This document shows, in pieces, positions 1 to 64,000 of a stretch of DNA of 64,000 nt; within the stretch, counting starts at the first letter, position 1, and each line of letters starts with the position of its first letter. The stretch is from IMG/VR virus record IMGVR_UViG_3300020576_004755, positions 118,850 through 182,849 of that record, one strand, 5' to 3'. Position numbers and translations under genes: made by a program. Source of the stretch: a virus. Its lineage: Duplodnaviria; Caudoviricetes. The notes beneath the pieces were generated by a model. It made no database searches. It was not told the DNA's origin and was given only the letters and a program-made list of their open reading frames with translations.

Positions 1-978
1 GTGAAGCTCGGAAGTAGCAATCACCGTCCACTGATAGTAATCGTACGAACACCACTGTTCCATCGTAGGACACTGTTCATAGCAAGTGTCATACTCAGTC
101 CGCGAGCAAGAATCACACTCGGTATGCGACTGCGGAGTGCAAGTCTCAGAACACTCGGAAAATCCATTTCCGCTGCTATGGCAAGACTCATGGCAGGATT
201 CACCATCGCTCACGCTATGACAGTTGCACTCGTACGAGACACTGTGAGGATTGCAGTTATACGGATTGCAATCGTGAGTGCCATGCTGGCGAGTCTCGCA
301 AACATCGTTGAAATGCGAAGCAGGCTCATCATCCTGCCAACCCGTGTCATGGTGCGTGGAACGCTGCGAAAGGTTCGCACGATGGCTCCAGTACGTGTTC
401 GTAACCGTAACCAGCTTGGAATGATACGAGAAAAGCCAGAAGAGAAGGAAGACCAGAAGACCAAGACCAGCGACTACGGCACCAATCTTTGCGTAAAGAA
501 GCTTCTCTTCATCGCTGAAAAAAGAATTGAGCTTATTGTTGCTGTTGTCATCGGTAGAAGGAAGCCAACCAGTAGGCTCAATGACGCGAGCAGGAGCACT
601 ATTCTTTGGGGCAATAGCAGGACGAAGAATACGGTTCCAGTCATGCTGGACCGGAGGATCGGCAAGAGTCTCCTGCTGCTTTTCTTTTGCAGCTTCAAGC
701 GTCTTGGGACCACCGCAAACCGAACACTCACCATAAAGGTTACGAACATCGTTCTTGCAGAACTCGCAAGACCAATTCGAACCAGCCTTTGCAAGCTTCA
801 AAAGCTCGGGATCCGTAACCGGAGCAGACGTAAGATTCTTTGAAGTGTCGTACTCCTCACGCTTCTCTTTGTAAGATCCGCACTTCTTACACTTCATATC
901 GCGACCACGATTCACTTCCTTGCAGGAATCGCAAGTCCAAGTATTCTCAACGGTCCAACGACGCTTAACGTAGCTCAT
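1..978 (-). CDS. RanBP2-type Zn-finger, single-TM protein with Cys/His-rich C-terminal region (runs off window)
   Basis: Manual translation from ATG 978: MSYVKRRWTVENTWTCDSCKEVNRGRDMKCKKCGS...WSCEFCKND...CSVCGGP, TM IGAVVAGLGLLVFLLFWLF, then Cys-rich; ATGA overlap with upstream gene; missed by ORF track because it is open-ended. Confidence 0.8.
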   Translation of the reverse strand, partial: MSYVKRRWTVENTWTCDSCKEVNRGRDMKCKKCGSYKEKREEYDTSKNLTSAPVTDPELLKLAKAGSNWSCEFCKNDVRNLYGECSVCGGPKTLEAAKEKQQETLADPPVQHDWNRILRPAIAPKNSAPARVIEPTGWLPSTDDNSNNKLNSFFSDEEKLLYAKIGAVVAGLGLLVFLLFWLFSYHSKLVTVTNTYWSHRANLSQRSTHHDTGWQDDEPASHFNDVCETRQHGTHDCNPYNCNPHSVSYECNCHSVSDGESCHESCHSSGNGFSECSETCTPQSHTECDSCSRTEYDTCYEQCPTMEQWCSYDYYQWTVIATSELH

Positions 979-1265
979 GCGTGCTCCAAGTCTTTGTTTT
1001 TCTTGTTTTCGGTCCAGTTTTTCTTTTGTTCGATCGAATCTTTAATCAAGAGCTTTGCAGCTTCCTTAATCGAAGTGCAAACAACAACCCGATCCCACGA
1101 AATCGCTGTCAGCTTAACGCTCGCATTGTCATGATCAAGAGTTGCAACAATTCGACCGTCAAAAGAGGAATACACTCGCTCAGAAACATTATCATTCACC
1201 ATAGACGCAAAGGTCATTTGACCTTCAAGCTTTTCTATGGTCTTCTTGTTTACAAGAGTGTTCAT
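975..1265 (-). CDS. hypothetical protein
   Basis: ORF; start trimmed to ATG just downstream of promoter 1273-1301. Confidence 0.6.
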   Translation of the reverse strand: MNTLVNKKTIEKLEGQMTFASMVNDNVSERVYSSFDGRIVATLDHDNASVKLTAISWDRVVVCTSIKEAAKLLIKDSIEQKKNWTENKKNKDLEHA

Positions 1266-1272
1266 ATGATCC

Positions 1273-1301
1273 ATTATAGCAAAAATATCCAAAATGTAAA
1301 C
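1273..1301 (-). promoter_or_regulatory. early-type promoter
   Basis: GTTTAC-N17-TATAAT with TG extension. Confidence 0.75.
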
Positions 1302-1642
1302 TAACATTTGGATATTGTTTTTATGCTTGTTTTGCAGTCTATCGGTCAATCATCAACGAATAGGCAGAACTACAGCAGTACCAGTCTCGGTGTCAAACTC
1401 AAGGGTGCAGCATTCGCCATATTGAACCCACTTCTTCAAAGCAGACTCAACCTCTTGATACTCTTCATCAACCAATTGCTTGAATTCTTTCTTCGCAGAC
1501 TTATCTTCAAAAGAACGTGATACAAATCCTCATGTCCATTCTCGCGGAGCTTCGCAACGGCATGATCCTTTATCGACTCGTAAAAGCCATCGGGATCCTT
1601 AATTGAAATTGTGATCTTCATTTTCCTTTTCTCTCTTTTTGA

Positions 1643-1846
1643 TCAACGACGACCAAAGTTATTTGCGCGAAGAAATATTGGAGTATCCTTGCTTACGCAT
1701 CGGAAGACGCCAGCATCATCCTGAATCAAAACGCCATTCGGACAATCTGGTCGATTCACATACTGATATCCATTGAATGCCCAGGCACCTACAATTACTA
1801 GGAGGACAAAAACAAAAAATGCTTGAAAACTTCTATCGCTATGCAT
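1643..1846 (-). CDS. small membrane protein, resembles 58916..59149
   Basis: TM helix then CPNGVLIQDDAGVFRCVS. Confidence 0.6.
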   Translation of the reverse strand: MHSDRSFQAFFVFVLLVIVGAWAFNGYQYVNRPDCPNGVLIQDDAGVFRCVSKDTPIFLRANNFGRR

Positions 1847-1883
1847 ATTGAATATTTCCTTTATATCTTTCTTTTTCTTGTTT

Positions 1884-2252
1884 TCAGCCCCAAGCGAAGC
1901 ACTCGCCGTATTCCTGGCAGTATGCGAGGATGGCATCGAGACGGAAAAGGAAGCTAAGAGCCTGGTCGTCCTTCGGATCCAAGGTCGAAACGTTGGTTAG
2001 CTTGAGGATATTGCGACGAAGCTCGGCAATAAGATCCGGCGAAATCTTGCCAGTCGGCGCGGGATCGATGCCGATCAGGTTGAGAAGGTGGGATGCCGTG
2101 CTATTGCTCACACAAAGCTCCGGGGCATCGCAAATGCTAACCCATCCATCACCCTTGCAGAAATAGCAATCGCTATCCGGGGTACACGTACACTGACGCT
2201 CCGAATAGGTGGGAGTGTGATTCGCGGAGGTGGAGTAGAAGGTCGTCGTCAT
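1884..2252 (-). CDS. hypothetical Cys-containing protein
   Basis: ORF start MTTTFY directly after promoter 2260-2288. Confidence 0.6.
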   Translation of the reverse strand: MTTTFYSTSANHTPTYSERQCTCTPDSDCYFCKGDGWVSICDAPELCVSNSTASHLLNLIGIDPAPTGKISPDLIAELRRNILKLTNVSTLDPKDDQALSFLFRLDAILAYCQEYGECFAWG

Positions 2253-2259
2253 AACATCT

Positions 2260-2288
2260 ATTATAGCAAAAATTTCCATAATGTAAAC
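2260..2288 (-). promoter_or_regulatory. early-type promoter
   Basis: GTTTAC-N17-TATAAT with TG extension. Confidence 0.75.
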
Positions 2289-2323
2289 CAACATTATGGA
2301 AAAATTATTTTCTGCCTATATTT

Positions 2324-2659
2324 CTAGAGGATTTCTTCGATTCGCTTCATTGAGCCTGGATGATAGTCATGCTTTTGAGCAAACCAACCTTCTCGTCCTG
2401 CACCTTCATCAATAAGGATTTCAAAACAATCCGTATGCAAATAAACCGAAATGGTTCGCTTATATGGTTGAGGTACGCTCTTAACGTAATAGGTTCCGTA
2501 ATGCTTAAAACCACCAACATCAACAAGCTTGGTATGCATTTCTTTTACAAAAGCTTCTTTTTCTTCTTTTGTCATGGGAAGAAACGTACGTTTCGATGGC
2601 TTAGGTTTCATGTTACTGTGAGTCTCCATCGTCATTGCCACCATCATTTGCTGATGCAA
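2324..2659 (-). CDS. hypothetical protein
   Basis: ORF in gene-dense minus-strand run; start uncertain. Confidence 0.5.
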   Translation of the reverse strand: MHQQMMVAMTMETHSNMKPKPSKRTFLPMTKEEKEAFVKEMHTKLVDVGGFKHYGTYYVKSVPQPYKRTISVYLHTDCFEILIDEGAGREGWFAQKHDYHPGSMKRIEEIL

Positions 2660-2725
2660 TCATTAGCACAAAGATAATTCCCGAAAGGAATCCGCAAAGA
2701 TAAGGAATCATGATTTTCTCTCTTT

Positions 2726-3025
2726 TCAATCCTCTGTTGACATTGGAGTTGTTGAGCACTCAACAACAAGCTCGAAATTTCCCTTTAACAAGAACTCTGC
2801 AAAATTTTCAAATGCCAGATCGCGGTTCTTAAATCGACATTCACACAAGGAATGACGCCGACCACCCTCTACAGAATAGATTGAGTAGTACGTATGGGTT
2901 GTAATGTCATTTACTTCAACATTGCCTTGAAGCTTCTGTGGAAGCCGAAGCTGTGGAGTGTGAAAGTCAACCTCAAGATTTCGAGGTGCCTTGCGCATGT
3001 AGTTTGATGATCGAATGGTTGTCAT
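2726..3025 (-). CDS. hypothetical protein, MTTIR variant of N-terminal tag
   Basis: starts MTTIRSS; promoter GTTTAC-N18-TAGAAT at 3038-3067. Confidence 0.6.
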   Translation of the reverse strand: MTTIRSSNYMRKAPRNLEVDFHTPQLRLPQKLQGNVEVNDITTHTYYSIYSVEGGRRHSLCECRFKNRDLAFENFAEFLLKGNFELVVECSTTPMSTED

Positions 3026-3071
3026 GGTAATAACTCTATTCTAGTCGTTCGACTCTGTTATGTAAACAGAC

Positions 3072-3575
3072 TTATGCATTTTCCAAAATGGCTGTCTCTG
3101 CTGCCGCTGGATTCTTTGGTTCGACCTTACCTTCCCCATCGCAATCGGGGCAAGCGGTAGGTTCATAAAGAACGTTCATCGGATATTGAACTTCGACCTT
3201 GATATGACCAGATCCAGAACATCGATCGCAAAGTCGCATAGGACGCTTGCTATGCAATGCTTCTGCTTGAAAAAAGCTCCTTGCACGTCGTTCAGCCTCG
3301 CGACGCTCGACTTCATTTGAGTAAATACGGTAAAGCTTATAGCTAAAATCGCCGCCAACAGATTTGCCGTCCTTGTCAAACCAGTCTTTTTGTGCCAGCG
3401 GAGAGTAACTGTAATACTGCTCAAGTGTATCGAAGTCTTCGTTCAAAACATTCATTCTGACAACTGCGTTATCCCAAGATGATCGACGTCCTTTGATTAG
3501 CAGATCATCCGAAGAGAAGAACGTGAACTTCGGATAGATTCCAAAGAACTTTTTGATATGTCTAAATGGGCTCAT
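3072..3575 (-). CDS. protein with DnaJ-type Zn-finger repeats
   Basis: CDRCSGSG ... CPDCDGEG. Confidence 0.65.
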   Translation of the reverse strand: MSPFRHIKKFFGIYPKFTFFSSDDLLIKGRRSSWDNAVVRMNVLNEDFDTLEQYYSYSPLAQKDWFDKDGKSVGGDFSYKLYRIYSNEVERREAERRARSFFQAEALHSKRPMRLCDRCSGSGHIKVEVQYPMNVLYEPTACPDCDGEGKVEPKNPAAAETAILENA

Positions 3576-3596
3576 GGCTATTTCTTCTTTTTCTTC

Positions 3597-3977
3597 TCAT
3601 CCCAAAGCGGCTGGAAAGTAGCCGTACCAGTCAAGCAGATAGTGAATAACGTATGCATTCACCCAAACTACAAAACAAAGAAGAAATGGATAGACAGATT
3701 GAGCGAGCTCGGAACCAACAAAAGGATACTTTTCATCAAGATATTCCTTTCCAAGTTCGATCGAATAGACCTTGCTAATGCCATCATAGTTCATTCCGAA
3801 TCGGGATCCGACGATGGTAACGGCAAAAGCAATGCCAACAAGGATCTCGCGTGAGGGGAGTGCCCAAGGCAAATGGTAAAGATGCCAAACATCATTCAGT
3901 ACATAGACACCGAAAATGACTGTCAGCGGATATAGGATAAAAATCTTGAAAATGGTCCATAGAATGTTGTTGAGCAT
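3597..3977 (-). CDS. multi-TM membrane protein
   Basis: three hydrophobic segments. Confidence 0.6.
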   Translation of the reverse strand: MLNNILWTIFKIFILYPLTVIFGVYVLNDVWHLYHLPWALPSREILVGIAFAVTIVGSRFGMNYDGISKVYSIELGKEYLDEKYPFVGSELAQSVYPFLLCFVVWVNAYVIHYLLDWYGYFPAALG

Positions 3978-4007
3978 TTTTTCTGTTTCTTCTTTCTTTT
4001 CTGTTTT

Positions 4008-5907
4008 TTAGATATGAAATACGTGAGTCTTCAAACAAGTCTTGTTGTCATTGAAAACAGACTTGTCAAACATTGCGAACGTTACAACTCGGCGACCAGA
4101 ATCAAGCCTGAAATAGCAATGAACCAAACGACCGCGATACTTGGCTTGCCAAATAACGTAGTCGCTAGGACCAACTAAGGTTGAAACTGCCTTGAAGCGA
4201 TTCATTGATATGAACTTACCAGTTTGAATGGTTGAAAAAATAGATAGCTGCTTGACCAGCCGGTATCAAGCAAATGGCAGCCGTTGCCGGATCGTGCCAA
4301 TAGAAATATCGAAAGATAGCTGCAACAGTCCACAAAACAGAAGTTACAGCCAAAATCGTTCGGTAATTACGCATTGGCTTCGACTCCGTTGAAAAGATGC
4401 CAGGCAAGCTCATCGAGAGTCCAACCATGCGAAGCGGCAATGATTCGATTCTGCCGATCATTCTTGATCAGAACTCCACCAACTCCCGTGCCCACAAGGG
4501 CATCCACAACGTCATTGGCATCGGACTGATATCCGTGATATGCCACGTTGACTGCCGCACAATCGGCAAGCTGTGCAGTCTCATACTGCTCACACGCATC
4601 GCGATTGAAAGCGTTTACGAACGGGAGCTTGCTCTTGAAGATAGACATTGGTCTTGGCTCTCTCTCTTGTTTTCCGAGTCTTTATATACTCTAACAGAAA
4701 AGGAGGATAGAGTAAACCACAATATCCAAAAAAGTTATTCCCCTGTTTTATCGGGGAATAACTCGTTTGAAATCTCTGTTAGCATTTCTGCGTAGTGAAG
4801 CAGGAGCTTTCGAAGGAAGAATGCGAAGAGCATGACAACGGAAGTCATTGCAATGCCGGACAAGATTAGAGAGTGTGTCTTTAGAAGCGCAAACTCCATC
4901 GTAAGCTCACCAAGGAAGATCAATAAGAAAAACATTGATCCCATGATCAACAGATTGAAGAGAATCACCGGAATTGCGATGACAAGATAGAGGATGGTCT
5001 TAAGCATTGTTTCCGCTCTCCCCAATCAGAAGATCCTTCTCAAGAATCTCTGCTGCTCTGTATGCAAAGTAAACAATCTCTGCACCAAAGTCCTCGACAA
5101 GAATCTTGTCGCCAAGAACGTCCTTAATGGAATTGCCCCAACGAATACGATGCCTGCAAACATCGATGCAGTTCTCGATCTTCGGGTTAGTCTCGTTGTG
5201 ATTGATAAGGGGAAACATTGTCTCTGAACTCAAATGAAAAAGTTATGGTGCGCCAAATACTAGCAAGTATAGATAGACGACACCAATGAAAAGGAAAAAG
5301 GTTGCGACGCTTGCAAGGAACTCAAGAACCTCAGTCTTGCGATCTCCCTTGTAACTTCGAAGCTCTGGCATCTTGTTGGTTTTCTTGCTGTTTTTGGTCA
5401 TTTTTACGACTGCTGCCTTACGCGAAGCTCGCCACCAACAAGCCAGGGATGACCCTCGATTGGACGCTTCTTGAAGAAGACAAGAGGATCCTTTTCATCT
5501 TGCTGTTTCATCAAACGAATTTGATTCTCTGCCCAAATATAGTCGGGATGCCTATCGCTCATAAAGTCAACCTACCATTACGAAATTGTGGATCTTATCA
5601 CCAAGCTCATCAAACCCGAGGAACCAACAGATTCCTGCAATGGGATGACACACAAGGTTATGAAAGAGAAGTTGGAAGCTACGTCTATTAATCATCGTGG
5701 AATTGCCTTTTGTACCGCTGCCTTGAGCAAGGTCTTTCGAAGCTCTGCACGAATCGGAAACCCGTTTGCTTCTGCATTTTCAAACTGCTCAACGATTGCA
5801 AACAATGAAGTTGCAAGGGTTTCCACAAGTTCTTCATTTGAAGTTGTGTAACGATCAAGAATGATCGTATCGATTAGCTTTTCGACGTTTTGCTCTAGGA
5901 TGGTCAT
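4008..5907 (-). other. run of small hypothetical genes (e.g. 4008-4205, 4367-4648, 4735-5025, 5000-5233, 5692-5907)
   Basis: abutting minus-strand ORFs; promoters at 4688-4717 and 5917-5946. Confidence 0.5.
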
Positions 5908-5972
5908 TGTTCGTGTAGCCTATCATGGAATATGGAAAATGTAAACCAAAGTTGAAGCGATTAGCGTAGCGG

Positions 5973-6350
5973 TTAGTGCGGAACCTCTTTAACTACTGGA
6001 CAAAAGTGACTCTCTGAGTCTGCTAGCTCGTTTAGAAAGACTTTGACAAAGGCTCGGACAGGCATGGGAAGTGAGGTTGTTGTGACTGCTGGAGCAAAAT
6101 GATAAGATACAGTGTTCTGAAAAGTCCAGTAATGGTTGATCCAACCTGAACCCTCTTCTCCCTTATAGAGAAAGTTGCACGGTCCCGTGATTGCCTTGTC
6201 GGAGATTTCAATAAATCGTTTGGTTTTTGGATTTGTCATATTATTTCGAGAAATAGAACCAAGGAAGCCGATAAAAGATGCAGAGTTAATCTTGAAAAAG
6301 ATTAATGGCATTGGTCCAAGAGTCTCTGTGTTTGTTCTACGGATTGTCAT
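5973..6350 (-). CDS. MTIR-tag family protein
   Basis: MTIRRT. Confidence 0.7.
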   Translation of the reverse strand: MTIRRTNTETLGPMPLIFFKINSASFIGFLGSISRNNMTNPKTKRFIEISDKAITGPCNFLYKGEEGSGWINHYWTFQNTVSYHFAPAVTTTSLPMPVRAFVKVFLNELADSESHFCPVVKEVPH

Positions 6351-7401
6351 CTTTTTCTTTCTTCAAAAGCTGTGCAATCAACCCATCCCACATTAGCCGA
6401 AACTTGATATAGTTTGGAGGAGACTCAATATACTTGTAAATCTTCTCGTTCACAAAGAGTTCAATCAACCACTCTTGCTTCTCTGTGAACGGATCGGACT
6501 TTCCAAGATACCGCTTTATCTGGCTCTTAAACCAAAAGAGAAAGGTTTCCTTCTCGACGCAGTAAAGCTCAATTCCACGAATGAACCGACTGATCTCGTC
6601 TGAGAAGAAGATTTTCTCCTTTTTCTTCTTTTGGTATTTCGTTGCCATGATGTTGTTTTTAGTCGTGCGAGGTATAGGATCCGAGAGAAAAGCTGCAATA
6701 CTCACGGGTCCACTCAAGCGTCTCAGGATCGTACTCTCCGTCAACATAGACGGTGATCTGTGGGCTGGTGTAATATCCACCCGTAGAAATCTCTTCAAGG
6801 TGGATCTCTGCCTTGTACTTCTTAAGAAGCTCCTGTAGATCCTTTCGGAACTCTGCTTCGACTTCCTGCTTGGTAATCATTATGGTCATGGTTCAATCAT
6901 CATCAGTGTGCGTCAGGATAGATAAGGTAACAGTTGGTATCCAGTAAAAGTGCTTCTGCGTGAACTCGACGATTTCCACAAGAACATCGCGGTTCGCCTA
7001 CAATCCAAGTCTCGCATTCGCAAATGTTGCTGTCAATCCTTACTTCTTCGTCTGATTCAGACCAAACCTCAAGCCAAAATGCAATTGCATCTTCTGCCGA
7101 ATCGGCAATTACTTCTGCGGAAGAAATCGATTCGTTTCGAAAACTAGCTTTCATTTTTCTACTTCTCCTTGTTTCTTAGAAGAGAGCCGCAAATCGCGTT
7201 TAGCTTCTGCAAATGCTCAATTTCTTGTAACAATGCATCTACATTGGTGACGTTCGCGTCGTCTTTGAAATTTGCACACGCTTTCATCCAAGCAAGTGCA
7301 GCCTCATAATCATTTGGATTCTCATCCAAATTCTTGCGGGTGATTTTTACTTGATCAACCGCTGCACGGCATTGATCGATAATTGGTTTGGTGATTGTCA
7401 A
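6337..7401 (-). other. four small hypothetical genes (6337-6648, 6659-6889, 6903-7154, 7159-7401)
   Basis: abutting ORFs; 6903-7154 has CECETW..RCSCGNRRV Cys motif. Confidence 0.55.
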
Positions 7402-7690
7402 ATTCTATATCACGCAAGGTAGAGTCAACAGATTTAATTGTGTCATAGACTTGCCGACGAATAGTCTTTGGAAGGTATGGGACTTCGTGATAGGTTAGTT
7501 CTTTAAATCTTCCAAGGCATGACAGGCTGGCTGTTGAATAATCTGCTGGAAGTTGAAAGCTGCACTGTCGAACATAACCAAGGTAATACCAATCGCCATA
7601 AGAATCAAAATCATGTATAAAGATGGCTACGTAGATGTTGTCCACAGTCTCTTGAACATAATCATGACGGTGTAGTGCTCTTATGGTCAT
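7355..7690 (-). CDS. MTIR-tag family protein
   Basis: MTIRAL. Confidence 0.7.
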   Translation of the reverse strand: MTIRALHRHDYVQETVDNIYVAIFIHDFDSYGDWYYLGYVRQCSFQLPADYSTASLSCLGRFKELTYHEVPYLPKTIRRQVYDTIKSVDSTLRDIEFDNHQTNYRSMPCSG

Positions 7691-7908
7691 TACAATTCAC
7701 CCCTCCAAATCTTCTTGATTGCATTATATTGCATTGGCAATGCTCTCATTGGACCAACCATGTAATTCATGGTGAAGTTCATCATGTAATATTTAGGTAG
7801 GGGATGACGAGAGGATTCATGGACAGGGATAACATCTTCTTTGTCCTGAAGAAGAGTATAGATTTCAAAGCCTTCAACAACATGCGAATATGTTTTTCTG
7901 ATTGTCAT
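7690..7908 (-). CDS. MTIR-tag family protein
   Basis: MTIRKT; ATGA overlap. Confidence 0.7.
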   Translation of the reverse strand: MTIRKTYSHVVEGFEIYTLLQDKEDVIPVHESSRHPLPKYYMMNFTMNYMVGPMRALPMQYNAIKKIWRGEL

Positions 7909-8153
7909 TTCCAATCTCCCAAATCTTTCACCAAGATCAACTTATGTTCATTGCGAATCTCTTCGCAAAACTTATGGGCACTTTTCCTAATTGCTGTTGT
8001 GAAAACTGTGCCTTGCCATGGATAACAGATTTGATAAGTGTAAGCATAGCAGGCAAGACCAAAAGGTACATTCTTGTCGTTGTCAGCTACCAACAAATAG
8101 TTCAAGCTACCAAAATGAGGATATGGTTTCTCTGGTCTTCTTCGAATTGTCAT
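7905..8153 (-). CDS. MTIR-tag family protein
   Basis: MTIRRR; ATGA overlap. Confidence 0.7.
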   Translation of the reverse strand: MTIRRRPEKPYPHFGSLNYLLVADNDKNVPFGLACYAYTYQICYPWQGTVFTTAIRKSAHKFCEEIRNEHKLILVKDLGDWK

Positions 8154-8461
8154 ACGTACAATGGTCCATTTCCTTCTTTTTGCTCAAGATAGCCATATTC
8201 AAGGCAAAGGGTTTGAAGCCAAAGAAACTCTTTTGAGGACGCTAGTGGTTTAATTCCTGCGTCTGAATATAGAAACTTTTCAGAAAAGCAATTTTCACCA
8301 GCGATGATTCTTCTAGCCCATGCGTTGAACCATATAAGCTTTCTAAGATCCTCGCCGAGATATGTGATAATCACAGCAGGATACCAATCCGTAGAAGCAC
8401 GAAGAGGATTTGTTCTGATCTGATACTCGAAAGTATTCTTATGTGAGATTCTAATAGCCAA
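8150..8461 (-). CDS. MTIR-tag family protein (TTG start, MAIR)
   Basis: TTG GCT ATT AGA; 11-nt overlap. Confidence 0.65.
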   Translation of the reverse strand: MAIRISHKNTFEYQIRTNPLRASTDWYPAVIITYLGEDLRKLIWFNAWARRIIAGENCFSEKFLYSDAGIKPLASSKEFLWLQTLCLEYGYLEQKEGNGPLYV

Positions 8462-8705
8462 AGCTACAACCACTTTCCTGCATCATGCGTTGAAACTCCA
8501 TATGGTGTTTAACGTTACCATTATAGAACATAAACGTCCAGTCTGATTTCCTGACTTTGCCGTCTGTGCCTATAAATGTTCGGTTTTGAAGTATGTATCC
8601 ATGCCGGTCCAGTCTATTATTACGCTTTTTGTTGCCCCATGTGAGCATGATGAAACAATCCGTCTTTTTCAAGAGCTTTGTACTGTGTCTTGCTCGGATT
8701 GTCAT
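8451..8705 (-). CDS. MTIR-tag family protein
   Basis: MTIRAR. Confidence 0.7.
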   Translation of the reverse strand: MTIRARHSTKLLKKTDCFIMLTWGNKKRNNRLDRHGYILQNRTFIGTDGKVRKSDWTFMFYNGNVKHHMEFQRMMQESGCSFGY

Positions 8706-8708
8706 TAC

Positions 8709-8984
8709 TCAGAATCCTCTGATTGTTGTAGACCTACGTTCTGCTGCTGGCATCTGTGCTAGGATTCCCCACGCATAAGAAAGAACCAATGGATGAGACT
8801 TTCTTGTTGCCTTGGTGGCAAGGTAGATTTTGCCTTGCGATTCTTGTGTCACAACATCAAGAGTCATGAAATGATAATGTGGTCTAAGGTTCAAATGAAA
8901 GGCACGGAACAGATTCTTACTTTTTCTGTTCTGCATGAGCTTCAATGTCTTCTTGTCGAAGTTGAGTGTTTGTCTGATTGTCAT
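8709..8984 (-). CDS. MTIR-tag family protein
   Basis: MTIRQT. Confidence 0.7.
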   Translation of the reverse strand: MTIRQTLNFDKKTLKLMQNRKSKNLFRAFHLNLRPHYHFMTLDVVTQESQGKIYLATKATRKSHPLVLSYAWGILAQMPAAERRSTTIRGF

Positions 8985-8987
8985 TTT

Positions 8988-9191
8988 TTATAGGAGTCCT
9001 CTTGAAACAAGTTCAGCAATCTGCACGTAACGGATGTAAAGACGGGTATGAGCTACAGCACGACCAGAGAATGTCATTGGTATCTCTTTCTGGCAGCATG
9101 ATAGACTGTAAAGCATAGTGTCAGGGGAAATCATCAAGTAAACAGTCTGTTTTCTTTTGAGCTTATCTGTGTGGGTTGTTCTAATGGTCAT
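8988..9191 (-). CDS. MTIR-tag family protein
   Basis: internal start MTIRTT. Confidence 0.65.
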   Translation of the reverse strand: MTIRTTHTDKLKRKQTVYLMISPDTMLYSLSCCQKEIPMTFSGRAVAHTRLYIRYVQIAELVSRGLL

Positions 9192-9193
9192 TT

Positions 9194-9448
9194 TTATAGC
9201 AGTCCATCGAAAGCTTTGTGCCAGTTTGGAATATCGGTTTGATATAGAAAGAGTCTTTTGAGAAATCCAGAGTAAGAGTTTACCTGAGAAAGAGTTGCTA
9301 GTTTGAATCCAACAGGAGTACGAGGACGCGACCATGCTGTTGGTGACACAGTGCTCTTGTGAAGAGTTACAATCTTGGCTCTTATGTTCTCAACTCCATG
9401 AGTCTTTAGTGAAAGAATATTTGTTGTGCAGGTTGATCTGATTGTCAT
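9194..9448 (-). CDS. MTIR-tag family protein
   Basis: internal start MTIRST; ATGA overlap. Confidence 0.65.
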   Translation of the reverse strand: MTIRSTCTTNILSLKTHGVENIRAKIVTLHKSTVSPTAWSRPRTPVGFKLATLSQVNSYSGFLKRLFLYQTDIPNWHKAFDGLL

Positions 9449-9699
9449 GGCATTGGTAGTCCAAAGTGAGTTCTCCATTGCAAGGATTCTTCGTAACTTA
9501 CGTTGCAACCCCAGGTAAACAGGGGTCGAGTGGGTCGAGGGTGATTACTTAGCCTTCTAGCAGAATAAGAATAAATCATCCCCGTCCAGTGCCGTTTCGG
9601 ATCGTCGTTTAACGATACAATCTTCGCAAGATACCTACCATTGTAGCAGTCTGTTGGCAGGTTTGTAAACTTTGTTACGTGTATTGTCCTGATCGTCAT
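9445..9699 (-). CDS. MTIR-tag family protein
   Basis: MTIRTI. Confidence 0.7.
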   Translation of the reverse strand: MTIRTIHVTKFTNLPTDCYNGRYLAKIVSLNDDPKRHWTGMIYSYSARRLSNHPRPTRPLFTWGCNVSYEESLQWRTHFGLPMP

Positions 9700-9706
9700 T
9701 TGTTTA

Positions 9707-9940
9707 TTAGAAGCTTCCTTGAAGCATTATATCCGAAATCAACCGAAAATGTGTGCCATTCATTGTAAAGAACAAATTGCGCAGACCCTCTCCATCAATA
9801 CGAACCATGCAGCCTGCCCCAATGGTATATATGTTGCTTAGGTGTACAGTGTCATCTTGGAAAATCCCATGACCAGCCCAAAAGTTGCAAGCAAACGCAT
9901 TGCTACAATCGTCGTATTTGAATTTTGTTCTAATTGCCAT
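9707..9940 (-). CDS. MTIR-tag family protein
   Basis: MAIRTK; 11-nt overlap. Confidence 0.7.
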   Translation of the reverse strand: MAIRTKFKYDDCSNAFACNFWAGHGIFQDDTVHLSNIYTIGAGCMVRIDGEGLRNLFFTMNGTHFRLISDIMLQGSF

Positions 9941-10190
9941 AATACTCGCACCACAATTGAATATATCTGTTTAGCATTTTCTCTGGAGCAAAGATTGGGG
10001 CATCACGAAAATAGTAGTGGTCTTGCTTGTATCCACTGGACACTTGCATTTCGTACGTAACTACGGTGCCAGATTCTCTCTCGTGAGTCCAGTTAACTGG
10101 ACTTGTTTGTCTTGTTTGTGCATAGAAAGACCGCTTCCAAAAAACTTCCCATTTTGGCAATGCGTATATGTATGTTGTTCTAACGGTCAT
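9930..10190 (-). CDS. MTIR-tag family protein
   Basis: MTVRTT; ATGA overlap. Confidence 0.7.
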   Translation of the reverse strand: MTVRTTYIYALPKWEVFWKRSFYAQTRQTSPVNWTHERESGTVVTYEMQVSSGYKQDHYYFRDAPIFAPEKMLNRYIQLWCEYYGN

Positions 10191-10393
10191 ATAAACTCTG
10201 CATAGTATATGCGTACCAAGTATGACGCCGCGACGAACGCCTCATCAGAGAAAAACCAATTTTTTCTACTTTTTACCAAAGGGTATTCAAGAATAAGCCC
10301 AGAATGCCTCCGATGAATACGACGAGCAAAAGTGGTAGTTGCTGTACTCTTGGAAGAAGGTAGTTCTGCTCTGTATGTTGTTCTAATCGTCAT
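10187..10393 (-). CDS. MTIR-tag family protein
   Basis: MTIRTT. Confidence 0.7.
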   Translation of the reverse strand: MTIRTTYRAELPSSKSTATTTFARRIHRRHSGLILEYPLVKSRKNWFFSDEAFVAASYLVRIYYAEFI

Positions 10394-10394
10394 T

Positions 10395-10658
10395 TTAGTC
10401 CATTATCTCCCCTCGCTCAATAGCCCAAACAAGTCTTGTGCATGGATCTCTTGGACCAAGCGGAGTTCGATTCAATGCGATTCGAACCTCGTCCTTCCCA
10501 GGTCGAAACCAGAAATCTCTATACATGAAAAATCCCGATGGTGTAGGAGAATATAACCCAGGAGGAAAAGAAGGCGGAAGAGGTCTGGCATTTTCTTTAA
10601 ACAGACCAACAACAATGACCATGTTGTTTTTTGACTTGTATGTCTTTCGGATTGTCAT
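10395..10658 (-). CDS. MTIR-tag family protein
   Basis: MTIRKT; ATGA overlap. Confidence 0.7.
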   Translation of the reverse strand: MTIRKTYKSKNNMVIVVGLFKENARPLPPSFPPGLYSPTPSGFFMYRDFWFRPGKDEVRIALNRTPLGPRDPCTRLVWAIERGEIMD

Positions 10659-11101
10659 GGCATGATGTATTCACTGGTAAGAGCATCAATGTTTTCAAAA
10701 TCGTAGTGATTTGCAAGGTCTTCCCATGCCATCTTTGTTTGAAGTCTCATTGTGAGATGAAATGATTTGGGTTTGACAAGACCTAGCTTTGCCAAAATAT
10801 ACTCTACGTCCTGCTTAAAACTACGATAGTGATTCTCGGCAAGAAAATGAGCTAGACTTTCATGTAGTCCATGTGGCATAGACTTGTGAGTTACCTGCCA
10901 ACTTTCTACATTCGCAAAAATGGGCTCAGACTGTTTTAGATTTCTACCATAACGAATTGCAGGACGACATATCACAATCTTTGGCATCGTGTTAACGTAG
11001 AAATGTTTCCCGTCCCCTGTCCGACCAGCATAAAGTGGTACTTTCCTTGTACGAGTCAAGGTTGTTGGAAGTTCTGTTTGATATGTTCTTCTAATGGTCA
11101 T
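10655..11101 (-). CDS. MTIR-tag family protein, paralog of 32770..33192
   Basis: internal start MTIRRT; VNTMPK and KPKSF shared. Confidence 0.7.
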   Translation of the reverse strand: MTIRRTYQTELPTTLTRTRKVPLYAGRTGDGKHFYVNTMPKIVICRPAIRYGRNLKQSEPIFANVESWQVTHKSMPHGLHESLAHFLAENHYRSFKQDVEYILAKLGLVKPKSFHLTMRLQTKMAWEDLANHYDFENIDALTSEYIMP

Positions 11102-11364
11102 GGAAGTGTTTTGTTTCTCATAACAGAGACGAGGCATTCCATAACATCAGCAATCAAGAGAATTGATATTTGATGCTTAGTCATCGTCGATTCAGCTCCA
11201 AATAGACTGGACAGATTTGTTCCAATATCGGTGACTAGATCTATAAGATAACACTCACCGTCAGGATGATATTGACCTTTTCTGTCAGCAAACGTGCCAA
11301 TCCAAGCACTCGACGGAGTGCTTGTATCCCAATCGTCAGTCCTGTGTGTTCTTCTAATGGTCAT
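11098..11364 (-). CDS. MTIR-tag family protein
   Basis: internal start MTIRRT. Confidence 0.65.
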   Translation of the reverse strand: MTIRRTHRTDDWDTSTPSSAWIGTFADRKGQYHPDGECYLIDLVTDIGTNLSSLFGAESTMTKHQISILLIADVMECLVSVMRNKTLP

Positions 11365-11374
11365 AGTGTTTTTA

Positions 11375-11620
11375 TCAGAACACTCCAGTCTCTTCAATTT
11401 GCTTGAACAACTTCCCATATGTTGTGGGAAGTCCAGTTCTACCTTGACACATAGGAACTTTGTTATATCCGCTGTTAATATGCCTATATTTAGGATGAAA
11501 ATACCAGTTACTTTTCCATACGAGTATCGGTTCGTTGTAGCGCCAGGAATATTCGTCTATAAACGCTACAGAAACAGCACTTGAATTGTTACTGGATTTT
11601 ATTGTATGTCTAATTGTCAT
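11375..11620 (-). CDS. MTIR-tag family protein
   Basis: MTIRHT; 11-nt overlap. Confidence 0.7.
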   Translation of the reverse strand: MTIRHTIKSSNNSSAVSVAFIDEYSWRYNEPILVWKSNWYFHPKYRHINSGYNKVPMCQGRTGLPTTYGKLFKQIEETGVF

Positions 11621-11858
11621 GTGACTTGACCAGTTCTTTGAACTCTGTCATTGCACAAGCACTCACAAAGTATTTATCTGCGCGGACGAAACGTTCCTCA
11701 CGAATAGAAAGTTTGTGAATGCAGTTGAGAACGAGTTTGTTGCACAGAGACTTTACCTCTATGTTGTGATAGACATAGGTGTCAAAACGATATACTTTGC
11801 CTAGCTTTTCCGCAAAGCTTATCAAGCCATTCTGCACGTTTGTTGTTCTAATTGTCAT
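11610..11858 (-). CDS. MTIR-tag family protein
   Basis: MTIRTT; ATGA overlap. Confidence 0.7.
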   Translation of the reverse strand: MTIRTTNVQNGLISFAEKLGKVYRFDTYVYHNIEVKSLCNKLVLNCIHKLSIREERFVRADKYFVSACAMTEFKELVKSHDN

Positions 11859-12499
11859 TGTACCAATAGTCCATTCTTCTTCAAGAAGTCATAGAACTTA
11901 CCAAACCGCTGCGCATCAAGCTTGTTGATCTTTTGCACTTGATTTAGCTTGGTTTGGTAAGCATCCCAATCAATGTCGTCCTTGGTCCAGTTAAGCTCAG
12001 AACCCTTATTCATATCCTTTCTAAAATCACCAATGACCACGGTTGAGTAGAACCCTCCGGTGCCCTTCATCTTGTTATAGATTTGATTTAGCAATTGGTT
12101 GAAGAGCTTGTCTGCAAGTACCTCGTTCGGAGTATCGTTATTGCGAGTTGCTCCAACGACTGTATTCTCTGCCGAAGTGTAATCTGTCATCTGTTGACGA
12201 CACTTCAAATCAATCTCTGCCTTCTTGTGCCATTCGTTTTCATTGATCTGGAAAGATAGCTCTCCGGTCCTGAACGGCTTGTAGAAGTTAAGAATAACCT
12301 CAAGACCTGCCCAATCAAGATAAGGCAAGTCTTCTGTCTTGGTCGTGAAGAACGTATCGTGCCATACTTGATCGCACTCAAGCATTACGTGCTTAAGGCG
12401 AAGCAGAACACGACTGTTCACAAAATCATTCATTCCATCGTACTGAATGAACGCTGATGCTGATGATGCCTGCTGTTGCTTCTGTTGCTGCTTGCTCAT
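11855..12499 (-). CDS. hypothetical protein
   Basis: start MSKQQQ gives ATGA overlap with 12496..12828. Confidence 0.7.
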   Translation of the reverse strand: MSKQQQKQQQASSASAFIQYDGMNDFVNSRVLLRLKHVMLECDQVWHDTFFTTKTEDLPYLDWAGLEVILNFYKPFRTGELSFQINENEWHKKAEIDLKCRQQMTDYTSAENTVVGATRNNDTPNEVLADKLFNQLLNQIYNKMKGTGGFYSTVVIGDFRKDMNKGSELNWTKDDIDWDAYQTKLNQVQKINKLDAQRFGKFYDFLKKNGLLVQ

Positions 12500-12828
12500 C
12501 CTGCAATCTTCTTCCACGAGTTCATAAACGAAACAATATTCATCGCACCAGCGGGATTGCTGGAATGAACCTGATAAGCTGGACACTTTGGAAACTCGTC
12601 TTGCTCATAGAACCACTCCTCAAGCTGACGAAGAAAAACCATGGTTGTGTCGTCACCACCGAGATCATGGTCGAAGCTGAAAAACTCAGGAAGACCATAG
12701 AACTTGACGTAGTGAATCGCATCTGCACTGTTTCTGCAAATGACCCATTGTCCAGGCACGTCCCTCTTTGGAAGATGCTTAACGTCGTCAAGACCGCGAA
12801 GGTCGTCGAGAAAAAGGAAATATGCCAT
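12496..12828 (-). CDS. cyclic-phosphate-processing receiver-like domain protein
   Basis: LFLDDLR, SFDHDLG, VHSSNPAG motifs; promoter 12852-12881. Confidence 0.75.
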   Translation of the reverse strand: MAYFLFLDDLRGLDDVKHLPKRDVPGQWVICRNSADAIHYVKFYGLPEFFSFDHDLGGDDTTMVFLRQLEEWFYEQDEFPKCPAYQVHSSNPAGAMNIVSFMNSWKKIAG

Positions 12829-12892
12829 GACGGAGGTTTACTTTCCCTTACATCATGGCATATCTATTTTGTTTTGTAAACTCGAATACGTA

Positions 12893-13618
12893 TTATTTCT
12901 TCGAAGTCTTTTTAGGCTTTTTTGGTGTCGATACCAATTCTGGTTCTGGTTGCTTGTTCACAACGCGCTTTGGAAGCTCTGTTGGCATAACGAACTCAAC
13001 GTTCATGTTAACGCTGATGTTGAACTTTGGTGTTCCAATCACGTTGGCAACATTGTGCTTAACGCACTCATTCGCGTCCAAGAACCAGTCTGCATGACGA
13101 CGTGAGGTAATCTCTTTGCCAAAGTATTCCTTGGTATGACCGCAATTGGCTGCCATGATCTCAAGAATCTTGTCGTTCAAGCGATCTGCTTCCTTGGCAG
13201 ATGCCTTGATCTCTTCATTCTTACCAAAGGCAACGGACGATACTTCATGAATCATAACGGTTGCGTTTGGACCAACGAAGCGATAGCCCTCGTGTCCACA
13301 AGTGAAGAGTGCTGCTCCGCATGACATTGCCTTGCCTTCAACAATCGTAGCAACCTTCAAAGAGGGATCGATTGAGTTGATAGCGTCAATGCAAGCCATG
13401 AGAGAATAGACTTCTCCACCGTATGAGTCGATGATGATTGGAAGAACCTTCTGCTGCGATTCAAGGGCATGATTCTCTGATTGAATCAAGTCTTGACGGA
13501 ACTTCATGCAGTTGTCTTCTGAGAACTCGCCTGTGAAGCGAACGTAAATTGGAAACTTTGAGTGCTTCTCTGGTTCGATTAGTGTAATTCTTGGATCTAC
13601 ATTAACGATATACTTCAT
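12893..13618 (-). CDS. clpP: ClpP-family (S14) protease
   Basis: IDSYGGEV, GKAMSCGA (catalytic Ser), VMIHEVS (His), DWFLDANEC; promoter 13691-13720. Confidence 0.9.
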   Translation of the reverse strand: MKYIVNVDPRITLIEPEKHSKFPIYVRFTGEFSEDNCMKFRQDLIQSENHALESQQKVLPIIIDSYGGEVYSLMACIDAINSIDPSLKVATIVEGKAMSCGAALFTCGHEGYRFVGPNATVMIHEVSSVAFGKNEEIKASAKEADRLNDKILEIMAANCGHTKEYFGKEITSRRHADWFLDANECVKHNVANVIGTPKFNISVNMNVEFVMPTELPKRVVNKQPEPELVSTPKKPKKTSKK

Positions 13619-13743
13619 ATGATAATCTCGTTTCTTTAAGTCTTGTTGTTTTTTGTTTTTTGATGTTAGCAAGTGCAACAACAAGAATAGAATCTAACAT
13701 TGAGACTCATATGTGTAAATGACTATGAATAATGTGGCAAAGT

Positions 13744-14049
13744 TCACTTAAACTTTGTTATCGTATCGCACATTTGTTCGTAGTCCTTTTGCATATCTTT
13801 GTCAAAGGCATTGAATGTCTTTGGATAGAGATAGTGAAGGAAATACCTGTAGGTTTCATCTGCCATGGTAACAGAGTACAGCGACGGATTGATCATTGTG
13901 TTTTCCGATAACACACGAACAGCAAATGGAAGAGTAATCACAAGTCCATCAATCCTCAAAATGATAAAGCTTCCAACATGACTAGAGCGTCCTAGTCCTT
14001 GGAAAAGCAAAATCTTCTTTCTTGTCTTGCTGTTATATCTTATTGCCAT
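13744..14049 (-). CDS. MTIR-tag family protein
   Basis: MAIRYN. Confidence 0.7.
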   Translation of the reverse strand: MAIRYNSKTRKKILLFQGLGRSSHVGSFIILRIDGLVITLPFAVRVLSENTMINPSLYSVTMADETYRYFLHYLYPKTFNAFDKDMQKDYEQMCDTITKFK

Positions 14050-14368
14050 AGTGTTGAAGTGTGTAAAGGTTCTTTAGCTCTTTGTGAATCTGCTTCATTT
14101 CAAGGTTCTTTAACACTTTGAAGTGACTTGCGTGGTTTATGTATTTTAGTTCAAGAAGAGGATCCTTGAAGACTGCGTATCTCTTATCCATCAAGACTTG
14201 ACGACCTTTTACTTTCCAGTAAGGAAACATATGGTTAATCATATCGCCAACAGAGATTTCCTCGCCATTGATGTAAAGCTCGTAATACATATCCCTTGAT
14301 TTGACGTTGTAGGACGAAACAAGATGAAATACGTTCACCTTCGTTACCGTGATCCTTCGGATTGTCAT
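14033..14368 (-). CDS. MTIR-tag family protein
   Basis: MTIRRI; ATGA overlap. Confidence 0.7.
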   Translation of the reverse strand: MTIRRITVTKVNVFHLVSSYNVKSRDMYYELYINGEEISVGDMINHMFPYWKVKGRQVLMDKRYAVFKDPLLELKYINHASHFKVLKNLEMKQIHKELKNLYTLQHYGNKI

Positions 14369-14736
14369 AATCCAAAGTCCAGTAGACGACGGATGATAAC
14401 ATAGTCAGGAATAAGGTTAAAGATGCATTCTCTAGAAAGAGGATGCATTGAATTCTCAACGTTGTCTACAGACTCTTCGGAGGCAGCATGGATTCCTGTT
14501 TTAAGCTGCTCGTAGTAAGGAGCCAAGTTAGACATAGAGTTCTTCACAAGATTCTTGTCGAAAAGAATGAAGAACGCTTCGTTGTGCTGCTCTCCGTTTA
14601 CCTTTTCTTGGAACCAAGTTACTTCCATTCCATAGAACTTTAGGTCTTGTTCTACGATGAATAAGTGAACGCAGCAGTCTTGAGACTGATCTCTGTCATC
14701 TAGGTTTACGTTGCGACAAATAGAACGGATGGTCAT
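14365..14736 (-). CDS. MTIR-tag family protein
   Basis: internal start MTIRSI. Confidence 0.7.
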   Translation of the reverse strand: MTIRSICRNVNLDDRDQSQDCCVHLFIVEQDLKFYGMEVTWFQEKVNGEQHNEAFFILFDKNLVKNSMSNLAPYYEQLKTGIHAASEESVDNVENSMHPLSRECIFNLIPDYVIIRRLLDFGL

Positions 14737-14787
14737 ACCAATAGATATGACCATCCATTATGATTATTCTAGAACTGTCTTTTCTAC

Positions 14788-15246
14788 TCAGGCTTCTTCG
14801 TCTTCCTCGGGGCGTTCGGGAACGAATGGATCGCAGTAGCTTGCGTAGGACATACCAGCTTCAATATGCTCTTCAAAGAATGGAAGATTTGAAAGACTTG
14901 ATTGATGAACGCAGAACTTCAACTCCTCGTCATAGGGCAATGAATGACGGAACGTGATTGTTTTCAAGTCCTTGAAGTCACGGAATCCATTTGACTGAGA
15001 CTCGTTGAAAGGCTTGCCATAGAGCGAATACCAATACTCGTACTCAATCTCTCCCTCTTCAAAGGTAATATCTCGTACCTTGGTGGTTGGATCGCCTGGA
15101 TCTGTTTCATACTCAGAGACAGAGAAGAGACTGAAATAGCGAATATGTAGAGCAATGTCATCTTCAAAGAGATTGCCGTAACGACGCTCTTTGTTCATAT
15201 CGACGCAGCGATCTACGGGAAGCATGGAAGTTTTTCGAATGGTCAT
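14788..15246 (-). CDS. MTIR-tag family protein (acidic)
   Basis: MTIRKT. Confidence 0.75.
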   Translation of the reverse strand: MTIRKTSMLPVDRCVDMNKERRYGNLFEDDIALHIRYFSLFSVSEYETDPGDPTTKVRDITFEEGEIEYEYWYSLYGKPFNESQSNGFRDFKDLKTITFRHSLPYDEELKFCVHQSSLSNLPFFEEHIEAGMSYASYCDPFVPERPEEDEEA

Positions 15247-15352
15247 TTTTGATTGGGATTCCTGTGAAAAAAGAAATAGGTGTTTTTAAAACAGCACAGC
15301 TAACAGTAACGAGGATACCAGCCGAAGGATTAAGAGTAAATGCATTTCGATA

Positions 15353-15868
15353 TTATTGCTCTGTTGGCAATGGAATATCGTAGCTTGCTCGGAAGTAGCC
15401 ACCTTTTTTGGCATCAGGCAAATAGAAGTTAATGCTCTTAACTCCAAAATAGGCTTGAAGAACATCGTGCATGATGTAGAAGATTGCCGAAGGTTGAACG
15501 GTTATGCCTTGCTTCACAACCTTTTTGTTATCCACCGTTACGAAAGGAAAGTGAAGGACAGGAAGGATTGGCATGTAGCTCTGACCATAGAGAGAACTCT
15601 TTGATTCAAGATGGTTCTCAAAAGGAATCTCAAAGCTTGTTACGTGCTCGCTAAGTGTCTTTGTGTAGCTTGCCCAAATAAGCTTAACAGAGACTCTACG
15701 AACGTAGAGTCTTGTGTTTGTTGGTACGCCAATAGCAGAGCGAATCATGCCGTTGGTTCCGTTGTTGTATGGAATTGGATAATAGCCAGCATCCAACATA
15801 TCTCCTGTATAGGAGGCATGAAAGAAGTGAGTGGTTACAGAACCGAAACTTCCCGAACGAATTGTCAT
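15353..15868 (-). CDS. MTIR-tag family protein
   Basis: MTIRSG. Confidence 0.75.
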   Translation of the reverse strand: MTIRSGSFGSVTTHFFHASYTGDMLDAGYYPIPYNNGTNGMIRSAIGVPTNTRLYVRRVSVKLIWASYTKTLSEHVTSFEIPFENHLESKSSLYGQSYMPILPVLHFPFVTVDNKKVVKQGITVQPSAIFYIMHDVLQAYFGVKSINFYLPDAKKGGYFRASYDIPLPTEQ

Positions 15869-15883
15869 AACAATAACTAGCAG

Positions 15884-16597
15884 TCAGTTTTCGTTCTTGA
15901 TGCTTTCAATAAGATACGCCTTGAGAGTATCCAAGTCACCGGAATCAAGAAACCTTTGAAGCTTGTCTTCGTCAACGTACTGATTTGCAGTTGCAAGATC
16001 TCTCCAACCTCTATCAGCACGTCCACTGTTGAACCGAAGACCTACGTTTGAAAGGTCAAAGTTCTTTGGATCGTTGTCCTTTGAATAAGCATAGATAAGA
16101 CCGGAATAGATAGAAATTCCAACAAACTCAGGTGCTTTGTATTCAATCTTCACTTCACCGGAAGCAATCTTCTCCATAACGAACGCAGGGATTTTGAAGA
16201 ATAGCTCAGGATCATCTTCGTCTTGTTGAACTACAGGCTGTCCAAGAATTGCAGACTGCACAGGAGCAGAGTTCACAGAAGGCGCAGGAAGCACCACAGA
16301 AGCGTTTGGAAACTTGGCAAGGTATCTTGCGTGTGCATTCTTCATTGCCTGCCTAGAATGCCACTCTGAGATGCAGGAATAGGTATCCACAATGCTATCG
16401 TCGTCTGGTCGATTGACTCGGATGACAAGCGAGATGATTGTGTTATCATCGCCACGAGCAGTAGTCTTCTCGTTGTACTTCTCCATACGAACAAGTTGGA
16501 ACTCGATTTCTGGTCCGTTCCTTCCGGTATCCATAACAAGACGGCTCAAATATGAGCTATCTGCGGATACTTTCTTGTAGTGAGTTTGAATGGTCAT
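15884..16597 (-). CDS. MTIR-tag family protein (MTIQ variant)
   Basis: MTIQTH; ATGA overlap. Confidence 0.75.
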   Translation of the reverse strand: MTIQTHYKKVSADSSYLSRLVMDTGRNGPEIEFQLVRMEKYNEKTTARGDDNTIISLVIRVNRPDDDSIVDTYSCISEWHSRQAMKNAHARYLAKFPNASVVLPAPSVNSAPVQSAILGQPVVQQDEDDPELFFKIPAFVMEKIASGEVKIEYKAPEFVGISIYSGLIYAYSKDNDPKNFDLSNVGLRFNSGRADRGWRDLATANQYVDEDKLQRFLDSGDLDTLKAYLIESIKNEN

Positions 16598-17022
16598 AGT
16601 TTTTTACCGACGTACCAGTTTGGGTTTATCTTGCCTGACTCTACCACAAGTTCCTGCCAATGTCTACCAACAGACTCAATTACTGCACGAATGATATGAA
16701 CAAAGAAGTCAAACTGCACAGGATATGCCTGTCTCATATAAACATCTTCGAATCCCATTGCCGATGCATGAACGTGTGCTTCAAGTCCTGCCTTGAATCT
16801 TTTGATCTCTTGTGGGGTAATACAATGATCTCCAACCCAAGTGTGGAATATGTCTATTTGCTTTGAATGAAGCCCTTGAACCCAAAGACCATATTTCATC
16901 CAATCAAATACGAAAACAAGTGTCTCACCCGTTAGATGGGAATGTCCGAAGTCCGTTCTATGCTTTGAACGATGGTGCCAGAGATATTCTTTTTCGGTGA
17001 GATAGCTTGTTCTTATGGTCAT
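16594..17022 (-). CDS. MTIR-tag family protein
   Basis: MTIRTS. Confidence 0.75.
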   Translation of the reverse strand: MTIRTSYLTEKEYLWHHRSKHRTDFGHSHLTGETLVFVFDWMKYGLWVQGLHSKQIDIFHTWVGDHCITPQEIKRFKAGLEAHVHASAMGFEDVYMRQAYPVQFDFFVHIIRAVIESVGRHWQELVVESGKINPNWYVGKKL

Positions 17023-17037
17023 ACCATAAGATAGTCT

Positions 17038-17622
17038 TTATTTGGCATAATTCTCTAGTTCAAAAATGTCATTTCTGATGAAATTCTGATAAGTGTCGTT
17101 CTGTTTTTTGAATTGCTCGGCAAGCATAGCGTACTTCTTTGATCCCTTTCTTACGCCTCTGAATACCTCTTTTGATGAGTACATGTATGGTGAAACGATG
17201 ATTGGATTCTCTGGATCTACTTGCCTTGAACTATAAGTCCAATTTACAAAAATAGTGAAGCGCATCGAAGACTTTGAAAGATAGATTGGAGTATGAGTGA
17301 TAGGTACATATTCACCAATCGCAATCTTATATAGCATATCCTTTGAAATTGCTACCTTCTTTTTCTTCACAGAGCCCTTGTTGACTCGGTTGAGATAGAC
17401 TCCTGCGCTGCTGCCAGGGTTCATTTGCCAAAACACAGTATTTTCCTTGTTGACGATCGGATGGACCATACTTACCCAACCACCTGATCTCGCTTTGATG
17501 AACTCTTGAACGAAGGATGAATTTTTTAACCCAATCCCACCTTTCCAGTAAGCATGGAAATTCATGTGCAGATGGAAATTGTTCCTTGCAATTTCATTTG
17601 AATGTGAAAGTCGGATAGTCAT
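17038..17622 (-). CDS. MTIR-tag family protein
   Basis: MTIRLS. Confidence 0.75.
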   Translation of the reverse strand: MTIRLSHSNEIARNNFHLHMNFHAYWKGGIGLKNSSFVQEFIKARSGGWVSMVHPIVNKENTVFWQMNPGSSAGVYLNRVNKGSVKKKKVAISKDMLYKIAIGEYVPITHTPIYLSKSSMRFTIFVNWTYSSRQVDPENPIIVSPYMYSSKEVFRGVRKGSKKYAMLAEQFKKQNDTYQNFIRNDIFELENYAK

Positions 17623-17815
17623 CTCTTAGTCTTTCTATGTGTTTCTTCCATGAAGTCTTGGTCTTTATGTGTAAGGTTGGAACGGCTGTAATTTCACCTT
17701 TCCACAGAATCCACGAATCAAAGAATTCTCTATACCAATTGCCATATCTAACATGCATAGTTACGGTGGCAAGTTCACAGTAATCAAAGAACGAGCTTGT
17801 TCGTCGAATGGTCAT
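17594..17815 (-). CDS. MTIR-tag family protein
   Basis: MTIRRT. Confidence 0.7.
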   Translation of the reverse strand: MTIRRTSSFFDYCELATVTMHVRYGNWYREFFDSWILWKGEITAVPTLHIKTKTSWKKHIERLRDDYPTFTFK

Positions 17816-17816
17816 T

Positions 17817-18224
17817 TTATAGAGCTACTCTGTTGTCCGTGATGGATAGATCGGGATAAGGTCTTGTTCGATACTCTCTGAGTACCCTTGTAATCTCTGC
17901 AAAAAATGGTGCGTTTGTCTCGTTTATGTAACCTATTGACAAGTCTTCTCTAACATGTAGGAACATACGTTCGTTTCTAATGTTTCTATCTGGATAGCTT
18001 GATGTATTAGAATCTCTTTCAATAATTCTGAAACTTTGACAGGCTAGAACATGCGTATCCGTGTAAGTATTGTTTATTTCAAACGCCGCAAGAAAGAATC
18101 GATGATAGCCTATCTCTTCAAGCCAAGAGAAACCCCAGGAGTTTTTACGTGGCAAATGCTCAGTTTCCGCATACGTGTAGACCGAGCTTATGTCATGAGG
18201 CTTGTATTTTGTTCTGATTGTCAT
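17817..18224 (-). CDS. MTIR-tag family protein
   Basis: MTIRTK; ATGA overlap. Confidence 0.75.
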   Translation of the reverse strand: MTIRTKYKPHDISSVYTYAETEHLPRKNSWGFSWLEEIGYHRFFLAAFEINNTYTDTHVLACQSFRIIERDSNTSSYPDRNIRNERMFLHVREDLSIGYINETNAPFFAEITRVLREYRTRPYPDLSITDNRVAL

Positions 18225-18739
18225 ACGACTTTACTGAAATCCCCGTTTTGAAGAAGCTCCTCGGACCATGCTATCTCTTTTTCCATGAGTATCTTTGTTT
18301 CTGGTTCAAGGAACTTTCTCCACTCTTCCATTCCTCTTTTCAGATAAGAGCTTCTAACAGACTCGTAGAGTTCTCTGGAATGAATGAGATACATTTGATC
18401 TACTTCTATCCACTCAAGCAGCTCCATTATTTTGGCATCTGCTTCTTGCGAATATCCGAACAAGAGAAAGTTTGGATCATGACAATTGCATTCTTCCAAG
18501 CATAGGTCTTTCAACAACTGCTCTCTTTTGTCATATGGAATCGTCTTGTAAGACAAGGTTCTAACTTTAGAATCCCATTGTTTTGCACCATAATTGACAA
18601 CGCAAATATATGGCAGATGAAAGTGATACCTTCCATTATCTGTGATATCGGGAGGATGAATCACACTATTATCGTGGTATTTGAAGTCGTCGATTCTCAA
18701 GGCTGGCTTGAGATTTGCATATTGTTGTCGGATTGCCAT
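18221..18739 (-). CDS. MTIR-tag family protein
   Basis: MAIRQQ. Confidence 0.75.
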   Translation of the reverse strand: MAIRQQYANLKPALRIDDFKYHDNSVIHPPDITDNGRYHFHLPYICVVNYGAKQWDSKVRTLSYKTIPYDKREQLLKDLCLEECNCHDPNFLLFGYSQEADAKIMELLEWIEVDQMYLIHSRELYESVRSSYLKRGMEEWRKFLEPETKILMEKEIAWSEELLQNGDFSKVV

Positions 18740-18757
18740 TTTGAAAAACGATTTTCA

Positions 18758-19225
18758 TCAATAAATGTTGAACATGGGCTTGATGAATCTCTTGTAGATC
18801 AGATCAAGCTCTTCTTTGTTTGTTGCCGTTGTAGCAATAACCCAAGCGGCATAGTCTTCGCTCCAGTCAGCAACGAAGCCAACTGTTCCAAATCCCCATT
18901 GGTATTCTTTTGGAGCCTCTTGAAGCTCTAAGGAAAATTTGTTGTGGAGCATACCCGAGATAGCATTGTATTCAAGATATATGGGTCTTGCATACGATGG
19001 AGTCTTGATTGTAAGCAATGGTTTCCATGGCATGATCATCTTTTGAAGAGTAATGAATTTGCCTGGATTAAGGTACAAACTGTTTGAGTGAGCACCAAAT
19101 GCATTTGTGTAGAAGCCTGCATTGAAATGGGTCTTCTCCAAATTGGGCGATGCCATGTAGATAAAGGCAGGCTTGTTTTTGTTGTAAGGCTTTGCTTCAA
19201 ACTTTGCTGTCAATCGAATTGTCAT
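18758..19225 (-). CDS. MTIR-tag family protein
   Basis: MTIRLT; ATGA overlap. Confidence 0.75.
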   Translation of the reverse strand: MTIRLTAKFEAKPYNKNKPAFIYMASPNLEKTHFNAGFYTNAFGAHSNSLYLNPGKFITLQKMIMPWKPLLTIKTPSYARPIYLEYNAISGMLHNKFSLELQEAPKEYQWGFGTVGFVADWSEDYAAWVIATTATNKEELDLIYKRFIKPMFNIY

Positions 19226-19632
19226 AGCCATTTCACATTTCTTTGCATGACGTTTACTGCTTGATCGTAGATACGAGTCTCTGTTGTGACCATGGTGATA
19301 TCATGATCGCGGATTATGCCTTGTTCAACAAAGATATCCTTGACGAGAGTCTGGATCCTTATGCCAATGTCATCTGGATATCTGTCAAACTTCCAGTAGT
19401 GAGTTTTTGGAGCTACAATCGAACCATGAGCGATTTCTATGATGTAACTTCTCACATTATCAACGGTCTTGTATTGAACAGAAGAGAACTTGGTTTGAAC
19501 AAACTTCGGCTCAAGCATCATACAAGAATCGAAGTATTTCACACCACTTCTCATGGTATCAGAGAATGTTGCTCTGAACGCTTGATTGTAGCTGTGAATG
19601 CTATATACGTCGCTGTTTGCTCTAATAGCCAT
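19222..19632 (-). CDS. MTIR-tag family protein
   Basis: MAIRAN; 11-nt overlap. Confidence 0.75.
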   Translation of the reverse strand: MAIRANSDVYSIHSYNQAFRATFSDTMRSGVKYFDSCMMLEPKFVQTKFSSVQYKTVDNVRSYIIEIAHGSIVAPKTHYWKFDRYPDDIGIRIQTLVKDIFVEQGIIRDHDITMVTTETRIYDQAVNVMQRNVKWL

Positions 19633-20044
19633 AGGAAGGTATTACTCTTGAATAATGAGAGTATTGCTGAGCAATCGGGTTGATGAAGGCTGTAACTGCT
19701 CTATGATAAGGACCGCCTTTGTCATAGTGACCAGACGGATTCCGAAACTTGTTAATCACATCAAAAGACAATCCATCGTTTGATGGCTCGATGATAAATG
19801 CATACGAGGGTCGAGTGTTATATTGGAAGCCAGCACTTTTTGTCAGAAGGTACTGAGTGGTCTTTGCCTTTCTTTTGCGTCCGTCTCCGAAGACTCCATA
19901 GGAAAAATGGATCTTGGTTGTGATATGAGTTCTTACCGAAGCATCTATCGTATCGGTGTAAGAACTTATATGTACGTCAACACGAAAAGCCCTGATGGAG
20001 TCTTTTCTTATTTGAGGCAATCTATCTTGTCTGCGTATTGTCAT
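19622..20044 (-). CDS. MTIR-tag family protein
   Basis: MTIRRQ; promoter 20054-20083. Confidence 0.75.
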   Translation of the reverse strand: MTIRRQDRLPQIRKDSIRAFRVDVHISSYTDTIDASVRTHITTKIHFSYGVFGDGRKRKAKTTQYLLTKSAGFQYNTRPSYAFIIEPSNDGLSFDVINKFRNPSGHYDKGGPYHRAVTAFINPIAQQYSHYSRVIPSYGY

Positions 20045-20094
20045 AATAGCTTAATGTTATACCAGTCTGGTGAAGCAATAAACCATTAACAACA

Positions 20095-20946
20095 TTACTT
20101 GTTGCTATGCCTGAAAGCATAATCACGGTCTAGCATATCACCAATTTCACGCTTCATTGCTGTTATTGCCTTGTAAACGTCATATGGCATATCTGGATTT
20201 TGATTATATGACTTTTGAATTGACTTTTTCTCCGGTGAGAACAAGGAGTTGCCATCGAAGTTGCATTCATATACTTTCCATCCACAGAAGAATTCTGAAT
20301 CAACGTTCTTTGATAGTCTAACTTCATCTTCTTCTGTGATTACGTCAGGAATTAGAAGACCTAACCTTGCATCTTCTATTCTCTTGCTGAGACTGAACTT
20401 GTCAGAGACGTTTTCGATGTATAGGCTGAGTTCACTTTTTGTTGTTGATGATGATGCAGATGTTTTGGCACTAGGATTGATAGCTTGAAACAGAGTGAAC
20501 TCTAGCAAACCTTCTCTCACTCTGATCAAGTTATCCCACGAATCATAGATGAATGTATTCATAACAGGAATATATGGAGCCCAGACATATCCAGAAGTTA
20601 ACATGTTGCTGGTACCTGTGCCTGTGTATTGCAACGACGTTGTGGCACTACTTGCTGTTATCGAAAGTGGGGTGTTTGCGTTGATAGTGATTGATGCTGT
20701 GCCTGTTCTAGTTGCTGGAAGGGTGATTGTGTTCGTAGTGACGCTACTTGTAGTGACGCTATTTGGATTTACCGTTGACCACCAAGGATTAGACGCAGAC
20801 ATATTTGTTGGCATCGGTGTTGTTACAACGCTTTGTACTTTTCCAATGTTGTCAACTCGTTTATCTATTACAACATGCCAAAAAGCTCTCTGACCGTTTA
20901 ACAGTCCTCCATGAAGTCCTTTTGCTATAGATTTCCTTATTCCCAT
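20095..20946 (-). CDS. MTIR-tag family protein (MGIR) with Ser/Thr-rich linker and capsid-like peptide
   Basis: MGIRKS; LTSGYVWAPYIPV. Confidence 0.75.
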   Translation of the reverse strand: MGIRKSIAKGLHGGLLNGQRAFWHVVIDKRVDNIGKVQSVVTTPMPTNMSASNPWWSTVNPNSVTTSSVTTNTITLPATRTGTASITINANTPLSITASSATTSLQYTGTGTSNMLTSGYVWAPYIPVMNTFIYDSWDNLIRVREGLLEFTLFQAINPSAKTSASSSTTKSELSLYIENVSDKFSLSKRIEDARLGLLIPDVITEEDEVRLSKNVDSEFFCGWKVYECNFDGNSLFSPEKKSIQKSYNQNPDMPYDVYKAITAMKREIGDMLDRDYAFRHSNK

Positions 20947-20975
20947 AATGACGACACCCTCCCCTTGCTCTTTTT

Positions 20976-22079
20976 TCAGTTATTGTGAGTATCAGTGTAC
21001 GGGAATGCCTTTAGCTCGTATTGAATGGAATTGCTAAATGGAGAACTTGTCTCTGTGCGACATACAACAATGTAGTGTTCGCTGCCGTCTACTTGTTCAT
21101 TTACTGTACGAACTTCTGAATAAGACTCAATGGAAGCGGAACGTGATCCGGTCTGAGACTTGCAGAAGTTTGTAATTCTCTGTTCTTTATGAACTGCATC
21201 GCGAGCCATTTGATTATTGCATGAGCTGATTCCAGAAACAGCAAATCCAATCAAAATACCTATGAGTGCAATCGGAGTCTCGACAATAAGAAACTCTAGT
21301 AGTTCTAGTGTTGCGCTGTATATTTTCTTCAATAGTTCTAGCATGGTTTTTGTTTTCTTCATTCTCAATTATTGTTGTTGCTATTATTGTTAGTTGAGGT
21401 GATTGTGCAGTTTTCGTTTATGAACTCGATGACGTTGTGGCTTCGGTCAATGATGTAGAAGTAATTGCCACGACGCTCGCTGTAGCCAACATAATACGCT
21501 TGATAGCGTCGAACTGACTCTGGACTGCTCATGCATACAGTGTCGTGTCCTTCGCTGTCAAAGTTCATTTGAACCATACGGTGATCGCATGATACGGTGA
21601 TTACATGATTTATTTCTCTGTTATGCTGCCAGGTGTCTTCAACGTTTTTTGCTTCGTAGCGAATAATTCCAACTACGATCAAAAGAATTGCCAAAAAAGT
21701 GCCGAAGATAATGAAAAAGGCAAGCCAGCCAGCTTTTAGCTCATATTCTGTTCCTGTTGAATACCGATATGAATCATAGAAAATGTTTGTTAGCTTTTTC
21801 TTGAATGCTTTGTACTTATCGTTGAGTTTGTCTTTGAATGTTGTCATTTTTTGGTTATTCTTTGTGATAGATTATTGATATCTTGGATTGAAACTCTGGA
21901 AGGGTGTTTGTTGGTTTGCAGGACTCGTTGACATTCAGCTCCAACTTGATATTCTCACGAACACAGATAGCATCAAGTGCTCTCAATGCTTCAATGTCAA
22001 GCTTTCTTTCTTCTGTCAGAAGAAATCTGTTGAATTCCTGTTCTGTTGGAGAAGAAAGAAGCATATGTTTACTTGCCAT
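20976..22079 (-). other. three hypothetical genes, two single-TM (20976-21368, 21365-21847, 21855-22079)
   Basis: abutting ORFs with hydrophobic segments. Confidence 0.6.
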
Positions 22080-22554
22080 TGTTCTTTTCTTTCTCTAGCT
22101 GTTGCCTAATTGCAAATAATTGCTTGGTTAGTGGTCCTTCGTTGTTTGTTGGATCAAACTTCTCAATGCTTCGCTTTCCAAAGCGTTTGTCAAGCATTAG
22201 AAATGCTTTGGTGATATCTCGCCTATCCATTTGCAAAATATCTGCTGGTTTGTTATTTATCCAATGCATCATGCCAACCAAAGCAGAATGAGTATTGTAA
22301 ATGCCATTGTCCCAAGCTTTAGCATTTCTCTCTTCTTTCGAAAGAGTTGGTTCTAGCAATCTAAGCTCATAGACGTATCTATCGAACTTGTTAGAGTTTG
22401 CTTTGAAGATGGTCTTGCCATCAAAATGAATACGAAACTCTGATTCAGAAGAATCATGAGACTTTCTATACTTGGTTAAATGAACCGTGACTATGCCTTT
22501 GACAGATTCGGCAAAGTTTGACTCAACAAGCTTTTTTGTTTTGCTCCAAGTCAT
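22069..22554 (-). CDS. SF0329-like conserved hypothetical protein
   Basis: WSKTKK..E...YRKSHD and LDKRFGKR motifs recalled for this family. Confidence 0.55.
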   Translation of the reverse strand: MTWSKTKKLVESNFAESVKGIVTVHLTKYRKSHDSSESEFRIHFDGKTIFKANSNKFDRYVYELRLLEPTLSKEERNAKAWDNGIYNTHSALVGMMHWINNKPADILQMDRRDITKAFLMLDKRFGKRSIEKFDPTNNEGPLTKQLFAIRQQLEKEKNNGK

Positions 22555-23014
22555 AGCGACTCCAATTTCTCTATTTCTTCATCTGTTAAATCAATGTAAA
22601 ATGTTACCGTTGTTTCGGTTCCACCGAACTCATCGCCAATGGCTCTACCAATCGTTTTCAGAAGCCTCTTACATTCTTTTCTTGCTCTCTCAATAGAAGA
22701 GCCATTCATGTTTGAGACGCCTTTGAATGTGATTCCATCTGGATTAGCGAAGTATTCCATTATCAACCTCAAATATTTGGAAGCAGTCAACTAAAGGAAA
22801 ATAGACAACTTGTCCGACTGAGCAATGATCTAAGTTGCCAACATTTGCTAGAGTGATTGTTAGTACTCCGTTGTTTGTTTCTCGTAGAATCCCTGGATGT
22901 TGACTCCAAAAGTCCACAGCAACTACAGTGCCTTGAATGTCACCATAATGACTATAAGTCGAGGCATCTTTCTTGGCTTTCAGTTTGTCGCCTACTTTTG
23001 GAATGTTCATTTGA

Positions 23015-23218
23015 TCAGCCTCTTGTGATCTTAAAGATGTTTCCTGACGCATCGACATTTAGATTGATTCTGTCAGGACGATAGTCCATTGTGCAAATAA
23101 TGTGTTGACCTTCAACAAAGGTTACTCGACACATGACACCGTGCTCTTTGCAATAAGCTCTGGCATCTGCTTCTGTCATTCCAATGAGTTCTTGTGGATC
23201 GAATTTGTCAATGTTCAT
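23015..23218 (-). CDS. peptidase inhibitor I78 / potato-inhibitor-I-like protein
   Basis: LIGM...CTMDYRPDRINLNVD..G.I..G. Confidence 0.65.
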   Translation of the reverse strand: MNIDKFDPQELIGMTEADARAYCKEHGVMCRVTFVEGQHIICTMDYRPDRINLNVDASGNIFKITRG

Positions 23219-23403
23219 TTTCTGATTGTCTTTCTTTTTGTTGGTCTAGGAGCACCGCAACAGTTGCAAGTATCGTCTTTTGCAGAAAAGCCTTTGTCGT
23301 ATGCTTTACAGTATTCACAGGTTCTCTCACGATTGATTTCTTCAATTGCGCGGAGAGTTGGTTCGATAATATCACGTTGTACGTTGATTGCCATTTGTCT
23401 TTC

Positions 23404-23730
23404 TCACTTTAGTTGATGCATTGGTTCAAGTGGACCACATGGAAGTCCATTGGAAATGAATGTGTCTCTGATAAAGTTTGCTACATCTATGGCAGTAACT
23501 CCAGCAGGCAAGTCCTCGTAGAATGAAAGCTCTTCCACTGTTAACCCTGCTGCGTTGTCGTCACCACCAGAGTCCAAACACACTCTAAACTTATTTTCCG
23601 CTTCTCTAACGGTTTGATGAAGGACCATATTAATATCCTTGTTACATTGGTCAGGAAATACTTCAAATGGATAGCAATCGATGACATTTGTGTGTTCATT
23701 AACCTGTTGGACGCTTACTTTATGTTTCAT
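23404..23730 (-). CDS. hypothetical protein
   Basis: ORF downstream of promoter 23762-23791. Confidence 0.6.
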   Translation of the reverse strand: MKHKVSVQQVNEHTNVIDCYPFEVFPDQCNKDINMVLHQTVREAENKFRVCLDSGGDDNAAGLTVEELSFYEDLPAGVTAIDVANFIRDTFISNGLPCGPLEPMHQLK

Positions 23731-23807
23731 GGCTCTCTTTCAATGTTCTGTTAGTTCTATAACTCTAGCATCCGAGACAAGCCGAATAAACCATAAACCG
23801 GATTTCA

Positions 23808-24065
23808 TCAACGACGACCGCTCATTTTATCAAGCTGCTTGTAATGGAAATCGCTCATGTAAAAACGATGATATGGATTGAAACCAACAACGCATGATTC
23901 ATAGTTCAGAATCAATCTATCGTGCCGGTGCTTAGAGATCCAACAGAAGTTAACAACATGCTTCTTCAACTCCGCATTATCTATCATCAAGAATCCATTA
24001 AGGTTCTTGGTGTCAAGAATCTGTGTATGCTCGGGGCATAGTTCTGGTTGTCTTCGAATGGTCAT
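23808..24065 (-). CDS. MTIR-tag family protein
   Basis: MTIRRQ. Confidence 0.7.
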   Translation of the reverse strand: MTIRRQPELCPEHTQILDTKNLNGFLMIDNAELKKHVVNFCWISKHRHDRLILNYESCVVGFNPYHRFYMSDFHYKQLDKMSGRR

Positions 24066-24067
24066 AA

Positions 24068-24322
24068 TCAAAAAACAAGTCCTCTTGATATGCTACTGTG
24101 GCTGAAAAGATATTCCTGAAAGACCCTGGTGACATAAATGTTAGCAAATGTGTCAGCTCCAATGCCATTAATTCTTGAATACCATGATCTTGGTTCATTG
24201 TACATTCGATACAATTTAATCCAGTCACAGACCATGACAACGTAGACGTTGGTTTTGTTCTTTGTCCAGTCATAGTCCAGATAGCGATCGACGGTGTAGC
24301 TAAAGGTTTTTCGTATTGCCAT
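24068..24322 (-). CDS. MTIR-tag family protein
   Basis: MAIRKT. Confidence 0.7.
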   Translation of the reverse strand: MAIRKTFSYTVDRYLDYDWTKNKTNVYVVMVCDWIKLYRMYNEPRSWYSRINGIGADTFANIYVTRVFQEYLFSHSSISRGLVF

Positions 24323-24337
24323 TGTTGTTGCTCTGCC

Positions 24338-24835
24338 CTATTCCCAAACTTTGTCTCTGGTAGAAAGAAACTCATGGTGCTCTTCAATAAAGTCATCAAA
24401 GAAATTCAAGAGCCTTGGACCAAGATGCTTCTTATGATGCCTGCCAATTCTACTTCCTGTTATCATTTCAAGTCGAATCGTTGAATCATTAAGCTGCATT
24501 GTCCAGTCCTCAATTTGTTCATCGGTAAGTTCATCCAATGGACTGTCAGAACCTCCTCGGATAAAAGACTTCGTGACTCTCTTGTAAGAGTCTTTGTGTG
24601 CAGAGTATTGGTACTCAATTGTCCCAATGGAATAATTCATTGTTGTTGTCTTCACATCAACAAAGAGATCTATGGGATTCATGGCATATCCATGATGGAT
24701 TGAAGCGTCAAGTTCGTAATAGTAGTAAGGCACAAAGTTAGGATCTGCCTTGGCTAACGCAGTTTCTTCTTCCAAAGATCTTGGAAGCCTGCTTAGCTTC
24801 TTGATATCGAGGTATTTGTTGACTCTGATTGTCAC
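24338..24835 (-). CDS. MTIR-tag family protein (GTG start)
   Basis: GTG ACA ATC AGA; GTGA overlap. Confidence 0.7.
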   Translation of the reverse strand: MTIRVNKYLDIKKLSRLPRSLEEETALAKADPNFVPYYYYELDASIHHGYAMNPIDLFVDVKTTTMNYSIGTIEYQYSAHKDSYKRVTKSFIRGGSDSPLDELTDEQIEDWTMQLNDSTIRLEMITGSRIGRHHKKHLGPRLLNFFDDFIEEHHEFLSTRDKVWE

Positions 24836-25137
24836 GGTGATCGTTTCTTGATTGGAATGTTGTACTGCTCGCACAATGGGTACAAAACAGGCGAAATCAA
24901 GAAGAAGAACAATTCAGGAGAGATTCGTATGTCTGAGAATTCCGTCAAATTATACTTTCTTGAACATGGATTGCCCATTGTACCATCAGAAACAATGTGT
25001 GCTGTTGTTGACACGGTTTCTTTGGTATACATTCGACTGGTATGGATATATGAGTGATACCCGAACGTTAGACGAGGTTTGTTCTTCATCGTTCTTGCGA
25101 CACGACGATTGGATAGAAATGTGGTTCGAATGGTCAT
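24832..25137 (-). CDS. MTIR-tag family protein, paralog of 25148..25462
   Basis: MTIRTTF; GYHS and LCEQYNI shared. Confidence 0.75.
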   Translation of the reverse strand: MTIRTTFLSNRRVARTMKNKPRLTFGYHSYIHTSRMYTKETVSTTAHIVSDGTMGNPCSRKYNLTEFSDIRISPELFFFLISPVLYPLCEQYNIPIKKRSP

Positions 25138-25147
25138 GAAGCTTTTC

Positions 25148-25462
25148 TCAGTAGTCTAACCTGATGTTGTATTGCTCACAGAGCTTTTGAAGCTCTGGCT
25201 TCAAGAAACTGTTAAACATAACGTGTCCAACTCGATATTGGAATAGTTCATTGTCAATAGATCTTGTCAACTGCTTATTGGTTCTTTTTATCGGAATAAT
25301 ATAGCAAGTTTTGCTAGAGTGGTTGTTCTTGGTGTGAAGTTCTTCCTGCAAGAGAGAGTGATATCCATACGTGATAGCAAAAAATCCATTCTTAGACCAG
25401 TGCTCATTGTACAAAAGTCTTGCTGTTCTTCTTGAAGAGACAAATGTGGTTCTAATTGGCAC
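25148..25462 (-). CDS. MTIR-tag family protein (GTG start, MPIR)
   Basis: GTG CCA ATT AGA; 11-nt overlap. Confidence 0.7.
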   Translation of the reverse strand: MPIRTTFVSSRRTARLLYNEHWSKNGFFAITYGYHSLLQEELHTKNNHSSKTCYIIPIKRTNKQLTRSIDNELFQYRVGHVMFNSFLKPELQKLCEQYNIRLDY

Positions 25463-25886
25463 GCTTTTTATTATCCCTGTTGTAGTCATCAATGAACTGC
25501 TTTGTTTGCCGTTTAAGGAATTTTGAGTCTACAAAAGTGTCATAATGGATCAGACTGGCTAAGTTTATCTTGCGTCGATATCCGCTGTAGTATAGAAAAT
25601 AAGAATCTGTATATTGAATAGGCATTCTTGACGTTGGTGCCCATTCAAGATCGTTAACCATGACATGAGCAATTCTATCAGACAGCCATGAATCAAACAG
25701 ATCTCTCTGTTTTCGATTGAGGAACTTGTCGTATTCGGTGTTCTTGAACCATAGCTTTTTCAAGAATGGAAACACGTAGGCATACGAGAACCAGAATGCA
25801 TAGTAATGAACGAACGATCTGGTTCCAAGACCGATCTTGTTCATGTTGATTAAGCTTTGCGCTGTATTGTTTGATCGAATGGTCAT
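25452..25886 (-). CDS. MTIR-tag family protein
   Basis: internal start MTIRSN. Confidence 0.7.
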   Translation of the reverse strand: MTIRSNNTAQSLINMNKIGLGTRSFVHYYAFWFSYAYVFPFLKKLWFKNTEYDKFLNRKQRDLFDSWLSDRIAHVMVNDLEWAPTSRMPIQYTDSYFLYYSGYRRKINLASLIHYDTFVDSKFLKRQTKQFIDDYNRDNKKRAN

Positions 25887-25896
25887 ATGATTGTAC

Positions 25897-26307
25897 TCAT
25901 ACTGGCATATTCTGTGTATCAATGTCAACTTCTTCCATCATTTTCATAACGGCATCAACAGCAAATCTTCTCTTGTGCTTGTTTGCATAGATGAGCAAGA
26001 GTGCTTCTGTTGTTTCTCTGTAGTCGGCAGCAAAGCTATAAGATGGTCCATGGTTATTGATACCCTTTGTCCAAAGGTCTTCCATGAAGAAACGCCGAGG
26101 ATCATCTGTTGCTTCCATTATGAATCCTGTTACCACGTCAATATAGGCATTTGGAGGCATACGTCGCATTACACGAAACTCATGACCAACTCTTTTGGTC
26201 GGGATATTCCAACGAAATAATGCGCGAGCACGAAACGTAGTGCTGCCATACAAGAAGACGTTATGACGAGCGTCGGATATCTTGTACTTGAAAGTCGTTC
26301 TCATCAT
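25897..26307 (-). CDS. MTIR-array protein, degenerate tag (MMRTTF)
   Basis: ATGA overlap; RTTFK as in other members. Confidence 0.7.
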   Translation of the reverse strand: MMRTTFKYKISDARHNVFLYGSTTFRARALFRWNIPTKRVGHEFRVMRRMPPNAYIDVVTGFIMEATDDPRRFFMEDLWTKGINNHGPSYSFAADYRETTEALLLIYANKHKRRFAVDAVMKMMEEVDIDTQNMPV

Positions 26308-26732
26308 AATGGCTTGATTCTTGGATTGCCATTCTCGTCAACAAGACTTTCTTTCGACAGAGCATGTTCTAGATTGTAATCATAGAGAACCTTGGCAATT
26401 TGGACCAAAGCAGTTGCCGAAGTTGACTTGAGCATTGTTGCAGGGGCGTGGGTTCTCGACATAACGTAACTGTATTCTGACGTCTTCGATGACCAGTTAG
26501 CTCCTACAACTCCTGCAATTGTCATGCTATGCTGACCGCCTCCAATAAGCTTTACATCTTCAAGACTCAGAAGCATATCGGCATGAACAAATGCCAGAGC
26601 ATTAATGTGTGCCAGTTCTTTCTTACCAGGGAAAACGGGAACCTCTTTAAACTTGGCATTCATCGCATCAATGATATTTTCCGGTCCCATGAAACGACTT
26701 ATTATTACTTTGATTGTATGACGCATTGGCAT
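26304..26732 (-). CDS. MTIR-array protein, degenerate tag (MPMRHT)
   Basis: position in array. Confidence 0.7.
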   Translation of the reverse strand: MPMRHTIKVIISRFMGPENIIDAMNAKFKEVPVFPGKKELAHINALAFVHADMLLSLEDVKLIGGGQHSMTIAGVVGANWSSKTSEYSYVMSRTHAPATMLKSTSATALVQIAKVLYDYNLEHALSKESLVDENGNPRIKPL

Positions 26733-26740
26733 AAAAAATA

Positions 26741-27211
26741 TTACTCTTCTTCTTCTGTTTCTGGATATATGGTACCGTAGGTTAAAACATTATCAATGGT
26801 TCTCTTGTACCTCTTGCCGAGAATATCATTCTTTAGATTGCAGAACATAGGAACGAACACTTCTCGTGACCAGACTCTTGAGGACCACAAACAACCCTTT
26901 GCACTTGGCTCCAAGAGAACCTCTGAACGATGAATTCTGAGTTCGTTGTTTTTGTGGTTTATCTTGTTCCAGTCCGTGAACGTTACATGCACCAAGGGAA
27001 CGTTTATCTTGTGAGCGTACTTGTATTGGTTGGGGTTATCAGGAGAATAGGGTTTGCTGCCACGACGTTCGCTTCTAAGGCGCTTCAACTCCTCAGACGA
27101 CCGCTTGTACTGTCCAAAGGTTACAGAGCCTTCTAGGGGATATAGATAAGACCCTTTCTTTGTTGATGATGATGATGACGGCTTCTCATGGAGTAGAATG
27201 CGAATGGTCAT
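26741..27211 (-). CDS. MTIR-tag family protein
   Basis: internal start MTIRIL; ATGA overlap. Confidence 0.7.
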   Translation of the reverse strand: MTIRILLHEKPSSSSSTKKGSYLYPLEGSVTFGQYKRSSEELKRLRSERRGSKPYSPDNPNQYKYAHKINVPLVHVTFTDWNKINHKNNELRIHRSEVLLEPSAKGCLWSSRVWSREVFVPMFCNLKNDILGKRYKRTIDNVLTYGTIYPETEEEE

Positions 27212-27555
27212 TTTCCAAAGATATCCTTTTTCTTTCGCTCTTGAAAGTTTGAAAGAATGGAGCAGATCTCTTTGTGCATGACAATTTCGTTGCTGCACAT
27301 TCCAAATCCGTTTGATTGGCTAGTAACAGTCATTTCAAAGAACTCTTTGTTTTTGCCATCTCTTCCCGTTATTGATATTGACAAGGGCATTGAGATACGT
27401 GCAACGCCCAGGAGCGAATATGTGTTATCGTTCTCAGATTCATATGACCAAAAAACAACATGCCTTACTGAATAAGGATCGGGAGTATGCAGATCCCATG
27501 AAGGGAGCTTAACAGTCTTCATCAAGGGTTTTTCTATGGTTGTTCTGATTGGCAT
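27208..27555 (-). CDS. MTIR-tag family protein (MPIR)
   Basis: internal start MPIRTT. Confidence 0.7.
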   Translation of the reverse strand: MPIRTTIEKPLMKTVKLPSWDLHTPDPYSVRHVVFWSYESENDNTYSLLGVARISMPLSISITGRDGKNKEFFEMTVTSQSNGFGMCSNEIVMHKEICSILSNFQERKKKDIFGK

Positions 27556-27556
27556 G

Positions 27557-27850
27557 TTATCGCTTTGGATTGAACAATCCGACGAAAGGATAGTCTGTGT
27601 TTGGATAGAAAATATGTTGGTTTCTGCTGGCAACAGACTTCTTGAACGAATCAACCTGATTGCGCTGACGCTCTCGCATATTATGATATGCTGCAAGCTT
27701 ACTATAGCCGATCGAAAATCTCACGGAATTGAAGTCGTCCCAATAGAACCTTTTCTCTCTCCCTGCTTGTTGGCGAAGAGTTAGTGAACAAAGGAATATG
27801 TTCACAATAGAAGAGTGTAATTTGGTTATGCTTTCTGTTCTGATTGTCAT
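27557..27850 (-). CDS. MTIR-tag family protein
   Basis: MTIRTE. Confidence 0.7.
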   Translation of the reverse strand: MTIRTESITKLHSSIVNIFLCSLTLRQQAGREKRFYWDDFNSVRFSIGYSKLAAYHNMRERQRNQVDSFKKSVASRNQHIFYPNTDYPFVGLFNPKR

Positions 27851-27906
27851 AGACCTACATCCTACCATTTCAATGGATCCAAATAAAGATATTGATCTAT
27901 TATTCG

Positions 27907-28482
27907 CTATACAATCTCATTTCTCATCCTACGAAGTATTTTGTCCATTCTTTGATGCATATCGATTCTACGAGCAAACTCTTCTTGGGACTTTGCTATG
28001 TCAATTAGCTCTTCTGTTTCTCTGGCAGAAAGAACAAACCTGCTTTTGATTACTATGGTTCTTGTATCAGGGTCAACAGTTATAGCGTTTCTGCTTCTGG
28101 TCTTTAGTTTTTGCCCACCCAACTTCCTTATCTTTTTGGCAGTCATGTAAGTTGTTGCAATCCCTGTACGAGATACTATCGTTTTTGCCAATATATTGCC
28201 TGTGTGTCCAAAAGTGTAGTAAGTCTTGTGGAAATCAAGACTTTGGATTGGATCGGATAGATAGTCCAAAACGTTCGAAACAACAGATGCGCCAGGCTTC
28301 ATACAATCAAACATTGCCTTCCAGCGCAAGACCATTGTTGTTGCTTCCTTTTTTTTGCCAACCCTTGTGTTGATATAGAGACTCTTCGTCATGTTGAAAT
28401 TTCCCCATGGACGATTGAAATATCTCATATGCTTCAAGCCAAGATACATCTTGCCTGTCTTGTGAGTTGTTCGAATTGTCAT
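27907..28482 (-). CDS. MTIR-tag family protein
   Basis: internal start MTIRTT; ATGA overlap. Confidence 0.75.
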   Translation of the reverse strand: MTIRTTHKTGKMYLGLKHMRYFNRPWGNFNMTKSLYINTRVGKKKEATTMVLRWKAMFDCMKPGASVVSNVLDYLSDPIQSLDFHKTYYTFGHTGNILAKTIVSRTGIATTYMTAKKIRKLGGQKLKTRSRNAITVDPDTRTIVIKSRFVLSARETEELIDIAKSQEEFARRIDMHQRMDKILRRMRNEIV

Positions 28483-28793
28483 GGCAATCTTCCTTCTCTC
28501 TCTATTGTGTTGATGAAACTCAAAAGAGTTACATTTCTGTTTTTGAATGAATGCGAGTGAAAGTAAATGGAAGCCAAGTTGTCTTGGTACAGCATTCCAA
28601 TGTGATACCAATACTTCCCTGATTTATAGGGTCTTAGCATTGCTTGTTTGTTGGTGGTGAAGTCCCAACTTGTTGGAGATCCAAACATGGCAAGCGTTAC
28701 GTGAACATAAGGGTTTGAAAGACTCTTGGAGATTCTCTTGCGTTCAGCAGAAGGAGACTTGAATGGCTTGTATTGTCCTGTACGTATTGTCAT
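28479..28793 (-). CDS. MTIR-tag family protein
   Basis: MTIRTG; ATGA overlap. Confidence 0.7.
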   Translation of the reverse strand: MTIRTGQYKPFKSPSAERKRISKSLSNPYVHVTLAMFGSPTSWDFTTNKQAMLRPYKSGKYWYHIGMLYQDNLASIYFHSHSFKNRNVTLLSFINTIEREGRLP

Positions 28794-29065
28794 AGCTGTT
28801 GCTCAGCGATATTGTCCACAGGTTTCATTCCAAGGATTGCACGAGCTTCGTTTCTATGTGCTGTACTCTTCCAAGGGCTTAGATCAAGAGCACCGTAGTT
28901 TTGATCAACGTGTATGACTCTGAGAACAGAACTAACATACATATTGCCATCATAAATACGGAGAAACCTAGACGATTCGTCTGCGTCGATAATGCAAATG
29001 CATAGATTGTCAAAATCCCATGGCATGTATCCTCCCGGTGAGTTTATCTGTCTTCTGATTGCCAT
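28790..29065 (-). CDS. MTIR-tag family protein
   Basis: MAIRRQ. Confidence 0.7.
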   Translation of the reverse strand: MAIRRQINSPGGYMPWDFDNLCICIIDADESSRFLRIYDGNMYVSSVLRVIHVDQNYGALDLSPWKSTAHRNEARAILGMKPVDNIAEQQL

Positions 29066-29085
29066 TGTTTGTTGTTTTCTTTTTT

Positions 29086-29580
29086 CTACTTTTTATGTGC
29101 GCTGCGCGGAACGACAATCTGATTGTAATAGTCGTACGTTATGGAAAATGGAATTTGGCAGCAGTTCTCTTTCAAGAAATCGAGTACATATTTGAACAAC
29201 CTTGAATCCGAGTCAATTCTGTCAATGCCAATCAAGCTATACAGTAGTGCATCATCTGACTGATGAAAACAATAAGCTGCCTCTATAAACGAGCCATATC
29301 GACTAAGACACCTTAGATGAGTTCTATATCTTAGAGAATGAGAATTGGGTTCTGATACCATAAAATGCACAAAGTTACCAGAAGCGTGCTGATACTTTGC
29401 TAAGTCTTGCTTCTCCAGCTTTGTTAGCTCTGGAGTGAACCACATTGCTGTCCTCCACAGATATTTGACTTTGCTAATGAAGGCATGAATCGGCGAGTTC
29501 ACCTTGCTCTTAGGAATGCCAAGGTTGTCAATCACAATCAGATGATTGTTGTCTTTATGGTTTGATACTCGTATTGTCAT
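29086..29580 (-). CDS. MTIR-tag family protein
   Basis: MTIRVS; ATGA overlap. Confidence 0.75.
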   Translation of the reverse strand: MTIRVSNHKDNNHLIVIDNLGIPKSKVNSPIHAFISKVKYLWRTAMWFTPELTKLEKQDLAKYQHASGNFVHFMVSEPNSHSLRYRTHLRCLSRYGSFIEAAYCFHQSDDALLYSLIGIDRIDSDSRLFKYVLDFLKENCCQIPFSITYDYYNQIVVPRSAHKK

Positions 29581-29846
29581 TTGTCCAAATCCCTTCTTGC
29601 TTGTTTCAAGATTGGATCAATAACTCTGAGCTTACAATCTAGACCAAAGAAATCAACAGGAACTCTAGACATTCTGAATTTTAGACCATAGGCGTGTCTG
29701 ATGTTCGTTGTTACTTCGTAATGTATTGAAAAGTTATCGTTTATAGGACCGATGCGCAATCGTCTTATGACATAAGACAGACTCTCCGTACGAAACAATC
29801 TTACAGACTGCTCTGTGTTGATCCAGTCATTATGACGGATGGTCAT
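29577..29846 (-). CDS. MTIR-tag family protein
   Basis: MTIRHN; ATGA overlap. Confidence 0.7.
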   Translation of the reverse strand: MTIRHNDWINTEQSVRLFRTESLSYVIRRLRIGPINDNFSIHYEVTTNIRHAYGLKFRMSRVPVDFFGLDCKLRVIDPILKQARRDLDK

Positions 29847-30247
29847 AGCTTCTCACCACACTCCATCTTTCTCCACAGCTTGATTGCATGTTGATTGGCA
29901 ATGGAAATGTTGTATTCGGTTACAGTCTCTTGCGAGAGCATCCAAGACTTGTTGACGCGATCATACGAACCAAGTTGAAGTCTGTAGATAACCCAAGCCG
30001 GATCTGTGTTATAGCTCATCCACGCATGAGGAATGTTTGTAGGATTGGGACTAACATTATAGTTGTGAACCTGTGGAGGAGGAGAATGACGAGTTTTATT
30101 CTCACGACAACAGACAATCTTCAACTTGTTCATTTCTTGCATCATGGTGTTCATCGAGGAGCCCCATTTTGTTGGAGATGCTGCCTTTGAGAACTTCATG
30201 TACGAAAAGGGATATTGAATAGCAGGGATTCTTTGTCTAATGGTCAT
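29843..30247 (-). CDS. MTIR-tag family protein
   Basis: MTIRQR; ATGA overlap. Confidence 0.7.
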   Translation of the reverse strand: MTIRQRIPAIQYPFSYMKFSKAASPTKWGSSMNTMMQEMNKLKIVCCRENKTRHSPPPQVHNYNVSPNPTNIPHAWMSYNTDPAWVIYRLQLGSYDRVNKSWMLSQETVTEYNISIANQHAIKLWRKMECGEKL

Positions 30248-30558
30248 AGTTCCCACCATCTTGGTCGTTCTCCAAGCCCATATACAATATAGCTAACGTG
30301 CTCCTCGATGTAATATGGCACAGAATGTGCGTAAGCCGCAGTCATGAATCTTGGAAGCACAGCGGGATCATTTTTTGTGGACGAAAACTTGTTGAGGATT
30401 GCCTCACGATAGGAAATGAATGTGTTCTTTATTGGCAGCTTGGTAAGTGCATCTATTAGCCATGGCTGTGACGATTCCAAAAAGACTGCCATACGCATCT
30501 TTGATGCGTTGTATATTCTTTGTTGCTGTTGCTGTTGCTGTTGTCTTCGAATGGTCAT
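30244..30558 (-). CDS. MTIR-tag family protein with poly-Q
   Basis: MTIRRQQQQQQQQ; promoter 30575-30604. Confidence 0.7.
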   Translation of the reverse strand: MTIRRQQQQQQQQRIYNASKMRMAVFLESSQPWLIDALTKLPIKNTFISYREAILNKFSSTKNDPAVLPRFMTAAYAHSVPYYIEEHVSYIVYGLGERPRWWEL

Positions 30559-30615
30559 AGGGTTTGTAACTCCCATTGTATAGAGAAAGATTCAAACAAT
30601 AAACATAACCAAACA

Positions 30616-30981
30616 TTATGCTTGTGGTACGTCCATCATCATTCTCGTATATTCGTGCGCGAATTCATCGAAGATTCGTTGAAGCCTCTTGTTGTCCTTG
30701 TGAAATCCTTTCAATGAGAGATCGAAAGAGATAACCGAAAGAAAATGAGAAACGAACTCTTTCGATCCTGAATAGGAGCCAGCAATTCTTGTTGCACTTT
30801 TTTTTGTTTTGCTTCCCGAAACGTTGACAAAAACATTGCCAATAACAATAAGCTTGTTTGTTCTAAGCCAATCAATCTGAGTGCCCACCGAGCAATGGAT
30901 CGCGTTAAGATAGCCATGATAGGGGAAATAGGTATAGCTATCAAGAGAGGCATTCTTTTTTATGCTTGAACGTATTGTCAT
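30616..30981 (-). CDS. MTIR-tag family protein
   Basis: internal start MTIRSS. Confidence 0.7.
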   Translation of the reverse strand: MTIRSSIKKNASLDSYTYFPYHGYLNAIHCSVGTQIDWLRTNKLIVIGNVFVNVSGSKTKKSATRIAGSYSGSKEFVSHFLSVISFDLSLKGFHKDNKRLQRIFDEFAHEYTRMMMDVPQA

Positions 30982-30991
30982 AATGACTTTT

Positions 30992-31372
30992 TCACCAATG
31001 AATCGTTCCCGTTTCAATGATCTTGTCGAAGTCTGTTCGATATTCATGAATAGAACCCATTCTGAGACAGAGAACAGAAAGAATCTTTTGTGCGCTCTTA
31101 ACCCTAGCTTTTCTAAAATGCCAAGATTGAATATCAAGATAGAGCATTCTGTGTCTCATTTCGGTATGTGTTGTGCCTGTGAATATGTTGGTGTAAATCT
31201 CTTGTGTGTAGACTGTCATGATCTTGACAAAGCTTTTGCATTTGAATTGTGATCGGGTCTTATCAGAAATAGGAGCATACATAGACTTTCTCCAAGACTC
31301 ATAAGTTTCCTTCAAGATCTTGTCGGTAAGCTCCATCTTCTTCTTTGATATAAGCTGTACTCGGATTGTCAT
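30992..31372 (-). CDS. MTIR-tag family protein
   Basis: internal start MTIRVQ; ATGA overlap. Confidence 0.7.
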   Translation of the reverse strand: MTIRVQLISKKKMELTDKILKETYESWRKSMYAPISDKTRSQFKCKSFVKIMTVYTQEIYTNIFTGTTHTEMRHRMLYLDIQSWHFRKARVKSAQKILSVLCLRMGSIHEYRTDFDKIIETGTIHW

Positions 31373-31638
31373 TCGCGTATTCCTCTTTCGAAGTCTTTCC
31401 ACAAAAAAGAGACTTTATCATTTGAGTCTACCGACTTCTTCCGCGAGAAGAAGTATTCGGAGCTTTTGTTGTAAGGAAACCATGTGATTAAATCTATTGT
31501 GACCAAATGATCAGGAAGACCAATATGAGAACTACGCAGCGTGACAATCTTGGGAGATCCAATTGGGTTATATGGATTGCCATGTACATGCTTTGTTACT
31601 TGGTCCAAGTCAGAAACGTAACTTGCTCTGATTGTCAT
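31369..31638 (-). CDS. MTIR-tag family protein
   Basis: MTIRAS; ATGA overlap. Confidence 0.7.
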   Translation of the reverse strand: MTIRASYVSDLDQVTKHVHGNPYNPIGSPKIVTLRSSHIGLPDHLVTIDLITWFPYNKSSEYFFSRKKSVDSNDKVSFLWKDFERGIRE

Positions 31639-31889
31639 AACTCACCTTTGCTTATCCGATGCCATATTTCTATTTCTCTTAACAAAGCAATAGTATTTGC
31701 TAGGCAAGGACCGAAAGAAAGATTGGAAACGGCATTCTTATGACGTGGAACGTCCACGGCATCAAACATGACATATGCACTTGTTGTGTTTCTTGATTCA
31801 TAATAGATAACGATTACAAATCTTGTTGTACGATCCCATCGCATACGCTCATAATCAAATGGCGTTAGATGCCTGACTCTAATACTCAT
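31635..31889 (-). CDS. MTIR-tag family protein (MSIR)
   Basis: internal start MSIRVR; 11-nt overlap. Confidence 0.7.
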   Translation of the reverse strand: MSIRVRHLTPFDYERMRWDRTTRFVIVIYYESRNTTSAYVMFDAVDVPRHKNAVSNLSFGPCLANTIALLREIEIWHRISKGEL

Positions 31890-32433
31890 CGATAAGTTCT
31901 CCTTCTCGTATTCTACGAATATCTGGACAACTCGTGTTTTGTATACGTCTTTCTTTTGGTACCACGACATTATTGTAGCGATCAGGACGATGATAGAATG
32001 TATAGGCAAAAAGTGGTGGACGGCTTCTGTGATCCTCCAATTCTATTTCATTTGGTGAATGACAAAAACACATTTCAAAACCATATTCTTTCACGATACC
32101 AAGAAAGAGTTCATGAACTGCCAACGTTACTTTTCTGGTAAGTTCGACAGAGTTTTGAACCAGTTTGTAGTGAACAACTATATTGTTTCGCAGAGAATTT
32201 GCGTCTGTCTTGGCATAATGCAAAATTGCATCTTCGCCATACTTTTCCTTTTTTACAGATCTAAGGCTAGGAGAGTTGTAAAACGCAAGTTCATAAGGAT
32301 ATGTGTCTGTATAATGAGCGGAAGCGTGAAGGGCATAATGATACGCCTGACCAGCATAAAATCCAAACTCTAAATGAACATAGGCTGGCGCTGTTATGTC
32401 TTTGACATAAGATTTTGAAGCTCTAATGGTCAT
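31879..32433 (-). CDS. MTIR-tag family protein
   Basis: MTIRAS; 11-nt overlap. Confidence 0.75.
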   Translation of the reverse strand: MTIRASKSYVKDITAPAYVHLEFGFYAGQAYHYALHASAHYTDTYPYELAFYNSPSLRSVKKEKYGEDAILHYAKTDANSLRNNIVVHYKLVQNSVELTRKVTLAVHELFLGIVKEYGFEMCFCHSPNEIELEDHRSRPPLFAYTFYHRPDRYNNVVVPKERRIQNTSCPDIRRIREGELIDEY

Positions 32434-32761
32434 CTAGGTGTCTCCAAGACTTGTTGTAAATCTCTTCATAATGGTAATGATGAAACTTCTTTGGAAGCGG
32501 TGGAGTTGGAATGTTGTAGCCCTTGGGGAAATAGTTTCTCATGCGAAGATGAATAGCATCTTGCCAGGGATAATCCTTAGAATCTTCATGCCACTCTCTT
32601 GTGAACTTAATACCAATCAAAAAGAATGCTGCTGTTTCGTATAGTCCCTTGATTGGACCCCAATGAGCCATTGCTTGCCAGTAATGACAATGACAGACTC
32701 GTGTCACAATATCAAGGCTGTTGCCATCAAGGCTGTATAGGAGTTGGGTTCGAATGGTCAT
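32423..32761 (-). CDS. MTIR-tag family protein
   Basis: MTIRTQ. Confidence 0.7.
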   Translation of the reverse strand: MTIRTQLLYSLDGNSLDIVTRVCHCHYWQAMAHWGPIKGLYETAAFFLIGIKFTREWHEDSKDYPWQDAIHLRMRNYFPKGYNIPTPPLPKKFHHYHYEEIYNKSWRHLDDH

Positions 32762-32769
32762 GAAAGGGT

Positions 32770-33192
32770 TCAGCTTCCCATTAGGTCTATCAGCTTCATT
32801 GCTGACTGATCGTACAAGACTTCAACGTTACGTCTGTTGAGTTCCTCCAACAATCCTGTTGTTTGATGCGGAGACTCCAGCAACGAATCCAATATATGCA
32901 TTTCTGCTTTCTTAGAGAACTCAAAGGATTTTGGTTTCATTAGCCTAAGACCAACCAACATGTACTCCACGAATTCTCTCAAGGTCTTAATCTTTTCTAA
33001 AGAAGAGAACGTATATCTCACATGATATACGTCAGCATACACAAGACCCATTAACTCAACAGCGTGAGGCGTATAGACAACAAGCTTAGGCATTGTGTTG
33101 ACACGCAAGCCTTCTGTAGTCCTCGTAGGATGAGGCTTGCTTCTCTGTGTATAGACAGGAAGATCTGATTTGAATGTTGTTCTAATTGCCAT
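32770..33192 (-). CDS. MTIR-tag family protein, paralog of 10655..11101
   Basis: MAIRTT; 11-nt overlap. Confidence 0.75.
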   Translation of the reverse strand: MAIRTTFKSDLPVYTQRSKPHPTRTTEGLRVNTMPKLVVYTPHAVELMGLVYADVYHVRYTFSSLEKIKTLREFVEYMLVGLRLMKPKSFEFSKKAEMHILDSLLESPHQTTGLLEELNRRNVEVLYDQSAMKLIDLMGS

Positions 33193-33484
33193 ACTGGTAG
33201 TATTCCGTTCTCAACTTACGAAATTGGCTTCTTTGTGCATCAGATATCCGATTATCATCTACACCCCGACGCCAAAAGAAAATACGTTCAGATGGATTTG
33301 GGGCTTCTGGTCTATCGTATACGCAGATACCATATCGATAGTCTAAAACCCACGAAGAGGGGTTCCATATTATAAAAGGCATTCCAAGACGAGGAGGATA
33401 GGGACGACATTCAACAATAAGAGACTTAGCCTTTTTTATTGTCTCTGTTGGAATCTCGGATTTGAATGTTGTTCTAATGGTCAT
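33182..33484 (-). CDS. MTIR-tag family protein
   Basis: MTIRTT; 11-nt overlap. Confidence 0.7.
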   Translation of the reverse strand: MTIRTTFKSEIPTETIKKAKSLIVECRPYPPRLGMPFIIWNPSSWVLDYRYGICVYDRPEAPNPSERIFFWRRGVDDNRISDAQRSQFRKLRTEYYQYGN

Positions 33485-33755
33485 TTGCTTCTATCTGTAT
33501 CCATCTGTCTGTGAAAATGCGTCCACCTGAATGAACAGAAGCATCTGGTTCATAGTCTGGTGAGTTCCAAGAAGGTGCGTACTGCCAACTAGGATAAAAC
33601 TTGAACGTCGTCTTGTAGACCCAAGGAAATTCAATTGGGATGGTCCATGTATACGCAAACCATCTGTTTTTTCCAGCAGGCTTGCTATATTTGTCCAGAA
33701 GCGCAACAAGTCTCATCTTTGAGTTGTCAGACTTGAATGATGGTCTAATTGCCAT
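33474..33755 (-). CDS. MTIR-tag family protein
   Basis: MAIRPS; 11-nt overlap. Confidence 0.7.
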   Translation of the reverse strand: MAIRPSFKSDNSKMRLVALLDKYSKPAGKNRWFAYTWTIPIEFPWVYKTTFKFYPSWQYAPSWNSPDYEPDASVHSGGRIFTDRWIQIEANDH

Positions 33756-34011
33756 ACTTACCTGCCTCTACCTCATGCCATTTCTTTATTTTTTCTTCAT
33801 CTATTTCGATCCGTTGAGCAAGTCTTTTCTTGTGGCTAAAGTAGAACCTTTCGTCGAAGACTTCTGGATATCCCTTGAACAGTAAGTCTTGATGCATAAA
33901 GCGTTCGTCAGAAATCATGGAACCGCCAATCGTCGCTCGGTAGAGAAATGCTTCTTTTGTTACAATACGAACTCTGTTGTTTGGACTCTTGAATGTAATT
34001 CGAATGGACAT
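33745..34011 (-). CDS. MTIR-tag family protein (MSIR)
   Basis: internal start MSIRIT. Confidence 0.7.
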   Translation of the reverse strand: MSIRITFKSPNNRVRIVTKEAFLYRATIGGSMISDERFMHQDLLFKGYPEVFDERFYFSHKKRLAQRIEIDEEKIKKWHEVEAGKYGN

Positions 34012-34015
34012 ACTC

Positions 34016-34273
34016 TTACTTCCTTCTGCCATTCTCTATGTCATGCCAGATATCTTCAAAAGCACGATAGTCTTCACTAGCACAATTTGCATAGAATGAT
34101 CCAGCTTTTCTAAAGAACCATCCAGTCTTCATTGGATAGTCGCTATTCATATACAAGAAATTATAGTGAATTGCATCTGGTTTATTTGGATTCATTGCCA
34201 GAGTGCGAAACTTCACTTGTGAAAGAATACGAACTCGCGTTTCTGTGTGCTTATATGAAGTTCGAATTGTCAT
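34016..34273 (-). CDS. MTIR-tag family protein
   Basis: MTIRTS. Confidence 0.7.
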   Translation of the reverse strand: MTIRTSYKHTETRVRILSQVKFRTLAMNPNKPDAIHYNFLYMNSDYPMKTGWFFRKAGSFYANCASEDYRAFEDIWHDIENGRRK

Positions 34274-34278
34274 GTGCT

Positions 34279-34620
34279 TTATTTTTCGTTTTTTCTGTCT
34301 CTCAGCAAGGGATATCCAATCTTCCGACAGATTTCGTAGTAGACAGGCAATATCTCTATCATGGCTTTTTCCGGTACGTTGTCAAACATGGCACTAAACG
34401 TTTCGATTGGATACCATTCAATCTTCGACAAGCCATTGTCATTTATCCACTGTGATATCCGTGAGCTGCATGTAAACAGAGTGCAAAATCTTCGTGTTTT
34501 ATGAACAGAAAGATGAAACACTTTGCTCTGAACATCATAGAACGCAAACTGGTTGATCTGCTTTAGAGCTACTTGAAGTCTTGGAAGCTGCTCTTCCGAA
34601 TATTGGCTTCTAATGGTCAT
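34279..34620 (-). CDS. MTIR-tag family protein
   Basis: MTIRSQ; 11-nt overlap. Confidence 0.7.
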   Translation of the reverse strand: MTIRSQYSEEQLPRLQVALKQINQFAFYDVQSKVFHLSVHKTRRFCTLFTCSSRISQWINDNGLSKIEWYPIETFSAMFDNVPEKAMIEILPVYYEICRKIGYPLLRDRKNEK

Positions 34621-35002
34621 TGTATTCTCGCAAGATTTCTTCTATGAATTGATGAGCCTTGCGAGTCGAGTCGTTTTTTGGATCTTTCTTCCAAGGGATT
34701 GTTACATACTGCTTGGTCCAAACGTTGAACTTGCTTATATCATCCCAATTGCGAGATTTACCATTAACTTGATAGTAGACCGTAACTTTTCCTTCTTGGA
34801 ATTTTGAAACAGGAAACTCTAAAGGATGCTCACAGTTTGGTATAACCACCCCTAAAGTAAAGTAATAGGACGTTCGTTCGCTACTTCTCATGCTCAGTAG
34901 ACTACTACAGGCTCTTTGAGTAAAGATATAAACCCTCGTCTTCTTTTGTTTCCAAAAGAGATTAGAAAGGGGTTTTGATAATGTTGTGGCTCTGATGGTC
35001 AT
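34610..35002 (-). CDS. MTIR-tag family protein
   Basis: MTIRAT; ATGA overlap. Confidence 0.7.
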   Translation of the reverse strand: MTIRATTLSKPLSNLFWKQKKTRVYIFTQRACSSLLSMRSSERTSYYFTLGVVIPNCEHPLEFPVSKFQEGKVTVYYQVNGKSRNWDDISKFNVWTKQYVTIPWKKDPKNDSTRKAHQFIEEILREYNDH

Positions 35003-35331
35003 CGCACTAAAATTGCAACCTTCCTGTGATTCTTATGGAACCATCCCTGCTTGTTTGGCGGAAAAGACTTTGCATATGAATAGGAGATGTTGTTAATCTC
35101 TCTGGCAAGATGGGATTGGCAAGTGTCTCCAAGCCAACAAAAACTTGGCTTCATTTCATGAAATCTCATATAAATGCTAACGTTGTCGCTACGAAGAAGA
35201 TTGGTCATTATCAGAACTCCTGGATTATGCTCTGGTTCACGGAACATGGCAACATAGATCCATTCGTAATCTCCTGCTACTCCTACCCTGTGATATCTCG
35301 CTTTTATCTCTATTGTGGCTCGTATGGTCAT
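34999..35331 (-). CDS. MTIR-tag family protein
   Basis: MTIRAT; ATGA overlap. Confidence 0.7.
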   Translation of the reverse strand: MTIRATIEIKARYHRVGVAGDYEWIYVAMFREPEHNPGVLIMTNLLRSDNVSIYMRFHEMKPSFCWLGDTCQSHLAREINNISYSYAKSFPPNKQGWFHKNHRKVAILVR

Positions 35332-35669
35332 GAAATTAAAGAGCCTTCCATGATAGAAGCAAGTGCTCTGAACTGCCCTGGTCCATACAAGGTATATATG
35401 TCAGACATATGCGTACCTTGCATGTAGGCATTCCAGGGACATTCGTAATCTCCTACATCTCTTGTAAGTTGGTTGATTATGGCAGGATTTCTTGCTGCCG
35501 GTGTAGTTGCCAAAGTACCATTGATGATCTTCAAGGCTGCGTCAGAGAAGAAATAAGCATGAAAGACGTACAGCACAGGATTGACAAAAGCAAAGGAAGG
35601 AGAAGAAGAAGAAGAAGAAGGCAGATGACTTCTTGAATACTTTCTTGTTAGTGAAGCTCGAATGGTCAT
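35328..35669 (-). CDS. MTIR-tag family protein
   Basis: MTIRAS; ATGA overlap. Confidence 0.7.
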   Translation of the reverse strand: MTIRASLTRKYSRSHLPSSSSSSPSFAFVNPVLYVFHAYFFSDAALKIINGTLATTPAARNPAIINQLTRDVGDYECPWNAYMQGTHMSDIYTLYGPGQFRALASIMEGSLIS

Positions 35670-35989
35670 AGGTGTCTTTTTCTCATCGTGTTGCTTTCTT
35701 TGTCATTTCTTGGATAGGGAATGTCATACACAATGTTGTCGTAGATTTCTCTAAGCCGACAACTTGGATTATGAACAAGAAATCTGTAAGAAAAAGTGCC
35801 GTCATCATCATCATCATCATCATCTACCTCGTCAATAATGCGAAGCAAATAACCTTTTGCGTTGCTATGAGAAACGATCTTGAACTTGTAGGTATTACGA
35901 TATCCAGAGCTCTCGATCAAGGAGGCAGGAAGCTCTATCGATCCATAGCAAGAGTTTACGTTTCTTAGGTCTGTTGTTCGAATGGTCAT
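35666..35989 (-). CDS. MTIR-tag family protein with poly-D
   Basis: internal start MTIRTT. Confidence 0.7.
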   Translation of the reverse strand: MTIRTTDLRNVNSCYGSIELPASLIESSGYRNTYKFKIVSHSNAKGYLLRIIDEVDDDDDDDDGTFSYRFLVHNPSCRLREIYDNIVYDIPYPRNDKESNTMRKRHL

Positions 35990-35997
35990 AAAATAGT

Positions 35998-36534
35998 CTA
36001 ACTTCCCTTCTCTCTTTCTCCTCTTCCGATTGAATCCCATATGTCTCGTTCTTCTGACATGTTCTGATTGCTGCGTTTGAAGTTCACAGAGAACAGAGTT
36101 TTGTTATTTGTTGTTCCGTTATCGGAAGAAATGCTTGTGGTACGAGAGATTGTTGCCGTGATTCTTCCTACTTCATAACTGCCAACACCGAACGGACTGT
36201 TAAAATCTTTCTCAATAGCTCTGTAATAATTCAAGTCCTCAAGGGTGTAAGTGCGGACCTTTCCATCAACAGCTTCTTCATAAGCTATTTTGTCAAGAAT
36301 TCGATCAATGTTTGACTGGATCCTATCTGTCCAGTAAGCATGGGAGTCTGGATCTGGATACTTCTTTACATGAGTGAACGTATTGAGGAGCAATAGTCCC
36401 GATCCATCTATCATTGCTTCTCTTTTTATTCCTTTTCTTTTGCAAATGACATCTCCAAATAAAAGAGAAGAAGAAGAAAGACTTCTTGCAATGATCTCGA
36501 TGTTGATTGTTGGTATGGAGATACGGATGGTCAT
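35998..36534 (-). CDS. MTIR-tag family protein
   Basis: MTIRIS; ATGA overlap. Confidence 0.75.
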   Translation of the reverse strand: MTIRISIPTINIEIIARSLSSSSLLFGDVICKRKGIKREAMIDGSGLLLLNTFTHVKKYPDPDSHAYWTDRIQSNIDRILDKIAYEEAVDGKVRTYTLEDLNYYRAIEKDFNSPFGVGSYEVGRITATISRTTSISSDNGTTNNKTLFSVNFKRSNQNMSEERDIWDSIGRGEREKGS

Positions 36535-36968
36535 TGTTTCTGTTCTTCCTCTTTGTCAAACAGAAGATGAAACTGTTCAGAAGAAGTGGTCTGACAGATT
36601 GACGATGAATCAAAGCCTTTGTCAACGCTCAGGAACTTCAATACAGGCTTGTATCCTGAATAGAATGCGCCATCGCGACACAATACAAGTTGCCTTGTTG
36701 TATAGGTTCCCATTCCGGTAGGAGAACGTTCAATGGCATCAATGACACGTTGGTTTTGCATGATAGATTTTTCGTAAAACAGTCTGTCTTTTTTATGCTT
36801 TGCTGTGTACATAAGCCTGTTTAGATTGTCATTCTGTTGTTTCAAGTTCTTTGCCATTGCAGCTTGGTCAAAGTTCATTACATGCTTGGTAACGATCTTG
36901 ATCCCTTTGTCTCTAAGGAAGAGGAGGGAGGAGAATGATAGATCTTTTTGTTGTCTACGGATGGTCAT
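36531..36968 (-). CDS. MTIR-tag family protein
   Basis: MTIRRQ. Confidence 0.75.
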   Translation of the reverse strand: MTIRRQQKDLSFSSLLFLRDKGIKIVTKHVMNFDQAAMAKNLKQQNDNLNRLMYTAKHKKDRLFYEKSIMQNQRVIDAIERSPTGMGTYTTRQLVLCRDGAFYSGYKPVLKFLSVDKGFDSSSICQTTSSEQFHLLFDKEEEQKQ

Positions 36969-36988
36969 ATAGAATGGAATATAACCCC

Positions 36989-37018
36989 ATTATAGGTTAT
37001 TGTGCGCCGACAATAAAC
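36989..37018 (-). promoter_or_regulatory. early-type promoter near the head of the largest MTIR block
   Basis: GTTTAT-N18-TATAAT. Confidence 0.75.
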
Positions 37019-37092
37019 AAAAGAAGGGATTTTCTCAAATGTGCTCTTGAAAGCAAGAGCAATTGCCGCTAAAAATAGGAAGATTGTTGTTA

Positions 37093-37494
37093 TTATCTAT
37101 TGCCGACACTAAAACTGCCAAGAGGAAGATCTAGCAGATGAGGACAGTGATCTAAGATAGCTTGCCTGGTAATGGCATGAAGCTTTCTATTGATCTCGTC
37201 ACATTCATCATTCCATTTTTTGTTAAAAGTGGCATATACATGCTCTTGAGAAGAAGAACAGTTAAGCCGAAAGAGAGTTCCTTTAACGGTATCCATGGAA
37301 TACTCTGATGAGCTATTAGAGGAAGAAGAAGAACTAGCATCATGAGAATGGAAGTTCAGTCTAACGTATGTATAAGGAAACCCAAAGGCTCTTGAATGGT
37401 TGGCTTGGATAGCTTGTTTGTATTGCCAGAGAAAGCTATCCGATAGCTTTACTGTTTCTAATAAGACTGTTGTTCTTGTTCTTCTGATTGTCAT
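37093..37494 (-). CDS. MTIR-tag family protein (first of array)
   Basis: MTIRRT. Confidence 0.75.
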   Translation of the reverse strand: MTIRRTRTTVLLETVKLSDSFLWQYKQAIQANHSRAFGFPYTYVRLNFHSHDASSSSSSNSSSEYSMDTVKGTLFRLNCSSSQEHVYATFNKKWNDECDEINRKLHAITRQAILDHCPHLLDLPLGSFSVGNR

Positions 37495-37527
37495 AAGTTC
37501 CTGACAGTAGTCTTTAGTCGTATAGAT

Positions 37528-37602
37528 ACCAATAAGCTACGTCCCAATAAGCTTACAGTAAAAGCTTAAATAAGCTTACAGTAAAGCTACCAATAAGCTT
37601 AG
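37528..37602. repeat. imperfect tandem repeats AATAAGCT(T)AC / AGTAAAGCT
   Basis: six AAGCT cores in about 75 nt. Confidence 0.7.
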
Positions 37603-37866
37603 CCCCTCAACAAAGCAAAGTAAACATAATCGAATGGATTCTTATTCCATTGTGAGATTATTCAAAGTGTTCAGAGTAAGTGCCACCAATGATAGGGGTA
37701 GGGTGGCTATAGGTGGGTACCCCTACCGTATTAGTGAGGGGTTTACACATGCAGAAAGTGGTGCTAAGGGCTTAAAGGAATTTTTTGGGAAATTTGGAGG
37801 TCAATTTGGAAATTTTTTTCCTGGAAAATTTTTTTCTGGGAAATTTTTTCCATACTTATAGGGAAT

Positions 37867-39102
37867 ATGTCAACCAACAACAATAACAGTAATAGCAACA
37901 ATAGAACCTTTGGTGTGGAATTCGAACTGTTCTTTACGAACAAGGGATGGGTACAGTTTGTATATGACAACAGGGATGTTATAGGACCAGAGGTTATGAG
38001 AACAAGAGTTCCTAGAGAAGATAGAGATATCTTTATGAAAGCTATGAATTCTGGTAATGCGAAGAAGTTTGAAAACGAAGTCAACATGTTTATGTCTGAC
38101 AACTATGATGTGATTGAACTTGTGCTCTATAAGAAACTGGGCTTTCCTAAGTCCTGGGAGACTACCAGTGACCAGTCGATCAACGGTGGACAGAGTGAGG
38201 CATTCTCTATAGAGATTGTCACTCCACCGCTCTCAGAGGCTTCTGGAGGGTTTCAAGAGATTGTTAGGTTCTGTCGGGCATTCAAACCCTATGCTTCGGT
38301 TAACAAGTCTACAGGCTTGCATGTTCATGTTGATGCCAGGGAGTTTGTTAAAAAGAGCGAACAAAAGAATCTATCTCATAGACTCTTGGTTGCTCTTATG
38401 AGCTATAAGAGCGTTGAGCCTTTGTTTGATCAACTTGTTGCTGCCAGCAGAAGAGGAAACAAGAACAAGAAAATGGCACAGGCTACTCCAAAGGAAGAAG
38501 AACTCTATGGTGCTTACAAGGCTGCCATAAAGAGAGATAGCAAAGACCTAGAGAGTTACATTTCTACCTTTCAGGGCGATAGATATAACAAACTCAATCT
38601 TTGGAGTCTTGAGAAGCACGGAACCCTTGAGTTTCGACAAATGCATGGAACCCTTAACGAGAAGCTCATCATTGGTTGGACCAAGCTTGCTCTTAACTTC
38701 ATTGAACAAGTCCTTAAGACCGATGCAGAGCTTAGATCATACTTTATTGAGCAACAGAAGCTCATAAAGAACCAATACGGTCAAGTTAAGAAAGACCTTG
38801 AGACTCAATATCCGAAAATGAAGGATATTGACATAGACCTCATCATAGACGAGTTGATCCATAGCAATGATGATTTTTGGTTATCGCGCGTTGTTCAAAA
38901 TCCAAAAGACTTACAAAATGCAAAGAAGATTATTTTTGCACTTAAGAACAACTCTGTTGATTCGAGGGCAGCGATCGATTATCTAAAACAAGTGATTGCA
39001 AAGAACCAAAAGAACCTTGTTCCAACAAGAACCTATAACCAAGCCAAGCAGGCATATCAAGCAAACCCATTGGCAGAAGAACAAGAACAGCAAGAACAAT
39101 GA
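37867..39102 (+). CDS. putative amidoligase (COOH-NH2 ligase type 2)
   Basis: TFGVEFE, EIVTPPL, STGLHVHV, RYNKLN, GTLEFRQ. Confidence 0.85.
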   Translation: MSTNNNNSNSNNRTFGVEFELFFTNKGWVQFVYDNRDVIGPEVMRTRVPREDRDIFMKAMNSGNAKKFENEVNMFMSDNYDVIELVLYKKLGFPKSWETTSDQSINGGQSEAFSIEIVTPPLSEASGGFQEIVRFCRAFKPYASVNKSTGLHVHVDAREFVKKSEQKNLSHRLLVALMSYKSVEPLFDQLVAASRRGNKNKKMAQATPKEEELYGAYKAAIKRDSKDLESYISTFQGDRYNKLNLWSLEKHGTLEFRQMHGTLNEKLIIGWTKLALNFIEQVLKTDAELRSYFIEQQKLIKNQYGQVKKDLETQYPKMKDIDIDLIIDELIHSNDDFWLSRVVQNPKDLQNAKKIIFALKNNSVDSRAAIDYLKQVIAKNQKNLVPTRTYNQAKQAYQANPLAEEQEQQEQ

Positions 39103-40757
39103 ATAGTAGTATTATCAACAATAACAGAACCTTTGGTCTTGAGTTTGAGCTTGGATATCCAAGCGAGGCTAACTACATTTCCCTTATTCTCGACAACATC
39201 AATGCTCTTGAGAGATTCAGAGACTATGAGTATGATGACGATGAAGAACTTAATGCAGAAGACCCATCAAGAGAAGCTAGAGTAAAGAAGGAATATAACC
39301 TTGTTATCTCTAGAAAACATCCAAAGACGGACTACTACACGGACATTGTTTATTTCCTGTTCAACTTCTTGCAGAAATACTATTATTTCAGAGATTTTGC
39401 AGACCCAGAGCATCCAGACACTTATGAACTTATGCGAGTCATCCTTGACTCTAGAGGTTTTAAAGGATGGGACGTTCACCTTGATTCGTCTATCAAGAAG
39501 CTAAAGCTATCCATGGAGATTGTTACTCCTCCTCTTATGTTCAGTCCAGACTCTATTGGGCAAGTGACTAGGTTCTGCAACTGGATGCAGAAGTATGCCA
39601 TGGTCAATGATACCACGGGTCTTCATTGTCACGTAGACGCAAGGGAGTTCAAAGAAGTTCCTGCTAAGTTCACAGAAAGACTTGTCTTGGCTTTGTTTCA
39701 TTACAAGAGCCTTGAACCTGTTTTTGATAATCTTGTGATGGCACAAAGAAGAGGGAATGAAGCGTACTTTGCTCAAAGCGGTCCAGAGATTGAAAGATTG
39801 CTTAGCATCTACAAGAATGCCATTGTGGATAAGAATGCATACGCAGACGAGCTTATCACAATGTTCCAAGATGAAAGGTACTTCAAGCTCAACCTTCATT
39901 CCCTAGAGAAACATGGTACCTTGGAGTTCCGTCAGATGCACGGAACATTAAATCCAATCCTCGTTAAGAACTGGGTAACTATCTGCGTTAGCTTCGTTAA
40001 CATGATTCTATCCACAGAACACCTGTTCTTGGATCTATTCTCAAAGCTCAACAAGGAGCTGGCAGCAAACCAACAATCCAGCAGCACTCTCCCTAGAGAA
40101 CGAATCGATCATATGATTGAAAGCGGAGAGCAATTCTACACCGTTGGAATACCTTCTGTTATAGCGGTAGCGATAAGAAATGCATTTTATCCTTCTTCTC
40201 CTTCTGGGGGAGATACTGTTGAAAGCAAGAATGCTTCGTTTGTATATAACAAGATAGCAACAGCAAAACCGCCGCAGCTTGGACTCTCGTACGTTGGATT
40301 CATTGAAGACAAACAGCTATATCGCTGGTATCTAGATCTAACCAAGATCAAATCATGGATGGACCAAGTTAGCGGACAGGCTCTTCCTGATACTGTGTTT
40401 CAAGCTCTGCTTCAAAGGGTAAAAAATGGCATTCGTAGATACTATAATGATCCTGAGAACATTTATGTCGAGGCTGCTGATGACCTAGAGACACCTAAGC
40501 TTGTTGCAATCTCTATGACTGAAAATATATTGAATAATCGATTTGGAAGGTTTGAAACAATCGACCGTCTATCCAACAGAAGAGCAAAAGACAACCAAAC
40601 CATTAACCGAGTTGGCCAAGACTTCAAACAAACCCAATATGACCTTGCAAAGAATACACCTGGCATAAACAAGTCTAGAGCAATTGCGCAGGCAAGAAGA
40701 CAAACCGAAAGAAGACCTCTTGCAGAAGATTATCTGGATGAGATAGAACTTTTTTGA
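39099..40757 (+). CDS. putative amidoligase paralog with C-terminal extension
   Basis: TFGLEFE, EIVTPPL, TTGLHCHV, RYFKLN, GTLEFRQ. Confidence 0.85.
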   Translation: MNSSIINNNRTFGLEFELGYPSEANYISLILDNINALERFRDYEYDDDEELNAEDPSREARVKKEYNLVISRKHPKTDYYTDIVYFLFNFLQKYYYFRDFADPEHPDTYELMRVILDSRGFKGWDVHLDSSIKKLKLSMEIVTPPLMFSPDSIGQVTRFCNWMQKYAMVNDTTGLHCHVDAREFKEVPAKFTERLVLALFHYKSLEPVFDNLVMAQRRGNEAYFAQSGPEIERLLSIYKNAIVDKNAYADELITMFQDERYFKLNLHSLEKHGTLEFRQMHGTLNPILVKNWVTICVSFVNMILSTEHLFLDLFSKLNKELAANQQSSSTLPRERIDHMIESGEQFYTVGIPSVIAVAIRNAFYPSSPSGGDTVESKNASFVYNKIATAKPPQLGLSYVGFIEDKQLYRWYLDLTKIKSWMDQVSGQALPDTVFQALLQRVKNGIRRYYNDPENIYVEAADDLETPKLVAISMTENILNNRFGRFETIDRLSNRRAKDNQTINRVGQDFKQTQYDLAKNTPGINKSRAIAQARRQTERRPLAEDYLDEIELF

Positions 40758-40778
40758 TCTTTTGTTGTATACTTATCC

Positions 40779-41783
40779 TTGGCAACACCATCGAAAAGAG
40801 TATATATGCTTGTAACTGACATTCAAAACAGAATTAATTCTGGTGAAAACTTATTTCATTACACTATATTTGATGTAAATCATATTAGTCCACATAAAAA
40901 TGGCATTATATATAAAGTAAAATTTACTATAGATGACAAACAGCAATTAGTTGAATTTGTCGAATCTAGTGGCAAAAGATTTTTGAAAATCAATTTTGCA
41001 GATGGAAGCTTTAAGCATTTATCTGTAATTGGCTATGTATGTGGTCTTACTGCTGACAACAGGGATGCAGTTTGTGGTATTACTAATATTTTTGCAAAAA
41101 ATTACAACGGAAATGAAAATTCCGGTGGAGTGTATAAATTAGTAAATCCAAAAAACAAAAGAACTTACATTGGGAGCGCCAAAGAATTTAAGAGTCGGTG
41201 GGCTGAGCATGAAAGAAAATTGTTAGCTGATCGACACGAAAACAGCTTTTTGCAAAACGATTTTAACAAATGCAATACTGCATTCGAATTTTATATTTTA
41301 GAAGTTGTAGATGACGAACATAGATTGATAGCGGAACAAAAGTATCTAGATCAATATTATGATTATCAAGAACAGTGCTATAACATTAGACAAAGTGTTA
41401 CAAACCAAGGAAAAACGTTTTCTCATACACCAGAAGAAACAAGAGCTAAAAAATCAGCAAACTCAAAAGGAAAACCTAGACCCGCTCATGTTTTAGAAGC
41501 TTTAAGACAAGCTTGCATTGGGAGAAAAATCTCTGATGAAACAAGAGCAAAACAACGCGAAGCTAAGTTGGGTAAAAAGTTAACTCCCGAGCATCGACTC
41601 AAAGCTTTAAAAACACTAAAACCAAGACATAAAGGATTTAGATTGTCTAACGAGACTAGAAAGAAAATCTCCAAATCAAAAATTGGAAAAGTACAATCAG
41701 AAGAGACTAAGAAAAAGATAAGTGAAGCCAATAAAAAAAGATGGTCTGACCGTAAGAAAATGCTGGAGCAAGCAGCTAATTAA
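40779..41783 (+). CDS. GIY-YIG homing endonuclease with NUMOD3-like repeats
   Basis: GVYKLVN..YIGSA..RW.EH, EQKYLD, YNI; repeated S.ETR.K.S; AT-richer than flanks. Confidence 0.85.
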   Translation: MATPSKRVYMLVTDIQNRINSGENLFHYTIFDVNHISPHKNGIIYKVKFTIDDKQQLVEFVESSGKRFLKINFADGSFKHLSVIGYVCGLTADNRDAVCGITNIFAKNYNGNENSGGVYKLVNPKNKRTYIGSAKEFKSRWAEHERKLLADRHENSFLQNDFNKCNTAFEFYILEVVDDEHRLIAEQKYLDQYYDYQEQCYNIRQSVTNQGKTFSHTPEETRAKKSANSKGKPRPAHVLEALRQACIGRKISDETRAKQREAKLGKKLTPEHRLKALKTLKPRHKGFRLSNETRKKISKSKIGKVQSEETKKKISEANKKRWSDRKKMLEQAAN

Positions 41784-41864
41784 AATTGCACCCTATATCG
41801 AGGAATCGCAAGAATATTCTATGGCAGCGTGAGTGCCGAGCAAACTCACAAAATATAAACATGA

Positions 41865-41906
41865 AAACGGGAAGACAGCTTATGCCATCTTCCCGTTTCG
41901 TTTTTC
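41865..41906. terminator. hairpin terminator between convergent genes
   Basis: AAACGGGAAGA...TCTTCCCGTTT with T-run. Confidence 0.6.
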
Positions 41907-41921
41907 TGTATAGAGAAGAGA

Positions 41922-43964
41922 TCAGGCTTCCGAAGCGTCACCTACAACCTTGTCGAAGGCAGCAAGGGTTGTCTTGGTATTCATGAAATCGTTGTGGATG
42001 ATATAGACAGCCTCGCTCTCGTGGAGAAGACGAATCATGTAAGGATAGACCTTACCATCGCGCTCGAAAGCAATGCAATCGAGAACCTGACAGATATCGC
42101 CCTCTGAGAGCATACCGCGTGCCTTGGTGGCAATGAAGAGAGAACCATCTTCCTCGATGATCTTTGGATCGCCGAAAGGCATGGTATGAGTCTCGACGGA
42201 CTGACCCTTCTTGACGGCGAGGAGATCTCCCTCGGTAATGTCGTCAACGTCGGCAATTGCCTCAAGCTTCAACTGCTTAAGACGCTCAAGCTTTTCGTTT
42301 ACTGCCTTGGAAGCTTCATCTTGTGTGGTAGTCATAGGAATATTTCTCTTTCTTCTTCTTATTGTTGTTGTTGTAGTAGTTGGTGGTTAGGAGCAGGAGC
42401 TATTCATATAACCTAACAGACAAACTGAAACGAATAAACCATATGACTCAATTTTCAATTCGAAAAAGACGAATAAGCCTTAATCTTGGCTGGATTCTTC
42501 TGCAAGAGCATCGGCTTCCTCTTGTGAGGTAAGATGGTCGAAGTGCTCAAAAAGCAGACTTTCCTGGGAAGTGTTCTGGACTCTTAGGGTAAAGAGTCTC
42601 TTGTTGTAGAAGAATCTGCATATCCAATTTGGAATAAACTTGGTTTTCCTATCAAGTCTCATGCTTGGAGTAGCTTCTTGAATGTCGGAAAGTATGACAA
42701 TCGCGTTCTTCTTGATATTAAGAACCATTCCGTTGACGTCAATTACGTCAATATCGTTTTTGGAAACAAAGTAATCCCCGGCAATCGGTTTCCTTATGAT
42801 TTGCTTTGCCTTCATATTTGAGGAAGAATCTACCATGGGTCTTTCAAGATATCCGTTTCTTCTTGGTCGATGAATATTTGTTATTATCCGTGAGCGAAGG
42901 GAGGTGGTCTTTTTTTTCTTCTTGCTCTTGTTGGTTTTCATGCTCTACAAGAATATCTGCAATGTACTGATATGAGCAGAATATCTCTTCTGGATTTTCA
43001 TTCCAACAGCTAGCGGACCACATCTTGTTGCGATACATAAGCGTCAACTTGTATCCCAAGAGAGTTGTCTTGTCATTTGTAAATGCGCGAGGAGGTATGA
43101 TTGGTTCGGCTTCGATCAAGGTGATCGGATCGTAGTTGTCTCTTAACTCGCTAATAGGTATTCCTCCAAACTGAGTAAGGGTATTGTGATCCCAAACCGT
43201 TGTCACAACGTAATCTGAACGATCTTCTTCAATGCCAAGAAGAGAATTGAAATGCAGAGTATCTGCATCTATGCTTGGAGGTTGCTTTGGAATTCTCGTG
43301 CTAAAGTCTATCTCTGTTAGAATAACGGGGCACTTAACAAAAATCAGATCTCCTGGCTGAAAGGGAAAGGGTTTGTTTGGTGATGATGATGCTATTGTTA
43401 GCGGACGCTTGCTTTTCTTGCTATTGCTGCTTCTGTTGGAGGAGGTTAATGTTGCCATTTGAGTTTCTTCTTCTTCTTCTTTTCTACATCAGTTGATTGT
43501 ATCTAACGAAAACAAAGAAGTATATCAAACTACTCAACAATTATTTTGTAATCAAGCAAAAACCCGTCAACAGTTTTGTAAATCTCGGTTGCCCAAATCG
43601 CATTATCGTACATGAAATAAGCAACAACGGTCTGATGGTCTGCTGCATGAAGATGTTGTTGAGTTGATGGGTGTTCCTTGATCAACTCTTCGCTTGTTGG
43701 GTAATAGTGAATATGGGACGGACTATTGAAGAAATGGACGATGAACAGAAACTCGTCACCAGTAAGATTCAAGAACTTGTCCGTGACAAGATGATGCTGG
43801 TAGACCTCTTCACCGTTCCTGTTGTTGAAGCCGTCATGAAGAATGTTGAGAGCTTCAAAAGGCATCTTATAGATTCTTGGAGTAGAATCCTTTCTTGCTT
43901 GAACAATCGCTCCGGGCTTGTACTTGAGCTTACTGTCCACTGAACTAGGTAATGAAGATGACAT
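41922..43964 (-). other. four hypothetical genes (41922-42335, 42480-42941, 42844-43458, 43530-43964)
   Basis: long ORFs; promoter 42410-42439. Confidence 0.6.
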
Positions 43965-44254
43965 ACAAGCAATAAGTATCTTCTCTCTTCCCTTCTTCTA
44001 CTGTTATATAAGGTTCCACTAATAAAGAAATCACAAATATTTTCCAATAATATGGATAGTTCTTTATTGATATCCACTCTCATGTTATGGTTAAGTTCAA
44101 ATGGACAACTTCCTCTTTGCATTCTTGGTTTCACTGATAGTAGGATTACCGCTAACTTTCGTAGCTTCATTCTACTACTTCATCGTGATTCCAGACAAAA
44201 AAGAGGCAGAAGAGTCTATATCGGACAAAGAGATAAGGGATTTTCATAACCATC

Positions 44255-44611
44255 ATGACGTTTAACGGACACAACCTAGAAATTGACAAGACTCTCTTCA
44301 TTCCAAAGGATGAGGGATTTGAGGCAATTGTTTCTTATGGACCAAATATGGAAATCTCCTTGGACAAGGAAGCTATGATTTTGGAAATGGTCCATGCAAG
44401 TCATGGCATTTACAAGACTGCCTTTCAATCATCTGACGTTAGGTATGTATTGTATTGGTTTCGCTATCAACGAAATCTAAAACGATTCCTAAACACTTTC
44501 TCTGGCAGGACTACCCTGTTCAATGGATGGTCTGCCGAAGAGTTTCTAAAACAAAACGAATTTCATTTGTCTGAATATGGTTTACTTTCTGATAACAAGC
44601 TGTTAGATTGA
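44255..44611 (+). CDS. hypothetical protein
   Basis: ORF. Confidence 0.55.
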   Translation: MTFNGHNLEIDKTLFIPKDEGFEAIVSYGPNMEISLDKEAMILEMVHASHGIYKTAFQSSDVRYVLYWFRYQRNLKRFLNTFSGRTTLFNGWSAEEFLKQNEFHLSEYGLLSDNKLLD

Positions 44612-44688
44612 GACTTGTAAACTTCTTTCTACATACACCTCCTCCAAACCAACAAATAACAATTAACATACAATAGGACACGAACAAT

Positions 44689-45270
44689 ATGGATCGCAAA
44701 CAACTTAAGACAGTATTCCAAGGCATTAACGCTGGTGACACCCTAACCGTTAACTTTGGCGGAACTCGTGGCACCGAAACTCTAAAGGTGCTCAATAAGT
44801 GCGTTTGGAAGGGTAAGGGAGGTTCGCTTCTTGCCGAATGTCTGAATACAGCCACAAACGAAAAATTGAACATCGGAACGTTCTCAGCCGATCAGGTTGT
44901 AAACATTGCCGTCAATGACGGTGAAACTGTTGGACTTCCCGTTGGAACTTCTCTTCCAAAGGTCTATAAGACCGACGCAGCAAAGACCGTTGCTCTAAAA
45001 ACCCAATTCCTTGGGCTTATGAGCCAACTTAAGACCGCAACTCTTACCGTCGAGGTCGAAGCTGCCTCTGCGCCAGAGCTTGAGGGCAAGTTCACTGTTA
45101 AGAACATTCGTCGTACCCCAGGACGCAATGGTCCCGTAGTCATGGATCTTGTTAGCCTCACTGATGGCAAGACCGAAAGCACAATCTCTTCAAGCCGTCA
45201 TTCTGGCGTCATCGACCGCATCATCGTTAGCTCGGAAGAGCTTGAGTCCACAGAAGATACAGAGATCTGA
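44689..45270 (+). CDS. hypothetical protein
   Basis: ORF with AGGA RBS, followed by hairpin 45303-45332. Confidence 0.75.
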   Translation: MDRKQLKTVFQGINAGDTLTVNFGGTRGTETLKVLNKCVWKGKGGSLLAECLNTATNEKLNIGTFSADQVVNIAVNDGETVGLPVGTSLPKVYKTDAAKTVALKTQFLGLMSQLKTATLTVEVEAASAPELEGKFTVKNIRRTPGRNGPVVMDLVSLTDGKTESTISSSRHSGVIDRIIVSSEELESTEDTEI

Positions 45271-45341
45271 GAAAAAGCTTTCTCAACAGCACAGAATAAT
45301 GATATGCCGAGGATCGAAAGGTTCTCGGCATACTTATTTCT

Positions 45342-46003
45342 ATGGGGTTGAAATACATCAAAGGTTTGGCAGTCCTTGCCAAAGATTCTTTCATTGAAGT
45401 GAACATGACTTCAAAAGGGCGCTATAACCTCAAAAGTTCCATAGAAGCCTATTACAGCCTTTTAGACCTTTACGATGAAACCATGCAAAACGTTTCTGAC
45501 AAGGGTGTCATTGGTTGTGGTTTTGCTCCCGGAAGGTTTGAACACCAATACGAGGCAATCACTTTTTACTACAAGGGTGTCGAGGTCATTTACATTTTTC
45601 CTTGGGAAAAATCAAAGAAAAACAAGACCCATTCGTTCATTGACACCAAATACGGTTATTTGTTTGACGATTTTTACGAATATGTCAAGTTCAGATATGC
45701 AAAAGAGAATTTTGACAAATAGTTATTGGTACCAACGAAGACTTCTATTCTTGGACGAAAGGATATCTCAACACTACTATGGCATTACCAATTTTCCCAT
45801 TCACAGTTTCCGCAACATCATCCTACGTCAGTGGCTCCGGCGCTAACGGAACTGTTTACGTAGGTATCCAAGGCATTGCTAGCGGTTCATTCGAGCTAGT
45901 TAACTTTGGAAACCCAACAGTGCTCTTTGCAATCGCAGCATCAGCAATTCCAGCACTTACCGGAACCTTGTCAGCTTCTTACTCTAGAAGCCTTAACGTC
46001 TGA
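45342..46003 (+). other. two hypothetical genes (45342-45722, 45779-46003)
   Basis: ORFs; second is Ser/Gly/Ala-rich. Confidence 0.5.
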
Positions 46004-46112
46004 AATTAAGACTTAACCTCTAGAGAAAAATAGCTAACAAACAACAAAAATAATGCAAAACAAGCTCTAGGATTTACTTCTAGGGCTTTTCTGCTATACT
46101 CATATACATCAT

Positions 46113-46191
46113 GCACCTGTATCGGAACCGCCTTCTAAGCGGTAGTACCGTAAGTGGATCAATGAAGGTTCGAGTCCTTCCGGGTGTGCCA
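46113..46191 (+). tRNA. atypical tRNA-Arg(TCT) lacking a D-arm
   Basis: acceptor GCACCTG/CGGGTGT, ACCGC-CTTCTAA-GCGGT, T-arm GAAGG-TTCGAGT-CCTTC, CCA. Confidence 0.65.
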
Positions 46192-46195
46192 ATTT

Positions 46196-46290
46196 GGAAA
46201 GTTGACAGAGTGGTCAATTGTGCTCGCTTGGAAAGCGAGAAGTCGTATGAAAAATGCGGCTCAGAGGTTCGAACCCTCTACTTTCCGCCA
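46196..46290 (+). tRNA. tRNA-Ser(GGA)
   Basis: cloverleaf, long variable arm, GCCA. Confidence 0.9.
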
Positions 46291-46405
46291 ATGATGAACA
46301 GCAATAACAAACTTGCCATACCATTCTGGTTGGTAACAACATCAGTGATAATGGTCTGTATTCAGACTGTTATCTTTTTTGTTTTCTAAGCAACGGAAAA
46401 TACAT

Positions 46406-46633
46406 ATGTCAGACAACAAAGTCCTCACCACAAAAGTAAATTCAAGCAACATCGAAGAAGTGTCATACGATCCTCTTATGAGCAACCTCACGGTTAAGTT
46501 CTTGAACGGCTCAAAGTATGAGTTCGTTTCCGTGCCAAAGCAAGAGTACGAAAACATCGTCACGGCACCAAGCGTGGGACGCTATTTCCAGGCTAATATC
46601 AAGGGAAAGTACGACTTTTTGAAGCTTGGTTGA
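46406..46633 (+). CDS. KTSC domain protein
   Basis: VNSSNIEEVSYD..L.V.F.NG..Y....VP...Y......PSVGRYF. Confidence 0.9.
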   Translation: MSDNKVLTTKVNSSNIEEVSYDPLMSNLTVKFLNGSKYEFVSVPKQEYENIVTAPSVGRYFQANIKGKYDFLKLG

Positions 46634-46696
46634 CCATTTTAGATATCCAAATTGACTCAAAAGTCCTAGACTAATAGACTATTTGGATAAATCAAT

Positions 46697-47044
46697 ATGA
46701 GTACAACAACAAGCGAAAAAAATAGTCAAGAACAAGATAGCGGTACAGGCAAAGTACGACTTTACAAAAGTCAAATAAGAAAACTTTGCTCTTGGTACAC
46801 AGATCAAGTTCTGCTTGAGAACCCTAGCCTAAGCAATAGGCTTATCACACCAGCGTTCATGTTAGAGGTTGAACGTGCCTTGGAGTTAATCCAAAAGAAA
46901 AGACAGAAATACGAACCACAAAATACTGTGTGGACCATTCCCGTTAAGCCTGTCTATGATAGAGCCCATCATACTTTTGAAGTTGATGTAGCTGACTATA
47001 ACACTATCTTGATTGTGGATTTTGAGAATCCGAACTCATATTGA
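46697..47044 (+). CDS. hypothetical protein
   Basis: ORF. Confidence 0.6.
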   Translation: MSTTTSEKNSQEQDSGTGKVRLYKSQIRKLCSWYTDQVLLENPSLSNRLITPAFMLEVERALELIQKKRQKYEPQNTVWTIPVKPVYDRAHHTFEVDVADYNTILIVDFENPNSY

Positions 47045-47071
47045 TTTTACCAAAGTAACAAGGGTAAAATC

Positions 47072-47896
47072 ATGAAAATAACAAACACAAAAAAGCAAAC
47101 AAAAGCCATCAGAAAATATGTAATTGGAATGCTCGCTGCGATTCTTAGCTTGTCGATGATAGTGTCAACAGCAAAATCTCAGCCATTGATGACAACTGTG
47201 GGAAGCCATATTGATCACAATACGGTAACGCAGCAGCAACAACAAATGGTTGTGTCTTCAACAATTCCAGTTGCGTATGAGAGTGGAATTTACTACAGCA
47301 TCTTGAAGGAAGCTACAAAGCTAGCCATTCTTGAACAGCTTGTAATTTCCCACAATCCAGAGACAGGCGAGACTGTTTACAGCAAGTCCTGCATGGATAG
47401 AATCTATGGATGCGAAGCGCATATAGAATCTGTCGTTGATATGTTCTTTGAACAGCACTACAGAAGAGGCATCGATCCTCTTGTGCTTGCAGCAATTGCA
47501 AAACATGAAACAAACTTCAATCCATTTGCCGTTAACGAAAGAACAAGAGCGGCAGGTCTGTTGCAGCTAATGCCAGGAAGCAGATTTGCAGAAGGCATTT
47601 CTTTCATTCATTCGGCTCAAGTAAGGGCAAGATGTGCCAACTCCTACAACGCTTGTCAGGAAGAAGTTGTAGATGCCTCTGTAACGCTCCTAGAACGCTC
47701 TATAAGGCGTTGCGATAACTCTTTGAGAGAAGGACTAGGCATGTACGGCTCGGGCTCCTGTGAGGGTTCTAGACGCTTTGCCAGCTATGTCATAAGATTG
47801 TCAAATCATCTTAGACAACGAAGAGATTTCTATATGACCCAATTATCGGAAGCGTATAATCACAACTATTGTGACGGCGAAGTTTATTCTCTCTGA
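47072..47896 (+). CDS. SLT-family lytic transglycosylase with N-terminal signal/anchor
   Basis: IDPLVLAAIAKHETNFNPFA, AAGLLQLMP. Confidence 0.85.
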   Translation: MKITNTKKQTKAIRKYVIGMLAAILSLSMIVSTAKSQPLMTTVGSHIDHNTVTQQQQQMVVSSTIPVAYESGIYYSILKEATKLAILEQLVISHNPETGETVYSKSCMDRIYGCEAHIESVVDMFFEQHYRRGIDPLVLAAIAKHETNFNPFAVNERTRAAGLLQLMPGSRFAEGISFIHSAQVRARCANSYNACQEEVVDASVTLLERSIRRCDNSLREGLGMYGSGSCEGSRRFASYVIRLSNHLRQRRDFYMTQLSEAYNHNYCDGEVYSL

Positions 47897-47917
47897 ATCG
47901 GGGGTTATCATATAACC

Positions 47918-48715
47918 ATGACAAAAGCAAAAAAGCCAGTTGATCCAACCACAATGCCAGGATTTTCTATTTACGACAATACCCTACAACGGTTTTTCGT
48001 AAACGATGCCTATTTCTATCTGAGAAACAAGTATCAGGTTCATTGGTATCGGAAGAGGCTTATGGCAAACGCTATCAACAAGCTCAATCTTGTTGATTGG
48101 AGACACAGAGACTTGTCGAAAGTAAGGGCATTGTCAAATGCCTTTGACAAGCATGTTCTTCAAGCCAGAACGGTGTTTACGCCTGTCAAAAATATTCCGG
48201 GGTTTGCAGCTAGAGTAACTGTTACTCCAGACACGTCGTTTACGATTTGGAATGCAGAAAATGGCGAGATTCTGCTGCCGGATAATATCAAGTACAAAGA
48301 AACGACAAAGATGGTAAATTTCACAGACTGGCAGTATGTCAATGTTTTAACGGGAGGTCATCCAGCTACGCTTATTGATAGCTTGCATCTTCTTCCGTTA
48401 GAGATTGATGATAAGAGTCCGCACTATGGAAAGAAGATTTGCTTCACAGGCAAGTCATCTCTTCAAAGAGAAACTCTTGAGTATCTTACGCTTGTTTTCG
48501 GTGCAACATATCAAGCTGCTGCTTCTGGACAAACAAACTATCTTGTGGTTCCCGCTGGTGGAGCTACAAGACTCACAGGAAAGCTAAAGCTTGTCGCTGA
48601 ACGGAACAAGACCGTATCAGAAGATAAGAAGACGAAAATCATTGAGGAGGCTGACTTCATCAACCTCCTCCCGGATTTGGATAACTCCATAGATCTGACT
48701 CAGTTTATTATCTGA
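47918..48715 (+). CDS. BRCT-domain protein
   Basis: C-terminal GKKICFTG..R..L....G......TNYLVV...K.....IIEE..F. Confidence 0.7.
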   Translation: MTKAKKPVDPTTMPGFSIYDNTLQRFFVNDAYFYLRNKYQVHWYRKRLMANAINKLNLVDWRHRDLSKVRALSNAFDKHVLQARTVFTPVKNIPGFAARVTVTPDTSFTIWNAENGEILLPDNIKYKETTKMVNFTDWQYVNVLTGGHPATLIDSLHLLPLEIDDKSPHYGKKICFTGKSSLQRETLEYLTLVFGATYQAAASGQTNYLVVPAGGATRLTGKLKLVAERNKTVSEDKKTKIIEEADFINLLPDLDNSIDLTQFII

Positions 48716-48729
48716 GCCTGAAAAACAGA

Positions 48730-49065
48730 TCAGCTTTCTCTCTTGAGGTTCTCGTGGGCTTGTACTACGAGATCCCCTAGCTTTTTGACCAGACCAACTC
48801 TTGCAAGGATAAAGCGATTTCTTTCGCCAACCTTAGCAGAGCCAAGAATGTCCTTTGCCATAAGCTCAGAACCTTCATTGCGAAGAGCCGCCGCTTCTTC
48901 AACAATGTCAGTCAAGAACTTGTCAATCTTTGTAGCGTAAGCAACAAGCTCGCCGTCGTCAGAAGGAAGAAGTTCCTTAAGTTCATCTGAAGCATCCTTG
49001 CCTTCGTTGATAACTTGCTTAACAAGCTTTCTAATATCTTCTGCGGTTAGTTTCCTATTTGTCAT
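48730..49065 (-). CDS. hypothetical, possible head-associated protein
   Basis: N-terminal IRKLVKQVINE. Confidence 0.6.
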   Translation of the reverse strand: MTNRKLTAEDIRKLVKQVINEGKDASDELKELLPSDDGELVAYATKIDKFLTDIVEEAAALRNEGSELMAKDILGSAKVGERNRFILARVGLVKKLGDLVVQAHENLKRES

Positions 49066-49412
49066 TTTGCTACCTGGGCTTCCTGTTGGCTATTGCGTGG
49101 GAATGGTGTGAGTTTAAGAACAGCTTCCTTGATTGCGTCTTCAATCTTTTGTTTCATATCAGAAACAACGTCCATGTACTTTGCTTGAAGTTGAGGACTC
49201 ATCTTGTTTGGATCAACAATATCCAAAGACTTGATGATGATGTTCTGTTCAATCTCTTTCATGATGATTGCCTCAAGACTTGCCATAATCTGTCTTCTGG
49301 CAAATAGATCTGAGCTTTCTGCAAGCTTATACACAGCCTGTGGATCGGTCTTCATTCTTTCAATAAGAGCTTCGCGAATGATTGCTCTCACTTCTTTTTC
49401 TTTGATTTTCAT
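49062..49412 (-). CDS. hypothetical, possible head-associated protein
   Basis: N-terminal VRAIIREALIE. Confidence 0.6.
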   Translation of the reverse strand: MKIKEKEVRAIIREALIERMKTDPQAVYKLAESSDLFARRQIMASLEAIIMKEIEQNIIIKSLDIVDPNKMSPQLQAKYMDVVSDMKQKIEDAIKEAVLKLTPFPRNSQQEAQVAK

Positions 49413-49438
49413 TACAAAATACCCCTAGTTTTCTTTAA

Positions 49439-49996
49439 TTATGCTCCAAGCAAGAACTTCTCTATGTAATCAGCCACTTTGTCAAGTTCAGGGACTTGCT
49501 CTTCTCTAAGCTTCTCTGCTACAGCGAGTGCTTGATATTTCTTTTGTGGATCGAGTAATCCAAAGTCTTGAAGATAGCCCTTGGCTAGTTTAACCAAGTC
49601 TATAGTGCCTCTTCCTTGGTCGGCATCCATTTCTTCTATTACCTTGTCAACGACACCTTGAGTGAGGTCTTCTGGCTTCTGTTCAGAGTCTTCGTCGTTG
49701 TCTGACGAGTCATCTTCGCCATCAGTAGCGGTTGGATCATCTGGCATTCCGTCACCATCAAGATCCATTGGAGGTGCTCCTCCCATGGCTGCTGGATCGT
49801 CTCCAAGTGGAGAAGGCATAGGTGCAGCAGCGTTTGGATCCGCTACAGGTGGTGCTGGTGGAGCATTCGGATCAAGTGGAGGAACGGGAGGTGCTGGTGG
49901 CTGTTGTTGTTCTGACAACATTCTGGTGATTGTTGCCTTAACCATTTCCTTCAACAGAAACTTTGCCTTGTCATTTTTTTTGGAGTTATGCATCAT
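49439..49996 (-). CDS. Pro/Asp-rich scaffold-like protein
   Basis: LKEMVKATITRMLSE then PPAPP and acidic tract. Confidence 0.65.
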   Translation of the reverse strand: MMHNSKKNDKAKFLLKEMVKATITRMLSEQQQPPAPPVPPLDPNAPPAPPVADPNAAAPMPSPLGDDPAAMGGAPPMDLDGDGMPDDPTATDGEDDSSDNDEDSEQKPEDLTQGVVDKVIEEMDADQGRGTIDLVKLAKGYLQDFGLLDPQKKYQALAVAEKLREEQVPELDKVADYIEKFLLGA

Positions 49997-50110
49997 TGTA
50001 GTAAATAGTTGTCTTTAGGGCTCATTTCTAGCCTCAAATAAGAAAAGGCTCTGTCGATTAACAACAGAGCCAATTATTGCTGATAGAGCCTACTATTTAG
50101 ATGGCTTCAA

Positions 50111-51450
50111 CTATTTTTTGACGTTGAGCAAGTTAGCGATTAGCTTCGTTACGTGAAACATAAGCTCTTGAACAACCAAGAATCCAACCGTAAGGAATGG
50201 TAGAACGAATACCATGATCCAAAGTAGCCAGGCTGATAGAGTGGTCCAATAGCTCATTGGTTGGAAATGGAACGAAGTCAAAACCCTGTTTGCCAAAACA
50301 TTTATGATAAACGCTACTGCCATCTGAACAACAAAGAACAGTCCAAACGAAATGAACTTGTCAACAGTTGTTAAGACTGGAGGGTTTGTTGGAAGTTGTT
50401 CTTCACTCATTGGTTGTATCTGCTGGTGTTACAGCTTCATCACCATCAGCAGAGACAGTCTCGTCTTCCGCTGAAGCGTGCTGTTGTTGTTTTGACTTTT
50501 TTGGTTTGATGACCAAAGCAGGAACTTCTTCTGTTTCTGTGGTTGTCAAAACAATATCTCTTTTTCTTCTTGCCGCGATCATATCTTCGATTGTCTTGTT
50601 GTCCATGTTTATCTATATCCTTTTAGAATCCGCTAGAGTTAATTAGATAGCAGAGGTCGTTTCCTCTTGCTTAAGCTCCTTGTAGGCTATATACAAAACT
50701 TCCTGTAGGGCTTGGTGAATCTCTTGGTTGTTAACCAAGTCGTTGATCTGCTCAAGGGAAATTTCCGAACGCATATCCTTGACAAGCATGTTCAGAACTT
50801 CCTTCATTGCTGCTACAACCTGATTTCTGGCTGTGGCATGGTTCATATCATAACCTGCCTTGGTCATGATCTTTCCAATCTTTCTGAAATCCATCTTTTC
50901 TGGAAGGGTGATATACTTTTTGTTGTCGTCATCAACCGTAGACGATTGCTTATTGTTATTCGTTGTCATCGTTGTTTTTACCTGTCTTTTCTGCGGCACT
51001 GAGGAATTCTTTGAATATCTTTTCAATCTCTTTGTTGTCGTTGTCTTTTTTCTGTGGCTCTTCCTCTTCGACCAAATACTTGTCGTATATCGTATTCGTG
51101 TAGAGCTTTTGCTTATAGAGATTGGTTTGAATGAACTTGAAGATGTTCATATACATTGTGTTTGTTGATGCCAATGGCTCAATCTTACCACCTATATCCA
51201 CTTGTTTGTCTTTGTCAAGCTTTGCCTGAAACAAATCTGGAAAGTCATGAAGCTTTTGCTTATTCATCTGCTGAATGAATGTCTTGTACTCTTCTTTTGT
51301 GTTGAGTCCAAGGAAGAATTTTAAGTAGTCGTCAAATGAAATAACCGTAGAGCCTTTGACTCTGATTACTTCTTTTTTCAGACTCTCTTGGTCCATTAGC
51401 TCAATCTTTTGTTGTAGCTGTTGTTTTGGTGCTGACGATGATGTTGTCAT
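50111..51450 (-). other. four hypothetical genes (50111-50410 membrane, 50403-50606, 50643-~50970, 50956-51450)
   Basis: abutting ORFs downstream of sigma factor. Confidence 0.55.
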
Positions 51451-52312
51451 TGCTGTTATTAGCCTTTGTAGTTTTGGTGGCTTCTGTTTTCAAAAGGTTT
51501 GGTTCCTCGATGATGCCGAATCTCAAAAGAAGTACGTTCCTCTTCTTTGGTCCTAGCTTCTTCAAGGCAGACTTCATGTTTTGGATAAGAGCAAGCTTAT
51601 CCATATCAAGCTCACCGCTATGTTCTGTGTTCAGATTCTTGTTTGTTGATTCAAGCTTCTGGAGCATCGAAGGCGACTTCTCGCTGTTTGCGGAAGACCT
51701 AGAAGAACCTGTGGCATCCATCGACACAAGCTTGTTTGTGTTAACGGCAGCAATAGCGGAGCGCATCATCTTTTCAGAGATTGCTCCCTTCTTGAAGTCT
51801 GCTTCAAGAGCTTCTTCAAATGACGTGCCTGCTGCTTGAGCAATGCCTGCATACTTGTTTTGAAGATTGACAATGTGGGGAGGAATCACAATAGGAGTTT
51901 CTGTTTCCTTTATTGCACTTCCAACTGCCTGTCTAATCCACCAAGCTGCATAGGTTGAGAACTTGAAACCCTTGTCAGGCTTGAATCGTTCAATTGCTTC
52001 TGCCAATCCAAAACAACCTTCTTGAATCAGGTCTTGCATGGATGACTTGGAAATCATGTTCTTACTGAAATACTTGTTGATGACGTGAGTAACCAACGGT
52101 TGATTATGCATAATCAAACGATTTCTGGTGTTAATGATTTCCTTTTCGTTGTTTGAATCTTTCGCTAAGATATAGTCTTCAAACAATTTCGTATTTGATA
52201 CCTTGTTCTTCTTTGCAGGCAATTGTGGTGATTGCTTTTGAGATTTCTTCTTCGGAATTGCTGTTGAGGTAATGCTTATTGTTTCTGGAATTGTTGTTGA
52301 TGATGATTTCAT
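51401..52312 (-). CDS. sigma70-family RNA polymerase sigma factor
   Basis: DLIQEGCFGLAEAIERFKPDKGFKFSTYAAWWIRQA (region 2); region 4 appears truncated after VLLLRFGI. Confidence 0.9.
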   Translation of the reverse strand: MKSSSTTIPETISITSTAIPKKKSQKQSPQLPAKKNKVSNTKLFEDYILAKDSNNEKEIINTRNRLIMHNQPLVTHVINKYFSKNMISKSSMQDLIQEGCFGLAEAIERFKPDKGFKFSTYAAWWIRQAVGSAIKETETPIVIPPHIVNLQNKYAGIAQAAGTSFEEALEADFKKGAISEKMMRSAIAAVNTNKLVSMDATGSSRSSANSEKSPSMLQKLESTNKNLNTEHSGELDMDKLALIQNMKSALKKLGPKKRNVLLLRFGIIEEPNLLKTEATKTTKANNSNDNIIVSTKTTATTKD

Positions 52313-52886
52313 TTTTTGATCTCGGATTTTTTTCTTGCTGTTCTTCGTCTATTGTGCCGGCTGGTGGAAGTTCAACCAGAATGGACGTAATACCTTTTGC
52401 CTTTGGACTTTTCTTGTTTGTGTTAAGTGCCCACGACATATAGGTTTTTAAGCAACGAGACTTATAAGTCTCAAACTTTTTCCTGTCAAGAGGGATGCGA
52501 ATCTTTTTTGCAAAATCGTACCCTTCGTTCCATGCGTCCATCTCTTCATATAGCATGGCTATGCGAAAGGATAAACTACTCTTCGTAACAATCTCAGCAA
52601 CCTCAAGTACCCTTCTTTTGTATAAGCTTTTCTTATTCGTCTGGATCACATGACCTAGTTCGTGCAGGAGGAGGTACGTCATGTTCTCCTTATTGTTATA
52701 GATTTGTTTGATGACTATCTCCTGCTTGTTGAAGTCAATCTTCCCATACTCAGCATCGCTCTCCGCGTAAACAGTAAATCCAAATTGTGACTGAGAATAT
52801 CTCGCAACCTTGTCGAATTGCTTATTCCAATCTATTTCATTGGGTGATTTTGAAGACTTATTGCGTTTTTGCACCTTTGTTGCCAT
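52179..52886 (-). CDS. HExxH zincin metallopeptidase-like (ImmA/IrrE-like)
   Basis: LLHELGH ... EEMDAW. Confidence 0.65.
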   Translation of the reverse strand: MATKVQKRNKSSKSPNEIDWNKQFDKVARYSQSQFGFTVYAESDAEYGKIDFNKQEIVIKQIYNNKENMTYLLLHELGHVIQTNKKSLYKRRVLEVAEIVTKSSLSFRIAMLYEEMDAWNEGYDFAKKIRIPLDRKKFETYKSRCLKTYMSWALNTNKKSPKAKGITSILVELPPAGTIDEEQQEKNPRSKNEIIINNNSRNNKHYLNSNSEEEISKAITTIACKEEQGIKYEIV

Positions 52887-52952
52887 TTCAAATCTTTCTC
52901 CCTGTTTAGGATAGATATGAGATAACGGGCAATCAAATTGATTATCAAATGC

Positions 52953-52984
52953 AAAAAAGAAGAGAGGCACGAATGCCTCTCTTC
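52953..52984 (-). terminator. intrinsic terminator
   Basis: GAAGAGAGGCA-CGAA-TGCCTCTCTTC hairpin with U-run on minus strand. Confidence 0.7.
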
Positions 52985-53032
52985 CCCGGTTTACACTAAA
53001 ACAACAACTTTCGTTGCTAAGTTTTCTTTTTC

Positions 53033-54358
53033 TTACTTGCTCTGCTTAGCTCCACGAACGGCAGGAGCAGCAGGAGTTGTGGCATTTGCCTTAGCATCCT
53101 TGCTTAGTTCGTCGAACTTGGTGCAAAGACGAGCGCGAGTTTCCTTAAGATCCGAGTTCTGGACGTTGGTTGAAGCAACGATGATCTCACGAGCATACCG
53201 CTGAATCATCATAACGTTTGTTGGGATCTTTGTCGCAGCCGAGTTGAAAGCCATACGGATTTCAGGTGGAGCGTCGCACATGAAGATAGCAAGGTTGACT
53301 GCCTGGATATCTGTAAGCTTGTTAGCCTTGATGAAATCAACAAGCTTGTCCTGTAGCTCCATGAACTTGTCGTTTGGAATGACGCCGATACCAGCGTTCT
53401 TGATAAGATGCTCGCGAGCCTTGTTCCAGTTTGTGAGCACGTCTTCTGGAGTGATCACCTTGCTCTTGTATTCTGTGCAGAATGTCATGAACTTGGAGGC
53501 AAGCTCGGGACCAACCATCGAACCCGTGAGGAGATAGAAAAGATGGTCGCGGGGACGATCGTAAAGACCATTCTTCTGTAGAACGGAGTCGAGCTTGAAC
53601 CAGCTACGACGATCGGGATACTTCTTATTCTCCTCATACTCGTCATTGTGCTCAAGGTTCTTTGGATTCTGGCGAATGAAGTCAACAAGCGCAGGATTGC
53701 AATACTTCTTGGCATACTCGATCCACTCTTCAACCTGTGGAACGAGGGTGACGGTAGCCGCGCGAGAAACCTCGGCAGGGTCGGTCTGATTTACCTCGTA
53801 AGTTGAACCGATGTTCTCGGCAACAATGATACGAGTCTCCGCATGAAGAACGTTTCCGTAGAAAGCCTTGGAGTCCATAAGTTGAAAGACTGCCTGCTTT
53901 ACGCCAGGAAGAGCACGGTTACGCTCGTCGAGGAAGAGAAGTGCAGGGAACTCGCACGAGTTGATAAGCCAATCGCAAGGCTTAAAGCTTGTGCCACGTC
54001 CGTTTGTGGACTGATATGGAAGACCGATGATATCGCCTTCTGTCATCTGTGAAAGACGACGCTCGATAACTGGAATGCCCATCTCATAGGTCCAAATTCC
54101 ATTTGTCTTGGCAATGCGGTCGGCAATCGAACGCTCGCCGCGAAGCGCGTCAACCATCTTGGCACAATTCTCTGGATCCTTGTAGAAATCCGAGAACATT
54201 TGCTCTGCTGCCTGATGGACGCCTTCGGACTTACCTACGGCGTGTCGTCCACGTACGCAAAGTGGAACGTCCGCACCGAGAGTAACGGCAATCTTCTGGA
54301 AGCTTGCCATGTTGACTGGAATTGCGAGAGAAATGCCTTCTTGATTTTTTGTAGCCAT
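53033..54358 (-). CDS. MoxR-like AAA+ ATPase
   Basis: GRHAVGKS Walker A, LLFLDERNRA Walker B, DPAEVSR, RRSW. Confidence 0.85.
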   Translation of the reverse strand: MATKNQEGISLAIPVNMASFQKIAVTLGADVPLCVRGRHAVGKSEGVHQAAEQMFSDFYKDPENCAKMVDALRGERSIADRIAKTNGIWTYEMGIPVIERRLSQMTEGDIIGLPYQSTNGRGTSFKPCDWLINSCEFPALLFLDERNRALPGVKQAVFQLMDSKAFYGNVLHAETRIIVAENIGSTYEVNQTDPAEVSRAATVTLVPQVEEWIEYAKKYCNPALVDFIRQNPKNLEHNDEYEENKKYPDRRSWFKLDSVLQKNGLYDRPRDHLFYLLTGSMVGPELASKFMTFCTEYKSKVITPEDVLTNWNKAREHLIKNAGIGVIPNDKFMELQDKLVDFIKANKLTDIQAVNLAIFMCDAPPEIRMAFNSAATKIPTNVMMIQRYAREIIVASTNVQNSDLKETRARLCTKFDELSKDAKANATTPAAPAVRGAKQSK

Positions 54359-54481
54359 AATTGAAACCTGTATCTGTCTTGATTAGAGTTATTGTTTTTG
54401 TTTAGTGTTTGTCTGTGAACCGTTAGTTTGTAAACCATAACCTACTTCGATTTTTGAATAAACCGTTTCGGTTATTTTCTT

Positions 54482-55891
54482 TCACTTGCGAGCAAACTTT
54501 TTGAGCTTGTCGTCCTTGGTCATCTTGATTACAAGATCACCCTCGCGGATATACTCACGAGTACCAGTTGGTGTGATAACCCAAAGAACCTTGGAACCAC
54601 GAATCATGGGCATTGTTGGAGCGTAACCGTCCGAGAGGATGATGATACCATCCCAATGCGGAGTCTTTGGATTGTTGCAATACTCGGCAATGCAGTCAAA
54701 GCTAGTACCACCACACTTTGTACGCTTAAGCTCAGGGAATCGCTTGCCCTTCTTCCACTTGAAGCTTGAAGCAAGGTCAATCTCTGTGTCGAAGTTGAAG
54801 CAATCAATCTCAACGTGCTTTGCCAATCCTTCCATTTCACCGAATAGAAGTGCGATATCTTCATTTGCCATAGAACCAGACTGATCGATGAAGCAAGCAA
54901 AGTTGCTAATGAACGTACGCTTTACGCCTGGGAAAATGTAAGGAAGCTTCTTGTTGATTCGCTTGATCGTTGACTCACGATCCTGAGAACGAACGCGACC
55001 AATGAAGGCACGAAGAATCGAGCGCCAGTCAACCTCACGAGAAAGAGACTTACGAATCATATCACGCATATCGTGAGGGAGAGTTCCCCACTGATTCGTA
55101 CGATCGGCTTCATTGACAGCATCTTGAAGAATGTTGCGAATATGATTCTCAAACTCTTCCTGAACGTCCGCAGGCATGTTATCCCACATATCGTGGTCGT
55201 CGATTGGACCGACGCCAGCGAAAGGATCATCGTTTGGCTTTTTCTTCTTTTGCTCTTCGGCAAACTCACGAATCTTCTCAAAGTAAAACTCAGAAGATTG
55301 ATTTGTTGGCAAGCTACGGATTAGATCCGAAACCTCAGACTTGATTGGCTTTCCCTCATGATCATGGAAAACCTGTCCGGGAATCAAAGCTGCCTGTGGA
55401 AGACGAGCCTTTCCAATAAGGCTGTTGATTGCCAAGTCTGTAGCAATGTTGTGCATACGAGCAAGATTCTTGTCGTGCGTATTGCGCTGTGTAAGATGCT
55501 TTAGAGCAACGTGGAACATTTCGTGCGAGATAATGCCCTGACGTTGACGACCGGATAGACCTGCCATGAACTTTGGATTGTAACCCATGACCATTCGATA
55601 GGATGGATTCTTCCTATCGAGTGCCATATCCGAAACGCCAACATAAGCAGTTGGCTTCTTCCAGTCCTCTTGCTTGATGATATGACGTGAGATAGAGCTT
55701 AGGAATGGCTCATCGAAGGTGAATTGCAAAAAGTCCTTTTCGAAATCCTTATATGGATTCTCACGAGGAATAGCACCTTCTGCGCCCTCTTCTTCTGTTT
55801 TATCAGTTTCGGCAGAAAGTTGTTGTGTGACAACAACTCCGAGAGCCGAAGCCAATTGACCGATTGTTAGTAGTTTCTTGCTTGAAGACAT
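54482..55891 (-). CDS. metallopeptidase + VWA-like protein (DUF2201-like), AAA partner
   Basis: HEMFH, NIATDLAIN, IDQSGSM, GGTSF, SDG. Confidence 0.85.
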   Translation of the reverse strand: MSSSKKLLTIGQLASALGVVVTQQLSAETDKTEEEGAEGAIPRENPYKDFEKDFLQFTFDEPFLSSISRHIIKQEDWKKPTAYVGVSDMALDRKNPSYRMVMGYNPKFMAGLSGRQRQGIISHEMFHVALKHLTQRNTHDKNLARMHNIATDLAINSLIGKARLPQAALIPGQVFHDHEGKPIKSEVSDLIRSLPTNQSSEFYFEKIREFAEEQKKKKPNDDPFAGVGPIDDHDMWDNMPADVQEEFENHIRNILQDAVNEADRTNQWGTLPHDMRDMIRKSLSREVDWRSILRAFIGRVRSQDRESTIKRINKKLPYIFPGVKRTFISNFACFIDQSGSMANEDIALLFGEMEGLAKHVEIDCFNFDTEIDLASSFKWKKGKRFPELKRTKCGGTSFDCIAEYCNNPKTPHWDGIIILSDGYAPTMPMIRGSKVLWVITPTGTREYIREGDLVIKMTKDDKLKKFARK

Positions 55892-56215
55892 AGTTGTGTT
55901 GTTTCCTTTTATGTAAACCGTAAGTCAGTAACCATCATAGTTACACACAGCAAGATAAGAATAAACCTTTTCACGATTTATAGATTATGAGATATTCATT
56001 TTCCTGTTTGGAAATGCAAATCCCCTTGCGCTCCATCTTCCCATGAAGTTGGAATTTCTGTATTAGTGGAACCTTATAAGACAATAGAGAAGAGAGTGAG
56101 AGTGGAAGTAACTGGCAATGGTCTGTAATTGATAAATATGCTGTAGAAATAGGTATAAACTAATTTCGTTATTGTTGTTTACATTTTCCTTTTTCCATGC
56201 TAACTTATATGGACA

Positions 56216-56806
56216 ATGACGACTTCCGCCAACAACTCCTCCGTCTCTCGCACTTCCACCGTTCGTAGGGATGGTCGCAATTCTGCTAAGCGTCTCGTCG
56301 CTGCGCAGGCTGATGCCTACCGCGCACGTCATCAGGCAGGAATTCGGGCTGAGTCAAATGCTCACCAGATTGCACGTCTGATCGAGCACTCGGGTATCAC
56401 TACTGATTACCAGTCGATTCAGTGGCATTGGATCGGTCTTCCCCTTACTGGTCGGATTTCTGGCTTCATTGCCGATTTCCTTGGAGTGAAGGAAACGGAG
56501 CTTACCAACGATTCGCTCGTTCGCAAGTATTTCGAGATCCTTTGGAACCGACGTTTCGAGGGAAAGACGCACGAGAAGTGCAAGGCAAACGCTCTCAAGG
56601 ATCTTCGGATTCCCGCGTGGTCTACCTTTGCCGGTACTGATAATTGCCCTTGTTGTGGGCTTAAGCTCGGTTGCGAGCATTCAAAGTTTCGTAGCATTCC
56701 CCAGGCTGAGTGTCGTACTCGTGGAATCTATCACGCCGGACGTTGCTACAGTGTCTCGGAGTGCCTTGATTGCGGGATTGTCTCGGCAGTCGATAGCAGC
56801 GATTGA
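56216..56806 (+). CDS. hypothetical protein with C-terminal Zn-binding Cys motifs
   Basis: CPCC, CEH, HAGRC, CLDC; promoter 56177-56206. Confidence 0.65.
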   Translation: MTTSANNSSVSRTSTVRRDGRNSAKRLVAAQADAYRARHQAGIRAESNAHQIARLIEHSGITTDYQSIQWHWIGLPLTGRISGFIADFLGVKETELTNDSLVRKYFEILWNRRFEGKTHEKCKANALKDLRIPAWSTFAGTDNCPCCGLKLGCEHSKFRSIPQAECRTRGIYHAGRCYSVSECLDCGIVSAVDSSD

Positions 56807-56824
56807 AACAAAATAAAGGAAATT

Positions 56825-57118
56825 ATGAGCCAACAAACTTGTCGAACCTTTGAAAACGGTACAAAGGAATGGTATCTAAACGGTGTTTTGCATCGTGAGG
56901 ATGGACCTGCCGTTGAAAGTGCCAACGGAAACAAGGAATACCACCAGAATGGTAAGTTCCATCGCGATGATGGTCCCGCAATTGAGATCAATTACGGAAC
57001 AAAGGTTTGGTACAAGCACGGCAAGCTCCATAACGAAAATGGACCAGCGGTCGTGTGGTCCAATGGCACACAGGCATGGTATCTCGATGGAGTTTTGACC
57101 AACTTTCAACAGAAGTGA
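56825..57118 (+). CDS. LHREDGPA-repeat (MORN-variant/YwqK-like) protein
   Basis: three NG.LH..DGPA-like repeats. Confidence 0.8.
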   Translation: MSQQTCRTFENGTKEWYLNGVLHREDGPAVESANGNKEYHQNGKFHRDDGPAIEINYGTKVWYKHGKLHNENGPAVVWSNGTQAWYLDGVLTNFQQK

Positions 57119-57412
57119 TCGTCAAAAATGACAGGCATCCTAGTTTTCATCGTCGTTTTCTTTTTCATTCTTCTGCCAAATTCGAAGAAAAGGCACTAAC
57201 AAAAATGAGTTACAGAACATTGATCGTGGAGTTTCCAGTAGAGTCGAAGATTCGTCTTCGATTTCAAGACGTTGTTGTAGCTGGAGATAAGCCATCCGAT
57301 AAGGAATTGGTTACAGCGGCTATGTTTTCGCTCGCAAAGCGTATCGAGGCTGATCCCGTTCTTGCGGCAAAGCATTTCGCTTTTACAATTTACGAGGAGT
57401 GAGAAAAAGAAA

Positions 57413-57709
57413 ATGACTACCAAGGTTAAGCTGGAAAAGGATGGATACATTTTTGCATCCATCAAGGATTCGTCTGTAATCAAGGCGTGTTCCTACGAGA
57501 AGGGTCTAAAGCGACTTAATGTCACTTTTACCAACGGCAATGTTTACTCTTTCGACGGAGTGAGTTATTCTCGTTTCAATCGACTTGTAGAGTCTGAGTC
57601 TGTTGGTTCGTATTTCGCGAAGCATGTCAAGGGCAAGTACCCTTCGACAAAGCGAAACTTCGTTATTGCCAATGAGATTTTGCATTCTCTGAGTCGTTCG
57701 TTTCGCTGA
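57413..57709 (+). CDS. KTSC domain protein
   Basis: DSSVI....Y......L.V.F.NG.VY....V........ESVGSYF. Confidence 0.8.
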   Translation: MTTKVKLEKDGYIFASIKDSSVIKACSYEKGLKRLNVTFTNGNVYSFDGVSYSRFNRLVESESVGSYFAKHVKGKYPSTKRNFVIANEILHSLSRSFR

Positions 57710-57738
57710 TTCACTTTCAAGAAAGAGAAAACCAGAAC

Positions 57739-58530
57739 ATGCAGCTAAATCTAGGACAGCCAAAGGTCAAGTCTACCACAAACATTCTTGAGGTAGAGAT
57801 TCCTGAGCAAATGAAGGACAGCATTCCAAGCGGAAACATGTTCATCGATGCTCTTTTTGCCGGTGACGGTATTCTGCCTTCAACGGTAGCACTTGTTACA
57901 GGAATGCCAGGAGCGGGCAAAAGCACGCTTATGATGCAGCTTGCCGATTCGCTGACAGCGGCAGGGCATATCGCTCTTTACAATGGTTGCGAAGAGTCTC
58001 TCTATCAGGTTCGTCGAGTCGTTACACGTCTTGGTCTTCGCAATGGTTTCGTGGTTGGCTACGATCGCGATGTTTATGCGATCGTTGATCACGCTGCTTC
58101 GCTACAAAAGGCAAATCCAAACAAGAAGGTTTTCATTTTTGCCGATTCTTTGCAAACTCTAGAGGTAGGACGTAAGAAGGGACAGCGAGGTCGAAACCTC
58201 TCTCGTCTCAATACGCAGATTGCCGGCACGGAGATCCTTACGCAATGGGCAAAGGAAACGTTCAACGCTGCTTTCATCATCGGACAGGTTACAAAGGCAG
58301 GCGAGTTCACAGGCAAGCAGGAAATTAAGCATACGGTTGACTGCCATATGCACTTGTCTTTTCATCGTGAACATCGTCGCGGTCCAGAAGAGCGTTTTGC
58401 ACGCATGGAAAAGAACCGCTTTGGTACAGCGGGAGTCTACTACAACTTTAGTCTCGACGCTCGTGGAGTGAATTTCCAGATTCCTTCTGGCGATGCCGAT
58501 GATGACGAGGATACAGATACCGAGGATTGA
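57739..58530 (+). CDS. RadA/Sms-like RecA-family ATPase (ATPase core only)
   Basis: GMPGAGKST, EES, DSLQT, GQVTKAGEFTG, HTVD, KNRFG. Confidence 0.85.
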   Translation: MQLNLGQPKVKSTTNILEVEIPEQMKDSIPSGNMFIDALFAGDGILPSTVALVTGMPGAGKSTLMMQLADSLTAAGHIALYNGCEESLYQVRRVVTRLGLRNGFVVGYDRDVYAIVDHAASLQKANPNKKVFIFADSLQTLEVGRKKGQRGRNLSRLNTQIAGTEILTQWAKETFNAAFIIGQVTKAGEFTGKQEIKHTVDCHMHLSFHREHRRGPEERFARMEKNRFGTAGVYYNFSLDARGVNFQIPSGDADDDEDTDTED

Positions 58531-58569
58531 AAGAGAAAATAAGCGAAAACAGAATTTTTTCTCTCAACG

Positions 58570-58599
58570 GTTTACAAAACTGTTTCGACCTGCTATATT
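58570..58599 (+). promoter_or_regulatory. early-type promoter
   Basis: GTTTAC-N18-TATATT with TG extension. Confidence 0.7.
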
Positions 58600-58605
58600 G
58601 AGAAT

Positions 58606-58758
58606 ATGAATAAGGGAAACAAAAACAAGGCTGGTTCGCCCAACAAGCGTAACGCAGCAGTCTGCATTGCGAAGGGTCGTAACGGTGGTGCCATGCGTCA
58701 CAAGAACGATCGTCGCAAGAACGACGCCCGAAATTCTTTCAAGAATCAGGAATGGTGA
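58606..58758 (+). CDS. 50-aa basic protein, probably leaderless
   Basis: MNKGNKNK...NQEW, ATG 6 nt after -10. Confidence 0.55.
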   Translation: MNKGNKNKAGSPNKRNAAVCIAKGRNGGAMRHKNDRRKNDARNSFKNQEW

Positions 58759-58915
58759 GAGAAAATGCTTTCCGGTCTACCTGAAATGTATTACGATAAG
58801 GCTTTTTTGCGTTGGTGTTCCAAGCGTGGAATCGACAAAAAGAAGCTTGTTGAAGGAATGCTTGAGGAACAGGTTGAAAACCTGTTTGATATCTATCAAG
58901 ATAGTCTAGAAGGCG

Positions 58916-59149
58916 ATGATGATCGCTAATCTATTCACAGTGGCTAAGTCTTGGAGAAGTGAGATTCTGATTCTCGTCTTCGGATTCTTTTTTGCAGTTT
59001 TCGCAGGTTGCGTCTTTTCTGGCGCAACTGTTTTGACAAATACCAATACGACGACAAACCAACAACAACCTCCGGTTTGTGTAAGTGGATCCTACTTGAT
59101 TAGAGATAGTCAAGGTGTGTATCGCTGCGTGAGTACCGGAAGGAATTAG
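58916..59149 (+). CDS. small membrane protein, resembles 1643..1846
   Basis: TM then CVSGSYLIRDSQGVYRCVS. Confidence 0.6.
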   Translation: MMIANLFTVAKSWRSEILILVFGFFFAVFAGCVFSGATVLTNTNTTTNQQQPPVCVSGSYLIRDSQGVYRCVSTGRN

Positions 59150-59306
59150 CTAGATTCAGAAAAAATCATCTAGCAAAAGAAAAAAGTTTCAAGTCTTGGT
59201 TTACTTTTCAATCCAAGCATGATACTTATACACATACTGAATAAGACAGTGGCTCCCAAAACACAAAGAGAGTAACTGCATCGGTTAGAAAAACTCAAGT
59301 TTCGAG

Positions 59307-59370
59307 TTGAGAATGCCCGTAGGGATTACATTAAAAAAATACATCTCTACAACTTTTTGTCTCTCCTCAA
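59307..59370 (+). ncRNA. putative minimal Y-RNA-like stem
   Basis: GAGAATGCCC-GTAGGGAT-TACA...ATCTCTAC-AACTTTTTGTCTCTC; same motifs as tRNA inserts at 62949 and 63080. Confidence 0.45.
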
Positions 59371-59470
59371 ATAATTTAGAAAAAGACGTTCCACCATGGC
59401 GATACTTACATGGTGCAGATTGAGAACCTTTTACTACGGTAAATTGTACTAGGTTGCAAAATCACTTAAT

Positions 59471-59556
59471 GGATGCGATTCGACACTGGTAGTCGTACCC
59501 GGCTGTAAACCGGGAGCCTTTGGCATCTGTAGGTTCGAGTCCTACCGTATCCACCA
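59471..59556 (+). tRNA. tRNA-Tyr(GTA)
   Basis: cloverleaf, CCA. Confidence 0.9.
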
Positions 59557-59562
59557 AATTAT

Positions 59563-59637
59563 GCCGAAGAAGCTGAATAGTGCAGCGTCCGGTTGAAGCC
59601 CGGAAGGTTATGGGGTCGTTACCCATGTTCGGCACCA
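59563..59637 (+). tRNA. tRNA-Phe(GAA)
   Basis: cloverleaf, atypical T-loop, CCA. Confidence 0.8.
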
Positions 59638-59746
59638 AGTTCAAGAAAAATGATGTTTTGCTATTTTACACGCCGCTCTTTTCTATCTCGATGCAAGAGG
59701 TAGTTAAGGGGAAAATAGATGACAACAGGGAAAGACCGAAAAATTA

Positions 59747-59821
59747 TGCGGGATAGAGAAACGGCATCTCACAAGGCTCATAACCTTGAGTTCTTAGTTC
59801 AAGTCTAAGTCTCCGCTACCA
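59747..59821 (+). tRNA. tRNA-Met(CAT), initiator-like
   Basis: CAAGG-CTCATAA-CCTTG, 1:72 mismatch, CCA. Confidence 0.8.
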
Positions 59822-59929
59822 AATTAATCTTTGAGTTTTGTGCAGGTTCTCGGGAAAAACCTGGGGTCAATGGGGGAAAGTCGCTCGATCTTTAGACTTG
59901 ACAGCTTGGAAAGACAGCAAAATTTTTTT

Positions 59930-60005
59930 GGGGACGCATGTTCTAAGGTAGCGAGAACGCCTTGCAAGCGATCTGTTGTGGATTCGATTTCCACCGTCTC
60001 CACCA
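59930..60005 (+). tRNA. tRNA-Ala(TGC)
   Basis: G3:U70, CCA. Confidence 0.85.
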
Positions 60006-60068
60006 ACAAATAAAAACATGACTGTTATTTAGAGAGCAGCCTGGCAGTCGGGACAGACGACAAAATAT

Positions 60069-60144
60069 TGGAATGTAGCATAATCGGCAATGCGGCGCAC
60101 TGTTAATGCGTATTATGAAGGTTCGACGCCTTCCGTTCCAGCCA
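60069..60144 (+). tRNA. tRNA-Asn(GTT)
   Basis: cloverleaf, GCCA. Confidence 0.9.
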
Positions 60145-60149
60145 ACTTT

Positions 60150-60503
60150 ATGAGTGAAACTAACAAAATTTGTGTTAAGCATGGGCAAACTAAGTTTTTG
60201 CTTTGCAAAAGTAAAAATGCATCGCGATTTAGATGTGGAAAATGCTTGTCTGATGCTGTGCAAAAACGAAGGGATAGAATCAAAGAACTGGCAGTTGAAT
60301 CCAAAGGTGGAAAATGTGAACGTTGTGGATACAACAAATGTATCAAAGCTTTACAGTTTCATCATTTGGATCCAAAAGAAAAGGACTTTGGAATTTCGCG
60401 AAAGGGTCATACCCGATCTTGGGCTAAGGTAAAAGTCGAGATTGACAAATGCATTTTAGTTTGTGCAAATTGTCACGCAGAAATTCACTACGAAAATAGC
60501 TAA
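60150..60503 (+). CDS. HNH endonuclease
   Basis: GGKCERCGY..ALQFHHLDP..K.F..KCILVCANCHAEIH. Confidence 0.9.
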   Translation: MSETNKICVKHGQTKFLLCKSKNASRFRCGKCLSDAVQKRRDRIKELAVESKGGKCERCGYNKCIKALQFHHLDPKEKDFGISRKGHTRSWAKVKVEIDKCILVCANCHAEIHYENS

Positions 60504-60504
60504 T

Positions 60505-60580
60505 GCGAATATAGATCAATTGGTAGATTACTTCCTTGCCAGGGAAGATGTTGTGGATTCGACTTCCACTATTCGCTCCA
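60505..60580 (+). tRNA. tRNA-Gly(GCC)
   Basis: cloverleaf, TCCA. Confidence 0.9.
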
Positions 60581-60623
60581 AAACAAAATAGTTTGAAAAC
60601 TTAATATGATGACAGTATATTTT

Positions 60624-60710
60624 GCGGATATGGGGGAATGGCAGACCCGTTGGACTAAGAATCCAATTCCTGTAATGGGAGTGTAAGTTCAAGTCTTACT
60701 ATCCGCACCA
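60624..60710 (+). tRNA. tRNA-Leu(AAG)
   Basis: TTGGA-CTAAGAA-TCCAA, long variable arm, ACCA. Confidence 0.85.
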
Positions 60711-60717
60711 ATTTTAT

Positions 60718-60793
60718 GCCTGCTTAGTATAACGGATTATTACCCGGCCCTTGTAACGCTGAAATGTGAGTTCGATTCTCGCAGCAGGCTCCA
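60718..60793 (+). tRNA. tRNA-Thr(TGT)
   Basis: cloverleaf, CCA. Confidence 0.85.
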
Positions 60794-60809
60794 ATTTTTT
60801 AGTAGACAT

Positions 60810-60884
60810 GCTTCTTAGGTGTTATAGGTAGCATCCCTATTTCGTACGTAGGTGGCAACGGTTCGATCCCGTTAAGAAGCTCCA
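60810..60884 (+). tRNA. tRNA-Thr(CGT)
   Basis: CCTAT-TTCGTAC-GTAGG, CCA. Confidence 0.85.
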
Positions 60885-60977
60885 AAAAAGTTTTTGCAAA
60901 AATATCCCGATACGTGGTGAATATCAAGTCTTGCGTCAGTATGAGCTTGAGGGAGAAATGTCGATATTGACACTAAT

Positions 60978-61054
60978 GCCTATATAGCTCAAATGGTAGA
61001 GCACCCGTTTCATAAGCGGGGATAGTCCAAGTTCGAGTCTCGGTATAGGCACCA
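60978..61054 (+). tRNA. tRNA-Met/Ile2(CAT)
   Basis: cloverleaf, ACCA. Confidence 0.85.
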
Positions 61055-61066
61055 ATCTCTTTTTAT

Positions 61067-61098
61067 GCTACAGTAGCTCAACGGTTAGAGCAGGTAGC
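61067..61098 (+). pseudogene. 5' half of disrupted tRNA-Ile
   Basis: GCTACAG acceptor strand + D-arm; pairs with 3' half at 61761-61804. Confidence 0.7.
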
Positions 61099-61105
61099 AG
61101 AATTT

Positions 61106-61180
61106 GCTACCGTCGTATAATGGTTAGTACGATCCCCTGATAAGGGATAAACGAAGTTTCGATTACTTCCGGTAGTACCA
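61106..61180 (+). tRNA. tRNA-Ile(GAT)
   Basis: ATCCC-CTGATAA-GGGAT, ACCA. Confidence 0.85.
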
Positions 61181-61226
61181 ATGAAATATCTCTAGAAGAT
61201 ATGGTTTGATCAACATACTTATAGCT

Positions 61227-61763
61227 ATGGGGTACAAACAACTGAAAGAGTTTCGAAATAAGCGTAAGAATTTGCTAATAGCTGCTTTTGGTGGCAAGTG
61301 TCAAGTGTGTGCTTACAACAAAGCTAGAACAGCTTTAGAGTTTCATCACATAAATCCAAACGAAAAAGAGTTTGGATTCTCTACAACCAAAAATTCTTAC
61401 AATCAAGCGCAAATAATAGCGGAAGCAAAAAAATGTGTTATGGTATGTGCAAACTGCCATAGAGAAATTCATGACGGTCTTTTAGAATGTCCGAAATCTA
61501 GTTTTGATGAAAATATCTTCTTAGATCAAGGACAAAAGATAGTAGACTTTGCATCTTGCAAAAGATGCGGAAAAGAGACAAAGAACAAGAATTTTTGCTC
61601 CTATTCATGTGCAGCATCAAAGATAACTTGGGATGAAGAAAAGCTTCTAGAGCTTTATGATGCCGGAACCTCGTTGTTACAGATCTCAAAACTGTTTAAT
61701 GTTTCTGATGTGGCTGTAGCAAAAAAGCTAAAAAAGCTTGGCGTGTTTAAAAAATCAAAATGA
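61227..61763 (+). CDS. HNH endonuclease with C-terminal Zn finger and HTH
   Basis: GGKCQVCAY..ALEFHH..CVMVCANCHREIH; CKRCG..FCS.SC; HTH. Confidence 0.9.
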   Translation: MGYKQLKEFRNKRKNLLIAAFGGKCQVCAYNKARTALEFHHINPNEKEFGFSTTKNSYNQAQIIAEAKKCVMVCANCHREIHDGLLECPKSSFDENIFLDQGQKIVDFASCKRCGKETKNKNFCSYSCAASKITWDEEKLLELYDAGTSLLQISKLFNVSDVAVAKKLKKLGVFKKSK

Positions 61764-61804
61764 TACGCGGCAGGTTATAGGTTCGATTCCTATTTGTAGT
61801 ACCA
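61761..61804 (+). pseudogene. 3' half of disrupted tRNA-Ile(GAT)
   Basis: TGATAC-GCGGC, T-arm ATAGG-TTCGATT-CCTAT, TTGTAGT-ACCA. Confidence 0.7.
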
Positions 61805-61838
61805 ACTTTGTATTCCATTTTTTGGAAATACTCAATAT

Positions 61839-61914
61839 CAGTCCGACCGCTTGTTGGTAAGCGACTCCATTTGGAGTGGAGACTTTGTGGGTTCGACTCC
61901 CACCGGACTGACCA
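61839..61914 (+). tRNA. tRNA-Pro(TGG)
   Basis: CTCCA-TTTGGAG-TGGAG, ACCA. Confidence 0.85.
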
Positions 61915-62023
61915 ACTTCCCTTCTTGCAAGAAGAAAACTGTAAACTGTCTTGGACGTGACAGTTATGGTTCGCGCGCGAACCATATACAGGGGTAAGAG
62001 TCCTTCCGTCTGCCCAATTTTAT

Positions 62024-62103
62024 GTTGAATGTAGACCAATATTGGTTATGGCTAGTGATTGTGACTCACTATAATGCCGGTTCAATTCCGGTCATTCAAC
62101 CCA
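62024..62103 (+). tRNA. tRNA-His(GTG)
   Basis: G-1:C73, CCA. Confidence 0.9.
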
Positions 62104-62135
62104 AGTTTCTTTTTTCTCTAAACGGGATGGTTAAC

Positions 62136-62442
62136 ATGACAACTTTACACAATGCAAAATCCGTGTGGTTTGATTGGGATAAGGATGATGACGTTGATGT
62201 TGTCATCAACGACCTAAAACCATTCAAACGTAACGTTAAGCCAAAAAGAAGGGAAGCAATTTTTGCACGAGATAATCACTCGTGTTTGAAAATGCGGAAC
62301 TAAAGAAGAACTAACGATCGACCACGTTAAGCCTCTGTCATGGGGCGGGTCAAATGAAATCGACAATTTACAAACTCTTTGCAAGAAATGCAACAATAAA
62401 AAGGGAAACAGTAATTGCGACGATTTCAGGAAAGTCAAATAG
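62136..62442 (+). pseudogene. frameshifted HNH endonuclease
   Basis: [11 protein letters not shown] | [38 protein letters not shown]; extra A in run 62289-62292. Confidence 0.8.
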
Positions 62443-62448
62443 TTTTAT

Positions 62449-62522
62449 TTCGATATCGTCTAACGGCAGGACGCAACGCTCTGAACGTTGTAATCTAGGT
62501 TCGAATCCTAGGATCGAAACCA
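62449..62522 (+). tRNA. tRNA-Gln(CTG)
   Basis: CAACG-CTCTGAA-CGTTG, CCA. Confidence 0.85.
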
Positions 62523-62622
62523 AATATGATATTTTGCTCAAGATACATAGAGCACAAATTGACGAAAATCGATTGTAGCTGCATAGATAGGTAGACCTAT
62601 CCATCGATTTAGTCGAAACAAT

Positions 62623-62698
62623 GGCAATATAACTCAACGGCTAGAGTAGTCCCCTGTCTAGGGAAAGGTTATGGATTCGAATTCCATTATTGCCGCCA
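62623..62698 (+). tRNA. tRNA-Asp(GTC)
   Basis: cloverleaf, GCCA. Confidence 0.85.
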
Positions 62699-62715
62699 AT
62701 TTTAAGTAACAATAT

Positions 62716-62790
62716 GCTAGCTTAGCTCAGCGGTAGAGCAACCTCCTTACAAGTGGAAGGTCACAGGTTCGATCCCTGTAGCTAGTACCA
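62716..62790 (+). tRNA. tRNA-Val(TAC)
   Basis: cloverleaf, ACCA. Confidence 0.9.
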
Positions 62791-62831
62791 ACTATGTACG
62801 GTCCTTTTTTAGGACTTAGTACCAAAATTAC

Positions 62832-62906
62832 GGGATACAAGCTTTAATGGTGAAGCAGTCGGCTCTTAACCGATCGAACACGGATCGTTACCGTGGTGTC
62901 CCACCA
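62832..62906 (+). tRNA. tRNA-Lys(CTT)
   Basis: cloverleaf, ACCA. Confidence 0.85.
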
Positions 62907-62916
62907 ATTTCTTATT

Positions 62917-63042
62917 ACGGAACTAGCTCAATGGTAGAGCAGCGATCTCAAACTCTTTGCAACTTTTTCGTCTCTTTATTGAGAATGCAGCAAGGACTAC
63001 ATCAAAATCGCTGGTTATAGGTTCGATTCCTATGTCTCCGTA
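62917..63042 (+). ncRNA. Trp-like tRNA scaffold with 53-nt structured insert in anticodon loop
   Basis: D-arm, GCGAT/ATCGC stem and T-arm intact; insert about 62949-63001; no encoded CCA. Confidence 0.65.
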
Positions 63043-63052
63043 GTCATTTTAT

Positions 63053-63175
63053 ATGTGCTTAGTGTAGTGGTAACACGCGAAAAATATCTCTTCGCTTTTG
63101 TCTTGAAAAAGAATGCCTTGTTGGGATTACATCTATACGGAAGACGAGACGGTGGTTCGATTCCATCGGCACATG
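63053..63175 (+). ncRNA. tRNA-Arg(ACG) scaffold with 52-nt insert in anticodon stem
   Basis: removing 63080-63131 restores CGTCT-ATACGGA-AGACG; no encoded CCA. Confidence 0.65.
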
Positions 63176-63203
63176 CAATGTTTTAACAAAAAGGACACTA
63201 TCT

Positions 63204-63449
63204 ATGAGTAGAGCTAAATGGCTTTGCCTAGACTGCAAAGTGGATACAGGTAAGATTTACGAACACTATTTCATCAACACAGATACTTGGTTGTCTGTCG
63301 TTGGTTCTAAAAAAGGAATGGTTTGCGTAGGTTGCTTGGAAAAGAGGCTCGGAAGAAAGCTTGTGAGTTCAGACTTTCCAAAAGTAACAATCAATGATCC
63401 AAAGTATGCAAAAAAGATGAGTTTGAGGTTGTTGAGCAGGATTTCATAA
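63204..63449 (+). CDS. small Cys-motif phage protein
   Basis: CLDC...CVGCLEKRLGRKL..DF; AAGGA RBS. Confidence 0.75.
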   Translation: MSRAKWLCLDCKVDTGKIYEHYFINTDTWLSVVGSKKGMVCVGCLEKRLGRKLVSSDFPKVTINDPKYAKKMSLRLLSRIS

Positions 63450-63460
63450 AAAACAAACAT

Positions 63461-63502
63461 ATACCTTTGGTGTAACGGTAGCATTCTAGATTCCAAATCT
63501 GA
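63461..63502 (+). pseudogene. truncated 5' part of tRNA-Trp(CCA)
   Basis: D-arm GTGT-AACGGTA-GCAT and AGA-TTCCAAA-TCT, no T-arm. Confidence 0.55.
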
Positions 63503-63532
63503 ATAATGATTTTGAGTCATATACTTATCTAT

Positions 63533-63955
63533 ATGACTAAAAAATGTGCCTCATGTTCAACGATAAAAAATGTATCTGAGTTTGGAAAAAACGGATTGAA
63601 AAAAGATGGTTTGCAAACCTATTGCAAACCATGTATGAAAAAAGCTAACAACACGCATTATCAAAAATCTAAGAAAAAATACAAAGATAATGCAAGAAAT
63701 TTCAAATTGAAAATAAGAAAATTTCTAGCTGAGTTTAAAACCGGAAAACCCTGCAAAGATTGCAATCAAATCTATCCACATTATGTTATGGACTTTGATC
63801 ACTTATCTGATAAAAAATATGGAATAGCTAAAACCATAGGTTCGAAATCAATAGAAACATTGATGCTTGAAATTGCTAAATGTGAATTAGTTTGTTCGAA
63901 TTGTCATCGGATTAGAACTTGGGATAGAAAAGAACAAACTAAATTAGGTCGCTAG
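63533..63955 (+). CDS. HNH endonuclease
   Basis: CASC..DGLQTYCKPC; CKDC..MDFDH..KCELVCSNCHRIRT. Confidence 0.85.
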   Translation: MTKKCASCSTIKNVSEFGKNGLKKDGLQTYCKPCMKKANNTHYQKSKKKYKDNARNFKLKIRKFLAEFKTGKPCKDCNQIYPHYVMDFDHLSDKKYGIAKTIGSKSIETLMLEIAKCELVCSNCHRIRTWDRKEQTKLGR

Positions 63956-64000
63956 TTTAATGGTAAAATTGTCGATTCCAAATCGATCGGATCAGAGTTC
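63946..64000 (+). tRNA. tRNA-Trp(CCA), cut by window end
   Basis: GTCGA-TTCCAAA-TCGAT, start of T-arm; overlaps HNH stop. Confidence 0.75.

Follow-up and report, generated by a model that had tools for sequence, protein, structure and literature searches.

A minimal N-terminal tag shared by about 75 small orphan proteins of a T4-like jumbo phage

N-motif-1 degrons of ClpX have the consensus polar-T/hydrophobic-hydrophobic-basic-hydrophobic at the protein N-terminus. They were reportedly defined by Flynn et al. in 2003 and tabulated by later papers. Examples are GapA (T-I-K-V), Dps (S-T-A-K-L), and lambda O (T-N-T-A-K-I) (PMC9775585 Table 2; PMC8138137 Table 1). Internal proteins of T-even phages are highly diverse and are conserved only in an N-terminal capsid-targeting sequence (CTS) (PMC3012670). 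T4-like phages also carry PeSLs, which are mobile regulatory cassettes in hyperplastic regions (PMC2839356, PMC4122927).

The window analyzed here is a stretch of 64,000 nucleotides (positions 118,850 to 182,849) of IMG/VR record IMGVR_UViG_3300020576_004755, a 183-kb contig representing approximately 48% of the genome of an uncultured T4-like jumbo myovirus. The contig encodes a gp23-type capsid protein (PF07068), a gp21-type prohead protease (Peptidase_S77, genome 30436-30879), and GroEL. In a leftward-transcribed "hyperplastic" block of about 45 kb, nearly every fast-evolving small orphan protein (67-283 aa) begins with the tag M-[T/A/S/P/G]-I-R, mostly Met-Thr-Ile-Arg. The minus strand of the interval 5973-37494 contains 64 ATG-initiated genes that begin with M-[TASPG]-[IV]-R. 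Counting also an MTIQ start (15884-16597), three genes with the tag behind a TTG (8150-8461) or GTG (24338-24835 and 25148-25462) start, and the degenerate members MMR (25897-26307) and MPMR (26304-26732), 70 genes are tagged in this interval, in runs of 1, 17, 15, and 37. The three long runs are exactly those of the original prediction. A total of 75 is reached with four members upstream of the window (genome 114621-116045) and an out-of-register MTTIRSS start on a 99-aa minus-strand gene (2726-3025), whose membership is doubtful. The consensus over the 75 members is M-T-I-R-[T/R/A/S]-[T/S/Q]-[Y/H/I/F]-K, and background is reached by about residue 8. Position 5 usually has a polar residue (50 of 75 members have T, R, A, or S there), and the replacements seen at residues 3 and 4 are conservative (Ile to Val or Met; Arg to Lys or Gln).

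The tag is confined to the block. On the 183-kb contig, the motif begins 55 of 117 ORFs in the block (longest-ORF calls on the array strand) versus 2 of 367 ATG-initiated ORFs of at least 60 aa outside it (Fisher p = 8e-37), so the enrichment that the original prediction expected of a genome-wide count is present. As it had also claimed, our recount found no tag to the right of 37.5 kb, nor on the recognizable genes inside the block (ClpP, the cREC receiver-domain protein, and the SF0329 protein).

At the left of this interval, a lone tagged gene (5973-6350, minus strand; 125 aa, MTIRRTNTE...) has a 66% identical orthologue in relative L013 that is tagged too. The 17-gene run (7355-11858, minus), with the TTG start, is followed on the same strand by three untagged genes. 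These encode a conserved 214-aa protein with a poly-Q N-terminus (11855-12499; no Pfam match, 88% identity in a relative), a cREC_REC receiver-domain protein (PF20274, 12496-12828; 94% identity in a relative), and a phage ClpP (PF00574, 12893-13618) that begins MKYIVNV. The 15-gene run (13744-20946, minus) includes the MTIQ gene and an MGIR gene of 283 aa (20095-20946). An island of untagged minus-strand genes (20976-23730) contains the SF0329 family gene (22069-22554); about half of its genes are well conserved in a relative, where the island as a whole is syntenic. The 37-gene run (23808-37494, minus) contains both GTG starts and the MMR and MPMR genes. A divergent leader (37495-37866) with repeated AGCTTATTGG and TTTCC-A(6-7)-TTT elements lies between the array and an operon of two Amidoligase_2 genes (PF12224, 37867-40757, plus strand). 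A relative also has a repeat-rich leader, and the amidoligase arrangement is the same in relative L148. The block has the anatomy of an early region: its genes are very small, overlap tightly, and lie on the other strand from the structural genes. The setting is shared with PeSLs, in which small novel ORFs of T4-type genomes have a short conserved element at gene boundaries. PeSLs, however, are intergenic promoter and stem-loop DNA that mediates recombination, whereas conservation of the tag lies within the ORFs at the amino acid level, with none in intergenic DNA. PeSL-type cassettes were rejected here; gaps in the array are mostly 20 nt or less, or are overlaps, and promoter and terminator scans of the array gave signal at shuffle level.

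Beyond the tag, the proteins are for the most part mutually unrelated. Searches of Pfam and PHROGs matched none of the 75, and after 12 N-terminal residues were trimmed, blastp found matches in only 2 of 2,775 pairs. Profile iteration detected a paralogue in the window for six members (three pairs), leaving 69 of 75 without one. A single paralogous family was therefore rejected for lack of homology past the start, and the description of these proteins as otherwise unrelated is borne out. Counterparts in the closest relative were found for 14 of 70 tagged genes at 26-66% identity, compared to 42-94% for untagged genes interspersed in the array. Tagged genes thus evolve much faster than their untagged neighbors, in agreement with the rapid diversification proposed originally; the alignable orthologues of some tagged genes support real proteins. 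Net charge is positive in 61 of 75 members (+3.3 per 100 aa versus -2.0 for untagged neighbors), but random-like sequence of the same composition would be equally basic, and amino acid composition is halfway to random translation. Export, one role suggested for the tag, is unlikely because none of the 75 members has a signal peptide and only two have a TM-like segment. In the sole usable structural model (overall pLDDT 63), residues 1-10 have a mean pLDDT of 36, and residues 1-8 fall in a segment with pLDDT below 50, outside the fold. Structure comparison matched this fold to nothing. From this model, the tag is probably an unstructured N-terminal tail.

Selection maintains the amino acids of the tag, not its RNA. 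In aligned tagged starts, information is at most 0.22 bit per nucleotide upstream of the ATG and jumps at +1; within the tag it is low at third codon positions and at +10, so that conservation is 3-periodic. This dip at synonymous sites favors the earlier view of a real peptide feature. Arginine codons in the tag (AGR 47%, CGN 53%) are used as in gene bodies, isoleucine codons match background usage, and serine is encoded by both TCN and AGY. About half of the tagged starts do not overlap an upstream stop, and their tag is unchanged. A general translation optimum is not indicated because, among 43 conserved genes of this phage, start regions are equally A-rich and G-poor but N-termini vary. 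Some RNA-level constraint is nevertheless superimposed because the residue-2 options T, A, S, and P coincide with the full set of NCN codons and Thr is written preferentially as ACC or ACA.

Related phages allow the tag to be followed between lineages. It is kept in sister arrays, with 48 of 58 array genes tagged in ERZ4198739 NODE_70 and 21 of 34 (plus four MIR starts) in L016, and relatives without the array also lack the motif. In the more distant sister L022, residue 4 is Arg in none of 19 genes, and M-[T/S]-I or M-I begins about 17 of 19, versus 3 of 28 in the array-less, AT-rich control L024 (p = 6e-8). Residue 4 is thus Arg in three array-bearing genomes and anything in the fourth, even within orthologues: three orthologue families that have R there in three genomes show L, A, or I in L022. 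Residue 2 always permits Met removal by methionine aminopeptidase, and the M-I-R variants of relatives would keep the mature register x-I-R. This concerted change of residue 4 between lineages suggests that one trans-acting partner reads the free N-terminus of the tagged proteins. The shared handle proposed earlier gains from this result, since in-step change is what reading by a single partner predicts.

Two forms of such reading seem possible to us, each held tentatively. One is an undescribed protein-addressing system in which a minimal tag (mature x-I-R; ancestral T/S-I) would direct all of the phage's fast-evolving effectors to a single dedicated receptor. This receptor would differ from both ClpX and the T4 scaffold core and would co-evolve with the tag between lineages. 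The other, our best guess at the mechanism, takes the tag for a degron-like signal, similar to ClpX N-motif 1, through which an AAA+ unfoldase would pass the tagged proteins to the ClpP that the phage encodes within the array. The phage peptide deformylase (PDF) adjoining the array would ensure N-terminal maturation. The outcome would be a short, synchronized lifetime for the whole effector set. Each of the four array-bearing genomes has ClpP within the array, and in a PDB alignment the ClpP of the window retains Ser, His, and Asp at three stretches that we take to be the triad sites. The window genome, L016, and L022 have PDF beside the array; array-less L023 lacks it at the syntenic position. 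However, ClpP is not specific to the tag because array-less L019, L023, and L024 have it as well, and no ClpX-type (AAA_2) or ClpS gene was found in the 183-kb fragment. Like the tag, N-motif 1 is a signal at the free N-terminus with a T-hydrophobic-basic core, and T-I-R is one conservative change away from T-I-K of GapA. Residue 5 is hydrophobic in N-motif 1 but usually polar here, and every listed N-motif-1 example has a basic residue, which sister lineage L022 lacks. We know of no phage in which an N-motif-1-like degron tags a whole gene set.

The main alternative, though a rather unlikely one, is a CTS-like leader: the tag would bring a large set of varied, small, basic proteins into the core of the prohead, for injection with the DNA as ready-made counter-defense. 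T4 has three internal-protein genes. The phage encodes a T4-type head with gp23-family capsid and gp21-type prohead protease, and as with the T4 CTS (IPI, IPII, IPIII, and Alt), a short leader is the sole common part of hypervariable, mostly basic small proteins. The T4 CTS, however, is about 10 residues long and ends in a gp21 site, L/I-x-E (S/A/G-x-E in giant phages), while the tag spans 4-8 residues without a site; [LI]-x-E and [SAG]-x-E each occur in residues 5-15 of 3 of 75 members, neither above the rate deeper in the proteins. There is no sequence resemblance, a handful of CTS genes compares with about 75 tagged ones in an early-gene-like block opposite the structural genes, and the basic charge is what composition alone gives. 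Scaffold binding also needs neither a fixed register to the free N-terminus nor a Met-excision pattern. We regard it as unlikely that the tag lacks a dedicated reader and that its codons act in cis as a "good start" for efficient initiation, early elongation, deformylation, and Met removal, inherited or converged on by nursery-born genes. The synonymous bias within the tag (ACC/ACA over ACT/ACG, A-ending Arg codons), the 35 tagged starts that coincide with the stop of the preceding gene in ATGA or 11-nt overlaps, and the weak SD use and A-rich start regions throughout the phage would suit this explanation, as would the composition halfway to random translation, expected of young genes, and the few local duplicates. 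Yet conserved, presumably highly expressed genes do without the tag even inside the block, the A-rich bias is generic rather than tag-specific, Arg and Ile codon families are at background proportions, and residue 4 switches in concert within orthologues.

T4 RegA sites overlap the AUG of many early mRNAs, and the tag could by that precedent be a by-product of a start-overlapping RNA operator that a nuclease or a repressor of translation would read. As RNA, the motif takes the form AUG-NCM-AUH-MGA, with the NCN restriction at residue 2 and avoidance of U and G at +6. We consider this very improbable: the conserved block begins exactly at +1, variation within it falls at synonymous sites, both AGY and TCN codons are used for Ser, residue substitutions are conservative, and MIR starts lose a whole codon, which breaks the RNA register and keeps that of the mature peptide. 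Upstream, phase-independent conservation of the RegA type was not found in the tagged starts, and a RegA family search gave no match, with its control likewise silent. Modification of a mature Thr/Ser-Ile-Arg N-terminus by a phage enzyme, for example the two Amidoligase_2 enzymes, has little probability. In both the window and L148, the amidoligase pair lies next to the head of the array, and PDF would expose the alpha-amine, but the link is purely positional, the synteny is between two close relatives only, and to our knowledge no substrate is known for the family. No radical-SAM enzyme was found in the fragment. Descent of all members from one gene by tandem duplication, with the start representing the first and best-preserved structural element of a shared fold, is a similarly slight prospect. 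The consensus does fade gradually across residues 5-9, a subgroup shares the start MTIRTTFKSxLP, and three paralogue pairs are detectable. Against this, profiles detect no paralogue for most members, lengths range widely, the tag lies outside the fold in the sole usable model and that fold matches nothing, and shared ancestry alone would not account for the concerted change of residue 4 in orthologues.

The original statement that no such family had been described was too strong in view of the T-even CTS (PMC3012670) and N-motif 1 (PMC9775585), but it holds for scale (about 75 genes) and tag brevity (4-8 residues), which are new here. Gene starts in these genomes are also corrected by means of the tag, among them several that are internal or use GTG/TTG. 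If one partner reads the tag, the array would be a clean natural case of tag-reader co-evolution, with Arg in one lineage and missing in another. The tag would also be useful as a pull-down handle and could be moved to other proteins to time their degradation or load them into capsids. A four-residue label would then reveal the phage's variable effector set from sequence alone, and about 75 orphan proteins would become a single experimentally tractable class.

A shared N-terminal tag, M-[T/A/S/P/G]-I-R, on a block of small leftward genes is a robust and striking feature of this genome. We counted as tagged any gene whose product starts with M-[T/A/S/P/G]-[I/V]-R or deviates slightly from it; the start codon is GTG or TTG in three of them. 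The window has 70 such minus-strand genes within 5973-37494, arranged in runs of 1, 17, 15, and 37, which agrees with the original prediction. With an out-of-register MTTIR start (2726-3025) and four genes (genome 114621-116045) that lie just before the window, the total is 75. Among 367 ORFs outside the block, the motif occurs in two (p = 8e-37), far below its frequency in the block. The recognizable genes inside the block were also predicted to be untagged, and this is the case for ClpP (12893-13618), a cREC receiver-domain gene (12496-12828), and an SF0329-family gene (22069-22554).

Several local features accompany the array. The gene at 11855-12499 encodes a 214-aa protein that begins with poly-Q, has no family assignment, and is 88% identical in a relative. 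This gene accompanies ClpP and the cREC gene in this genome and in relatives of the ERZ4198739 NODE_70 type; in the relative SRR10132701_2666 it lies beside ClpP, and no cREC gene was called there. The poly-Q protein and ClpP may form a conserved module. The tagged gene at 30244-30558 starts with MTIRR followed by eight Gln (a CAA/CAG repeat), and Ser runs directly follow the tag in several other members (26741-27211, 35328-35669, 35998-36534). Between a near-identical strain pair, 21 SNPs and one indel occur across 20.5 kb, too sparse for pN/pS. Nineteen of the SNPs, mostly non-synonymous, and the indel fall in a 63-bp patch (24067-24129) at the C-terminal end of the tagged gene 24068-24322; recombination or local hypervariation could explain the patch. 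Between the array and the amidoligase operon, the divergent leader (37495-37866) is dense in short repeats, with AGCTTATTGG and TACTGTAAGCTTATT on the array side and TTTCC-A(6-7)-TTT on the amidoligase side. The relative's leader carries a different set (CAGTTTGACC, AAATTTGTCTACG). In both leaders, the repeats are likely arrays of operators or promoters. A GIY-YIG/NUMOD3 homing-endonuclease-like gene (40779-41783) directly follows the amidoligase pair, and it has the same position in the related locus L148.

The source phage is an uncultured T4-like jumbo myovirus. The contig totals 182,849 bp, of which the window is the final 64 kb, and CheckV estimates its completeness at 48%. Among its gene products are a gp23-family major capsid protein, portal, two tail-sheath paralogues, a gp21-type prohead protease, GroEL, ribonucleotide reductase, a sigma-70-like protein, two Amidoligase_2 enzymes, and a DUF2201 metallopeptidase/VWA protein. 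Relatives of the capsid protein number in the thousands, from uncultured sources, on contigs of 250-340 kb. Phage-database DNA searches gave no match to this DNA. A 475-aa protein (genome 93257-94684, plus strand; L005:13257-14684) combines a C-terminal half bearing a classical AAA domain (PF00004) with a 250-residue N-domain without assignment. Among solved structures it is closest to proteasomal Rpt subunits, although the match is weak (E = 1e-4), and it is a possible unfoldase. The 9-mer AACAAGCTT, which includes the HindIII palindrome AAGCTT, has 35 copies on the whole contig (about 17x expectation), almost all within coding regions and on either strand (for example, window 2522, 11926, 22525, and 53323-53339). 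Long hairpins with CTATATTTA and a terminator-like appearance occur at genome 31525-31663, 32195-32325, and in other gaps ahead of structural genes. CTATAYTTR was rejected as a putative late motif because it sits in hairpins upstream of structural genes, and therefore no timing was deduced from it. A scan for sigma-70 promoters and terminators gave no signal above shuffle level.

The tag acts at the peptide level and not at the RNA level, and its selection as a peptide is well supported. Upstream of the start codon, no position exceeds 0.22 bit of nucleotide information, and a sharp rise occurs at +1. Values are low at +6, +9, and +12, and halved at +10, the sole synonymous first position (Arg). 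Arg codons in the tag are split 47:53 between AGR and CGN, like gene bodies, Ile codons are like background, and Ser is encoded by both TCN and AGY. Deviations are conservative (I to V or M; R to K or Q). The start overlaps the upstream stop as ATGA in 24 genes and by 11 nt in 11; about half of the genes have no overlap, and these have the same tag.

Beyond the tag, the proteins are unrelated when judged by sequence, as had been claimed: after removal of the first 12 residues, blastp matched two pairs. No frame-shifted similarity was found among the array genes. When profiles were iterated on 185 array ORFs taken from four genomes, 6 of the 75 members had a paralogue within the window. None of the 75 matched Pfam (E = 0.01 or below) or PHROGs (E = 0.001 or below). 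A homologous-protein search with a tagged member returned the query alone. In an exhaustive HMMER search of 1.84 billion representatives, one member had three orthologues, and W, Y, and G positions are conserved among them; and another member can be aligned across four phages; these conserved sequences indicate that tagged members are real proteins. The tagged proteins are soluble (a TM-like segment occurs in 2 of 75), and their amino-acid composition is intermediate between conserved phage proteins and shuffled DNA. One usable AlphaFold model (family A3, pLDDT 63) has the tag as a low-confidence tail preceding an alpha/beta fold, with no Foldseek match below E = 0.001 in PDB or BFVD. AlphaFold2 gave an unusable model for family A2 (pLDDT 41), and the ESM Atlas had no match for the 283-aa member.

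Sister contigs were reached through ClpP homologues. In NODE_70 (ClpP 74-76% identical), the tag is on 48 of 58 small genes. Its array is in synteny with that of the window and has the same amidoligase pair at the head, the same untagged island, and ClpP inside. In the closest relative, counterparts were detected for 14 of 70 tagged genes (26-66% identity) and 9 of 15 untagged neighbours (42-94%). SRR10132701_2666 (ClpP 72%) has 21 of 34 genes tagged, plus four M-I-R starts and three K/Q variants. The GCA_013565555.1 contig (30% GC, ClpP 67%) has the array, with starts M-[T/S]-I-x or M-I-x and Arg in 0 of 19 genes. Array-less relatives (ClpP 55-60% identity) have such starts in 0 of 26 and 3 of 28 genes; the latter is an AT-rich control, from which the GCA_013565555.1 array differs with p = 6e-8. 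Scanning IMG/VR with a two-copy tag pattern gave chance matches only. In a metagenome pattern scan, the true arrays among the matches listed (at least 120) are all on contigs of SRR10132701_2666-type phages; nearly all matches listed are false positives, either WD40 (TIRVWD) or tandem repeats.

Residue 2 is compatible with Met excision in all cases, and no M-large-I-R variant was seen in the window or relatives. The M-I-R variants, in which Met is predicted to be retained, would have the mature register x-I-R, equal to that of the tag. These predicted termini suggest that a reader measures the free N-terminus. A phage peptide deformylase gene adjoining the array in this genome, SRR10132701_2666, and GCA_013565555.1 is consistent with this; no deformylase was found at the syntenic position of the array-less relative L023.

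Among readings of the tag, we rank a Clp degron first. The tag would be an N-motif-1-like degron recognized by ClpX, working with the array-encoded ClpP and the phage deformylase. Aligned to solved ClpP chains, the phage ClpP retains Ser, His, and Asp in the stretches that we take to be the catalytic sites. The T-I-R of the tag resembles ClpX N-motif-1 degrons such as T-I-K-V of GapA (PMC9775585 Table 2; PMC8138137 Table 1). This resemblance, the presence of ClpP in every array, the deformylase, and the early-region anatomy favor the degron. The case against it is substantial: ClpP is also present in array-less relatives, residue 5 is mostly polar, and the GCA_013565555.1 lineage lacks the basic residue of the core. 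In the 182,849-bp fragment, estimated to be 48% complete, neither a ClpX nor a ClpS gene was found.

A T4-style capsid-targeting leader is nearly as good an explanation. This phage is likewise of T4 lineage, T-even internal proteins are described as having only this leader in common (PMC3012670), and the tagged proteins are hypervariable and basic (net positive charge in 61 of 75; small untagged neighbours range from neutral to acidic). However, such leaders end in a protease cleavage motif, which is lacking after the tag, and the number of genes is far higher than in T4. A cis-acting "good start" without a reader is less likely. Shine-Dalgarno signals are weak and 5' coding ends are A-rich and G-poor in genes across the whole phage, and codons ending in A or C are favored both in the tag and in start regions of untagged genes. 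An RNA operator is likewise less likely for a peptide-level tag, but at codon 2 ACC is enriched, ACT and ACG are avoided, and T, A, S, and P are exactly the NCN codons, so an additional RNA constraint is possible. Modification by the adjoining amidoligases is also less likely. A related-locus search queried with an amidoligase found nothing. Plain common descent of the tagged genes is another less likely source.

Whichever machinery is involved, a shared trans-acting reader is supported most strongly by the concerted change at residue 4. In each of the three orthologue families that span the four genomes, three genomes have R at this position and the fourth has L, A, or I, which indicates concerted change in pre-existing genes. 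Gene conversion is disfavored as its source because the codons are diverse. The original prediction of a shared handle is partly supported: the tag is selected as a peptide and changes in concert between lineages, as such a handle would predict. Because residue 4 changes in concert, we can reasonably infer that the tag has one common reader.

Follow-up and report, generated by a model that had tools for sequence, protein, structure and literature searches.

A common Met-(small residue)-Ile-Arg N-terminus shared by some 70 small, otherwise unrelated proteins in an uncultured T4-like phage from freshwater

Results

Extent and gene content of the tag tract

We analysed a 64,000-nucleotide stretch (the window) of the genome of an uncultured T4-like freshwater phage, in which about 70 otherwise unrelated small proteins begin with a common N-terminus, Met-(small residue)-Ile-Arg, here called the tag. 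The main tract occupies 5973..37494 on the minus strand and holds 69 tightly packed small ORFs of 67-283 aa with M-[T/A/S/P/G]-[I/V/M]-R starts, counted as ORFs of at least 50 aa beginning M-[TASPG]-[IVM]-R. It continues about 4 kb beyond the left edge of the window, and the whole tract comprises 75 tagged ORFs in about 41 kb (genome positions 114621-156343). The motif ATGACNATHMG has 54 matches in the window, compared with 0.75 +/- 0.96 expected from shuffled sequences, and 51 of these are minus-strand matches within the tract. The first, promoter-proximal tagged gene (37093..37494, minus strand; MTIRRTRT) adjoins a divergent intergenic region at 37495-37866, while the last of the interval (5973..6350, minus strand; MTIRRTNT) is 66% identical to its orthologue in another lineage, L234. 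The proteins of the tract are small, soluble and mostly basic, and show a weak extended preference at positions 5-9 (T/R, T/S, aromatic, K). The genome is T4-like, with gp20 and gp23 present, and the tagged proteins are probably early proteins because of the position of the tract and its orientation opposite to the structural genes.

The tagged start codons are genuine. They match the recorded gene calls in eight of the ten proteins looked up, and SD-like pairing upstream of them is stronger than at random positions (-4.0 vs -1.8 kcal/mol, p=3e-10) and equal to that of long untagged genes. Most gene junctions in the tract overlap by 4 or 11 nt, with an ATGA overlap at 23 junctions and a TAG inside ATT-AGA at 11. 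Promoter-like and terminator-like sites occur at chance level only.

Beyond the tag, the proteins have little in common. When the first eight residues were removed, 71 of the 75 were singletons by BLASTP, similarity among the tagged bodies was no higher than in reversed or shuffled controls, and none of 69 matched Pfam or PHROGs. By these comparisons, the tagged protein bodies are unrelated to one another.

Several untagged genes lie within the tract, all on the minus strand. Three of them form a group that all five lineages considered below have within the tract: a ClpP-family protease gene (12893..13684; Pfam PF00574, E=6e-25), which probably begins 3' of the TTG in reality, a cREC_REC receiver-domain gene (12496..12828; PF20274, E=2.5e-18) and a gene for a 214-aa protein that belongs to no known family (p243; 11858..12499), which always adjoins the other two and for which no fold match was found. 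An SF0329-family gene (22069..22554; PF25753, E=1e-23) and a small gene resembling protease inhibitors of the potato inhibitor I / I78 type (23015..23218; E ~5e-4, below the curated cut-off) are also untagged. Two Amidoligase_2 genes at 37867..40757 on the plus strand are transcribed away from the tract, and PDF is located at the end of the tract in two lineages. ClpP is kept in all tag-bearing lineages, and it is carried by tag-less relatives as well, together with PDF, the amidoligases, MoxR and DUF2201. Close homologues of the 214-aa protein were found in tag-bearing lineages only, and a distant one on a contig without tags. Gene context therefore singles out no partner for the tag. The contig, which is rated 48% complete, encodes no ClpS, no Met aminopeptidase and no ClpX.

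The tag is conserved as peptide

Among the 75 tags, residue 2 is T in 55, A in 11, S in five, P in three and G in one; residue 3 is I in 71, M in two and V in two; and residue 4 is R in all. The codons are far more varied. Thr is encoded by ACC (28), ACA (24), ACG (2) and ACT (1), Ile by ATT (38), ATC (23) and ATA (10), and Arg by AGA (32), CGA (25), CGT (10), CGC (5), AGG (2) and CGG (1). Every codon cited in the initial annotation was found in place, as in the starts ATG-ACA-ATC-CGT at 6350, ATG-ACC-ATA-AGA at 7690, ATG-ACG-ATC-AGG at 9699 and ATG-ACT-ATC-CGA at 17622, and GTG starts (24835, 25462) and a TTG start (8461) are also used. Information content across the tag has a period of three, with 1.3-2.25 bits at the first and second codon positions, save for the first base of codon 2 (0.68 bits only), and 0.37, 0.42 and 0.60 bits at the wobble positions. 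The codon-position entropy check proposed with the annotation thus shows third positions less conserved than first and second ones.

We collected from all lineages the starts in which a start codon is followed by a small residue and Ile, leaving codon 4 unconstrained, and found Arg in 134 of 166. These codons were AGR in 78 cases, AGY in none, CGR in 34 and CGY in 22 (Fisher 2.4e-10). Since the permitted third base depends on the first base as in the genetic code, Arg was selected rather than the bases. Codon choice in the tag also tracks lineage GC, with ACA/ATT/AGA in a lineage of 32% GC and more ACC/ATC/CGA here. These statistics show that selection is for the residues M-(small)-I-R and not for bases. 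The codon-4 pattern, together with the retention of I-R in diverged orthologues, strongly supports the earlier claim that the tag is kept as a peptide rather than as a fixed DNA site.

The wobble positions are not neutral, however. Compared with expectation from gene bodies, ACC is over-used (28 vs 10), ACT under-used (1 vs 12) and CGA over-used (25 vs 9), a residual bias seen in all lineages, and the codons of residues 2 and 3 are linked (ACC-ATT / ACA-ATC, p=0.005). This bias and linkage reflect some base-level constraint or shared inheritance at the tag.

The tag in other lineages

The tag was found in four other metagenomic lineages and was absent from relatives with 50-71% capsid identity. 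Independently called genes begin M-x-I-R in 26 of 51 cases in lineage L224 and in 20 of 34 in L234. In 24 between-lineage orthologue pairs below 60% identity, R was kept in all 24 and I in 23; tagged orthologues at 25-57% identity retain I-R while residue 2 varies between T, S, A and P or is absent. For example, the gene at 14036..14368 (minus strand) begins MTIR here, MAIR in L224 and M-IR in L234 and L237. The most conserved tagged family (14791..15246, minus strand), at 41-49% identity across lineages, always starts M-[T/S]-I-[R/F]; one structure model of this family has residues 1-7 as coil with pLDDT <50, a prediction consistent with the tag being a flexible end. Residue 4 of the tag can occasionally be H, L, Q, K, A or Y in the lineage of 32% GC. 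In a fifth lineage an untagged paralogous family replaces most of the array, so membership of the tract does not depend on the tag.

Turnover is much faster among the tagged genes than among the untagged ones embedded between them: between G000 and L234 the 214-aa protein is 88% identical, yet a homologue was present for only 7 of 32 tagged genes. Closer strains show where the replacements end. For the tagged cassette at 27560..27850 (minus strand), the 92%-identical strain L133 has a strongly divergent allele (39% aa identity), and nucleotide homology ends just after the 12-nt tag (27850-27839) and returns at the tag of the next gene (27555). The left breakpoint of a variable block between L223 and L224 also coincides with a tag. 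Overall, three of five internal homology breaks between strains are no more than 2 nt from the edge of a tag (p ~3e-4, a small sample), so the 12 nt of the tag would also be a cassette junction. That the tag doubles as a junction for swapping gene bodies between genomes is thus partly shown; every cassette opens with the same 12 nt, and new genes swapped in at the tag would therefore arrive already tagged.

Residue 2 and removal of the initiator Met

A small uncharged residue 2 (G, A, S, T, P, V or C) has been reported to define the substrates of Met aminopeptidase (PMC3130931), and residue 2 was always small, as in such substrates, in the 75 tags and their orthologues. Ala and Ile are both one transition from Thr, but Ala occurs 11 times and Ile never (p ~0.001). 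There is also a second form of the tag, M-I-R, which begins 6 of the 39 independently called genes without M-x-I-R in two other lineages and none of 85 long untagged genes. Both MTIR and M-I-R would lead to a predicted mature X-I-R terminus, since Met followed by Ile should be retained. The drift and deletion of residue 2 are compatible with such a terminus after Met excision, and so is the variant gene at 25897..26307 (minus strand; MMRTTFKYK), listed earlier as an exception at 26307, which would fit X-[I/M]-R with Met retained. The data agree with the proposal in the initial annotation that residue 2 always suits Met aminopeptidase, and the small-only variants and the M-I-R form strengthen it.

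Discussion

The reading that we favour, at roughly even odds, is that many fast-evolving accessory proteins, a large class in one clade of uncultured T4-like phages from freshwater, carry the tag as an N-terminal address at the peptide level. Deformylation and Met excision would leave a mature protein beginning X-I-R, with Met itself taking the role of X in the M-I-R form, and the flexible free end would be recognised by one common putative partner, a role for which the initial annotation proposed a binding pocket. More tentatively, and with a good deal less than even probability, the tag could signal handling or degradation, as a degron that an AAA+ protease such as host ClpXP would thread from the N-terminus. 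It may cooperate with the embedded ClpP / cREC / 214-aa module, and the whole class of take-over proteins might be cleared or processed together. There is precedent in the lambda-O tag TNTAKILNFGR, a ClpX N-motif-1 degron that is threaded from its Met-excised Thr (PMC12723719), although the resemblance of T-I-R to T-A-K is by eye only. The fullest version, which we hold to be somewhat less probable still, is an address code of the clade's own: Met excision would expose X-Ile-Arg on some 75 unrelated, quickly replaced take-over proteins whose genes enter by recombination at the 12 nt encoding the tag, and a dedicated reader of the free end, perhaps a host AAA+ protease or the phage ClpP / cREC / 214-aa module, would have the class handled, and most probably destroyed, on cue.

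Several other explanations were weighed against the address. The strongest, although still unlikely, is a standard start module for translation, in which codons 1-4, or M-T-I-R as a nascent peptide, would make initiation or early elongation dependable for genes that are recent arrivals and closely coupled, and no partner would read the finished protein. The ATGA and ATT-AGA overlaps are indeed used at junctions (23 and 11), so that the tag provides the stop of the upstream gene in both other frames; moreover, the wobble positions are G-poor with A or C favoured, start regions are less structured than random, and, of the small residues, Thr alone has four codons beginning with A. However, the highly expressed late genes for capsid and sheath lack the tag, and the ordinary SD-like pairing of tagged genes means that the tag is no substitute for an RBS. 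The M-I-R form alters both codon spacing and the nascent peptide, yet it is tolerated and enriched; Thr makes up 68% of tags even where no overlap uses Thr; and I and R are strictly kept in orthologues of about 30% identity, beyond what a ramp effect would predict. A linker primarily for DNA recombination, with 12 nt kept for precise cassette exchange between co-infecting genomes and the peptide as a by-product, is improbable in our view. It would account for both L133 breakpoints and the left L223/L224 breakpoint lying at tags, for the fast turnover of tagged genes relative to embedded untagged ones and for the ACC-ATT / ACA-ATC codon 'haplotypes', and it has a precedent in the PeSL of T4-type hyperplastic regions (PMC2839356, PMC4122927). 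Such a linker should be conserved at every base, but the observed variation follows the genetic code and exact 12-mers are common to a minority of tags only. In addition, there are only five breakpoints, two of them away from tags, and a break at a tag is indistinguishable from a break at a gene start because alignments must cross any tag.

The remaining candidates carry much less weight. T4 RegA targets overlap the AUG of a class of genes, as the tag does, and a RegA-like repressor binding AUGACNAUHMGN over the start codon could shut off the mRNAs jointly. We regard this as very unlikely, since the base conservation independent of the genetic code that marks a RegA-type site was not found: AGY never occurs at codon 4 against 22 CGY, information has a three-base period, the spectrum at residue 2 is conservative, and the 3-nt deletion form M-I-R is tolerated. 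We give a similarly low probability to a capsid-targeting sequence, in which the common N-terminus would direct the proteins into the head, to be injected alongside the DNA as an arsenal against defences. The T4-like nature of the phage (gp20, gp23) and the small size, solubility and mostly basic character of the proteins speak for this, but some 75 different proteins would have to be packed with a tag of four residues against about ten in T4, the tract is on the strand opposite the structural genes, and the (L/I)-x-E site of the prohead protease is not enriched after the tag (11 [LI]xE sites in residues 5-30, 0.006 per residue vs 0.009 in the rest). Least credible of all is a relic of common descent, in which tandem duplication of one ancestor left the N-terminus as the slowest-evolving part. 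The tandem array and the weak preference at positions 5-9 are in its favour, but body similarity shows no excess over controls, lengths range over 67-283 aa, and keeping four residues amid such decay would still need selection on the tag.

Compared with known systems, an N-terminal address has parallels and no exact counterpart. The T4 internal proteins are diverse, fast-evolving small proteins whose short N-terminal leader, the CTS, serves as an address (PMC3012670), and a common leader on otherwise unrelated small proteins is likewise found here. The CTS, however, is about ten residues long, is cut by the prohead protease after Glu and occurs on a handful of proteins, whereas the phage tag has four residues on about 75 proteins of an early-type tract, no cleavage-site signal and no sequence likeness to it. 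ClpX N-motif-1 degrons, engaged from their free end by the AAA+ protease, are short unstructured N-termini with a small polar residue (Met-excised in lambda-O) followed by hydrophobic and basic residues (PMC12723719), a pattern that the tag may share. A ClpP gene lies within the tract, but also in tag-less relatives, and the phage tag varies far less than the ClpX motifs do. PeSL are repeated short gene-border sequences in T4-like variable regions at which insertions and replacements end (PMC2839356, PMC4122927), much as replacements or indels end on the tag (3/5 breaks, a small sample). They are non-coding regulatory motifs between genes, while the tag is inside the coding sequence (codons 1-4), degenerate at synonymous sites and selected as peptide; an intergenic early promoter with a stem-loop was not found at tag junctions. 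The logic of the proposed X-I-R reader is also like that of the A-V-P-I motif bound by IAPs and the X-P-K motif for N-terminal methylation, in which Met excision exposes a small residue that is bound, with two or three further defined residues, by way of its free amino group, although these are eukaryotic and their sequences are unrelated. ClpS binds bulky hydrophobic N-termini and is, to our knowledge, the only N-terminal reader of this kind in phages or bacteria.

Conclusions

Short terminal tags that send many unrelated proteins to one fate are already known, as with the T4 CTS and degrons. Here a four-residue label on 75 ORFs in about 41 kb is kept across lineages despite the turnover of the proteins, and our literature search found no report of such an N-terminal label on so large a phage gene block. 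The tag offers a clean example of how the structure of the genetic code separates peptide-level from base-level selection, and of a coding motif doubling as a cassette junction in T4-like variable regions. If a single reader exists, the tag would be a natural minimal tag for protein control and would give access to some 70 functionally uncharacterised proteins in each genome, since one could pull down, stabilise or deplete them as a single class; it would also represent a new timing or sorting layer in phage infection.

A tract of tagged genes without shared bodies

We identified 69 tagged ORFs (67-283 aa) on the minus strand at 5973-37494, each starting with M-[T/A/S/P/G]-[I/V/M]-R. Five further tagged ORFs lie just left of the window and the whole tract (genome 114621-156343) holds 75, against just two such starts in the rest of the 183-kb contig. 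The motif ATGACNATHMG was seen 54 times in the window, with 0.75 occurrences expected. The tagged starts are real, since their positions were the same as recorded gene calls in eight of ten proteins looked up, SD-like pairing upstream reached -4.0 kcal/mol (-3.8 for long untagged genes and -1.8 for random positions; p=3e-10 versus random), and the start regions were less structured than random. The genes are tightly packed, with ATGA overlaps at about 22-23 junctions and 11-nt overlaps, through a TAG inside ATT-AGA, at 11 others; a scan for promoters and terminators gave chance-level results. Starts of the form MTIL, MTIM, MTIT and MTIQ (5692-5907, 6659-6889, 7159-7401 and 15884-16597, minus strand) keep M-T-I without the Arg, and the MTIL start is also conserved in L234, a metagenome contig of another tag-bearing lineage, so it did not arise by recent decay.

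After trimming of the first eight residues, 71 of the 75 proteins were BLASTP singletons, weak hits among the bodies were no commoner than hits against reversed or shuffled controls, and none of the 69 proteins in the window matched Pfam or PHROGs. Judged by these comparisons, the tagged proteins do not appear to be a paralogous family, and plain shared descent is a highly improbable source of their common start. They average 116 aa and are mostly soluble (3/75 with a TM-like segment), with a positive net charge in 83%; they are also unusually rich in aromatics and His (Y 5.7%, F 5.4%, W 1.9%, H 3.5%). The best-conserved tagged family gave a low-confidence model (pLDDT 65; top structural Z 5.3) with no informative match, in which residues 1-7 are predicted as coil, compatible with a free tag. 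Tract genes with recognisable domains are all untagged, namely ClpP, a cREC receiver domain, SF0329 and a protease-inhibitor-like peptide. The 283-aa MGIR protein (20098-20946, minus strand) contains a Ser/Thr-rich stretch where contigs of two runs diverge (loose ends 20299-20338), probably a hypervariable or repeat-length-variable linker.

The virus and the distribution of the tag

The window covers the final 64 kb of an IMG/VR virus contig of 182,849 bp (CheckV completeness 48%). The virus is a distant T4-like myovirus encoding a gp20 portal, a gp23 capsid protein of 631 aa, sheath, baseplate, RecA, DnaB and ligase, together with a GroEL-type chaperonin, a Ro60/TROVE protein and 24 tRNAs. 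Among named phages, Microcystis phage Mel-JY01 comes closest (portal 42% identical), followed by the Flavobacterium 'immuto' phages (36%). Phage DNA was present in riverine, wastewater and freshwater-sediment metagenome runs, and no RNA datasets are listed among these runs. The tRNAs (window 59471-62906; genome 474-4242) include all three tRNA-Thr isoacceptors (GGT, TGT, CGT), two tRNA-Met(CAT) and tRNA-Ile(GAT), with no tRNA-Arg, so that three of the four tag residues are covered; this coverage may be a coincidence. A GIY-YIG/NUMOD3 homing-endonuclease-like gene (40779-41783, plus strand) directly follows two amidoligase genes, and the amidoligase used as a query found no relatives among viral contigs.

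No MTIR enrichment was found in Mel-JY01, in nine long IMG/VR relatives (55-71% capsid identity, two checked in full) or in 21 ClpP neighbourhoods of related viral contigs, and no other N-terminal tetrapeptide was over-represented there. A two-tag pattern scan of viral contigs returned only chance or repeat-protein hits. A second lineage (L156/L194, GC 0.32) came from a scan of JGI/ENA metagenome contigs that required two strict tags spaced 243-273 nt; of the 85 metagenome hits, most were WD40-type repeats or satellites. Exact-protein look-ups from this lineage led to two 20-kb loci, L223 and L224, and three further lineages (L234, L237, L239) were reached via homologues of the best-conserved tagged family and of an untagged 214-aa protein; L235 and L236 are identical to L234 and add no strain comparison. 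Independent gene calls started with M-x-I-R in 26 of 51 cases in L224 and 20 of 34 in L234, with M-I-R in four and two, and with M-x-I followed by a non-R residue in six and two, respectively. In L239, the fifth lineage, an untagged paralogous family fills most of the array and only four tags are left. Here another expanding family has taken the place of the tagged genes, with about 14 small paralogues (L239:2584-6264, plus strand; 81-110 aa) that start with MKKQ or MKNP and have 4-nt overlaps. Literature searches turned up no relevant account of MTIR in phages, nor of N-terminal tags shared by unrelated phage proteins.

Selection acts on the peptide

The initial annotation proposed that the tag is selected as peptide, and the codon positions that it cited were all correct. 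Information content is 3-periodic, with about 1.3-2.25 bits in the first two positions of a codon and 0.37-0.60 at the wobble position, so third positions are not conserved equally with the others. The decisive test is independent of how tags were selected: it used every ORF start in all lineages with a start codon, a small residue and Ile, leaving codon 4 unconstrained. Codon 4 was Arg in 134 of these 166 starts, with AGR 78, AGY 0, CGR 34 and CGY 22 (Fisher 2.4e-10); a third-base pyrimidine occurs only with a first base C, exactly as the genetic code demands for Arg. Codon choice tracks genome composition, the 32% GC lineage using ACA/ATT/AGA and the 41% GC genome here more ACC/ATC/CGA. Peptide-level selection is thus well supported.

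Divergent orthologues give a further view. Across 24 inter-lineage pairs below 60% identity, R was kept in 24 and I in 23, while residue 2 varies (T, S, A or P) and can be absent. One orthologous family starts with MTIR here, MAIR in L224 and M-IR in L234 and L237. Met aminopeptidase strips Met before small residues (PMC3130931), a rule under which Met should be retained before Ile. The mature start of MTIR proteins would then be T-I-R, while MIR proteins would keep M-I-R, placing I-R equally far from the free end in both forms. The M-I-R form lends independent support to the Met-excision logic of the initial annotation, and the window's 'MMR' gene (26307) is consistent with the same register. 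The range of residues at position 2 agrees with this, as Ala occurs 11 times and Ile never, though each is one transition from Thr; Thr still makes up 68% where the ATGA overlap does not need its A.

Gene replacement at tag boundaries

In L133, a 1.5-kb contig of a related strain from another sample, the flanks of gene 27560-27850 match at 92% and 85% identity and the allele between them has only 39% protein identity; nucleotide homology stops directly after the 12-nt tag and restarts at the next gene's tag. In the second lineage, three contigs stop matching L224 precisely where the tag at 17285-17296 ends, whereas the right break of that block and a rearrangement in contig L227 are not at tags. 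In this small sample, three of five breaks fall within 2 nt of a tag edge (chance probability ~3e-4). The breaks show that whole gene bodies are replaced at gene starts; since the alignment must run through any tag and the sample is small, they are not proof of crossover inside the tag. Read assembly from four runs gave short, low-depth, mostly identical contigs with no usable breakpoints. One riverine-run variant lacks 22555-23014, with 22554 joined directly to 23015; the deletion is precise to gene boundaries and removes an MSMR gene flanked by the SF0329 and inhibitor-like genes.

Nucleotide homology to L234 is limited to ClpP (73%), cREC with the 214-aa gene (87%) and the tract's end (77%), and of 32 tagged proteins in L234 only 7 find a homologue in the tagged set of this genome (26-66% identity). 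Compared with their untagged neighbours, then, the tagged genes are evolving or being replaced at a much higher rate.

Candidate readers and the role of the tag

Neither ClpS nor Met aminopeptidase was found in the contig. ClpP, PDF, the two amidoligases, MoxR and DUF2201 are not confined to tag-bearing lineages, all being present also in tag-less relatives, and a 475-aa AAA ATPase is weakly proteasome-ATPase-like yet also occurs in a tag-less relative. A peptide deformylase (PDF) gene forms a pair with one encoding a YAcAr/SLOG domain, and a Metallophos gene adjoins them, at the tract's end in two lineages (genome 113238-114467, minus strand, just left of the window; locus L230:3423-4468); in the second lineage an R2K-clade ATP-grasp gene comes next. 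The only gene so far restricted to tag-bearing lineages encodes the 214-aa protein (11858-12499, minus strand), which always adjoins ClpP and cREC, a restriction qualified by a distant homologue in a 4.7-kb contig without tags. This protein is very rare (5 hits in 5.8 billion proteins; 7 representatives in 1.84 billion), has no Pfam family, no Foldseek PDB match and Atlas scores below 0.9, and its AlphaFold model is all-helical (pLDDT 66). One match, to a eukaryotic cystatin-repeat protein of 917 aa, was discounted as spurious.

The wobble positions are partly constrained: all three well-sampled lineages over-use ACC and under-use ACT, this genome has an excess of CGA, and ACC is linked with ATT and ACA with ATC (p=0.005), part of the ATT-AGA preference arising because it serves as the stop of the upstream gene. 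A translation start module is an unlikely role, and an RNA operator a far less probable one; a fixed-spacing RNA motif, a nascent-chain effect or a Met-retained peptide motif would not tolerate the one-residue shift between MTIR and MIR. The clustering of breaks at tag edges could suit a recombination linker, and PeSL cassettes (PMC2839356, PMC4122927) are the closest precedent for a junction role; PeSLs are non-coding, whereas the tag is coding, and we consider it quite improbable that linking is the primary role. The closest known case of a common N-terminus on diverse proteins is the T4 capsid-targeting sequence of internal proteins (PMC3012670), whose defining cleavage site is absent here; capsid targeting has as slim a chance as the RNA operator.

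The observation of a shared N-terminal tag is thus confirmed and extended. The reading that we favour, at about an even chance, is that these proteins share an N-terminal signal for handling or degradation, which would be recognised at the free X-I-R end, perhaps by a binding pocket for that terminus; the narrower form of this reading, a degron, is a tentative possibility.
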